The position numbers were made by a program, and so were the translations under genes. Source: Patescibacteria group bacterium (GTDB lineage Bacteria > Patescibacteriota > Minisyncoccia > Phycocordibacterales > DATDSR01). From it: DNA of 24,000 nucleotides. Numbering within the stretch: the first letter of the stretch is position 1; each line of letters begins with the position of its first letter. Under the pieces are notes generated by a model that ran no database searches, was not told the origin of the DNA, and was given only the letters and a program-made list of their open reading frames with translations. The stretch is taken from positions 11,748-35,747 of the forward strand of contig JBBTXQ010000052.1 in the NCBI GenBank assembly GCA_038062165.1, written 5' to 3'. Positions 1-24,000 of the stretch are shown in pieces.

Positions 1-1006
1 GCACAATCGCTCGCCTAATTAGTCTGCGTAAAACATAACCTTGCTCTGTATTTGAGGGCCGCACGCCATCTTCGATGAGAGCGTGCGCGGCGCGCACATG
101 ATCCATCACAATCCTAAATGATCGGGTGTACAATCCTTCACCATATTTTTTACCACTTGTTTGTTCCAGAAGTTTCCTGAAGGGTTCGAAAATATCAATC
201 ATGAATATATCTGGATTTTTGATAGACCCGGCCGTGATGCGCTCTAGCCCCCCACCGAAATCTACGTTTCGCCTAGGCAATTTGACGAAATTATCTGACG
301 ACTCGCGCTTGTACTCCATGAAGACAGAATTGCCAATCTCCATGAAGCGCCCACAACCGCAATTAGGATGACAGGTCTCGTTCTTCCACTCGCTCTGCTC
401 GTGCAAACCAGGCTCGATTCCGAAATCATAGAAAACTTCGGAGTCTGGCCCGGCCGGATCACCCACGGGAGTGTTCTCCGGCGGTCCACCGCGGCTCCAC
501 CAATTCTTCTTACCTCCATAGAAAAATATTCTCTCCTCTGGTACGCCCAAACTCTTCCAGATCTCAAACGATTCATTATCACGAGGCAGGCCGAATTTCT
601 CATCACCCTCGAAGCAAGTCACACTCAATCGCTCCTTGTCTATTTCTATAATTTCTGTCACGAATTCGTAGAACCAACTCAACTGCTCTTTCTTGAAGTA
701 ACCTGCGCCGGCCGTAGCGTCGGCGTCGCCGAACGACCAGTTACCCAGCATTTCAAAATAAGTAGTGTGACGATTGTCTCCCACTTCCTCAATATCTTGC
801 GCACGAAATGAGCGCTGTGAGTTAGCAATGCGCACGCCCGCCGGATGCTCTCGTCCAAGTAGATACGGCACAAGGGGCTGCATGCCTGAACTTGTAAAAA
901 GTGTAGTGGGATCATTCTCTGGCACAAGCGATGCCCCAGACACGATAGTGTGCCCCTTCGACTTCATAAACTCCAAATATTTCTCTCGCACTTCAGAAAC
1001 TTTCAT
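1..1006 (-). CDS. alaS: alanine--tRNA ligase, N-terminal catalytic region (partial, continues past the left edge)
   Basis: Not in the ORF track because there is no stop inside the window. Manual minus-strand translation from the ATG at 1006 is uninterrupted: MKVSEVREKYLEFMKSKGHTIV..FTSSGMQPLVPYLLG..RHTTYFEMLGNWSFGD..YFKKE..DFGGGLERI..DHVRAAHALIEDGVRPSNTEQGYVLRRLIRRA. These are classic AlaRS motifs. Confidence 0.9.
   Translation of the reverse strand, partial: MKVSEVREKYLEFMKSKGHTIVSGASLVPENDPTTLFTSSGMQPLVPYLLGREHPAGVRIANSQRSFRAQDIEEVGDNRHTTYFEMLGNWSFGDADATAGAGYFKKEQLSWFYEFVTEIIEIDKERLSVTCFEGDEKFGLPRDNESFEIWKSLGVPEERIFFYGGKKNWWSRGGPPENTPVGDPAGPDSEVFYDFGIEPGLHEQSEWKNETCHPNCGCGRFMEIGNSVFMEYKRESSDNFVKLPRRNVDFGGGLERITAGSIKNPDIFMIDIFEPFRKLLEQTSGKKYGEGLYTRSFRIVMDHVRAAHALIEDGVRPSNTEQGYVLRRLIRRAIV
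701..724. repeat. 24-nt GC-rich in-frame insertion in alaS
   Basis: ACCTGCGCCGGCCGTAGCGTCGGC on the plus strand encodes ADATAGAG between FGD and YFK of the conserved GNxSFGDYFK motif. It contains the CGCCG/CGGCG inverted repeat. Confidence 0.6.
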
Positions 1007-1011
1007 GATCA

Positions 1012-2115
1012 CTATTCTACCACGCCACCACCAAGACAGATATTGCTGTCATAAAACACAATTGACTGGCCGGGGGCTACAAGAACTGGCTGTTTGAATG
1101 TGACAGTGTTCCCACTTACTGTGCAGGGTAGCTTCTCGCCGTGGTAGCGGACCTGACAGGTACTAGGTACTAGGTCATAGGTATTAGGTTGAGAACCGGA
1201 GATCCAGTTTATATCTTTGAGTTTTATATCCCTCCTTTGCCCTCCCTTATTATAAGGGAGGGTCGGGGTGAGATGATTCTTTGTCACAATGAGTAGATTT
1301 TTCTCAACATCTTTACCCACCACATACTGTCCCAATATTTTCTCACCTAAGGTGTAAAACAGCGCTCCTTCATGTTCACCAATCACTTTTGTTCGAGCCC
1401 CGGCCTCGAACACTTTACCGGGCTTTGTTTTTATGTAATGTGATAGGAATTCTTTCATATCTACGTCGCCCAAAAAGCATATCCCTTGCGAATCTTTCTT
1501 GCTTGCGACCGGCAGCCGCAGCTGCCTCGCAAGCTCCCTAACTTCACTTTTCAATAAGTGCCCCACTGGGAAAATATTTTTTGATAGTTGATCTTGTGTG
1601 AGTGTCCACAAGAAATAACTCTGATCTTTAGCAGGATCAACTCCACGAAGTAGCTGTATCTCTCCCCTGCCCTCCCTTAACATAAGGGAGGGTGAGGGTG
1701 GGATAATCTGCGCATAATGCCCCGTGGCAATCGCATCAGCACCCATCTCGAGCGCTTTACGCAGAAATGCGCCGAACTTAATCTCTTTATTGCACATCAC
1801 ATCCGGGTTGGGCGTGCGACCGGACTTATATTCACTAATCATGTAATCCACCACACTCTCTTTATATTCTTTTTCTAGGTCTATTGTTACAAAGGGAATG
1901 TCTAAATGTGCCGCCACGCGCATGGCATCACGTCGCTCATTTCTCCAAGCGCAGCTTGCTCCGCGAAGCCCTGCCTTGCCGGCAGGCAGGTTTAGCGAAG
2001 CAGGAGGCGTCCATGTCTTAATAAAAGCACCCAAAACTTGAGCGCCTGCGCGTTTTAATAGTGCCGCTGACACAGCACTATCGACTCCGCCAGATAGGCC
2101 AATCATAACTCTCAT
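1012..2115 (-). CDS. mnmA: tRNA 2-thiouridine(34) synthase MnmA
   Basis: 367-aa ORF with the PP-loop GLSGGVDSAV and the motifs GRTPNPDVMCNKEIKFGAF, ATGHYA, KDQSYFL and DSQGICF. Confidence 0.93.
   Translation of the reverse strand: MRVMIGLSGGVDSAVSAALLKRAGAQVLGAFIKTWTPPASLNLPAGKAGLRGASCAWRNERRDAMRVAAHLDIPFVTIDLEKEYKESVVDYMISEYKSGRTPNPDVMCNKEIKFGAFLRKALEMGADAIATGHYAQIIPPSPSLMLREGRGEIQLLRGVDPAKDQSYFLWTLTQDQLSKNIFPVGHLLKSEVRELARQLRLPVASKKDSQGICFLGDVDMKEFLSHYIKTKPGKVFEAGARTKVIGEHEGALFYTLGEKILGQYVVGKDVEKNLLIVTKNHLTPTLPYNKGGQRRDIKLKDINWISGSQPNTYDLVPSTCQVRYHGEKLPCTVSGNTVTFKQPVLVAPGQSIVFYDSNICLGGGVVE
1154..1188. repeat. tandem heptamer repeat (TnnTAGG x5) inside mnmA
   Basis: TGACAGG TACTAGG TACTAGG TCATAGG TATTAGG, translated as PNTYDLVPSTCQ. 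Confidence 0.75.
1240..1262. repeat. palindrome CCCTCCCTTA-nnn-TAAGGGAGGG, copy 1 (in mnmA)
   Basis: 10-nt perfect arms with a 3-nt spacer and G/C-rich flanks (CCTCCTTTG / TCGGGGTGAG). Confidence 0.85.
1670..1692. repeat. palindrome CCCTCCCTTA-nnn-TAAGGGAGGG, copy 2 (in mnmA)
   Basis: The arms are identical to copy 1 and the flanks are similar (CTCCCCTG / TGAGGGTGGG). It is read in a different frame from copy 1. Confidence 0.85.
1970..1990. repeat. GC-rich palindrome CCTGCCTTGCCGGCAGGCAGG (in mnmA)
   Basis: Near-perfect 21-nt palindrome encoding NLPAGKAGL. Near-identical copies lie at 7590-7610 and 19928-19947. Confidence 0.9.
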
Positions 2116-2144
2116 GCCCTACAGTCTATATCAAAAAAGCCACT

Positions 2145-2741
2145 TTACGCATCAGAATTTATTTCTACGTTCATAAGCTTCTGATATACCGACAGACACG
2201 CCCGTGCGTCCGATAGGGCAGTATGGGCGTTATTGTTGGTAATGTCATAATATTGACATAGGCTCCGGAGAGCATACGATTCAAGCATCACGTCTCCCCC
2301 GAGCACCTTCTTAGAGATTGAGTATGTGTCTAACGAATGTCGCGGACTCCATGTAAAGCCGTGTCGAGCGAAGAATGCAGCAAGCATAAGTATGTCGAAA
2401 TGCACTACATGTCCGGCTACCACTACAGAGTTCATTTTTGGATCTTCGTTTAGAGGCTTATAGAGAATGGATAGCAGTGTCTGGTAGGCTTCCTGTGGCG
2501 ACAGGGCTCTAGTCCAATCATCCGGTGTATATTTGTTAATACGGAATGCTATCGGATCGGCAAGTTCTGGGTGATCAGGCTTAATTTTTATTTCAAGTTC
2601 GCGTAACAACTTGTGAGTAAGTTGTTTGCCGCTGCGAGTTTCCTTAACTTCCACGATTCCTACAGATATGATCTCGTGCCGACGATGATCTAACCCTGTG
2701 GTCTCGGTGTCGATAAAGTGAATAATATAATCAGATGCCAT
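2145..2741 (-). CDS. DEDDh 3'-5' exonuclease (DnaQ/epsilon-like)
   Basis: 198 aa with Exo I FIDTETTGLD, Exo II GHVVHFDILML and Exo III HTALSDARA. Confidence 0.8.
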   Translation of the reverse strand: MASDYIIHFIDTETTGLDHRRHEIISVGIVEVKETRSGKQLTHKLLRELEIKIKPDHPELADPIAFRINKYTPDDWTRALSPQEAYQTLLSILYKPLNEDPKMNSVVVAGHVVHFDILMLAAFFARHGFTWSPRHSLDTYSISKKVLGGDVMLESYALRSLCQYYDITNNNAHTALSDARACLSVYQKLMNVEINSDA

Positions 2742-3516
2742 ATTTTTTTCTGTTCGCGTTATGCTCCTCGAATGTAACTGCGTAATGCGTTACGCCTGAT
2801 TCATCTGATAAATAGTATAAGTATTTTGAGGCTGTGGGAAACCTGACTACATTTATTGCATCGAGTCCCGGATTAACTATGGGTCTCTCTGGTAAACCAA
2901 TTATGTCATAAGTTTCTGGTGCAACGTCAACCTGTAGTGGCATGCTTAATTTTAATCGCTTTTGAAGTATTCCGGCAATCAATTTTCTATCAATACGACT
3001 ACTTGCTTCTTCCTCAACAATAGATGCCAAAATAAGATCTCGATAATCTATTTCCCCAACCTTAGTTTTGAAATTAGATATCATCGTGTCTATAATTTCA
3101 TCAAGAGTAAAGAATTGATCGAAAAAATATGTATCTGGAAACAAGTAGCCCTGAAAATCCTTGCCAATTTCCATTCCGATTATTTCACTGATCTGCGCAT
3201 TACTCGATCCCTCCGGGATAGTTATTCTACGTATGATTGTCCCATAATCACCATTGTGTACACGCAAGAGAACTGCTAGTAGGTCAGCGCGGTGCTCGAA
3301 AACATAACGTCCTGCTTTTAGATCGTCACTTAGACCAGTAACTCTAGAGATAATTTTGAACAAAGCTACAGATCTAATTACTTTTTGATCCTTCAACTCA
3401 CCTGCTACATCAGCGCCCTTTCTTATTTCAACTTTTTGATTGATTGGGAAGTCGCTAGGCGCGCTAACTGAACCAAACATTAATACCAGTACAAGTATGA
3501 AAAAGACCCATCTCAT
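2731..3516 (-). CDS. mltG: endolytic murein transglycosylase MltG (YceG-like)
   Basis: 261 aa with an N-terminal TM helix and the motifs LKAGRY, ITIPEG, LFPDTYFF, ASIVEEEA, PLQVD, GLPERPIVNPG and HYAVTFEEH. Confidence 0.85.
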   Translation of the reverse strand: MRWVFFILVLVLMFGSVSAPSDFPINQKVEIRKGADVAGELKDQKVIRSVALFKIISRVTGLSDDLKAGRYVFEHRADLLAVLLRVHNGDYGTIIRRITIPEGSSNAQISEIIGMEIGKDFQGYLFPDTYFFDQFFTLDEIIDTMISNFKTKVGEIDYRDLILASIVEEEASSRIDRKLIAGILQKRLKLSMPLQVDVAPETYDIIGLPERPIVNPGLDAINVVRFPTASKYLYYLSDESGVTHYAVTFEEHNANRKKYGI

Positions 3517-4769
3517 CAGACAGGCAGACCTACCTGTCCGGTAGGCAGGTTAGCGGGGGCTTCGGATTTTTTAGATTCGATTCTTGGAAGACCTCCAGAG
3601 GTAATTACACCACCGGGGAAATGAAAAATAGTGGCTAATTCTTCAGTATTAAGCACAAATGGTTTGAATTTGTACGGCGGATAGAAATAGCTGCGCGTTC
3701 TATACGCATCAAGCATCATATACTTGAGCCAGCGCATTTTCTTTTTTGTAATTCCCAACCAACCCTGTATAACAGCATCGTCACTCGTGCTCAAATCACT
3801 CTTAAAACCGTTGAGATTAAGCGTTGCGTATTGCGCAAACAAGTTGATTAGAGAGAGCTGGTGTGAAAGTTGATATTTATCTTTGGGCGCGGCATATATC
3901 ATGCGTATTCCGCAATCGAAGCCAATCTTTGAGATGCTCCTCTCAATTGCTTTTACAACATCCTGCTCACCCGGTGAAAGTTTAAGTTGTCCCAATTCAA
4001 TCTTGATTGCTCCATCTTTATCCTTTTTTGTAGTCTCACCTTTCTTGTCCATAAGTTTTTTAACCAGATCTGCCCCTTCGTCTTTCCAGCCTTTCTTCTT
4101 TTTCCAGAAGCCGGGTACCGGCACTCTATCCTTGGCCGCCTGCACAAGTATCTGAATACCGGCGTACTCGCCAGCTCCAAGTGATCCAAGATACTCGATA
4201 GTAGGCGTGAGTGGATCAGTTTTCATTTCCTCCTTGAGCGACATATTATCCAAGCCGTAATCCACATAAGTCTTAATTGGGTACGGGTCCGGCATGGCCA
4301 GCTTGAGCTGTGCGCCGTAGAAGCTCCAACCCTCACTTTCGCTTGATTTGATCAAATGTACATAATCCTCTGCTTCGCGAACCTCGATATCTCCATACTG
4401 CGCATATATCTGCGACTCTATTAAATGTTTGAAAAGTTTGAGAGTGCGGATATAGAAATGCATTCTGCCTTCAATGCTCACCATCTCCAGAGTGAACCAT
4501 GTGCGAAGTGAGCCTTCAACGAGTCTAGTCCACCATGTGCCCGAATAACCTTGAGCAAATGCGCCGAAGATAATCTCCATAGATTGTGGAGATTTGAAAA
4601 TTTCTTTCGGAAGTATAACTTCAAGCAGTACCCAGGGTTTACCGTGGAAAATATTTTTCATTTGGACAAAACGTTTCCAAACAATCCACAGTACTACGCA
4701 AATAACCGGGACTAATATAAACGGCAGGACATAAACAAGATAAGGTAAAAGAATATCAAGAACACTCAT
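3516..4769 (-). CDS. hypothetical protein with N-terminal TM helix and a Lys-rich internal segment
   Basis: 417-aa ORF with coding-like composition. Its stop overlaps the mltG start (TGATG). I recognise no family. Confidence 0.65.
   Translation of the reverse strand: MSVLDILLPYLVYVLPFILVPVICVVLWIVWKRFVQMKNIFHGKPWVLLEVILPKEIFKSPQSMEIIFGAFAQGYSGTWWTRLVEGSLRTWFTLEMVSIEGRMHFYIRTLKLFKHLIESQIYAQYGDIEVREAEDYVHLIKSSESEGWSFYGAQLKLAMPDPYPIKTYVDYGLDNMSLKEEMKTDPLTPTIEYLGSLGAGEYAGIQILVQAAKDRVPVPGFWKKKKGWKDEGADLVKKLMDKKGETTKKDKDGAIKIELGQLKLSPGEQDVVKAIERSISKIGFDCGIRMIYAAPKDKYQLSHQLSLINLFAQYATLNLNGFKSDLSTSDDAVIQGWLGITKKKMRWLKYMMLDAYRTRSYFYPPYKFKPFVLNTEELATIFHFPGGVITSGGLPRIESKKSEAPANLPTGQVGLPV
3519..3549. 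repeat. degenerate CCTGCC/GGCAGG-type nested inverted repeats at a gene junction
   Basis: GACAGG..CCTGTC and CCTACC..GGTAGG, followed by GGCAGG. It encodes the C-terminal NLPTGQVGLPV plus the stop. Confidence 0.6.
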
Positions 4770-4788
4770 AGTGAAATAATACCACAGA

Positions 4789-5826
4789 TTATCCTACCAG
4801 TGAGTATTTGCCTTTTACGTCTTTTCTGAAATAGCGAGGATTCTGAAGGTTGACGTAGATTGTGTTCTCCTTTACCTGACGTTGTTTGAGTACCTCCTTT
4901 ATCAAATCTTCTTTACTAAGTGCATTCTTTTCCTTAAGAATACTCTTGATCACATCGCGGACAACACCGTTTGTGTAGCCCCATTCTGATAGAGCGTACA
5001 GACCACGTCCAACTAGCACGAATCTGTCGTCCTTTATTAGTTCGTTGTGGGTAGTAGCTTTGTGGGCGCTCTTACCGAACCACTTTTCGATCTGCTCGGC
5101 CACTTCTGTGAAGTGGAGTGGCTTGCCATGCTTACGCAAAACAAGATATGAATAGTCGCGAATACCTCGAGTGCGTATGCTTGGCGAATCTGCAAGCCCC
5201 CACTCGCCCAAAACATTCGCGCCAATATTCTTCGAGAGCTCTAGCCATTTACGGGCTTGCTCTTCACTCACATATTTTTCTAAATCAGCCTTTAGGTGTT
5301 CCGCGAAGCGCTCAATCATTTCAGCTTCAGCGATTAAATCATCCTTGTTCAAGCCCTCATGAAGTGCTGTAAGGGCGCTGTGCACTTTTTCTGCCTCATC
5401 TTCATCCAATGTCCAACGATGATGGAAATTATCATCTTCCTTCAAACGCACGAACGAATCACCCAATTCAAGCATGAATGCAATTTGATTCTTGGTAACC
5501 TGATCCTTACCTAATTCATTCAAAATTATTTCTTCCTTCGCTAGGCCCCCATGGCCGGTAAGATAATCTTCAAGCTCCTCGAACACGGGAGTAGCCTTGT
5601 TATACTCATCGGATTTGCGAATTGTTTCCATTGCGAAGTTCTCGATCTGCCTAACGCGTTCACGTGTGATATTGTAGATCTCACCAATCGCCTCGAGGGT
5701 CATTGGTTCACCAGTTTTGCCAGCAAGTCCATATCTGCGTTCAATCACATCGCGAGCACGTTCAGGCAAACTAGTAAGGAGTGACCTAGTCACCTGTCCT
5801 GCCTTAAAATTAGGTTTAACTCCCAT
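4789..5826 (-). CDS. DNA-binding protein with an N-terminal sigma-70 region-4-like HTH and a C-terminal HARE-HTH-like domain
   Basis: 345 aa. RARDVIERRYGL..MTLEAIGEIYNITRERVRQIE is sigma-r4-like. The C-terminal PLHFTEVAEQI..DDRFVLVGRGLYALSEW resembles RpoE-delta/HARE-HTH. Sigma region 2 is absent. Confidence 0.65.
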   Translation of the reverse strand: MGVKPNFKAGQVTRSLLTSLPERARDVIERRYGLAGKTGEPMTLEAIGEIYNITRERVRQIENFAMETIRKSDEYNKATPVFEELEDYLTGHGGLAKEEIILNELGKDQVTKNQIAFMLELGDSFVRLKEDDNFHHRWTLDEDEAEKVHSALTALHEGLNKDDLIAEAEMIERFAEHLKADLEKYVSEEQARKWLELSKNIGANVLGEWGLADSPSIRTRGIRDYSYLVLRKHGKPLHFTEVAEQIEKWFGKSAHKATTHNELIKDDRFVLVGRGLYALSEWGYTNGVVRDVIKSILKEKNALSKEDLIKEVLKQRQVKENTIYVNLQNPRYFRKDVKGKYSLVG

Positions 5827-5848
5827 GTCCTAGTTTTATCATTATATA

Positions 5849-8320
5849 CTAATTTGTCAAGACGTTAAGCACTATCCCCGGCTTATATACAACCCGAAGA
5901 ACCTGCTTACCTTCAAGCCTCTTGGCTATAATAGGGCTAGACAGAGCCACTGTTTTAACCTCCTCCTCGCTTGAGTCACTGGACACAAATATGCTCCCGC
6001 CAATCCTGCTATTGATCTGAACTCGCAGATTTATCACATTTCCCTCTACTCCCGTTAGTTCACTCACTTGTGGCCATTTTTGTATATGGATAGAGTCAGT
6101 ATGACCCAATTGGTGCCATAATTCTTCGCAAATATGGGGTGCGAAAGGGGCAAGTAATTTTAAAAAAGTTTCTAGGTTATAGGTATTAGGTACTAGGTTT
6201 TCTAATTCCCGAGAAAGAATCATCAGCTTGCTGACAGCAGTATTGAATTTGAAGTTCTCTATATCAGAACTTATCCCTCTGATGTATTTACTTATTTTCA
6301 GATCTACGCTTTGGTTTTGAGTTTTGCGTTTTGAGTTTTGCGTTACCATCTTCCACACTCTCTCCAAGAATCTTCTGGGCCCAATTATCGCCTCATCATT
6401 CCACGCCACAGAATCTGCAAAGGGCCCCAGAAACATTTCGTACAATCTGAAGGTATCAGCTCCCCAACGCTCGATCACCTCATCAGGGTTAGCCACATTG
6501 CCCCAGCGCTTACTCATTTTGCGACCATCACTTGCGTGTATTAAACCAGTGCCGATTCTCTTTGAGAATGGCTCTATCGTACTCACTGCCCCAATATCAT
6601 AGAGAAACTTATGCCAGAAACGGGCATAGATTAAGTGCCTGGTCACATGTTCTGCGCCTCCCACGTACACATCAACCCCCGCCCAATATTTCTCAATTTT
6701 TTTGTCCACCAATACACCCTCGTTATGGGGATCCACAAAGCGCAAGTAATACCATGAACTACCGGCCCATTGGGGCATCGTGTTAGTCTCACGCCTGCCC
6801 TTGCCACCGCACTTGGGGCACTTCACGTTCACCCATTCTGGGATATCAGCGAGCGGTGACTCGCCTGTGCCAGTGGGCTCATAATGTTTAACCTCCGGCA
6901 ACTTAACAGGAAGCTCACTCTCTGGAACTGCCACTACTCCACATCCGCCAGTTGGCGGACTTCCCTTACCATCACAATGAATTAAGGGAATGGGCTCGCC
7001 CCAATATCTCTGTCGAGAGAAGACCCAATCACGCAACCTATACATCGTCACTCGTTTGGCCCATTTGTTTTCAATCACATATTCTGCGATCAGGTCGCGC
7101 AACTCTGCACCTGTTTTGCCAGATAAATTAAGTGGCTCGAGAAGGATGCCATTTTTCATATCTGAATAACACACTTCAAAATTTTCTACCCTCTTTTTTA
7201 ACTCCTGATCTTGTGGGACTAAAACAATCTTAATGGGTATATTATATTTTTTCGCAAATGCGAAATCTTGCTCGTCATGCGCAGAACACTTAATCACACC
7301 TGTCCCGTAATCTGTAACGGCAAAGTTCGCCACCCAGATTGGCAAATGGCCGTTACCAAGCGGATCGTCTAGGAATCGCCCAGTGAACACTCCTTCCAAC
7401 TCTCCTGTTTTGTATTTATCTTGTAAGCGCTTGATATTTATTTCCTCTACCTTATTTCTTATTTCTTTTTCTCCTTCTACTCCCTTTATCAAATCATCTA
7501 ATAATGCGTGATCTGGAGCAATCACAACAAATGTGTCGGCGTAACAGGCCTCGTAGTGCGCGCTGAATGTCTCAAGTTCTATTTTAGTACCTGCCTTGCC
7601 GTCAGGCAGGTCTTTAACTCTGGCCTTGAAAAGTAATCCATCCGATTTGCCAATCCACTGTCTCTGACCTTCTTTGATAAACTCCGGCCAATTAAGTGCT
7701 TCCAAATCATCCAGTAATCTATCTGCGTATTTTGTTATTTTTAGGACCCACTGTCGCATGGGCTTCTTGACCACCTGTGAGCCGCATCTCTCGCATTTCC
7801 CATTTTCAAGATCCTCATTGGCAAGTCCTGTCTGACATGACGGGCACCAGTTGATAGGCTCGTTACTCTCGTATGCCAGACCCTTTTTAAACATCTGTAA
7901 GAAGATCCACTGCGTCCATTTATAGTAATCCGGATCAGTTGTATTGATCTCGCGCGACCAGTCGTAATCAGGACCAATCAAGTTTAGTTGCGATTTGAAT
8001 CTGGCAATATTCTGCTCTACTGCTTCTCTGGGATGGATCTTGTGTTTGATAGCATAATTCTCGGCAGGCAAACCAAATGCATCCCAGCCCATCGGATGCA
8101 AAACAGAATACCCCTGCATCCGCTTCATTCGGGCGTATATATCAGTGGCTATGTGCCCTTTTAGGTGACCAACGTGCAGACCCTCACCCGAAGGATAAGG
8201 GAACTCATTCAGAACGTAAAATTTGGGTCTGTCTTGATCTTCGCTAGACTTGTATATTCCCGACTCTGCCCAAATCTTCTGCCACTTTGCCTCTATCTTT
8301 TTTGGATCATACTCGCTCAT
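5849..8320 (-). CDS. leuS: leucine--tRNA ligase
   Basis: 823 aa with the HIGH motif (PYPSGEGLHVGHLKGH), the KMSKS motif (GRKMSKRWGN), and RDWVFSRQRYWGEPIP. Confidence 0.95.
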   Translation of the reverse strand: MSEYDPKKIEAKWQKIWAESGIYKSSEDQDRPKFYVLNEFPYPSGEGLHVGHLKGHIATDIYARMKRMQGYSVLHPMGWDAFGLPAENYAIKHKIHPREAVEQNIARFKSQLNLIGPDYDWSREINTTDPDYYKWTQWIFLQMFKKGLAYESNEPINWCPSCQTGLANEDLENGKCERCGSQVVKKPMRQWVLKITKYADRLLDDLEALNWPEFIKEGQRQWIGKSDGLLFKARVKDLPDGKAGTKIELETFSAHYEACYADTFVVIAPDHALLDDLIKGVEGEKEIRNKVEEINIKRLQDKYKTGELEGVFTGRFLDDPLGNGHLPIWVANFAVTDYGTGVIKCSAHDEQDFAFAKKYNIPIKIVLVPQDQELKKRVENFEVCYSDMKNGILLEPLNLSGKTGAELRDLIAEYVIENKWAKRVTMYRLRDWVFSRQRYWGEPIPLIHCDGKGSPPTGGCGVVAVPESELPVKLPEVKHYEPTGTGESPLADIPEWVNVKCPKCGGKGRRETNTMPQWAGSSWYYLRFVDPHNEGVLVDKKIEKYWAGVDVYVGGAEHVTRHLIYARFWHKFLYDIGAVSTIEPFSKRIGTGLIHASDGRKMSKRWGNVANPDEVIERWGADTFRLYEMFLGPFADSVAWNDEAIIGPRRFLERVWKMVTQNSKRKTQNQSVDLKISKYIRGISSDIENFKFNTAVSKLMILSRELENLVPNTYNLETFLKLLAPFAPHICEELWHQLGHTDSIHIQKWPQVSELTGVEGNVINLRVQINSRIGGSIFVSSDSSEEEVKTVALSSPIIAKRLEGKQVLRVVYKPGIVLNVLTN
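6170..6197. repeat. tandem heptamer repeat (TnnTAGG x4) inside leuS
   Basis: TTCTAGG TTATAGG TATTAGG TACTAGG, translated as NLVPNTYNLE. Confidence 0.75.
6314..6341. repeat. exact 14-nt tandem duplication inside leuS
   Basis: GTTTTGAGTTTTGC x2, translated as TQNSKRKTQNQS. Confidence 0.8.
6944..6959. repeat. palindrome TCCGCCAGTTGGCGGA inside the leuS zinc knuckle
   Basis: 7-bp arms. The surrounding codons give HC-DGKGSPPTGG-CGVV where LeuRS homologues have HCxxCG. Confidence 0.65.
7590..7610. repeat. GC-rich palindrome CCTGCCTTGCCGTCAGGCAGG (in leuS)
   Basis: 20/21 identical to the mnmA copy. It encodes DLPDGKAGT in the same frame. Confidence 0.9.
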
Positions 8321-8332
8321 CTCTAATTACTA

Positions 8333-8914
8333 TCAATCGCGTATTTTTTTAATTCCCAGCCAAATCAATGCTATGAAGCCAATAAGCAAAACTCCAAAAC
8401 GTAATTTATCGTCCATGTTTGACCAATATCTAATAGCGCCCACAATCATCGAGATCACGCCCCCCAAGGATAAACCAAGTGAGACTGCTTCGGTGGCTAT
8501 GAACTTGAAACTAGCAATAATTGCAATTATGCCGAGTACAACTAAAACAATGAATGCATTGCGATTGTATATCTTGGTTGCGCTCTCATATTCGCGCTGG
8601 CAAGTATAATTAACATCGCAGTAACCCTTTGTCTGATCCACTCCGACTCTAATTTCCGGTGAATATGCTGGAATAGTTTTGTCGTAATTTGGATTTGTAT
8701 TCCAAGCACCTCCCGCACTCACACACTCTTCCTGTGTCTCTGGAATCTTGTTCACTTGTTCGATTTTGCAAAAATCATCCCACATTGGCGTAGGTTTATA
8801 AAAGGTGCGTAGGCCGTAGTTAAATAGCAAGTTCATAACAATCACAATACCTAGAGCCAATATCCACTTCAAAAACCAGCTCTTCTGTATCGGTTTAGCA
8901 ATATTTTGTTCCAT
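8333..8914 (-). CDS. hypothetical integral membrane protein with a Cys-containing extracytoplasmic loop
   Basis: 193 aa with hydrophobic segments at the N-terminus and in the C-terminal third. No family recognised. Confidence 0.65.
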   Translation of the reverse strand: MEQNIAKPIQKSWFLKWILALGIVIVMNLLFNYGLRTFYKPTPMWDDFCKIEQVNKIPETQEECVSAGGAWNTNPNYDKTIPAYSPEIRVGVDQTKGYCDVNYTCQREYESATKIYNRNAFIVLVVLGIIAIIASFKFIATEAVSLGLSLGGVISMIVGAIRYWSNMDDKLRFGVLLIGFIALIWLGIKKIRD

Positions 8915-8986
8915 ATTTTAAAGAATTAAAACTTTCTAACATAGAATGATTTTACCACACTTCTACAAAAAGAAAACGTGGGTATT

Positions 8987-9889
8987 TCAAATCCTGAATT
9001 CGATTACGTCTCCGTCTTTGACTATGTATTCTTTGCCTTCGGTACGCACTAGGCCCAATTCTCGCGCTTTGGCATAACTACCGCTTTTCATTAAATCATC
9101 ATACGCCACTACTTCTGCGCGAATGAATTTGTCGCGAAAATCTGTGTGGATGGCCGCGCCCGCTTCGGGCGCAGTACTGCCCGCTGGGATAGTCCATGCT
9201 CGCGTCTCATCCTCACCAGTAGTAAAGTAGCTAATTAAGCCTAGCAATTCGTAACTTGCTTTTATCAGCTTATCCAGATCCTCGCCAGAAGTGGCATCAA
9301 CATGGACAGAAACCTGATTTCCATTTTTACTTAGGATCCCGGATCCCGAGTTAGGTAGTACGTTATCTCCGACATGAGTGACATTTAATACATACAGAAC
9401 AGGTTTAGTGGCGAGCAAGTTCAGCTTCTCTTCTTCTTTACCCTTCTCCTTCATTTTAGCTTTGTGTTTTTCGACTACATCAAGATCAGCGAGCTCCAAC
9501 TCTGTCTTGATCACACCAATATCACTTTCGGGATCAAGTTTATTATCTACATGAATAATAGTAGAGTCGTCGAAGCAACGCACGACGTGAGCAATAGCAT
9601 CTACCTCGCGAATGTGTGACAAGAATTGATTGCCCAGGCCTTCGCCCTTGCTCGCGCCCCTCACAAGTCCGGCGATATCTACGAACTCGATCGCCGCCGG
9701 AACAATTTTGCGGGATGAACTAAACTCTGCGAGTTTAGCAACCCGCGTATCTGGAACTGCCACGACCCCAACAGATGGATCAATCGTGCAAAAAGGATAA
9801 TTCTCCATGGGCACCCCCTTCTTGGTAAGCGCGTTGAAAAGCGTCGACTTTCCCACATTCGGCAGACCCACAATTCCTATCTTAAGCAT
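8987..9889 (-). CDS. ychF: ribosome-binding ATPase YchF (short form)
   Basis: The start is moved to the ATG at 9889 ([22 protein letters not shown], the G1 motif). It has DIAGLV and a C-terminal TGS-like segment ([37 protein letters not shown]). The upstream part of the track ORF is not protein-like. Confidence 0.85.
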
Positions 9890-9892
9890 AGG

Positions 9893-9920
9893 TTGACAAT
9901 TTAACACATGAGAGTAGTTT
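9893..9920 (+). promoter_or_regulatory. sigma-70-like promoter for the small plus-strand gene
   Basis: TTGACA (9893-9898), a 16-nt spacer, then TAGTTT (9915-9920). SD GGGAGG at 9928-9933 lies 8 nt before the ATG at 9942. Confidence 0.45.
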
Positions 9921-9941
9921 TGCGAATGGGAGGAACACAAA

Positions 9942-10202
9942 ATGGCATGGCTACTGAAAAGTGACAAAAAACACATGCACAAGCATGCAGAGATGAATGA
10001 GGAGAAGAATGGCTGGCAGTGCAAGAAGACCAAAAAGCCGATCAACACAGTGCGCACGGGCCGGAGCATCCACGTGGCCGGCTTCTCGGGCGGATTCGGT
10101 GAGGTACGGCAGGTTGACCACCTTTGGTGCACCGGCTGCGACACACAGCCCGAGATCCGCTACGGCGAGCCGATCCAGGAGAACGAGCTCGTCGAGATCT
10201 AA
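9942..10202 (+). CDS. small orphan protein (86 aa), Lys-rich N-terminus, three Cys (C..CxxC)
   Basis: Supported by a promoter, an SD and a strong intrinsic terminator. Amino-acid composition is balanced, unlike the overlapping frames. It is visibly GC-richer than its flanks. Confidence 0.55.
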
Positions 10203-10213
10203 CTCGAGCATTA

Positions 10214-10241
10214 CCGGAAGGACGGTCCTTCCGGTTTTTTT
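10214..10241 (+). terminator. intrinsic terminator, probably bidirectional with murA
   Basis: CCGGAAGG-ACGGT-CCTTCCGG followed by T7. The murA stop (10240-10242) abuts the T-run. Confidence 0.7.
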
Positions 10242-11559
10242 ATAACTTTTTTATGTCGGCTCCGAGTTTGGTTAGTTTGCCTACGATGTCTTCGTAGCCA
10301 CGAGCTATGTGATCTTTAGGATCTCTGATCACACTCTCACCTTTTGCAAATAACGCGGCAAGTAGCACATCAATGCCGGCTCTCACGTCATGAGAATTCA
10401 ATTCTGCGGGTTTAAGTTCTGTGGGGCCAAATATGCGAGCGGCATGCGGTTCAGTACTTTCGAATTCACTTTGATTGAAATTATACCCGGAAGGATCATC
10501 GTCTTCTGGCCGGTAGAGCTCGTAGTGCACGCCCATCTTACCTAGTTCACGAAGGCAACTCCAACGCTTCTCGAAGATGCGCTCGTGTATTGTGGACACA
10601 CCCTCACCCACCACTGCCGCAAGCAAAGCCATAAGTGGTTGCCAGTCAGTCATAAATCCAGGATGCACATCAGTCACAATATCCACTTTTTTATTTTTTT
10701 TGAATTCATTTAATTTTTCTGTAAAAGCTGTCAAGAATTGTGGCTCGATATTCCTAACCTCGATCGTATCACCGGCAAGTTCATTCAAGACAAGCGCCGT
10801 AGCCGCTTCAAGTCTGTCATACATCGACTTAGTCGCCTTGCCACTAAGTAACTTTTTCACTCCAGTAATCCTAATGTGCCTATCATCCTCACGTGCAATT
10901 TTTGCGCCCATAGAATTAAGTGTGTCGATCAAGTTATCTACTTCTGGCTCAAGCGCGCAGTTCTCAAGCAGCACTTCGCTCGGATTAAAAACTGCGGCTA
11001 GTATCAAGCTCTCTGTTCCCGTATGTGTATTCTTCTCAAACCTGTACCGACTCTGTCCCGAAGACCAGGTCTTCGCGAAGACCTGGTCTTCGTGGGAGTC
11101 TTCGTGCGTGCGTGCAAGAGTTATGTCTGTGTAGACTCCGTCTTGTTTGATCTCGCCACCAAGTGCCTCAATACCGGCAAGTAATCTATCAATTGGCCGT
11201 TTACCAATCACGTCACCGCCCAAGAGTGGCATTCTTACCCTGCCCATGCGAGCAAGCATCGCGCCAATGAAGAGCACAGACTGCCGCGCACTCATTGCGC
11301 TCTCGGGTATCTCAATTTGTTTAATGTCCAGACATGTAATTCTCCATGAATGCGCGTCTAATTGCTCTACTTCGCCACCAAGAATCTCGATAGCCTCAGC
11401 AATCTTGCGAGTATCTGGAGAGTCAGGAATATTCTTGAAAGAGCAAGACTGATCGGTAAGGAGTGCGCTAATTAGCAATTTAGGTCCAGCATTTTTAGCC
11501 CCAGAAACTTCATAAACCCCGCTTAACTTTTTTCCACCATTGACTAGATATGTTGACAT
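10240..11559 (-). CDS. murA: UDP-N-acetylglucosamine 1-carboxyvinyltransferase
   Basis: 439 aa with GAKNAGPKLL, LGGDVIGKRPIDR, HPGFMTDWQP and RGYEDIVGKL. Confidence 0.93.
   Translation of the reverse strand: MSTYLVNGGKKLSGVYEVSGAKNAGPKLLISALLTDQSCSFKNIPDSPDTRKIAEAIEILGGEVEQLDAHSWRITCLDIKQIEIPESAMSARQSVLFIGAMLARMGRVRMPLLGGDVIGKRPIDRLLAGIEALGGEIKQDGVYTDITLARTHEDSHEDQVFAKTWSSGQSRYRFEKNTHTGTESLILAAVFNPSEVLLENCALEPEVDNLIDTLNSMGAKIAREDDRHIRITGVKKLLSGKATKSMYDRLEAATALVLNELAGDTIEVRNIEPQFLTAFTEKLNEFKKNKKVDIVTDVHPGFMTDWQPLMALLAAVVGEGVSTIHERIFEKRWSCLRELGKMGVHYELYRPEDDDPSGYNFNQSEFESTEPHAARIFGPTELKPAELNSHDVRAGIDVLLAALFAKGESVIRDPKDHIARGYEDIVGKLTKLGADIKKL
11059..11092. repeat. 34-nt perfect palindrome made of two 17-nt palindromes, inside murA
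   Basis: CGAAGACCAGGTCTTCG followed by CGAAGACCTGGTCTTCG, translated as EDQVFAKTWSS. Confidence 0.85.
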
Positions 11560-11564
11560 CCATT

Positions 11565-12311
11565 TTATTTAGTGGACCGTACCGGACTTGAACCGGTGAC
11601 CTCTCGCATGCCATGCGAACGCTCTACCAGCTGAGCTAACGGCCCTTTCAAAATTGATATTGGTATTGCTTCTAGTTCCTGTTGTACAAGTGTGCCTCCA
11701 GAGGACACAACGCATACACCCTTATAATCCACGTTCTTCGTAATTTTACCGATTGTTCTATGATCGGGCTTGCTATCATAGAATCTATTAATCTTAATAC
11801 CTGTTATTTGTGACCAGTATTGCTTGAGAGAGCCAATATCCTGATCAGCACGGTAGCAAATGTAACATCCCAATTTAGTCTTGTCTATTCCGTAGCATAT
11901 CTTTAATAACGATATATACAACAGAATTATATTAGGATCTGAGCTACCGAGTTGTAATCCTCTGTGTGATTTCCATTTAGCACCCTCTCCAAGGTATAAA
12001 AACGCAAGAGCAAGCTTCATAAGCAATGGGGTCCAATTAATATTTTCGATCCAACCCTGAATAGTGCGATCTACGGCTCTTCTAATATTAGCTCTATTTT
12101 CATTATTCATCGCTATTGCTCTATCTCGGGCAATAACTAGAAATTTATCCTGCCTGCTCTTTAGTCGGCTAATTGCTCTTCGATTTAATTTTGTGCCACT
12201 AAGCCATCCGGAAAGCGTACTTTTTGAAACCTTCAACTTAATACTTATTTCTCCATAAGTCATTCCACTTTTGCGAAGCTTAACAGCTGTTAATTTTGTA
12301 CGAGTTTTCAT
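11565..12311 (-). CDS. HTH plus single-motif LAGLIDADG-like protein (putative homing endonuclease); the ORF runs through tRNA-Ala
   Basis: The N-terminal LRKSGMTYGEISIKLKVSKSTLSGWL is an HTH. LALAFLYLGEGAKW resembles a LAGLIDADG helix with an acidic residue. The last ~27 codons are the tRNA gene itself, and there is no stop before it. Confidence 0.5.
   Translation of the reverse strand: MKTRTKLTAVKLRKSGMTYGEISIKLKVSKSTLSGWLSGTKLNRRAISRLKSRQDKFLVIARDRAIAMNNENRANIRRAVDRTIQGWIENINWTPLLMKLALAFLYLGEGAKWKSHRGLQLGSSDPNIILLYISLLKICYGIDKTKLGCYICYRADQDIGSLKQYWSQITGIKINRFYDSKPDHRTIGKITKNVDYKGVCVVSSGGTLVQQELEAIPISILKGPLAQLVERSHGMREVTGSSPVRSTK
11573..11645 (-). tRNA. tRNA-Ala (anticodon GGC)
   Basis: Manual cloverleaf: GGGCCGT acceptor with G3:U70, D arm GCTC/GAGC, anticodon loop ATGGCAT, T loop TTCAAGT. 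No encoded CCA. Confidence 0.9.
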
Positions 12312-12402
12312 GCATTAATCGTACTTCAGACGTTAACAATGTGAAAGGAAGTTATCAACAATTATTCATACCAAAATACTGAGTCGACTGCTATAAAAGA
12401 TA

Positions 12403-12431
12403 GCACCCCATCGCGCGTTGCGACAGGGTGC
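12403..12431 (-). terminator. hairpin downstream of the GC-rich small ORF
   Basis: On the minus strand, GCACCC-TG-TCGC-AACGC-GCGA-TG-GGGTGC followed by TATCTTTTAT. The U-tract is weak. Confidence 0.4.
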
Positions 12432-12451
12432 TCGAATCTCGCCTTCGGGCG

Positions 12452-12823
12452 TCACTTGCAAGGCGGTTCTGGCCGCACTGGGCTAAGCAGCCGCCACGGC
12501 GGGCACTGTGCGCACTCAACCGACCCGTCCCTGAACACTCGGCACTTGATCGGAGTCGGCCGATTGAGGCAAGTGGCGATGACAAGTGTGTCACTCGTTC
12601 GCACTACGTCAGGCAGAGTCCCGCAGTTGAGCCCAGCGCTCATGCCTTCGCGATCCTCCGTGGCCCGCAGGAGTCCTCGTGCTATCTTGCACTCGCCCTC
12701 GAAGATTACGGCCTTCTCGGGCGCCATGGCCTTGATCGCCCTGGGCACCGAGGGAATCACAAGAAACACGGCACTAGGACCCAACAGAGCCAGCGCGACC
12801 CTGAACTGATTGCTCGTACGCAT
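12452..12823 (-). CDS. small GC-rich orphan protein (123 aa) with a signal-peptide-like N-terminus and 7 Cys
   Basis: SD AGGAGG (12831-12836) lies 7 nt before the ATG. The N-terminus MRTSNQFRVALALLGPSAVFLVIPSVPRAIKA is signal-like. Only this frame among the overlapping ORFs has balanced composition. Confidence 0.45.
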   Translation of the reverse strand: MRTSNQFRVALALLGPSAVFLVIPSVPRAIKAMAPEKAVIFEGECKIARGLLRATEDREGMSAGLNCGTLPDVVRTSDTLVIATCLNRPTPIKCRVFRDGSVECAQCPPWRLLSPVRPEPPCK

Positions 12824-12889
12824 TGTGAGACCTCCTTCAGATATAATATGAACTACAATATCAAACTTGTCCAGTCAAGACGGCCTTAG

Positions 12890-13942
12890 TTATGCACCAA
12901 ATCTGCGTTGGCGATTGCCATAATCTGCTATCGCAAGGGCGAACTGATCAGGAGTGAAATCGGGGAAGTGTAGGGGCGTGAAATAGAGTTCTGCGTATGT
13001 ACCCTGCCACGGCATCATGCCGGACAATCTCTGCTCGCCAGATGTTCTGATTATCAAATCCGGATCCGGCAAACCAGCTGTGTCTAACTCTTCGCTAATT
13101 GTTTGTTCGTTTGTAGGTTTGTTCTGTTTGTTAAGTTTCGAGATCGCTCTTGTGATCTCGTCACGCCCCCCATAATCAAGTGCCATCGAAAAAGTTTTGT
13201 CTTTGAACTCTGCTGTGTCTCTCTCAAGTTTGGTGAGGTCAAGAAGTAATCTTGGATCAAGTCTATCCTTCCTGCCAAGATGCCTGAAGGCTGTTTTATT
13301 TTTTATCAATTCTTTGCCGAGTTCACTGACTGCTTGAATGAAGGCCTTCATAAGCCAGCCCACCTCATCATCTGGTCGAGACCAGTTCTCGGTAGAGAAA
13401 CCCCAGAAAGTCATGTGCTTAACACCCATCCCTGACGCCGCCTTGAGTAACTCTTTCGTGCGCTCTATGCCCTCTTTGTGTCCCTGCCAAGATAGGAGTC
13501 CCCTCTCGCGGGCCCAGCGCCTATTGCCGTCAGGGATTATCACTACATGCTTCGGACCGTTTATTGGGGCAACAACAGTTTGTTCAACTTCTTTATCAAC
13601 TCTGTTTAGCACACGTCGGCCAAGATTGGTGAGTGCGTGCACTTGGTCCACGATCAAGCTTCCATCATCACGCGAAATCTGAAAGTTATTAAACTCGCCA
13701 GTAGCCGACAACCAATCGAATGAGAGACCATCCACGTTCGCAAGCAGTGATCCTCGATAACACCAGTCAAGCAGTGCCCGCAAACCAGCTTCCCCATCCT
13801 CTGCCACAATCTCTACGCGGCCGTCAGGCAAATTGCGAGCAAAACCAGTGAGGCCATGTTGATCTGCCACCCGCTTAGCCGAGGCACGATAAAACACACC
13901 CTGCACGCGACCAGAGACAAAAATATGTAATCGTTTATTCAT
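12890..13942 (-). CDS. uppS: acylphosphatase domain fused to undecaprenyl-diphosphate synthase
   Basis: The N-terminal ~90 aa carry VSGRVQGVFYR and GFARNLPDGRVEI (acylphosphatase signatures). The rest carries HVVIIPDGNRRWA, FSTENW, RTSGEQRLS and a C-terminal RRFG (cis-prenyltransferase). Confidence 0.88.
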   Translation of the reverse strand: MNKRLHIFVSGRVQGVFYRASAKRVADQHGLTGFARNLPDGRVEIVAEDGEAGLRALLDWCYRGSLLANVDGLSFDWLSATGEFNNFQISRDDGSLIVDQVHALTNLGRRVLNRVDKEVEQTVVAPINGPKHVVIIPDGNRRWARERGLLSWQGHKEGIERTKELLKAASGMGVKHMTFWGFSTENWSRPDDEVGWLMKAFIQAVSELGKELIKNKTAFRHLGRKDRLDPRLLLDLTKLERDTAEFKDKTFSMALDYGGRDEITRAISKLNKQNKPTNEQTISEELDTAGLPDPDLIIRTSGEQRLSGMMPWQGTYAELYFTPLHFPDFTPDQFALAIADYGNRQRRFGA

Positions 13943-13955
13943 AAATGTTCATAAA

Positions 13956-14029
13956 TGCACCTTCCAGGGATCGAACCTGGGACCTTGCGAATGTGAATCG
14001 CACGCTCTAACCAACTGAGCTAAAGGTGC
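13956..14029 (-). tRNA. tRNA-Val (anticodon CAC)
   Basis: Manual cloverleaf: GCACCTT/AAGGTGC acceptor, D loop AGTTGGTTA, anticodon loop TTCACAT, T loop TTCGATC. Confidence 0.9.
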
Positions 14030-14095
14030 TGGTGCATTCACAATACTATCTGTAACTCGCCGCATTAGCAATTGTGTGCTATAAATTCGTAATAA

Positions 14096-14166
14096 CGGAG
14101 TGTCGTACAGTGGCAGTATACGCCCTTCGGGAGGGCGAGACCCGAGTTCAATTCTCGGCACTCCGA
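14096..14166 (+). tRNA. tRNA-Pro (anticodon CGG)
   Basis: C1:G72 and A73 as in bacterial tRNA-Pro. Anticodon stem CGCCC/GGGCG, loop TTCGGGA, T loop TTCAATT. Short D loop and variable loop (71 nt). Confidence 0.85.
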
Positions 14167-14169
14167 TTT

Positions 14170-14242
14170 GGGCCGGTAGTTCAGTCAGTAGAACACTCGA
14201 TTCGCATTCGAGAGGTCGGCGGTGCAATTCCGCCTCGGTCCA
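14170..14242 (+). tRNA. tRNA-Ala (anticodon CGC) with atypical D and T loops
   Basis: GGGCCGG acceptor with G3:U70 and anticodon loop TTCGCAT. The D loop AGTCAGTA lacks GG, and the T loop is TGCAATT instead of TTC-type. Confidence 0.8.
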
Positions 14243-14336
14243 CATTTTGGAAAATTGTAGGTTATTTGTTGATTTTTCTTTGTTTTTAAGCTAGTGTCAT
14301 TGTAGTAAAGTGTTCATTCCAAACTGGAGGTAAAAC

Positions 14337-14906
14337 ATGAAAATTGGACTTGATTTCGATGGTGTTATTTCCAACTGCGGAAAACTCAAGTCTGATGGTG
14401 CGAAGAAGCTCTACGGAGTTGATATCCCGCCTGCCAAATTCAAGAAGGAAATCGTGGTAGGAGAAAAACATCTCGCGATGGATCAGTATCGCGAGCTTCA
14501 GAAAATTATCTACGGAACGCGAGAAATCGGTTTTCTTATGGAACCGGTAGATGGTGTTCTGCATTTCCTTCCTCGGCTCATTGCTGATGGTCACACTGTT
14601 CTTGTTGTAACCTCTCGTGGTGAAGTGGAGCTCGAAATCGCCAAAGAGTGGTCTCTGCGACAAGGGCTTCAACTCAACTTCATTGGCGTCGGTTACGGAA
14701 ACAGCAAAGCGACCGCCGCGAATGGTCTCGACTTGTACATTGACGACGATCTCGACAAGCTTGAGCCACTTATCGGAGTCGTGCCACATCGCTACTTGTT
14801 CACGTGGGGCTACAATGCCCATATGAATGTCGGTAAGATCGCCAAGCGTGTCGCTTCGTGGGCAGAACTCATTCGCATCATCCAAAGCCTTGGAGGCGTC
14901 CGGTAA
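14337..14906 (+). CDS. HAD-superfamily hydrolase, 5'(3')-nucleotidase-like
   Basis: 189 aa with motif I DFDGV, motif II VVTSR and motif IV YIDDD. SD GGAGG precedes the ATG and a strong terminator follows. Confidence 0.8.
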   Translation: MKIGLDFDGVISNCGKLKSDGAKKLYGVDIPPAKFKKEIVVGEKHLAMDQYRELQKIIYGTREIGFLMEPVDGVLHFLPRLIADGHTVLVVTSRGEVELEIAKEWSLRQGLQLNFIGVGYGNSKATAANGLDLYIDDDLDKLEPLIGVVPHRYLFTWGYNAHMNVGKIAKRVASWAELIRIIQSLGGVR

Positions 14907-14930
14907 AACCGGCCGCCTTTTTTCTTTTTT
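14895..14930 (+). terminator. intrinsic terminator of the HAD gene, convergent with the yjdF-like gene
   Basis: GGCGTCCGG-TAAAA-CCGGCCGCC followed by TTTTTTCTTTTTT. The stop codon lies in the loop. Confidence 0.7.
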
Positions 14931-14941
14931 GATAGCACCTG

Positions 14942-15565
14942 TCAGATTGTCGCCAACTTCTGTAGCTTTTGCATCGAACGATCGTGAGCTTTCAGGAGTA
15001 ATAGAAGCGCCACGATCGAGCCGATGAGGCACATGAGCATGTCGCTCTGTGTGTCCCAAATATAACCTTGTGTGCCGAGGAATGCATCGCCCACCTCCCC
15101 CGAAACAAGCGCGATCCACCACTCGATGAATTCATAAAAAGCAGATAGTCCCAAGGTCACCATGATAGAGATGAAATAATTCCAGCGCCTTGAAACAATG
15201 ATCATTTTGCGCCCGAAGAATTCAACAAGCACGAGTACGGGCGTCACACCTTGCATTAAGTGCCCCAGCTTATCGTAGTTATTGCGCGTCCAGCCTAATA
15301 TTTCCGAAGCCCAGAATCCGATTGGCGTCTCGGCATATGTGTATATGCCCCCGTACATGAGCACGAGCGAATGAAGAAACAACAGAGTGTAAACTAGATT
15401 AGAGAACCTAAACTTGCGATAAGTGAGAACCAGAACAATAGTCCCCAAAACAGCCGGAAAAACCTCCAGAGCCCAAATCCCCCACCCCGCCTGGTTGAGT
15501 AAGCCCGTCACCACAAGCGCCAGAATCTCCAGGGCAAGAATAAGTTTTGGATAACTAATTTTCAT
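14942..15565 (-). CDS. inner-membrane protein, YjdF/DUF2238-like
   Basis: 207 aa and multi-TM. YRKFRFSN, GGIYTYAETP and RNNYDKLGH resemble my recollection of DUF2238. Confidence 0.65.
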   Translation of the reverse strand: MKISYPKLILALEILALVVTGLLNQAGWGIWALEVFPAVLGTIVLVLTYRKFRFSNLVYTLLFLHSLVLMYGGIYTYAETPIGFWASEILGWTRNNYDKLGHLMQGVTPVLVLVEFFGRKMIIVSRRWNYFISIMVTLGLSAFYEFIEWWIALVSGEVGDAFLGTQGYIWDTQSDMLMCLIGSIVALLLLLKAHDRSMQKLQKLATI

Positions 15566-15568
15566 ATA

Positions 15569-15641
15569 TGGACCCGAGCGGTTTCGAACCGCTTACCTCC
15601 GCATTGCAAATGCGGCGCTCTACCAATTGAGCTACGGGCCC
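15569..15641 (-). tRNA. tRNA-Ala (anticodon UGC)
   Basis: GGGCCCG acceptor with G3:U70, D loop AATTGGTA, anticodon loop TTTGCAA, T loop TTCGAAA. Confidence 0.9.
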
Positions 15642-15662
15642 AACGGAAATGTTATAGCACAA

Positions 15663-16553
15663 TTATGCCCTGCTGACGATATGTTTCAGAAACTCGCGCA
15701 GAGATGAGCCAACTGCTTTGAGTGAGTTACTCAAGTGATACTCGGGGCCGAGGGGCGGCAAGGGATCGACTTCGAGCACTATCGGACCGCGGCGGGTAAA
15801 AATTATGTCTGTGGAGGAGTAGTGTCGCAAGCCGAGAGCTTTGTGGGCAGTAATTGCAATTTCACTTGCCAGATTTCTGTCTTCTCGCGAGAGCATACGG
15901 GGTTGAGTGAGACTTAGGTTATCTATGGGCAGGAGTGTGTAATCTCGCTTACCACGGAAGCCTTCGATGAACACAACTTTGACCTCCGGACCCTGAAGGC
16001 GCTCCTCGACCAAAACTTTTTTGTAATTAAGGAGACTGCGAACTAGAGTTTCTGCCAGATCTCTTTGCGCTCTAACTATTTCTATTCCTTGCGACATCGT
16101 GCCGAAGAGGGGCTTGACTACATACTGCCCGCCCATATTCCGATGCAATTCATCTGTCACATCGTACGGATCTCGTAGCGTATCTACAACAACTCCCATC
16201 GGAACAACAAGGCCAGCCCTTGTAAGGATATTTTTGGCAAGATTTTTATTGAAGGTGAGAGATAGAGCTGTTGGTTGTGAGCCGGTATAACGCGCGCCGA
16301 TCATATCAAGGACTCGCACCGCTTGACCATCCTCTCCGTACGAGCCGTGCAGGGCATTCACAAACACATCCGCTTGATTGAGGAGTCTTATGGGCTGAAT
16401 CGACAATCCTCCCTTATACCAGAGTCCATCGCGATCTATAAATATGTCAGTGGGATTGTGATCAGCGCGCAAGTTCTCAAGTGCGTGTTGTCCAGACTCA
16501 AGAGAAGTCTCATAAGCATCACTCGGTCCACCCCGCAGTACTGCAATCCGCAT
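15663..16553 (-). CDS. ddl: D-alanine--D-alanine ligase
   Basis: 296 aa with an ATP-grasp layout: MRIAVLRGGPS, ALHGSYGEDG, VVKP..GTMSQGI and a C-terminal LEVDPLP. The start overlaps the uvrC stop by 1 nt. Confidence 0.85.
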   Translation of the reverse strand: MRIAVLRGGPSDAYETSLESGQHALENLRADHNPTDIFIDRDGLWYKGGLSIQPIRLLNQADVFVNALHGSYGEDGQAVRVLDMIGARYTGSQPTALSLTFNKNLAKNILTRAGLVVPMGVVVDTLRDPYDVTDELHRNMGGQYVVKPLFGTMSQGIEIVRAQRDLAETLVRSLLNYKKVLVEERLQGPEVKVVFIEGFRGKRDYTLLPIDNLSLTQPRMLSREDRNLASEIAITAHKALGLRHYSSTDIIFTRRGPIVLEVDPLPPLGPEYHLSNSLKAVGSSLREFLKHIVSRA

Positions 16554-17821
16554 TACTTAATCCTATCACGAATTAGTATGTGGTAATTAATCGCGAATCT
16601 GTGAGCTTCTTGATTGGTTATCAAAATATCGTGATGATAATTCTTCACAATCTGCGCATCTCCGATTATGTGATCTGGCTTATGTTTGTCATTTTTTACT
16701 ACCGACACAATTTCGGGTTTGCAAATTGCAAATTGCTCCTTGCTCATTGCTAAGCGAGCAATTGCGAGTTGAGCCCTGCCGCCGTCAATGACAATGAGAT
16801 CCGGCATGCGCCATTCGGTATGCTTGAAGCGTCGCTCTAGCACTTCCTTAAAACTACCTACATCGTTATTTGTGTGAGTACGAATCTTGAAACGCTTGTA
16901 CTCGTGCCGAGCCAGCACGCCATCCTCCATGACCACCATCGAGCCAACAGTATTCGTGCCAGATATGTGAGCTATATCATAAGCCTCGATCCTAAATCCC
17001 CTCTCATTCTCACTTAGTCGCCTTGCCTCTAAGTTGCGCTTATAGAGTACGACGTCGTTGATGTGCTCGAGTGCGAAAATTTTATTGCGCAACTCTGCCG
17101 CCTTCTCAAAAATTCTCAATTTAGCTGCCTGCTTCATGTGCTTGCGCAAGCCTCGCAGGATCTCTTGTTTCTTGCCCTGAAAAAATAGACTGATGCTCCT
17201 GATAACTTTTGCATACTCTCCTTTTGAGATCTCGCCCGTGCACACTCCCGGGCACAATCCAATCTGGCGATTGAAGCACGGCCTACAGTGGCCTTGCCGC
17301 TCACTTAGCGGCAAGGCCACTAAGTCACAGGGTGTACACTTGACATCGCGGAACGGAAAGATCCGGCGGATAATCTTGAGCGCTTCGCGTAGTTCTAGAC
17401 CATGCGGGAAAGGTCCGAAAGTAGATGCTAGATCATAGGTACTAGTTGCTAGGCTTGATCCCCGAACCACTAATACTCTGGGAAACTCTTCTCTTGTTAT
17501 CACTACATAATTAAATGTCTTGCCATCTTTCTCATCAGAGTTGCCTATGGGTTGATACTTTTTGATAAGCGCCGCCTCAAGGATGAGCGCCTCGAGCACA
17601 GAATCAGTAACTTTAAAGTCTATGCCGGCTGCCTGCTCAAGCATCTTCACGATCTTGGGCCCCCGCGTCTCAAGCAAATCCTTTGCAAAATAACTCTTAA
17701 CCCGAGAGCGTAAGCTAGTCGCCTTGCCAATATACAAAATTTCACTCCCCTTCTTAAAAATGTAAACTCCCGGCCTATCCGGCAGTCCTTTTACTTTGGC
17801 ACTTGACATCATATTGGCCAT
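16553..17821 (-). CDS. uvrC: excinuclease ABC subunit C, short form without the C-terminal (HhH)2
   Basis: GIY-YIG domain (PGVYIF..ILYIGKATSLRSRVKSYF), UVR domain (FEKAAELRNKIFALE) and RIEAYDIAHISG. The start is moved to MANMM (17821); the track extension lies in a structured GC-rich element. Confidence 0.85.
   Translation of the reverse strand: MANMMSSAKVKGLPDRPGVYIFKKGSEILYIGKATSLRSRVKSYFAKDLLETRGPKIVKMLEQAAGIDFKVTDSVLEALILEAALIKKYQPIGNSDEKDGKTFNYVVITREEFPRVLVVRGSSLATSTYDLASTFGPFPHGLELREALKIIRRIFPFRDVKCTPCDLVALPLSERQGHCRPCFNRQIGLCPGVCTGEISKGEYAKVIRSISLFFQGKKQEILRGLRKHMKQAAKLRIFEKAAELRNKIFALEHINDVVLYKRNLEARRLSENERGFRIEAYDIAHISGTNTVGSMVVMEDGVLARHEYKRFKIRTHTNNDVGSFKEVLERRFKHTEWRMPDLIVIDGGRAQLAIARLAMSKEQFAICKPEIVSVVKNDKHKPDHIIGDAQIVKNYHHDILITNQEAHRFAINYHILIRDRIK
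17288..17320. repeat. 33-nt hairpin (14-bp perfect stem) in frame inside uvrC
   Basis: GTGGCCTTGCCGCT-CACTT-AGCGGCAAGGCCAC, translated as LVALPLSERQGH. Confidence 0.85.
17426..17453. repeat. tandem heptamer repeat (TnnTAGn x4) inside uvrC
   Basis: TGCTAGA TCATAGG TACTAGT TGCTAGG, translated as SLATSTYDLAS. Confidence 0.7.
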
Positions 17822-17838
17822 TATACTAACATGGCAAT

Positions 17839-17987
17839 GGGCAGGTCTCGAGAACGGGTATCGGTCCGGGTCCAACTGTTAAGGGCCACGACCTGGCGCG
17901 CAGGCACATGAGGGGAGTATTCACTTTTCACCTCTGGCCTGGAGAGTCTCCGGCCGGAGCAAGCGCGCTCGATCACGGGACCTGCCC
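17839..17987 (-). other. GC-rich structured element closed by a long-range inverted repeat, immediately 5' of uvrC
   Basis: GGGCAGGT(CTCGAG) at 17839-17852 pairs with (CTCGA..)ACCTGCCC at 17968-17987. The inner helices are GCGCGC/GCGCGC, CAGGC/GCCUG and GAGG/CCUC. Confidence 0.4.
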
Positions 17988-18056
17988 TTTTCATCAAAAT
18001 AATATACTTTCTCGCAACACGGGGGCCCAGGAGGTCCCCTTAGTGATTTTAAAGAC

Positions 18057-20609
18057 CTACTTTTTCAGAACTCTGCGTAGATACTTTGCGGTGTGAGATA
18101 TGTGTGTGGTGGGCAGGAAGGAAATATCCCGAGGTGTGCCTTTGGCTACAATCTTGCCGCCCTCATCGCCGCCTTCGGGACCCATGTCTATTATCCAGTC
18201 ACATGATTTGATCATATCCATGTTGTGCTCTATTACTATCACTGTATTGCCCCTATTTACCAATTTTTGCAAAATTTCTATAAGCTTTTTTACATCTTCG
18301 TAATGCAAGCCTACCGTTGGCTCATCTAAAAGGTAAATAGTTTTTGTAGTAAGAGGTCGGTATAACTCTGAACTAATTTTCACCCTCTGCGCTTCGCCAC
18401 CAGAAAGAGTTGTGGCACTCTGGCCAAGTTCGAGATAACTAAGACCAACACTATCAAGTGAATTTAGACGATCAGAGATGGCCGGGATATCTTCGAAGAA
18501 TTTAACTGCCTCCTCTACTGTCATCTTCAGAATCTCGTGAATATTCTTTTTCTTATACGTGACTTCAAGCGTATCTTTATTGAAGCGCTTCCCGCCGCAG
18601 ACGTCGCAAGGCACATAGACAGTGGGCAGGAAGTGCATCTCGACAGCTATCTCTCCATTCCCTTCACAGGTCTCACAACGGCCACCGTTCTTAACGTTGA
18701 ATGAAAATCTTGATGGCCCCCAACCTCGAAAGCGTGCCTCTTCCGTTTCGGCGAAAATATCGCGTATATGCGACCAAGCCCCTGTATAAGTGGCTGGGTT
18801 GGATCTGGGTGTACGGCCAATGGGGCTCTGGTCTATCAAGATCGCTCGACCCAGATATTCAGTGCCCGAGAATGTGCCCACATTGTAAATTTGATTTGAT
18901 CTGTAACGACGATCAAATTTGGCTTGCAGATTCTTGTGCAAGATCTCGTAGAGGAAGCTGGACTTGCCCGAACCAGACACGCCAGTAAGAGCGACCAGCC
19001 TACCCAATGGCACTTCAATATTTAAATTTTTAATGTTAAATACATTGCCACCTTGAATTTTTATCGCGCCCTTATCTTGCGTACGATACTCATCAGGAAG
19101 TTCAACTCTTTGTTCACCGCGCAGATAATCAACTGTTGTTGAGTTAAATGTGTTCTTTTTGGCAGTTAACAAATGCTCTGTCCAGTTGGCCACAACTATC
19201 TTACCCCCGTGCACGCCGGCGCCCGGGCCAATATCTACCAAGTAATCGCTCGAAAAAATTGTGTCCTCATCATGTTCTATCACAATAATTGTGTTACCAA
19301 GATCGCGCAACTCGTGCAAGGTCTTGATAAGCAAATCATTATCGCGGCTATGCAAGCCAATAGTAGGCTCATCTAGTACGTAGAGCGTACCCACTAAACG
19401 TGAGCCCAACTGGGAAGCTAGTCTGATTCTTTGCGCTTCGCCGCCCGAAAGTGTGTTGGCCCTCCGATCGAGAGCTAAATAACCTAGACCAACGTCGTTC
19501 ATGAATTTAAGCCGTGATTCGATTTCCTTAATTACCACAGCACTAATCCCCTTCTCGCGGACAGTTAACCTAGTCTTGCTGAAAAACTCAATTGCATCGC
19601 GAATAGCCAGCGCGCTCACTTGCACTATGTTCTTATTCCCAATGAGCACAGCCAGAGCCTCTTTGCGTAGTCTTACACCGGAACATTCTTCGCATGGTTC
19701 TTCGCCAAACATATGCTTGGTGCCCAAGCCATGACAGACCGGGCATGCACCAAATGGAGAGTTGAATGAGAATAACCTTGGCTCAACTTCTGGAAACGAG
19801 AAGCCGTCCCGAGGGCACGAGAACTTACTCGACATCAAGAATTCGCTATCTTTCGAGATAATCATCACCACACCGTCCGCTTCATTCAGCGCCTTCTCTA
19901 CTGATTCTGACAATCTCTGTGTGAATTCCTGCCTGCCGGCAGGCAGGCTTTCCTCACTAGCATCCAGCTCGTCTACTAGTACTTCAATAGAGTGCTTCTT
20001 ATTTTTATCCAGAATTATCTGCTCGCGTAAGTTTTTAAAAACTCCGTCTACTCGCACTGTTCTGTAGCCTTTGTTAAGTAGATCATAGAGAAGCTGATAG
20101 TATTCGCCCTTTCTGCCTCGCACAACCGGCGCAAGTATCTTCACATTTCCCGAAACCGGGTTTCGGGAATCCTTAGAAACCCGGTTTCTGATTGCGTTTA
20201 TTATCTCTTGGGGCGCGAGCTTCTCGATCTCTTGCCCACACACCAGACAATGCGGCCGGCCAATACGCGCATATAAGACGCGCAAGTAATCATAAATTTC
20301 TGTAATCGTGGCGACAGTTGATCTGGGATTATTTGAACGCGACTTCTGGTCAATCGAGATTGCAGGGCTAAGTCCCTCTATCTCGTCTACATCGGGCTTC
20401 TGCATTTGCCTAATAAACTGCCTCGCGTACGAGGAGAGCGACTCGACATAGCGCCTCTGACCTTCGGCGAAGATAGTGTCGAAGGCCAAACTTGACTTGC
20501 CCGATCCAGAGAGACCTGTGAAGACAACCATCTTGCCCCGTGGCAAGTCCACGTTTACATTCTTAAGATTGTGGGTGCGAGCACCCTTTATTTTGATCCA
20601 GTCCTGCAA
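18057..20609 (-). CDS. uvrA: excinuclease ABC subunit A (850 aa, insertion domain apparently absent)
   Basis: Two ABC modules ([18 protein letters not shown], and LSGGEAQR twice) plus zinc modules (CxxC pairs). Confidence 0.95.
19928..19947. repeat. GC-rich palindrome CCTGCCTGCCGGCAGGCAGG (in uvrA)
   Basis: Perfect 20-nt palindrome, equal to the mnmA/leuS element minus one T. It encodes SLPAGRQE. Confidence 0.9.
20148..20189. repeat. two adjacent related palindromes inside uvrA
   Basis: TCCCGAAACCGGGTTTCGGGA (20148-20168) and AGAAACCCGGTTTCT (20175-20189), translated as [15 protein letters not shown]. Confidence 0.8.
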
Positions 20610-20615
20610 GTTAGT

Positions 20616-21296
20616 CTATAGAGCGACGAAGCTTGAGGCAACCATCTTGCCACCTTGCGTAATAGGCACATCTAGGTGGTAATCGAACTGCTTGTCGCCA
20701 TCGTCGTTGTGAATTACAACAAAATAAGTTTTGCCACTGATTGTATTGCGAAGGACTTCAATCTGACCAGAAGAGTAAGAACCCGGATCGAATCTCTGAG
20801 CACCAAGCATCCAACCGGGATTGCCCGACTCATCTGCATCGTGCACCACCGCCCAACCACTCGTGCTAATCGTAATAGCATCTAGATTAACTATATTGCC
20901 TGCGGGCTGATTGCTCACGCTCACAGAATTAGCGCCTGTAACATTTGCAGTCACAGTTTGGCTACTTGCATTAGTAACAGTGCCCTGTACCTGACCACCT
21001 AAATTCAAACCACCAGTTACGCCTGTTGCCTCTGGGCTAGTCTCATCAGTCCCTGTCTGGTTCGTGTCGCTCGTATTCACATCATCTGTATTTGGAGCTT
21101 CTGTTTTTGGTGCGGTAACGTATGAGGCAATAATCCAGATAGCCAAGATTGTGATCACTAAATAAAGCCAATGTTCTTTTCTCATGCCAGTTTTATTAGC
21201 ACTATTAATCTCCTTGACATTACTATTAAAAGTTTGCGTTCTAGAATCCTTCCCAGGATTCTGTGCTTGGTTTGTATTCATGGCCGCAATATACAC
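20616..21296 (-). CDS. membrane-anchored extracytoplasmic protein with a Thr/Asn/Ser-rich linker and a C-terminal beta-rich domain
   Basis: 226 aa with a single TM helix ([18 protein letters not shown]) and a low-complexity linker. The start could be the internal Met at 21281. Confidence 0.65.
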
Positions 21297-21311
21297 CTAA
21301 TCTGAGTAAAT

Positions 21312-21663
21312 GAAAAGGGGTCCTCTGCTTACGCTTTGGTACCCCCGCGCTTCGGCCCTCGAAAGGGCTTGGCACTTGTGGTCTCAGCTTGCGCCGAGTT
21401 TTTTCTCCTCCCACCGTGGAGGGTCGTTTTCCTGTTGGACCCCGAAGGGACAGGAAAGCACGTGATCCGAAGGACACCCCTCGGTGTTAGAGCCTTGCGA
21501 CTCCAACTGCTACCCGCCGTTGGAACAGCGAGTGCTACCCAGAGGAAATCCTCCAGACTTCCGGTCCGAAGGCCTGAAGCGTGCACGACCTTCCCAAGGT
21601 CACCGCGGATTGCCTTGCGACTCTCCGAAGTGCCTTGGGAATCTTCTCTTGCGTCCTGATCCT
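21312..21663 (-). ncRNA. large GC-rich structured RNA candidate, class unknown
   Basis: Read on the minus strand it has several UUCG loops (for example CCC-UUCG-GGG and GCCCU-UUCG-AGGGC) and GCAA loops (GAGUC-GCAA-GGCUC, CUCGGC-GCAA-GCUGAG). It has long helices UUCCCAAGG/CCUUGGGAA and UUUCCUGU/ACAGGAAA. A promoter lies upstream and a hairpin plus U-tract at the 3' end. Overlapping ORFs on both strands are not protein-like. Confidence 0.6.
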
Positions 21664-21669
21664 AGAGTT

Positions 21670-21697
21670 ATCTTACTTCCCTCAAAATTCGTGTCAA
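21670..21697 (-). promoter_or_regulatory. sigma-70-like promoter for the structured RNA
   Basis: On the minus strand: TTGACA (21697-21692), a 16-nt spacer, then TAAGAT (21675-21670). Confidence 0.4.
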
Positions 21698-21783
21698 TAC
21701 CCGTAAAATAGACAAACTTCTCAAATGAGTGCAAAACCTGTGGATTCACTGGGGACAAGCTTTCTGCAGAGGTTACCCTCCGC

Positions 21784-21812
21784 TTGCGTTATTTTGCAGG
21801 TTATGATATAAT
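21784..21812 (+). promoter_or_regulatory. sigma-70-like promoter for the 21916-22362 gene
   Basis: TTGCGT (21784-21789), a 17-nt spacer, then consensus TATAAT (21807-21812). Confidence 0.5.
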
Positions 21813-21817
21813 TGCTT

Positions 21818-21915
21818 TAGATTCCTTCTAGTAAGCCGCGGCGGCTGAACGAGACGGAGCACTCTCCGTCGGCAATCCGCCGGGACCTCTCGAGCAATCT
21901 CGAAAGGAGCAAAGT
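21818..21915 (+). promoter_or_regulatory. structured GC-rich 5' leader
   Basis: CGGCGG(21839-44)..CCGCCG(21877-82) encloses the perfect hairpin GACGGAG-CACT-CTCCGTC (21853-21870). A second hairpin, TCGAG-CAAT-CTCGA, abuts the SD AAGGAG. Confidence 0.4.
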
Positions 21916-22362
21916 ATGAAGATACTGTTTGCACTGATCTTCACATTCGCAAACCTTGCCTTATTCATGGTAACGGGAAGTAAAGAGCTACTTCCATTTC
22001 TTACGGGTATGACTGGTTGCATTGCAATCACTCTGCATTGGTCAATTGCGCGAGACAGCAAAGACAAACTGAAAAAGGTAGAGGCAGAACTAGACGATGA
22101 ACGTAAGTTTCGCAGACTAGTTCTTGGCCTTTGGGATGGAGCGGGAGCACGCGTTGTGATAGAGGAAGGAGCCAAAACTGTCTTCTGGATGGAGCAGGAG
22201 GCTATCCAAGCGAGCAAGATCAGTAGTGACTACTTGCAGAAGAAGCGCGACGAGGCGGCTGACAACTTTACCCAGCTCGTTGCGGTGATCAACAAGATTA
22301 CAAATGGTCACTGGGTTGACAGACTCAACCACTACCGCGAGATGTTTGCAAAGAAGGAGTAA
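21916..22362 (+). CDS. hypothetical protein with two N-terminal TM helices and a charged helical C-terminal region
   Basis: 148 aa. An SD (AAGGAG) lies 6 nt before the ATG and a terminator hairpin follows. Confidence 0.65.
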   Translation: MKILFALIFTFANLALFMVTGSKELLPFLTGMTGCIAITLHWSIARDSKDKLKKVEAELDDERKFRRLVLGLWDGAGARVVIEEGAKTVFWMEQEAIQASKISSDYLQKKRDEAADNFTQLVAVINKITNGHWVDRLNHYREMFAKKE

Positions 22363-22369
22363 CTCACTG

Positions 22370-22409
22370 CAGGGCGATGGACACCAGTTCCTCGCCCTGA
22401 CTTCTTTTC
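22370..22409 (+). terminator. intrinsic terminator
   Basis: CAGGGCGA (22370-77) pairs with TCGCCCTG (22392-99), followed by ACTTCTTTTCATT. A second long hairpin (GAATCT..ATGTCCG/CGGACAT..AGATTC, 22422-22455) lies next to the uvrB stop. Confidence 0.5.
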
Positions 22410-22461
22410 ATTATAGTCCCTGAATCTATGATGTCCGACCGGACATTTGAGATTCAGATTC

Positions 22462-24000
22462 CTAAATCTTATTTTTTAGCAAAACTATTTCGTCTCTCAA
22501 GATCGCGGCGGTCTCGAAATCGAGCTTCTTGACTGCTTCGTTCATTTCTTTTTCTTTTTGCCTAATTACTTTTGAAGGGTTGCTGGCTAGGAGCTCACGA
22601 TCGAGGGCTAGGACCATCTCGGCGGATTTCTCACGTTCGCGTTCCATGTTCTCCATAATGTCATGCACTTTCTTAGTGATCGTGACCGGCGTAATGCCAT
22701 GTTTGAGATTATATGCAACCTGGATTGCGCGCCTGCGGTTAGTCTCGTCTATTGCCCGCTTCATTGAGCCGGTTACTTGATCAGCGTATAGGATCACCCT
22801 GCCCTCTACATTGCGTGCCGCACGACCGATTGTTTGAATTAGTGAAGTTTCAGAACGCAGAAAGCCTTCTTTATCAGCATCCAGAATGCCGATCAGTGCA
22901 ACTTCGGGCAGATCAAGTCCCTCGCGAAGTAAATTCACGCCCACTATCACATCAAATTTGCCCTGCCTAAATTCACGCAGGATCTTGATGCGCTCAAGAG
23001 TTTTAATTTCGCTGTGCAGATATTCAGACTTAATTCCCTTTTCTTTTAAGTACACGCTTAAGTCCTCGGCCATTTTCTTGGTTAACGTAGTTGCTATTAC
23101 CCTGAACCCCTTCGCTATCACGCCCTTTGCCTCGCTAATCAAATCCGGGATTTGCTCGCGGCAAGGCTTAATCACGAGTTCTGGATCTATCAAGCCCGTT
23201 GGTCTGATTATCTGCTCTACTATCCCACTTGGGACCTTAGATCCCAAGTTAAGTTCATACTTGCCGGGTGTGGCTGATGTGTAGATCACCTGCCCCACCC
23301 TCTCTTCGAATTCGTCAAACTTCAGCGGCCTGTTATCAAGAGCGCTCGGTAACCTAAAGCCATGTTCTATCAACACCCTCTTTCTACTCTCATCGCCGGC
23401 GTACATGCCAGAAATCTGCGGCACTGTCACATGCGACTCGTCAATTATTGTTAGGAACTGGGGCTCGCCCCGCGGAGCTCCCTTCGTGGGAGCAGAGTGG
23501 GGGAAATAAGATAGTAACGTGTCAGGGGCAGAGCCGGGCTCGCGACCAGATAGGTGTCGCGAGTAGTTCTCGATGCCAGAGCAATATCCCACTTCTTTGA
23601 TCATAGCCAAATCATAGTTTGTTCTGCGCTTCAGCCTATCTGCTTCAAGCAACTTGCCTTCCCTCTCAAAATATTTTAATCTCTCGTTTAATTCTTCTTT
23701 AATAGACTTGACTGCGCGTTTCTGTTGGGTGGGCGTAGTGATAAAGTGCTTAGCGGGAAATAAGAAAACATTTTGCAACTCGCATTCAACTACTGAACTC
23801 ACGGGATTTATTTTCTCTATCTTATTAATACCCTGCGCATTGAAGTGAATTTGGTAAACATAAGTTTCTGATACGGGCATGATCTCGACCGATCCGCCGA
23901 TAGCCCTAAACGTGCCGGAGGTCAGGTCCGCATTAGTGCGAGTGTAAAAAATGCTAATCAGCTTTCGCAGAATTTCATTCCTGCTCAACTTATCTCCCAC
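22462..24000 (-). CDS. uvrB: excinuclease ABC subunit B (partial, N-terminus outside the window)
   Basis: IIDESHVT, GFRLPSALDNRPL, helicase C motifs (GVNLLREGLDLPEV, QTIGRAARN) and a C-terminal UVR domain (LDFETAAILRDEI). Confidence 0.95.
   Translation of the reverse strand: MGDKLSRNEILRKLISIFYTRTNADLTSGTFRAIGGSVEIMPVSETYVYQIHFNAQGINKIEKINPVSSVVECELQNVFLFPAKHFITTPTQQKRAVKSIKEELNERLKYFEREGKLLEADRLKRRTNYDLAMIKEVGYCSGIENYSRHLSGREPGSAPDTLLSYFPHSAPTKGAPRGEPQFLTIIDESHVTVPQISGMYAGDESRKRVLIEHGFRLPSALDNRPLKFDEFEERVGQVIYTSATPGKYELNLGSKVPSGIVEQIIRPTGLIDPELVIKPCREQIPDLISEAKGVIAKGFRVIATTLTKKMAEDLSVYLKEKGIKSEYLHSEIKTLERIKILREFRQGKFDVIVGVNLLREGLDLPEVALIGILDADKEGFLRSETSLIQTIGRAARNVEGRVILYADQVTGSMKRAIDETNRRRAIQVAYNLKHGITPVTITKKVHDIMENMEREREKSAEMVLALDRELLASNPSKVIRQKEKEMNEAVKKLDFETAAILRDEIVLLKNKI
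23460..23493. repeat. GC-rich hairpin-forming in-frame insertion in uvrB
   Basis: GGGGC-TC-GCCCC (23460-71) and GCTCCC-TTCGT-GGGAGC (23477-93). They encode part of HSAPTKGAPRGEPQ just before the DESH box. Confidence 0.65.

Follow-up and report, generated by a model that had tools for sequence, protein, structure and literature searches.

The window analysed here, a 24-kb stretch of DNA from a Paceibacteria genome, contains the housekeeping genes mnmA, leuS and uvrA, all on the minus strand and with identities confirmed by Pfam. Each harbours within its coding sequence a short palindrome, here called family A, whose consensus in the window is CCTGCC(T)TGCCG(G/T)CAGGCAGG. With a degenerate relative at the 3' end of a fourth gene, the window holds three to four copies:

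1953..2000, minus strand, 48-nt composite unit in mnmA: family A with flanking GCGAAGC direct repeats and a short quasi-palindrome; peptide SLNLPAGKAGLRGAS
1970..1990, minus strand, family A 21-mer CCTGCCTTGCCGGCAGGCAGG in mnmA; coding strand CCTGCCTGCCGGCAAGGCAGG, peptide LPAGKAG
3519..3549, minus strand, degenerate family A relative, hairpin CCTACCGGACAGGTAGG, at the 3' end of the DUF8128-family ORF 3516-4769
7590..7610, minus strand, family A 21-mer variant CCTGCCTTGCCGTCAGGCAGG in leuS; centre G>T, peptide LPDGKAG
19928..19947, minus strand, family A perfect 20-mer CCTGCCTGCCGGCAGGCAGG in uvrA; peptide LPAGRQ

The original prediction gave the coordinates and sequences of the three intragenic copies exactly, and on translation its peptides were likewise as claimed, including NLPTGQVGLPV at 3519-3549, which together with the stop codon forms the C-terminus of ORF 3516-4769. 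Copies in these non-homologous genes share 20 of 21 nucleotides and all three are read as LP(A/D)G(K/R); dinucleotide shuffles gave 0.00 chance matches expected in the window. The element is a bare perfect palindrome composed of two abutting 10-nt arms, CCTGCCTGCC and GGCAGGCAGG. At 20-21 nt, with an 8-bp stem and a 4-nt loop, it lies within the 20-40 bp size range of short hairpin-forming REP repeats. The stem of the copy at 3519-3549 reads CCTACC/GGTAGG, with both arms altered. Family A had been described as a GC-rich element in an AT-rich background; it is indeed GC-rich (80% GC), but the window, at 41-50% GC and ~46% overall, is not AT-rich.

In each window gene the copy falls on an insertion of 7-11 residues that is missing from orthologues, and in alignments with the PDB structures of MnmA, LeuRS and UvrA the gaps lie exactly at the palindromes. 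The mnmA copy at 1970-1990 is within an 11-residue insertion relative to PDB MnmA, in a loop that comprises 12 residues in 100 of 120 MnmA homologues and 25 in the window. The leuS copy adds 7 residues relative to Thermus thermophilus LeuRS, and the uvrA copy 8 residues (24 nt) relative to Bacillus stearothermophilus UvrA. The filled site in leuS, AAA GA[21-mer]T ACT, represents an exact gain of 21 nt that splits a GAT codon and left no duplicated target, and the empty site is present in the relatives L177 and L180. At another site, L180 carries family A in a HAD gene (+7 residues) where both L177 and L182 are empty, while the DUF8128 ORF has 6 extra C-terminal residues in comparison with its syntenic relative in L177. 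AlphaFold confidence for MnmA is lowest exactly at its three hairpin inserts, with pLDDT values below 50 at residues 45-54 (family A) and 283-291 (site B2, see below). The short-looped homologues, the structural gaps and the empty syntenic sites bear out the proposal that the copies are lineage-specific insertions.

A scan of 596 Gb of GTDB sequence gave at least 120 stretches. Among these listed matches the perfect 20-mer accounts for 95 of 117 and occurs in at least 92 loci (genome chunks), whereas ~0.5 occurrences of an exact 20-mer would be expected in sequence of this size if its composition were uniform. Neither the arm-swapped nor the permuted control palindromes had any match. Carriers include Patescibacteria, Omnitrophota, Planctomycetota and others, a curated complete WWE3 genome, and Bacteroidota isolates, for example Winogradskyella echinorum, Flagellimonas yonaguniensis, Longitalea luteola and Aquiflexum lacus. 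Several taxon labels of metagenome-assembled genomes are unreliable, as in the case of L020, labelled Gammaproteobacteria. Most other 8-kb chunks hold one perfect copy together with degenerate ones. Viral contigs yielded 56 stretches, which contained 42 perfect copies at 35 loci, and no perfect copy was present in the records of cultured phages and plasmids (9.6 Gb). The idea of a dispersed, duplicative hairpin element is supported by the excess of perfect copies over chance and controls.

Outside the window, family A is mostly intergenic, with some copies nested in itself (L024, L054 and L027) or in other hairpins; 12 of 93 copies lie within larger hairpins, compared with 1.5 in the control. 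Other copies interrupt the D and variable loops of tRNAs, one of which ARAGORN accepts as a long variable arm. The 48-nt composite is 92% identical over 48 nt to the L020 copy within a gene for an ATP-dependent DNA ligase, and an intergenic copy next to a tRNA in L014 matches it at 90% over 42 nt.

The junctions are sharp. At 141 of 148 copies there is no duplication longer than 2 nt, and the remaining 7 are bordered by direct repeats that range from 7 to 14 nt in length (~0.1 such copies expected). A fixed-length target-site duplication, absent from the leuS junction, is thus not a trait of the family among these 148 copies. The flank composition of 93 copies revealed neither a GTAG or CGTC tag nor a conserved flank; the sole biased base is at position -1 (A in 40%), and no flanking 6-mers are enriched except pieces of the palindrome from nested or adjacent copies. 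Junctions this heterogeneous in duplication are a poor fit to the chemistry of a single transposase. No RAYT or IS200-like gene was found within the window, and tblastn with IS200 TnpA and RAYT queries (approximate sequences) gave one weak match in 1.45 Mb of flanks. Empty/filled polymorphism within one population was not seen among three near-identical strains, which differ by non-palindromic indels only.

The constant reading phase of the copies holds in every confirmed gene, both in the window and in other genomes: the LPAG(R/K) frame is used in genes for FtsK, RfbB, MurB, DNA ligase, a PMT-type glycosyltransferase and a HAD protein in addition to the three window genes. In the 20-mer, a Cys codon occurs in each of the other two frames. 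This constancy had been ascribed to selection on the encoded peptide or on the phase of insertion; the simplest explanation is selection for the single frame of the three without a Cys codon.

Family A is not the only hairpin of this kind in the window, since at least seven further perfect hairpins, overlooked in the original prediction, lie inside its genes. Those of note, with one intergenic palindrome, are:

1240..1262, minus strand, second copy of family B (site B2) in mnmA; different frame, peptide LPYNKGG, +6 residues relative to PDB MnmA
1670..1692, minus strand, family B hairpin CCCTCCCTTAnnnTAAGGGAGGG (site B1) in mnmA; peptide PSLMLREG, +8 residues relative to PDB MnmA
2605..2626, minus strand, 22-nt hairpin in an RNase T-like exonuclease gene; +8 residues relative to L177
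10213..10235, no strand assigned, intergenic 23-nt palindrome, terminator-like, downstream of murA
11059..11092, minus strand, 34-nt perfect palindrome in murA; peptide EDQVFAKTWSS, within a +16-residue insertion relative to PDB MurA
17287..17321, minus strand, 35-nt hairpin with a 15-bp stem in uvrC, in a region covered by no solved structure
20147..20169, minus strand, unique 23-nt palindrome TTCCCGAAACCgGGTTTCGGGAA in uvrA; peptide SRNPVSG, +7 residues relative to PDB UvrA

Family B is also dispersed, being present on at least 120 metagenome contigs, and its one-sided tail, GGGGTGAGTTAT, makes it look closer than family A to a classical REP. At the intergenic position 10213-10235, relatives hold different perfect palindromes. 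When the window was searched with Rfam covariance models, five tRNAs alone reached the gathering score and the hairpins matched none. In a comparison of three syntenic relatives, a stem of 6 bp or more was present in 37% of the indels that span 4 or more residues, against 5.6% of control segments. Hairpins appear to contribute substantially to small protein insertions in this candidate phyla radiation (CPR) bacterium.

Taken together, family A is probably a widespread miniature palindromic element of the REP/RPE/SDR type, with selection sorting the copies by reading frame and by position in loops. Four other explanations were weighed. The most resilient, which we nevertheless regard as improbable, is that the hairpin is kept for a function of the nucleic acid (ribosome pausing, transcript stability, termination, or a binding or uptake site) and has spread by selection rather than selfish copying. 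Orthologous copies of site B1 in five relatives (61-68% protein identity) have perfect stems, either identical or altered on both arms (C-G to T-A), whereas their loops and the neighbouring synonymous sites vary, and the free Y/R pair in 127 family B copies is T-A in 77, C-G in 49, C-A in 1 and T-G in 0. The predicted RNA stability of the family A 20-mer (-13.9 kcal/mol) would also suit such a role, as would the A/T runs flanking intergenic copies in L052 and L093, which resemble bidirectional terminators. However, the missing G-T pairs fit complementarity at the level of DNA and not selection at the level of RNA, and single mismatches in the inner stem, unmatched by the other arm, are common. 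Moreover, the copies have no gene context in common, occurring in tRNAs and in either orientation, and copies within one genome are more alike than those at orthologous positions, which suggests turnover or conversion. A nucleic-acid function also leaves the arrival of copies at new sites unexplained.

It is very unlikely that the palindromes are immobile, each made on site by template switching or foldback synthesis with arms later kept identical. Published work describes template switching as a process that can yield perfect hairpins and homogenize their arms (PMC8794818, PMC8604942, PMC5941160). Many perfect palindromes in the window and its relatives have no second copy (for example 11059-11092, 17287-17321 and 20147-20169), and the two-arm changes at 3519-3549 and in family B preserve pairing. 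An on-site origin nevertheless gives no account of how one 20-mer came to lie in over 130 unrelated settings when the controls gave none, nor of the 48-nt composite in different genes. In addition, the length gained corresponds to the whole palindrome and not to one arm, as in leuS, and for families A and B the explanation no longer holds. The constant frame and the Pro/Gly-rich, loop-like peptide could indicate a convergent or ancestral protein motif with nucleotide identity as a by-product of codon usage, but this is already refuted by the intergenic or tRNA location of most copies elsewhere; its absence from orthologues and the near-identity of the DNA across non-homologous genes also speak against it. 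Equally far-fetched is a sequencing or assembly artefact (adaptor or chimeric junction): although most carriers are metagenome-assembled genomes, isolates and the WWE3 genome also have the palindrome, many laboratories and assemblers are represented, and copies are contig-internal, in frame and accompanied by point variants and degenerate copies.

The reading of family A as a miniature mobile element invites comparison with known systems. Genomes with REPs or REPINs have tens to hundreds of copies and encode a RAYT, an IS200/IS605-like Y1 transposase whose gene is often REP-flanked. Like intragenic REPs, family A is a short hairpin repeat, mostly intergenic and in some cases in frame in uvrA or tRNA synthetase genes. 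REPs of 20-40 bp, regarded as non-autonomous mobile DNA, are mostly intergenic and are tagged by GTAG or CGTC; those in frame in uvrA, uvrB, uvrC, uvrD, recBCD, polymerase and tRNA synthetase genes add short peptides, and some RPEs are classed among the CGTC REPs (Di Nocera et al., 2013; PMC3733652). In contrast to REPs, family A lacks the tag, a conserved flank and an unpaired tail, and keeps the same sequence across phyla and viral contigs. With RPEs, which are translated, it has in common a palindromic repeat inserted in frame within housekeeping genes. RPE-1, however, is known only from Rickettsia and measures ~100-150 bp, so that family A, at 20-21 nt and in several phyla, is outside its size range. 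MITEs have an internal segment between terminal inverted repeats and duplicate a target site of fixed length. Like them, family A is non-autonomous and built of inverted repeats, but it has no internal segment and mostly no duplication. DUS/USS motifs are genome-specific, with ~1000 copies and a frame bias in coding sequence; this bias alone is shared, family A being found in many phyla with few perfect copies per 8-kb chunk.

Cyanobacterial SDRs, for which we know of no transposase, are reportedly 21-27 nt long and nested in palindromes or other copies. Family A matches this account in size and nesting, and both are very small mobile repeats, some SDRs being palindromic, but they differ in taxon and sequence. 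According to PMC5861425, SDRs are confined to Nostocaceae and SDR5 possibly inserts at the HIP1 palindrome. Mitochondrial GC clusters, hairpin elements and coding palindromes form longer families, each specific to a lineage, in organelles. Like family A they are GC-rich hairpins, and they spread in organelle genomes, at times within coding sequence (PMC2800124, PMC6649704). RPEs and mitochondrial GC clusters, the analogues named in the original prediction, are thus valid but incomplete, in-frame REPs and SDRs being close as well, and for the same reason it was an overstatement to call the unit far shorter than known analogues. Since intragenic REPs in uvrA and tRNA synthetase genes are already published, what is unusual here is the size and the cross-phylum identity of sequence.

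New copies of family A would be pasted, with sharp ends, into intergenic DNA, the loops of other hairpins, existing family A copies, the D and variable loops of tRNAs, and genes, which in this genome are mnmA, leuS, uvrA and the DUF8128 gene at its 3' end. Only some insertions would persist in genes: a copy would remain if the added length was a multiple of three (the 21-mer, or the 20-mer with 1 or 4 further bases), if it lay in a tolerant surface loop, and if it was read in the sole Cys-free and stop-free frame as LPAGRQ or LPAGKAG; it would then presumably be translated as a short Pro/Gly-rich loop. Our best guess for the copying machinery is single-stranded hairpin movement during replication. 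The hairpin could be moved by an HUH/RAYT-like enzyme acting in trans, or could spread when the polymerase switches template from one copy to another, and switching from arm to arm would also preserve arm complementarity. Without frequent transfer, the same sequence across phyla is hard to square with an element tied to a specific enzyme, and phages may act as carriers between hosts. A more far-reaching possibility, which we put forward only tentatively and consider rather doubtful, is that family A is the smallest self-propagating DNA known, a 20-nt palindrome without a dedicated transposase, copied by template switching in replication or repair, carried between phyla by phages and, with other mini-hairpins, a major source of loop insertions in CPR proteins and tRNAs.

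If family A is mobile as proposed, the size floor for dispersed, apparently mobile DNA would drop to ~20 nt, and one exact sequence common to Patescibacteria, Bacteroidota, Omnitrophota, Planctomycetota and uncultured phages would raise the question of what copies it. The cultured Bacteroidota carriers make mobility open to test. The peptides and positions tolerated by essential enzymes would constitute a natural experiment. Part of the length variation of proteins in tiny-genome CPR bacteria would also be explained, with relevance to annotation, alignment and structure prediction, in that a sizeable share of lineage-specific loop insertions may be translated hairpins and not adaptive.

Every gene in the window is encoded on the minus strand, and copies of family A, a 20-21-nt palindrome, were located within them as follows.

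1970-1990, minus-strand gene mnmA: CCTGCCTTGCCGGCAGGCAGG, read as NLPAGKAGL
7590-7610, minus-strand gene leuS: CCTGCCTTGCCGTCAGGCAGG, read as DLPDGKAGT
19928-19947, minus-strand gene uvrA: CCTGCCTGCCGGCAGGCAGG, read as SLPAGRQE
3519-3549, minus-strand gene: degenerate copy, giving NLPTGQVGLPV and the stop that ends ORF 3516-4769

The three full copies lie exactly where the original prediction had placed them, and Pfam confirmed the genes that it had named, identifying ORF 1012-2115 as MnmA, ORF 5849-8320 as LeuRS and ORF 18057-20609 as UvrA. The degenerate copy had likewise been translated correctly; the ORF that it terminates belongs to the DUF8128 family, as identified via a syntenic relative. 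The AT-rich background that had been assumed was not observed, the GC content of the window being about 46%. In 100 dinucleotide-preserving shuffles of the window, the expectation for CCTGCC-N(4-12)-GGCAGG was 0.00.

Comparison with solved structures placed the palindrome at an alignment gap in each of MnmA, LeuRS and UvrA, with 11, 7 and 8 additional residues respectively at the family A copy. The MnmA loop concerned comprises 12 residues (TW.P[DE][FW]L.C) in 100 of 120 homologues, all Paceibacteria/Patescibacteria-like, compared with 25 residues in the window protein, and LPAGKAG was present in none of the 120. A Paceibacteria-like MnmA homologue, P0100, is 54% identical to the window protein. 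Syntenic relatives were provided by contigs L177, L180, L181 and L182 (L-numbers denote collected loci or contigs), whose MnmA proteins are 61-68% identical to that of the window. At the leuS site the relatives L177 and L180 both read AAR GAT AYN, compared with AAA GA[CCTGCCTGACGGCAAGGCAGG]T ACT in the window, and the copy is a clean 21-nt insertion within a single codon, target duplication being absent. In L180, a perfect 20-mer at the N-terminus of a HAD hydrolase adds seven residues (20 nt plus 1) and is read LPAGRQ; the same site is without the palindrome in L177 and L182. Family A has both empty and filled orthologous sites, and the lineage-specific insertions that an alignment of orthologues had been expected to reveal are shown by the structure gaps, the 100 MnmA homologues with the short loop and the empty sites of relatives. 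UvrA aligned with its B. stearothermophilus counterpart in two blocks (query 3-298 with chain 22-303 and query 301-849 with chain 419-957), so that about 115 residues of the solved protein are missing from the window enzyme.

When MnmA from the window was modelled with AlphaFold (mean pLDDT 85.8), confidence fell below 50 solely at residues 45-54 and 283-291, with a further dip to 61 at 141-150. These segments coincide exactly with three hairpin-derived inserts, their low confidence being partly built in because the aligned homologues are without them. Inserts 45-54 and 283-291 were modelled as coil, and residues 142-148 as a short helix. Three near-identical strains from different samples (L177-L179) showed no palindromic indel, differing only by four internal indels of 7-24 nt; one is a run of Ns, and sizes of 19, 20 and 24 nt were recorded. 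The 20-nt indel in L179 splits a sigma-factor-like gene.

The 20-mer can be read as PACRQAG, LPAGRQ or CLPAGR, of which LPAGRQ alone is free of cysteine. Every copy in a Pfam-confirmed gene uses the LPAG(R/K) frame, the hosts being FtsK (with the copy within the ATPase domain), a dTDP-glucose-dehydratase-like epimerase, MurB, an ATP-dependent DNA ligase, a PMT-type glycosyltransferase, a HAD hydrolase and the three window genes. Two Bacteroidota copies, each in the N-terminal linker of a secreted or lipoprotein-like protein (the lipoprotein call was made by eye), share this frame; one of the two proteins is a Pfam-confirmed GH3 hydrolase. Family A survives solely in tolerant positions and in one frame. 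The 21-nt variant accounts for 11 of the 117 matches listed overall, yet it is common among coding copies, as frame-preserving selection would produce. The constant reading phase claimed in the original prediction holds for every copy in a Pfam-confirmed gene and is most simply explained by selection acting on both peptide and insert length; biased insertion phase is another possible cause. Membrane proteins on L055 (2000, WWE3) and L059 (3381, Daviesbacteria) carry an identical 20-mer at seemingly the same position (GLPAGRQG[NE]IF...), with flanks that are homologous though diverged, reflecting either repeated insertion into a single site or an old insertion that has been conserved.

Hairpins of other kinds are present too. 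The window contains 16 distinct perfect hairpins whose stems reach 8 bp or more (nested hits bring the raw total to 35, compared with 0-9 in Markov shuffles), mostly genic and coinciding with indels. Examples are as follows.

mnmA: two copies of CCCTCCCTTAnnnTAAGGGAGGG (family B, a second hairpin family), which differ in reading frame and add 8 and 6 residues
uvrA: 23-nt palindrome, adding 7 residues
murA: 34-nt perfect palindrome within a 16-residue insertion
exonuclease gene: 22-nt hairpin, adding 8 residues

When seven syntenic genes were compared in three genomes, 37% of the internal indels spanning 4 or more residues contained a stem of 6 bp or longer, compared with 5.6% of length-matched control segments. 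In ychF of L177 (2311-2328) the four-residue insert PPAG corresponds to the palindrome ATCCGCCAGCTGGCGGAT, whose 16-nt core was sighted by chance six times in 0.85 Mb of unrelated family A loci. This third recurring palindrome, also recorded as TCCGCCAGCTGGCGGA, occurs in unrelated genomes at L177 2311-2328 (ychF), L022 160-175 and L013 3331-3348. Directly downstream of murA, the perfect palindrome differs among three syntenic relatives (window 10213-10235, 23 nt; L177 556-582, 27 nt; L180 497-528, 32 nt), which looks like turnover of a terminator-like hairpin; that of L180 recurs at 19448-19483 of the same contig. The window ychF ORF (8987-10144, GTG start) has an N-terminus 84 residues longer than L177 YchF and, since this extension is of low complexity, the true start is probably near 9892. 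ORF 11565-12311 matches HTH_23 weakly, and its 3' end overlaps tRNA-Ala(GGC) (11572-11645); the boundaries or reality of this ORF are doubtful.

Family B was found in at least 120 metagenome contigs, and not in viral contigs. A one-sided tail, GGGGTGAGTTAT, accompanies 92 of the 124 copies listed, and family B therefore looks like a tagged REP. Among the matches listed, the free stem pair of the pattern is T-A in 77, C-G in 49, C-A in one and T-G in none. The copy at mnmA site B1 (1670-1692) is common to five orthologues, in which the stems are perfectly complementary and the loops are TGT, ATT, ATG, TTT and TTGA; one position has changed from C-G to T-A in both arms, and synonymous sites around B1 vary freely. 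Complementarity of the arms is maintained at the DNA level. The two mnmA copies within a genome are more alike than either is to the copy at the orthologous position elsewhere, and both L180 copies contain an extra GGACTTCGTCTCG sub-hairpin. This pattern is one of concerted evolution, or of turnover at permissive sites.

To survey family A more widely, GTDB was scanned (one genome per species) with CCTGCC-N(0,1)-TGCC-NN-CA-N(0,1)-GGCAGG, which returned at least 120 stretches. The perfect palindrome CCTGCCTGCCGGCAGGCAGG made up 95 of the 117 plus-strand matches listed, though the two central bases of the pattern were free; the exact 20-mer would be expected about 0.5 times in 596 Gb, assuming uniform composition. 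Carriers among the matches listed include many Patescibacteria classes (with a curated complete WWE3 genome), MAGs of Omnitrophota, Planctomycetota, Chloroflexota, Nitrospirota-like bacteria and Ignavibacteria, and the cultured Bacteroidota Winogradskyella echinorum (KCTC 22026), Flagellimonas yonaguniensis (334s03), Longitalea luteola, Aquiflexum lacus and Agriterribacter humi, a host range in which MAG labels are partly unreliable, as for L020 (CAYHQC010000077.1) and other 'TPA_asm uncultured Gammaproteobacteria' records. Family A is also carried on viral contigs: IMG/VR yielded 56 stretches, in which 42 copies are perfect, and a single 29.5-kb contig carries as many as six copies. Two control palindromes matched to family A in length and composition, one with swapped arms (GGCAGGCAGGCCTGCCTGCC) and one permuted, had no match in IMG/VR. 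BLAST against cultured phage and plasmid collections (9.6 Gb) gave no perfect copy, all matches having at least one mismatch or being shorter than 20 nt, and a full-text literature search found no publication containing the exact 20-mer.

Outside the window, the majority of copies are intergenic. Their flanks have no consensus apart from A at -1 (40%), and no flanking k-mer was enriched beyond pieces of family A itself. Adjacent direct repeats of 7-14 nt were seen at 7 of 148 copies, compared with about 0.1 expected; the other 141 have none longer than 2 nt, and a uniform target-site duplication is therefore rejected. Twelve of 93 copies lie within a larger hairpin (stem of at least 6 bp), compared with 1.5 in a shuffled-flank-pair control, and in L024, L054 and L027 one copy is nested in another. 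Within 200 nt of a copy, small GC-rich hairpins of other kinds reach about double the density seen further off, and degenerate copies are numerous in the gathered loci. Short degenerate tandem repeats surround many Bacteroidota and phage-contig copies. Around intergenic copies the units are 6-9 nt long (L134, L154, L156, L121, L067, L075, L043 and L107), and for some of these copies the inverse complement of the repeats follows further downstream. On a viral contig (L173 3926-4135; IMGVR_UViG_3300025106_000007), at least ten 21-nt units of a family A variant, CCATGCCTACCGGCAGGCAGG, form a tandem array. Elsewhere, two 21-mers lie back to back as an inverted pair, giving a 42-nt palindrome (compare also L144 and L171).

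Family A is also present in tRNA genes or fragments, in the D-loop (L111, L167, L021 and L049, the last at 2106-2150) or the variable loop (L123 and L157). At L157 2239-2330, ARAGORN accepts a 92-nt tRNA-Met of which the palindrome forms the long variable arm. In L111 (Agriterribacter humi) the D-loop copy lies in a tRNA-Arg(TCT), and L021 4020-4225 contains a tRNA 5' part followed by the palindrome, a complete tRNA-Met and the matching tRNA 3' part.

The single sequence of family A recurs with sharp ends in contexts that are unrelated. Together with GCGAAGC flanks it forms a 48-nt composite, which is 92% identical between window MnmA and the DNA ligase of L020; an intergenic copy beside a tRNA in L014 matches the composite at 90% identity over 42 nt. 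For the copying itself we infer two candidate routes, which we do not rank. Family A may be copied by a trans-acting enzyme of the HUH/RAYT type acting on single-stranded DNA hairpins; insertion without duplication, hairpin targets and a tagged REP-like companion family would fit, but family A has neither tag nor conserved target and no such gene was found in the flanks, where tblastn with IS200 TnpA and RAYT queries gave essentially no hit. Alternatively, polymerases may switch template between copies during replication or repair. Heterogeneous junctions, occasional flanking duplications, nesting, tandem arrays and occurrence in minimal genomes are consistent with such switching, but it requires horizontal seeding, for which viral copies are plausible carriers. 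Some intergenic copies may function as nucleic acid (terminator or mRNA structure), but such a function leaves the dispersal of family A unexplained. Purely local template switching is excluded as the origin of families A and B, and is possible for single-copy palindromes. An origin in tRNA anticodon arms was rejected, there being no similarity in the five window tRNAs, as were collapsed ends of a larger transposon, since isolated 10-nt half sites (1.45 Mb) are degenerate full copies and not distant pairs.

Among known elements, cyanobacterial SDRs come nearest to family A in size and behaviour, their size and nesting being as Elhai reportedly described them in 2008. SDRs occur in Nostocaceae alone, and the HIP1 palindrome may serve SDR5 as an insertion site (PMC5861425). 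REPs are defined by a GTAG or CGTC tag and MITEs require a target-site duplication, neither of which family A has, and it falls outside the size criterion for RPEs. The unprecedented shortness claimed in the original prediction was overstated, as in-frame REPs of 20-40 bp have been published in uvrA, uvrB, recBCD, polymerases and tRNA synthetases (Di Nocera et al., 2013; PMC3733652), and this kind of event is therefore already known. Family A is a real feature. What is new is a bare 20-nt perfect palindrome, the presence of one sequence across phyla and in phages, its insertion into tRNA loops and the weight of hairpins of this type in shaping the protein loops of Paceibacteria.

Follow-up and report, generated by a model that had tools for sequence, protein, structure and literature searches.

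Palindromes in frame in a patescibacterial mnmA gene belong to a dispersed repeat family that also flanks DUF559 nuclease genes

Palindromic insertions that are read in frame within proteins are a textbook curiosity of Rickettsia. The Rickettsia palindromic elements (RPE; Ogata et al. 2000/2002, summarised in PMC10969869) are dispersed palindromes of a reduced genome and fall into several subfamilies; many of them lie in frame in unrelated housekeeping genes, where they are read through at positions compatible with the protein fold (PMC10969869). Shorter repeats form the GTAG- and CGTC-tagged REP superfamilies, hairpins of 20-40 bp in which one end bears a conserved unpaired tag (Di Nocera et al. 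2013, PMC3733652). REPs are mostly intergenic, and the minority found in ORFs often occupies DNA-repair, tRNA-synthetase or tRNA-modification genes (PMC3733652). The CGTC-tagged class, with an unpaired CGTC (or TGTC/CCTC) placed directly against the stem, a stem of 8-9 bp that starts with A-T pairs, a loop of 4-5 nt and a CCA-like tail, is stated to be without a dedicated transposase (PMC3733652). Here, we describe two palindromes in the mnmA gene of a Patescibacteria group bacterium and the repeat family to which they belong.

Two nested palindromes in mnmA

The window (the whole 24,000-nucleotide stretch of DNA analysed) contains an ORF identified as MnmA by matches to PDB 9hlv/2hma/2der (E 1e-78 to 1e-75). 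Its MnmA motifs, namely the PP-loop SGGVDS, DVMC and GICF with the catalytic cysteine, are intact, and the catalytic columns are invariant over a set of 118 MnmA homologues, all from Patescibacteria. A reading made from the sequence alone had noticed twin palindromes with identical 10-nt arms in this gene, and both proved exact: CCCTCCCTTA-NNN-TAAGGGAGGG is found at the two inner-hairpin positions of Table 1, with loop TTA in copy 1 and ACA in copy 2. With up to 2 mismatches allowed, the window has no third match, and 100 shuffles put the number expected by chance at 0.

Table 1. Coordinates (window positions) of the host gene and of the two palindromic elements
Feature	Position	Strand	Description
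mnmA (tRNA 2-thiouridine(34) synthase)	1012..2115	-	367 aa, host gene of both palindromes
Copy 1, complete 47-nt gene-less element	1228..1274	.	nhmmer family match E 6e-11; flanks T..G
Inner hairpin, copy 1	1240..1262	.	11-bp perfect stem (10-nt arms plus one closing pair), 1 unpaired base
Copy 2, complete 47-nt gene-less element	1658..1704	.	nhmmer E 2e-11; inverted repeat I2, 23-nt arms; flanks T..A
Inner hairpin, copy 2	1670..1692	.	10-bp perfect stem, 3-nt loop

On the coding strand, copy 1 has the structure ATCTCACCCC-ga-CCCTCCCTTA-taa-TAAGGGAGGG-caaa-GGAGGGAT and encodes LTPTLPYNKGGQRRD, and copy 2 has the structure ATCCCACCC-tca-CCCTCCCTTA-tgt-TAAGGGAGGG-ca-GGGGAGAGAT and encodes IPPSPSLMLREGRGE(I). 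The two copies are read in two phases of the minus-strand ORF, as the sequence-only reading had stated: copy 1 as ..HLTPTLPYNKGGQRRDI.. (TLPYNKGGQ) and copy 2 as ..IIPPSPSLMLREGRGEI.. (PSLMLREG). The unit of roughly 40 nt with similar flanks that it described corresponds to a larger repeated unit, the real size of which is 47 nt; this unit is a nested palindrome, with an outer repeat (ATCYCWCCC/GGGWGRGAT) around the inner hairpin. A six-frame check corrected its picture of a stop-free, multi-frame palindrome, in that some frames of the unit are closed. The TAA of the right arm closes one frame per orientation and some outer repeats add a TGA; about three of the six frames are open over the whole 47-nt unit, at most two of three per strand. 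Based on the open frame and on the conserved host gene, the mnmA inserts are probably translated as extra peptide.

Alignment of the 118 homologues revealed segments of unequal length at both insertion sites, spanning 22-50 residues at site 1 and 14-55 residues at site 2 (the HYA..KDQ segment), with extra residues at site 2 in 104/118 sequences. Homologues of solved structure are shorter by 6 residues at site 1 and by 8 residues at site 2, where a shorter homologue had been anticipated. An AlphaFold model built with the 118 sequences (pLDDT 88.6; an 18-sequence model with a pLDDT of 59 was set aside) showed both inserts as its lowest-confidence loops between β-strands. The copy 1 segment is a loop with a pLDDT<50, with strands 271-275 and 293-301 on either side, and the copy 2 segment is the loop of the β-hairpin 131-135/151-154. 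According to this model, both inserts sit in surface loops, in agreement with the prediction made from the sequence.

A dispersed family and its DUF559 cassettes

A search of the genome identified 22 further copies on 16 other contigs, indicating that the mnmA pair is not the product of a local duplication. The family as a whole comprises 24 copies on 17 contigs of the 663-kb genome, hereafter G000 (nhmmer E<=2e-5). Seven copies are in frame in Pfam-verified genes (two in MnmA and one each in IleS, MurB, RNase R, PepA and RecG); 17/24 lie outside verified genes, which argues that selection still removes most intragenic insertions. The stem is perfect over at least 9 bp in 22 of 25 hairpins, despite the existence of at least 6 stem variants. 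Across the family, the outer repeats follow A(T/A)CYCWCCC / GGGWGRG(A/T)T, and solo units measure 45-70 nt. The elements are flanked by T at -1 in 11/12 cases and by A at +1 in 8/12, a pattern in which a TA duplication is indistinguishable from a longer palindrome. None of 198 other genomes of the order has the exact core, which does occur across many phyla, in no fewer than 119 stretches where chance alone would give about 4. Rfam, searched with four cassette loci and two foreign ones, returned no relevant family; the scan gave sub-threshold matches only, to plant miRNA precursors (MITE-like).

Eight of the family copies bracket all 4 DUF559 genes of G000 in the arrangement outer-hairpin-gene-hairpin-outer. 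The full-length cassette is about 0.45 kb long and its gene encodes a 120-aa DUF559 (PD-(D/E)XK, Vsr-like) nuclease. Its parts follow in the order outer inverted repeat of 9-10 nt, optional 13-nt spacer GGACTTCGTCTCG, pyrimidine/purine hairpin of 10-11 bp, DUF559 gene, hairpin, spacer and outer repeat. The four DUF559 proteins of G000 are apparently intact and share 49-60% mutual identity, and the cassette on contig C15 agrees with the mnmA copies in both outer repeat and hairpin subtype. Of 14 strong DUF559 genes from 8 genomes of the order, 13 have cognate hairpins on their flanks, and the same is true of about 8-9/10 DUF559 genes in Uhrbacteria, Saccharibacteria and a Hyphomicrobiales MAG. 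A DUF559 gene was found within 150 nt of only 1/94 exact cores in other phyla, and the hairpin module therefore spreads, or persists, widely where no DUF559 gene lies next to it. Most of these cores are one-sided hairpin-plus-tag units, and no recurrent neighbouring gene or ORF was detected beside them. The E. coli DUF559 gene ycjD, considered as support for a general rule, was discarded; its 5' end bears a single 17-nt inverted repeat, and a matching pair is missing.

Comparison within the genus gave the following counts of family copies, DUF559 genes and Y1_Tnp hits: 24/4/10 in G000, 8/2/3 in G001, 11/1/7 in G002 and 0/0/13 in G003. In these four related genomes, copy number follows the DUF559 genes and not the Y1 transposase genes. 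Occupancy of individual sites also differs between species. The family is absent from both mnmA sites in G003; the copy 1 orthologue in G001 has an extra 13-nt spacer, and the copy 2 site is filled in G001 and in the relatives P0002 and P0003, holds the outer repeat alone in P0007 and is empty in P0010. No solo outer palindromes like that of P0007 were found in G000. The RNase R copy exists in G000 only and is identical to the G000 MurB copy at 47/51 positions; orthologous sites without the element were seen in G002 for MurB and in G003 for IleS. A cassette upstream of serS is likewise confined to G000, G001 and G002 having a 17-nt spacer there, and the empty site is TA-rich. The same loops have been refilled repeatedly among relatives, and an insertion often takes the place of several native residues of the loop instead of simply being added to them. 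Between G000 and G001, element DNA is 83-84% identical, whereas the gene has an overall identity of 65%, falling to 41% when third codon positions are taken alone (P=3e-5). Both mnmA copies predate the split of these two species.

Likeness to described elements

The family resembles the RPEs in being made of dispersed palindromic repeats that are in frame in unrelated conserved genes, at sites empty in orthologues. The RPE-like colonisation of ORFs suggested by the sequence-only reading is supported: neither of the two outcomes that would have counted against it, equal-length segments in orthologues or a purely local duplication, was observed. The refinement is that the palindrome is nested and that its full-length form carries a gene, DUF559. 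RPE-1 is longer (about 100-150 bp versus 45-70 nt, compared by description only), its hosts are Alphaproteobacteria and not Patescibacteria, and the nesting of an inner hairpin in an outer repeat is a feature of the mnmA family. No autonomous partner is known for RPEs, whereas a DUF559 full-length form exists here; the partner gene differs from the Rickettsia case and the DUF559 link is apparently undescribed.

Like REPs, the family consists of short hairpin repeats that lie mostly outside genes, with a minority in ORFs. CGTC occurs near the stem in long-form copies only, within the 13-nt spacer and three bases from the hairpin. In contrast to that class, the stems of the mnmA family are 10-12 bp long and start with C/G pairs, loops are 1-4 nt and there is no CCA tail; the tag is A(A/T)CTCACCC(C) and not a tetranucleotide. 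CGTC is missing from both G000 mnmA copies and present in their G001 orthologues. The stem, loop and tail features rule out membership of the CGTC class. The arrangement of a small nuclease-type gene between inverted copies of a dispersed repeat is shared with REPtrons and REPINs (RAYT, Y1; discussed in PMC3733652), and the same genome holds true RAYT-like units for other palindrome families; however, the gene flanked here encodes a DUF559 PD-(D/E)XK nuclease and not a HUH/Y1 transposase.

Terminal inverted repeats, small size, lack of coding capacity, numerous copies and occasional fusion to ORFs are shared with MITEs such as the Correia elements of Neisseria (PMC10969869). As with MITEs, the ends of the solo units are common to a longer gene-carrying element in the same genome, represented by the four DUF559 cassettes. 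The T..A flanks are a further likeness, TA being the target of Correia elements. The mnmA-family units are much shorter, however, and their full-length form encodes no recognised transposase, DUF559 not being one. Free-standing homing endonuclease genes, which include Vsr-like (EDxHD) homing enzymes, offer another parallel: the cassette is small and selfish, its sole gene encodes a nuclease of the restriction-enzyme/Vsr fold, and essential genes can contain a whole cassette in frame, an example being tgt of G018. Presence or absence of the cassette at the serS site and the refilled loops would be indirect signs of homing, in which the nuclease cuts the allele without the element and repair copies the element in. 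Unlike such genes, it has no intron or intein context, and it has both hairpin-containing terminal repeats and numerous gene-less derivatives, which homing endonuclease genes lack.

Origin and mobility of the mnmA palindromes

The mnmA palindromes are best read as RPE/REP-like selfish elements tolerated only in permissive loops. We consider it probable that they are gene-less, MITE-like members of a selfish family with a DUF559 full-length form, tolerated in loops. The family, its architecture, its link to DUF559 genes, the in-frame occupancy of loops and the differences in occupancy between species are observed, whereas mobilisation by DUF559 is an inference. DUF559 is a very common protein whose role is unknown, and we know of no DUF559 activity on hairpins or in transposition. 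Further points that weigh against this reading are the scarcity of DUF559 genes beside exact cores in other phyla, the ambiguity of the T..A flanks, the loss of native residues at many insertions, the Y1 genes of G000 and the small basis of the genus correlation, four related genomes. In the proposed mechanism, a break or nick made by the DUF559 nuclease would lead to copying of the element into new TA-rich sites. Each hairpin of a cassette repeats the other in both direct and inverted orientation, and removal of everything between them would leave exactly a solo unit of 45-70 nt, as in mnmA. Solo units may be mobilised in trans. Copies would land genome-wide, and the intragenic ones to survive would be those that keep the frame open in an indel-tolerant surface loop, where they would be translated as about 15 extra residues. 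The symmetry of the arms may be maintained by intra-strand templated repair or by conversion from other copies.

An ordinary REP-type repeat moved in trans by a Y1 (RAYT/IS200-like) transposase, with the DUF559 genes as passengers or as sites of hairpin accumulation, appears improbable to us. No proteins other than Y1/HUH enzymes are known to process REP hairpins (PMC3733652), G000 has 10 PF01797 (Y1) hits that could act in trans, at least 4 of its Y1 genes are flanked by palindrome families of their own in a REPtron-like manner, and the CGTC that long-form copies have three bases away from the stem would fit such an origin. However, 0/10 Y1 genes of G000 are flanked by the mnmA hairpin family, which instead flanks every DUF559 gene of G000 and most of those elsewhere, and G003 combines the largest number of Y1 hits with zero family copies; a RAYT/Y1 gene is accordingly an unlikely partner. 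TnpB, also sought as a partner gene, was not found.

The hairpins could also be selected cis-elements, for example RNA or DNA structures acting in transcription control or termination, or DUF559 binding sites, with the intragenic copies as by-products or expression tuners. We regard this as slightly less credible still, even though the stems co-vary and stay perfect, conservation at all codon positions is far above that of the surrounding gene, and the 5' hairpin of the cassettes lies directly before the start codon while the 3' hairpin of the C15 cassette provides the stop codon. Against it stand the lack of an Rfam family and of a T-run terminator tail at the hairpins, presence and absence at orthologous sites that differ even between close species, other, unrelated palindromes in the same loops of relatives, an IleS site with structurally different forms in three species, and a patchy distribution across phyla. 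An origin at the site itself, through local duplication or through template-switch errors during replication of a hypervariable loop, is very improbable. Both sites are extreme indel hot spots where relatives hold many different palindromes and short tandem repeats, and there is a heptamer array at a distance of 40 nt from copy 1; yet the 22 other copies have the same nested architecture, the same 23-nt core recurs in many phyla, and the sequences flanking one mnmA copy are not similar to those flanking the other. Local duplication as the source of both copies was rejected on the grounds of the dispersed family and the unrelated flanks.

Beyond the mnmA family itself, DUF559 (Vsr-like PD-(D/E)XK) nucleases might mobilise a widespread class of mini-elements with hairpin ends, a tentative extension that we rate as unlikely rather than likely. 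If true, their gene-less derivatives would be the REP/RPE-like palindromes seen in the genomes, and also the proteins, of groups ranging from Patescibacteria to Paenibacillus, Calditrichia and Alphaproteobacteria, the DUF559 system would be a nuclease-driven, transposase-free form of prokaryotic mobile DNA, and DUF559 could supply the partner that is missing from REP classes described as having no dedicated transposase. The gene-carrying form offers a concrete candidate for how such hairpin repeats move, and a possible function for DUF559. In this patescibacterial (CPR) genome, in-frame palindrome insertion would, to judge by the extra residues at site 2 in 104/118 MnmA homologues, seem to be one of the main origins of small insertions in proteins. 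Such inserts inflate and diversify the loops of essential enzymes, and can mislead the alignment, annotation and structure prediction of CPR proteins.

Nested palindromes in mnmA belong to a dispersed family

The first complete gene in the ORF list of the window encodes a 367-residue protein. It matched the solved MnmA structures 9hlv, 2hma and 2der over its full length (E 1e-78 to 1e-75), and alignment with homologues showed that its catalytic motifs are intact. Searching the whole window for CCCTCCCTTA-N3-TAAGGGAGGG returned two matches, exactly where the sequence-only reading had placed them in mnmA; none is expected by chance. Translation gives LTPTLPYNKGGQRRD for copy 1 and IPPSPSLMLREGRGE for copy 2. 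Since these peptides differ, one core is read in two phases, as had been claimed. The in-gene palindromic repeats are real, and in both copies an outer repeat, a 2-4-nt linker, a 10-bp hairpin, a linker and an outer repeat follow one another. The earlier estimate of a unit of about 40 nt was right in extending the core into its flanks but too short, the true size being 47 nt. Similarly, the palindrome described as stop-free is open in more than one frame, but on each strand a TAA in the right arm shuts one frame, leaving about three of the six open across the full unit. In frame within mnmA, 40 nt away from copy 1, is a heptamer-like tandem array (TACTAGG/TCATAGG/TATTAGG), and other short tandem repeats were found at site 1 in P0002 and P0003, MnmA proteins of metagenomic relatives. 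The names borne by MnmA relatives are Paceibacterota or Patescibacteria.

Coordinates of the features described (window positions unless a contig, locus or residue is named)
Feature	Position	Strand	Remark
mnmA	1012-2115	minus	
Copy 1, core	1240-1262		
Copy 1, full unit	1228-1274		nested palindrome centred on core
Copy 2, core	1670-1692		
Copy 2, full unit	1658-1704		nested palindrome centred on core
Tandem array	1154-1188		
Site 1 in MnmA model	residues 276-292		between strands 271-275 and 293-301
Site 2 in MnmA model	residues 136-150; window ~1640-1720		between strands 131-135 and 151-154
Third insert in MnmA model	residues 34-52; window 1970-1990		unrelated 21-nt palindrome
RecG	G000:C18 ~44300-46900		
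IleS	G000:C19 ~18000-21500		
Y1 loci with own palindromes	C19:12021-12867, C41:17804-18508, C35:3739-4443, C27:3938-4845		G000, outside window
tgt cassette	L042 (G018:C4:5924-6235)		
ycjD inverted repeat	L178:6758-6802		E. coli K-12
Head-to-tail units	L106:6484-6567		gammaproteobacterial MAG, contig end

The source genome, G000 (663 kb in 53 contigs, 45% G+C, 90% completeness), contains 24 copies of the family on 17 contigs (nhmmer, E<=2e-5). The outer inverted repeat is A(T/A)CYCWCCC / GGGWGRG(A/T)T. The inner hairpin is CCCTCYCTTA-loop-TAAGRGAGGG or a variant such as CCCCCTCTTA, ACCTCTCTTA or CCCTCCCCTTA, flanked on one or both sides by an optional 13-nt spacer, GGACTTCGTCTCG, or else by the 2-4-nt linker. 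A perfect stem of at least 9 bp was present in 22 of 25 hairpins despite at least six stem variants, so that a change in one arm is mirrored in the other. Seven copies lie in frame in Pfam-verified genes, encoding MnmA (two), IleS, MurB, RNase R, leucyl aminopeptidase (PepA) and RecG; the remainder are intergenic or beside DUF559 genes. Because long ORFs cover about 80% of the genome, 7 of 24 represents a strong depletion (P ~1e-7), as would be expected if selection acted against most insertions within genes. Two of the host proteins have a domain insert in addition to the mini-element: PDDEXK_3 (PF13366), between helicase motifs, in RecG and His_Phos_1 (PF00300) in IleS.

Insertion-tolerant loops and occupied sites

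Compared with G000 MnmA, solved homologues are shorter by 8 residues at site 2, as anticipated, and by 6 at site 1. Orthologue segments proved unequal in length across 118 Patescibacteria homologues. The HYA..KDQ segment (site 2) spans 14-55 residues (27 in G000; just 14 of the 118 homologues have the shortest, 14-residue form), and the site 1 segment 22-50 (mode 24, 29 in G000). At site 2, a β-hairpin loop after ATGHYA, 104 of the 118 have 1-41 extra, very diverse residues. In this alignment the loop is an insertion sink across Patescibacteria MnmA, and many of the peptides inserted there resemble palindromes in translation, among them TPSPSPYRKERGG, APSYSKRGIQGG and FPPDKGGLRG. A confident AlphaFold model built from the 118-sequence alignment (pLDDT 88.6, pTM 0.88) agreed with the predicted loop position, the inserts lying in its three lowest-confidence coil segments. 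The third in-frame insert, LNLPAGKAGLRGAS, has at its centre the palindrome CCTGCCTTGCCGGCAGGCAGG, a member of a different family of which G000 has six perfect 20-nt copies; this segment is at its minimal 6 residues in 100 of 118 homologues.

Comparison with the same-genus genomes G001, G002 and G003 revealed filled and empty sites. In mnmA, G001 has the element at both sites with a 13-nt spacer absent from the G000 copies; G003 lacks it at both and has a different perfect palindrome, TTACTGAGGGGTCaGACCCCTCAGTAA, at site 1. Among the metagenomic relatives, site 2 is empty in P0010 and filled by the AACTCACCC/CCCTCTCTTA subtype in P0002 and P0003. In P0003 (L047) a second small hairpin, TCCCGCTgaaAGCGGGA, replaces the spacer, so that one palindrome is nested within another in a coding sequence. 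P0007 (L048) has only the outer repeat, a 22-nt perfect palindrome, TAACTCACCCCGGGGTGAGTTA, without inner hairpin and about as long as the native turn, which may be what a deletion or excision left behind, or else the element in its minimal form. One IleS position is filled by three forms, of 54, 45 and 57 nt in G000, G001 and G002, with the spacer on the right, missing and on the left, respectively, and is empty in G003. At the MurB site, both G000 and G001 have a copy and G002 has none. The RNase R site is filled only in G000 (47/51 identical to the MurB copy of G000), empty in G001 and G002, and occupied in G003 by an unrelated palindrome, ACTTGG..CCAAGT. Between dprA and serS, G000 alone has a whole DUF559 cassette, and G001 and G002 a 17-nt spacer, TTTGCTATTATATTAGC. 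A T at -1 (11/12 copies) and an A at +1 (8/12) fit a TA target and, equally, a longer palindrome.

Between G000 and G001 the elements share 83-84% of their DNA positions (82/98), whereas mnmA is 65% identical over the whole gene and 41% identical at third codon positions (P=3e-5). Either the elements are therefore younger than the species split, having been re-inserted or converted, or there is constraint on their DNA. It is possible that the hairpins are kept by selection as cis-elements.

DUF559 cassettes and the origin of the family

All four DUF559 (PF04480) genes of G000 are bracketed on both sides by hairpins of this family, in the order outer repeat, optional spacer, hairpin, gene, hairpin, optional spacer, outer repeat. 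The C15 cassette, ATCCCACCC..CCCTCCCTTA..DUF559..CCCTCGCTTAgttTAAGGGAGGG..GGGTGGGAT, is of the subtype of both mnmA copies, and the stop codon of its gene is the TAA within the 3' hairpin. Within one cassette, each hairpin is both a direct and an inverted repeat of the other. On paper, deletion between the two would leave exactly a solo unit, the same relation as that of a MITE to its parent element. The four proteins (49-60% mutual identity) conserve D..E.D nuclease motifs, and their nearest solved structure is 3hrl, an 'endonuclease-like protein'.

Starting from the genes, the link also extends beyond G000. Pyrimidine/purine hairpins of genome-specific sequence flank 13 of 14 strong DUF559 genes in eight genomes of the order. 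Hairpins also flank about 8-9 of 10 DUF559 genes in a set made up of one Uhrbacteria genome, one Saccharibacteria genome and one Hyphomicrobiales MAG, with exactly CCCTCCCTTAcctTAAGGGAGGG plus TAACCCACCCC in one case. In G018, a whole cassette (hairpin, nuclease gene, hairpin; outer repeats CCCCACCC/GGGTGGGG) sits in frame within tRNA-guanine transglycosylase, in an open frame of 556 aa. A perfect 17-nt inverted repeat overlaps the start of the E. coli K-12 DUF559 gene ycjD; no partner was found at its 3' end.

Mobilisation in trans by Y1 transposases is possible, as G000 has 10 Y1_Tnp (PF01797) hits. However, G000, G001, G002 and G003 contain 24, 8, 11 and 0 family copies with 4, 2, 1 and 0 DUF559 genes and 10, 3, 7 and 13 Y1_Tnp hits; in these only four related genomes, the family follows DUF559 genes and not Y1 transposases. 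The Y1 genes of G000 are moreover flanked by other palindrome families (ACTTGGCGG.., CCGGTTACC.., CGAAGGTT..). Eight of the hits correspond to ORFs about 174-240 aa long, and at least four of these have palindromes of their own (ACTTGGCGG..CCGCCAAGT, CCGGTTACC.., CGAAGGTTAAACCTTCG, CCGGAGGGTTACCCTCCGG), which looks like several REPtron-like REP/RAYT systems within one CPR genome.

The exact core occurred only in G000 and G002 among 201 sampled genomes of the order. Across 185,579 species genomes, at least 119 stretches contained it, where chance would give about 4; their sources are Patescibacteria, Paenibacillus/Fontibacillus, Calditrichia, Hyphomicrobiales, Gammaproteobacteria, Bacteroidia, a Methanoregula MAG and others. 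A hairpin with a one-sided tag (e.g. GGGGTGAGTTA, GGGGTGGGTTA, GGGGAGGGATC) was seen in 76 of 94 of these cores; one of the 94 had a DUF559 gene within 150 nt, and no recurrent ORF was found beside them. A gammaproteobacterial MAG has a tag-plus-hairpin unit, TAACTCACCCCaaaCCCCTCTCTTAaacTAAGAGAGGGGcaagtag, in a head-to-tail array with a period of 46 nt. No Rfam family matched the hairpin element.

In-frame palindromic repeats are already published as the RPEs of Rickettsia (PMC10969869), and our results support the view of an RPE-like element that colonises ORFs because more than one of its frames is open. Intragenic REPs are known from a wide range of bacteria, where repair, tRNA-synthetase and tRNA-modification genes are among their hosts, and CGTC REPs have no dedicated transposase (PMC3733652). 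The family lacks the structure that defines CGTC-1 to CGTC-4 REPs and, unlike RAYT-linked REPs, has no RAYT association. Full-text literature searches found no link between DUF559, named in 25 papers, and palindromic repeats and no description of such elements in Patescibacteria/CPR.

Collectively, the family is best explained as a selfish mini-element with hairpin ends whose parent form carries DUF559. Inside genes, the solo derivatives would survive only in indel-tolerant loops. From cassette architecture and co-occurrence, we infer that DUF559 is the mobilising enzyme. The mechanism by which the family is mobilised is testable and possibly novel.

Follow-up and report, generated by a model that had tools for sequence, protein, structure and literature searches.

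What is encoded in the spacer between uvrB and a DUF7282 gene in the genome of a Paceibacteria (CPR) MAG from Hainich groundwater? The window that was analysed is a 24,000-nt stretch of this genome, and at positions 21300-21599 its GC content is 0.575-0.59, compared to 0.375-0.475 in the flanks, a difference that a first-pass annotation had already remarked on when it proposed a large structured RNA at this place. The features that define the locus are:

20616-21281, minus strand: gene for a membrane-anchored DUF7282 protein (Pfam PF23951, E 2.9e-13)
21313-21663, minus strand: predicted RNA of ~350 nt, hereafter W, with its presumed start 7 nt past the -10 hexamer and its presumed end at the U-tract
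21819-22362, plus strand: divergent neighbour consisting of a 148-aa two-TM ORF (21916-22362) and a structured 95-nt 5′ UTR (21819-21915), from the ORF list and a UTR comparison

W lies in the uvrB/DUF7282 spacer and is co-oriented with the DUF7282 gene. A comparison of 5 sequences showed the 5′ UTR at 21819-21915 to be conserved and to have 6 compensatory pairs; it gave only chance matches in a comparison with Rfam at E ≤ 10. This UTR and the divergent 148-aa ORF are outside the RNA gene and set the upstream limit of its locus. As described below, W matches no known RNA family, and its most probable identity is that of a stand-alone gene for a non-coding RNA.

Coding potential of the region

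The long overlapping ORFs that had been noted on both strands were found at 21336-21659 on the plus strand (107 aa) and at 21329-21586 on the minus strand (85 aa). Since these ORFs cover the region, a small protein could be encoded on one of the two strands. GC-rich sequence is expected to contain long ORFs on either strand, and the strand driven by the promoter, which is the RNA strand, contains no ATG. Furthermore, a Pfam search of the overlapping ORFs gave no match, a HMMER search with the 107-aa ORF gave 0 matches among 1.84 billion protein representatives, tblastx among the positional counterparts of the region in relatives detected no similarity, and the gene callers run on the source contigs called no gene in the RNA region. 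Therefore, it is extremely unlikely that the region encodes a protein.

Folding and predicted architecture of W

The minus strand of the region folded with an MFE of -166.7 kcal/mol and a z-score of -6.1 to -6.3 relative to shuffles, whereas the plus strand of the same region gave -150 kcal/mol and z -3.8 to -5.4; the z-scores of coding-sequence controls were -0.5 to -3.3. W therefore has the general property of structured ncRNAs, namely a folding energy well below that of composition-matched shuffles that is stronger on one strand. The minus strand has 10 motifs of the type C(UUCG or GNRA)G and the plus strand has 2; the expectation from shuffles was 1.75 +/- 1.24, and 10 motifs were reached in 0 of 2000 shuffles. 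The minus-strand orientation proposed in the first-pass annotation is thus upheld both by the stronger fold and by the tetraloop motifs.

The two kinds of tetraloop differed in how they are predicted to be used. Three of the four CGCAAG motifs are predicted to be loops, in agreement with the several GCAA hairpins described earlier, and the CGUAAG motif is likewise a predicted loop. The earlier description of several UUCG tetraloop hairpins did not hold, because a single CUUCGG motif out of four (CCC-UUCG-GGG) is predicted to form a hairpin loop, and the remaining three are copies of a repeated heptamer, CUUCGGA, that are buried in predicted long-range helices. The 12-nt repeat reported at 21492-21503 and 21612-21623 can be read directly in the sequence as the 12-mer GAGUCGCAAGGC (21623-21612 and 21503-21492 in the direction of the RNA), and an exact repeat of this length occurred in 2 of 500 dinucleotide shuffles. 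The trinucleotide GGA is mildly enriched (14 copies, relative to 8.2 +/- 2.4 expected); the only unpaired copies are two in the 5′ leader, and the MFE structure places no copy in a hairpin loop.

The predicted fold consists of two domains plus the terminator; its first 11 nucleotides are unpaired, and no pair spans more than 233 of the 359 nt. Upstream of the terminator, its parts are:

21653-21663, minus strand: purine-rich single-stranded 5′ leader AGGAUCAGGAC with two exposed AGGA motifs, unpaired in the MFE and centroid structures
21583-21652, minus strand: domain 1, a long 5′ hairpin comprising UUCCCAAGG/CCUUGGGAA, CACU/GGUG, CGGA/UCCG and GUC-GCAA-GGC (helix probabilities 0.99-1.00)
21348-21581, minus strand: domain 2 (pair probabilities 0.85-1.00), a multi-branched core whose closing helix is long-range and has 16 bp (21581-21565 with 21363-21348)

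Domain 1 contains the first copy of GAGUCGCAAGGC (21623-21612), the helix UUCCCAAGG/CCUUGGGAA (21641-21633 with 21599-21591), and 19-nt direct repeats (21606-21624 and 21626-21644) that are 79% identical. Domain 2 includes an 11-bp long-range helix, two 9-bp hairpins, one of which carries the second copy of GAGUCGCAAGGC (21503-21492), the hairpin UUUCCUGU...ACAGGAAA (21457-21450 with 21435-21428), which has the tip CCC-UUCG-GGG, and the further hairpins CCUCC...GGAGG and CUCGGC-GCAA-GCUGAG. The 8-9 bp helices UUCCCAAGG/CCUUGGGAA and UUUCCUGU/ACAGGAAA, both named in the first-pass annotation, were recovered in the MFE structure (pair probabilities 0.95-0.99). Pairing of GGUCGU-GCAC with GUGC...ACGACC gives an alternative fold that is only 3.7 kcal/mol costlier, and so the long-range topology of domain 2 is not fixed.

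Transcription signals and the relationship of W to the DUF7282 gene

The signals that surround W are:

21731-21754, minus strand: upstream box CCCCAGnGnATCCACAGGTTnTGC, the core of which, TCCACAGGTT, is 37 nt upstream of the -35 hexamer
21670-21697, minus strand: sigma-70-type promoter, TTGACA (21697-21692), a 16-nt spacer and TAAGAT (21675-21670), matching 10 of 12 positions in a promoter scan
21313-21346, minus strand: intrinsic-terminator-like hairpin (GGGGGU..CC..GC-GUAA-GC..GG..ACCCCU; dG -14.3 kcal/mol, pair probabilities 0.96-0.99) followed by UUUUCAUUU
21288-21293, minus strand: -10 box TATATT within GGTGTATATT, a separate DUF7282 promoter (scan match TTTTCA-17-TATATT at 21316-21288)

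The TTGACA-16-TAAGAT promoter at 21697-21670 and the terminator made of a hairpin (21346-21316) and a U-tract are those of the first-pass annotation; the former was recovered by the promoter scan, and the latter was missed by a simple scan because of the long interior of the hairpin. The box core TCCACAGGTT is invariant in W and in the positional counterparts from three relatives (L040, L161 and L004), and its distance to TTGACA is always 37 nt, and the box may be the site of a regulator or of DNA bending. Promoters that combine a perfect TTGACA, a spacer of 16-17 nt and a TAnnnT -10 hexamer were also found at L004, L014, L027, L040, L161 and L037r, the last being an RNA candidate of L037 that is at a different locus and on the other strand.

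The arrangement of W relative to the DUF7282 gene allows a reading in which W is a very long cis-acting leader or attenuator that starts at the TTGACA promoter and ends in a terminator that gates read-through into the gene. The RNA and the gene have the same orientation, the distance from the U-tract to the annotated start of the gene is only ~30 nt, and at the uvrB locus the RNA is always directly upstream of DUF7282. The U-tract UUUUCAUUU is interrupted, which makes some read-through plausible. The true DUF7282 start is probably the ATG at 21185, which encodes M33, judging from the alignment in which M33 is the invariant start across 19 homologues. Between the terminator and the gene, a conserved GGTGTAnAnT -10 box was found 40-60 nt upstream of the DUF7282 start at every locus examined, including those that lack the RNA.

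A cis-regulatory leader would share a transcript with its gene, would leave the gene without a separate promoter, and would be inherited together with it; W, with its transcript ends presumed as above, does not have this combination of properties. No RNA precedes about half of the orthologous DUF7282 genes, the L037 RNA candidate is elsewhere in the genome, and Rfam gave no match to a ligand-binding or T-box-type family. Because the terminator and the conserved -10 box are located between the RNA and the gene, and because the box is kept where the RNA is absent, the suggestion of an unusually large leader for the membrane protein is disfavoured. W is probably not a cis-leader of DUF7282, and we regard gating of this gene by W as improbable.

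Comparison with known RNA families

The first-pass annotation assigned W to no recognised class, and the Rfam 15 scan bears this out: there was no match for W when the whole window was searched at gathering thresholds, nor in 21200-21800 (601 nt) at E ≤ 10 with lax filters. Searches of 16 related loci at gathering thresholds and of the L040 RNA at E ≤ 10 returned tRNAs and chance matches only. The models of the large RNAs OLE, GOLLD, ROOL, raiA and HEARO were without a match in the window, in the region at E ≤ 10, and in the 16 related loci.

The housekeeping RNAs were examined individually. The motifs of RNase P RNA (P4/CR-I, GAGGAAAGUCC; CR-IV; CR-V, ACAGAAnCCGGCUUA), SRP RNA (helix 8) and tmRNA (3′ end) were searched for in their usual consensus forms. 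RF00010 and RF00011 gave no match to W at gathering thresholds or at E ≤ 10, and the best matches to P4/CR-I, CR-IV and CR-V were at the shuffle expectation in W and five counterpart RNAs. For SRP RNA, which is marked by a helix 8 with a GNAR tetraloop and a conserved symmetric loop, there was no Rfam match, and the helix-8 motif was at shuffle level in these six RNAs. A tmRNA has a tRNA-like acceptor/T-arm end and a tag reading frame; ARAGORN found 5 tRNAs and no tmRNA in the window, and W showed no Rfam match to tmRNA, the 3′-end motif being at shuffle level. For 6S and Ms1 RNA, there was no Rfam match, and the predicted fold has two domains and a terminator instead of a rod with paired ends. 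The earlier statement that RNase P, tmRNA and SRP signatures are lacking therefore agrees with the motif scores and with ARAGORN. As for sponge RNAs of the CsrB/Rsm type, which carry many GGA motifs in hairpin loops, no GGA of W is in an MFE hairpin loop.

A strongly diverged RNase P, 6S, SRP or tmRNA that is missed by the Rfam models would nevertheless be conceivable, since the size, the GC-richness and the promoter of W fit an RNase P RNA, and CPR RNase P RNAs have been reported to escape Rfam thresholds: in 10 of 35 CPR genomes, Lui et al. 2021 (PMC8172020) found RNase P RNAs that were below the thresholds and had helices missing. Against this reading, no model of these four RNAs matched even at E ≤ 10, ARAGORN was negative, and the CR-I, CR-IV, CR-V, SRP helix-8 and tmRNA 3′-end motifs scored no better than in shuffles in any of the six RNAs. 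An essential RNA would be expected to be alignable between genomes with UvrA proteins that are 82-87% identical, and W is not. In addition, the 5′ and 3′ ends of W are not paired with each other in the predicted fold, which is no rod with a central bubble. A missed housekeeping RNA is thus very improbable.

Positional counterparts in relatives

Relatives were gathered by genome and metagenome scans with DUF7282, UvrA and the 148-aa ORF as anchors, and their UvrA proteins are 82-87% identical to that of the host of W. In the uvrB/DUF7282 spacer of relatives we found other GC-rich RNA candidates with a promoter and a terminator, of which the promoter and upstream box can be aligned with those of W and the bodies cannot. 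The identity of the upstream 68 nt was 71% between W and L040 and 57% between W and L004, compared to 30-38% for the RNA body. From the alignments, W, L040, L161 and L004 have an orthologous promoter and upstream box. Purine-rich leaders open the L004 and L040 RNAs, as in W. In the promoter-to-terminator direction, the folding z-scores were -6.1 for L040, -4.8 for L004 and -6.1 for L037r; the L014 and L027 counterparts are GC-rich and not over-structured (z -1.6 and -2.0).

No homologue of W was found among the relatives by blastn (word size 7), nhmmer, Smith-Waterman z-scores or shared k-mers, and an ungapped motif search, MFE tree-edit distance and a covariance model of L040/L161 gave no significant result between W and its counterparts. 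The conserved homologues that the first-pass annotation hoped to compare by BLAST and nhmmer were thus not found, the positional counterparts sharing the promoter and not the body. Because of this, the fold of W is a single-sequence prediction. For a strain that is ~98% identical (L160), the contig ends ~160 nt before the position of the RNA is reached. W and L040 also share faint collinear similarities (UCGUGCAC, AACGACC, CCUCCACG and GUCGCAAGGC), and W and L004 share a 45-nt block that is 69% identical; we do not claim any of these as homology.

The L040 and L161 RNAs are true homologues (nhmmer 5e-26), and they differ by the insertion or deletion of a hairpin domain of ~130 nt. Among 58 pairs, 5 had compensatory changes, 5 had one-sided changes and 0 were broken; slid partners gave 0 compensatory changes, and the observed score was reached by 18 of 500 shuffles. 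These results suggest that selection acts on RNA structure in at least the L040/L161 branch. About half of the close relatives (L007, L010, L015, L019/L035, L031/L037, L039, L023/L158 and L013) lack any such RNA at the locus, and therefore the RNA is dispensable or relocating.

Such variability raises the alternative that W is an insertion, rich in GC and in hairpins, at a variable hot spot, either a selfish or decaying element or DNA from a GC-richer donor, which may be transcribed and would have no function for the organism. In close relatives the highly variable spacer is occupied by differing RNA-like bodies, by toxin-antitoxin-like genes, by a reverse ORF or by an ORF that 22-bp inverted repeats flank, or it is empty; the bodies cannot be aligned although the UvrA proteins are 82-87% identical; L040 and L161 differ by the entire 130-nt domain; and there is another GC-rich island in the window (12312-12889). 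However, a perfect TTGACA promoter, the upstream box and the terminator are retained at every occupied locus, and decay would not be expected to yield such extreme thermodynamic stability or so many tetraloop motifs. Moreover, no further copy of any part of W is present in the 24-kb window, blastn gave no phage or plasmid match, and the L040/L161 changes are compensatory. We consider an insertion of this kind unlikely, though less so than a leader or a housekeeping RNA. A REP-like dispersed-repeat origin was rejected as unsupported, given that the 24-kb window holds no other copy. PADLOC gave no match on the neighbouring genes, and scanning viral contigs with the upstream-box pattern, which is too weak for this use, gave chance matches only.

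Proposed nature of W and comparison with known systems

We favour, with moderate confidence, the interpretation that W is a stand-alone, lineage-specific, fast-evolving structured ncRNA gene of ~350 nt. It would be transcribed from its own near-consensus sigma-70 promoter beneath the conserved upstream box and would end at its own intrinsic terminator. The locus and promoter would be inherited, and the transcribed body would turn over very fast, in part by the gain and loss of whole hairpin domains, giving an accessory, lineage-specific molecule. As an abundant folded RNA that resists nucleases, it would most likely act in trans by binding or titrating a protein partner as a scaffold, sponge or decoy, with the exposed purine-rich 5′ leader and the repeats CUUCGGA (three copies) and GAGUCGCAAGGC (two copies) as possible contact sites. 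We infer in-trans action and protein binding from the independent transcription unit, the exposed leader and the repeated motifs, and cis regulation of the neighbouring gene appears less likely. Counting against an RNA gene are the lack of a homologue of W, the absence of the RNA in about half of the relatives, and the L014 and L027 counterparts that are not over-structured; counting against a sponge-like display is that GGA and the other motifs are not in hairpin loops, unlike in known sponge RNAs.

The CPR/Patescibacteria genomes are tiny and gene-dense, so that a non-coding gene of 350 nt with a near-consensus promoter is costly for them to keep. To our knowledge, almost nothing is known about CPR regulatory and structural RNAs beyond diverged housekeeping RNAs, and W, if real, would add a new large structured RNA to a short list. 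As is proposed for W, OLE, GOLLD, ROOL, raiA and HEARO are stand-alone, non-coding, several hundred nucleotides long and GC-richer than the genome, with many helices, GNRA loops and their own transcription signals; they are conserved over many genomes with abundant covariation, whereas W has no homologue even in its nearest relatives. The 6S and Ms1 RNAs resemble the proposed RNA in being abundant and stand-alone, with a sigma-70-type promoter, poor sequence conservation between lineages and in-trans protein binding; however, 6S is a rod of ~180 nt with a central bubble and paired ends, in contrast to the predicted 350-nt, multi-domain W with its unpaired 5′ leader.

CsrB, RsmY and RsmZ resemble W in having their own promoter with an upstream box, a rho-independent terminator, fast sequence turnover (in their case between genera) and repeated short motifs, and differ in having many GGA motifs in hairpin loops, whereas only the two leader copies among those of W are unpaired. 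Riboswitch and attenuator leaders are similarly positioned directly upstream of a gene, co-oriented and structured, with a terminator hairpin at the end, but W is much larger, is followed by a gene promoter downstream of its terminator, is absent from many orthologous genes and matches no aptamer. The diverged CPR RNase P RNAs (PMC8172020) are from the same host group, are similar in size and GC, and are missed by the Rfam gathering thresholds; W, however, has no sub-threshold match to RF00010 or RF00011 and no P4/CR-I/CR-V signatures, is not conserved in close relatives and is missing from the locus in half of them.

A related and bolder reading, to which we give a small chance, slightly below that of a functionless insertion, is that the spacer is a promoter-anchored hypervariable RNA locus, where an inherited promoter and upstream box drive a highly structured RNA, the body of which is remodelled or replaced, through substitutions and through whole hairpin domains being gained or lost, so fast that relatives with 82-87% UvrA identity share no detectable sequence or fold. 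If true, such a pattern would point to a structured RNA under diversifying selection, as might arise in phage conflict or in an episymbiont-host interaction. We know of no description of it for any bacterial structured RNA. With its conserved promoter, unalignable body, domain turnover, and compensatory changes where sequences can be aligned, the locus would be a tractable bacterial case of a positionally conserved, fast-evolving structured RNA, and it carries the practical warning that genes of this kind escape both homology-based RNA annotation and covariation-based discovery.

Two other regions of the window were considered as further RNA candidates and rejected. The second GC-rich island, at 12312-12889, holds small protein gene(s), as does 9890-10240, despite a folding z-score of -3.3 relative to shuffles.

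Composition, Predicted Fold and Transcription Signals of the Candidate RNA in the Window

The window belongs to a MAG of Patescibacteria/Paceibacterota obtained from Hainich groundwater. Along the minus strand, uvrB is followed by an oppositely oriented 148-aa ORF (plus strand), the predicted structured RNA (hereafter W), the gene of a membrane-anchored DUF7282 protein and then uvrA, uvrC and ddl. Both of the signals below had been proposed in the first-pass annotation and were located by our analysis:

21697-21670, minus strand: predicted promoter of W, TTGACA-16-TAAGAT
21346-21308, minus strand: predicted terminator hairpin (-14.3 kcal/mol) followed by the U-tract UUUUCAUUU

The GC content is 57.5-59% in 21300-21599 compared to 37.5-47.5% in the flanks, and overlapping ORFs are present on both strands (21336-21659, plus; 21329-21586, minus). 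The minus-strand minimum free energy (MFE) was -166.7 kcal/mol over 366 nt, relative to a dinucleotide-shuffle mean of -131.3 (z -6.1, and -6.3 when independently rerun); the plus strand gave -150 kcal/mol (z -3.8 to -5.4), and length-matched coding controls gave z values of -0.5 to -3.3. Nearly all MFE helices of the predicted fold had pair probabilities of 0.95-1.00. We found 10 C(UUCG)G and C(GNRA)G motifs on the minus strand and 2 on the plus strand, where the shuffle expectation is 1.75 +/- 1.24 and 0 of 2000 shuffles reached 10. This stretch, 1.5% of the window, contains 4 of the window's 11 minus-strand CUUCGG and 4 of its 16 CGCAAG sequences. The 12-mer GAGUCGCAAGGC, previously noted as a unit repeated 120 nt apart, is indeed present at 21623-21612 and 21503-21492, and an exact repeat of this length arose in only 2 of 500 shuffles. 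These results bear out the overall description of a GC-rich, tetraloop-dense, structured minus-strand RNA with a promoter and terminator. As for the several UUCG hairpins in that description, CCC-UUCG-GGG is the sole one in the predicted fold, and the remaining three CUUCGG belong to a repeated heptamer, CUUCGGA, within long-range helices.

Comparison with Known RNA Classes and Coding Sequences

When the whole window was scanned with Rfam 15 at the gathering score, no family was found besides five tRNAs, and at E<=10 the region 21200-21800 gave two chance matches only (a viral miRNA and a human lncRNA), so that W belongs to no known family by covariance model at either setting. Because diverged RNase P RNAs that score under the Rfam thresholds are known in CPR bacteria (PMC8172020), we tested explicitly for conserved sequence signatures of RNase P, SRP and tmRNA. 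None scored above shuffles in W or its counterparts in related loci, and no tmRNA was found by ARAGORN, in agreement with the first-pass annotation, which had seen no such motifs. Given these results, a diverged housekeeping RNA, third by weight among the rival explanations, is highly improbable.

The promoter-driven strand of W contains no ATG, the overlapping ORFs gave no Pfam match, a 107-aa ORF had 0 homologues among 1.84 billion protein representatives, and the gene callers applied to the source contigs called no gene in the region. Against these results, a small protein encoded here is scarcely credible and comes last by weight. The region had no blastn match in phage and plasmid collections, and no second copy of any part of it was found within the 24-kb window. 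Since no described family contains W, it adds a new candidate to the large structured ncRNAs of bacteria.

Relation to the DUF7282 Gene

A -10 box, GGTGTATATT, sits between the W terminator and the DUF7282 gene, and all related loci, RNA-less ones included, keep this box at a distance of 40-60 nt ahead of the DUF7282 start. Because DUF7282 has its own conserved -10 box even at RNA-less loci, the sequences indicate that W is an independent transcription unit and not a required leader of this gene. A giant leader or attenuator of DUF7282, the second rival by weight, is very unlikely for the same reason, the box lying downstream of the terminator.

The annotation gives the DUF7282 protein 32 extra N-terminal residues (21185-21281). 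Because the methionine aligned with M33 (ATG at 21185) is the start in 19 of 19 homologues, M33 is probably the real start, in which case a 5' UTR of about 100 nt would follow the GGTGTATATT box.

Counterpart Loci in Relatives

With DUF7282 and UvrA serving as anchors, we retrieved the orthologous locus from every near relative within reach; in the closest genomes, UvrA is 82-87% identical and DUF7282 merely 44-54%. A GC-rich segment of 230-400 nt is present in the uvrB-DUF7282 spacer of five further lineages (loci L004, L014, L027, L040 and L161; the L014 element is identical in L022 and L038), in each case with a perfect TTGACA -35, a TAnnnT -10 and a terminator. The L040 (z -6.1) and L004 (z -4.8) segments are over-structured like W, more strongly from promoter to terminator, and those of L014 (z -1.6) and L027 (z -2.0) are not. 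The spacer of eight other lineages lacks an RNA element and holds the reverse ORF alone, toxin-antitoxin-like genes, other cargo or nothing. The L037 genome has no RNA in this spacer and has a candidate on the other strand at a different site:

L037 7173-7507, minus strand of the locus: 335-nt, GC-rich RNA candidate between uvrA and uvrC that has a terminator and the promoter TTGACA-17-TATAGT (z -6.1)

Because 17 of its first 20 nt match the leader of the L161 RNA (GGUCUCAAAGAUUGGU...), the RNA gene may be able to relocate.

Separately, in L013, perfect 22-bp inverted repeats, TTGTCAACCTCACCACGATCGT / ACGATCGTGGTGAGGTTGACAA (2280-2301 and 2886-2907), enclose an ORF-bearing segment of about 600 bp inserted in the uvrB-DUF7282 spacer, and this small element could be mobile or invertible. 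A palindrome, CCCCGTTAGAAAC...TCTAACGGGG, lies between the divergent promoters of RNA-less loci (L010 3810-3850 and 3920-4000; spacers of L031, L037 and L039), and about four copies of CCCGTTAGAA surround the DUF7282 start in L010; these sequences look like an operator of some regulator.

Homology and Compensatory Changes

W, L040, L161 and L004 all have TCCACAGGTT at a spacing of exactly 37 nt before TTGACA, and the sequence preceding the promoter shows 71% identity in the W/L040 alignment and 57% in that of W/L004; as judged from these alignments, this region is clearly orthologous among the four. The transcribed bodies have alignment identities of 30-38%, which is chance level (z-scores 0-2), share no k-mer or motif besides the terminator tail, and are separated by MFE tree distances equal to their distances to shuffles; an nhmmer search of W against the counterparts found nothing. 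The first-pass annotation had counted an absence of conserved homologues against the RNA; none was found in the reachable data, which by that measure leaves it unproven. Short collinear identities between W and L040 (UCGUGCAC, GUGC-hairpin-AACGACC and CCUCCACG) lack statistical support and were discounted as evidence of homology; folding W with the helices that they imply costs just 3.7 kcal/mol by prediction.

The single clear homologous pair (nhmmer 5e-26) is:

L040 1966-2364: candidate RNA, homologous to its L161 orthologue over the 3' two-thirds
L161 ~530-796: the orthologous candidate RNA

The common part has 58 consensus pairs, 0 of them broken, with five two-sided (compensatory) and five one-sided changes, and partner-slid controls gave no compensatory change. 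L040 has an additional six-hairpin domain of about 130 nt within one stem; a tandem duplication, AGAUCGU-A-AGAUCGU, adjoins this insertion. The matches to a covariance model of the pair were confined to weak, terminator-like ones at L004 and L014 (E ~0.1), with nothing in the window.

A 634-bp contig from another sample (L160; ENA ERZ27247830 k141_114217) is 98% identical to window 21824-22457 across the 148-aa ORF and its UTR, which means that a close strain exists. The contig stops about 160 nt short of the RNA; for variation within the species, the copy in this strain would be the first and best place to look.

Interpretation

W is best read as a stand-alone, lineage-specific structured ncRNA gene. 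On this reading, inheritance extends to the locus, the promoter and the upstream box, and the body evolves very fast, in part by gaining and losing whole domains, yet stays highly structured. The analysis itself provides the transcription signals (promoter and terminator predicted), the non-coding nature, the exceptional statistics of predicted folds and tetraloops, the promoter orthology and, for one sister pair, changes that preserve the structure. The weightiest rival, that a GC-rich segment with no function, or a selfish one, was inserted at a variable hot spot, is consistent with the patchy distribution and body turnover but at odds with the conserved promoter and compensatory changes, and we consider it unlikely. 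A further reading, of low probability, is that diversifying selection acts here on a hypervariable, promoter-anchored locus of structured RNA.

As a stand-alone ncRNA gene, W would be expressed and would act in trans, and it might serve as a protein-binding scaffold, sponge or decoy, with the exposed purine-rich leader (AGGAUCAGGAC) and the repeated motifs as contacts. Our confidence in this protein-binding mechanism is low because sponge RNAs present GGA in hairpin loops, an architecture absent from the predicted fold of W, and because 6S RNA is a rod, whereas no 6S-like rod is predicted for W.

Other Features of the Window

The divergent ORF has a leader that is better conserved than W:

21784-21812, plus strand: promoter TTGCGT-17-TATAAT of the 148-aa ORF
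21819-21915, plus strand: conserved structured 5' UTR (~95 nt) of the 148-aa two-TM ORF at 21916-22362

The UTR folds into four hairpins in a junction, three with GCAAUC-like loops, and in the last hairpin CCU is paired to AGG within the Shine-Dalgarno sequence GAAAGGAG. The UTR is kept in L007, L010, L015 and L040, with six compensatory pairs across five sequences, and at E<=10 no Rfam family matched it. Possible roles are those of a translational riboswitch, thermometer or protein-binding leader.

A second GC-rich island has its own TTGACT promoter and terminator:

12312-12889, minus strand: GC-rich island (53-56% GC in 300-nt windows; ORF 62%)
12452-12823, minus strand: 123-aa ORF with a Shine-Dalgarno sequence, signal peptide and several cysteines

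The 123-aa protein had no Pfam or PADLOC match, and the island looks like acquired DNA. Because it encodes a protein, GC-richness alone is no mark of RNA in this window.

The ychF ORF as listed (8987-10144) is too long, with the real start near 9888. The 350 nt upstream (9890-10240) contain a further ORF, and a bidirectional terminator hairpin near 10205-10240 ends this region:

9942-10202, plus strand: 86-aa ORF with paired cysteines

The five tRNA genes, scattered among housekeeping genes in 11572-15642, are three tRNA-Ala isoacceptors (GGC, CGC and UGC), tRNA-Val(CAC) and tRNA-Pro(CGG).
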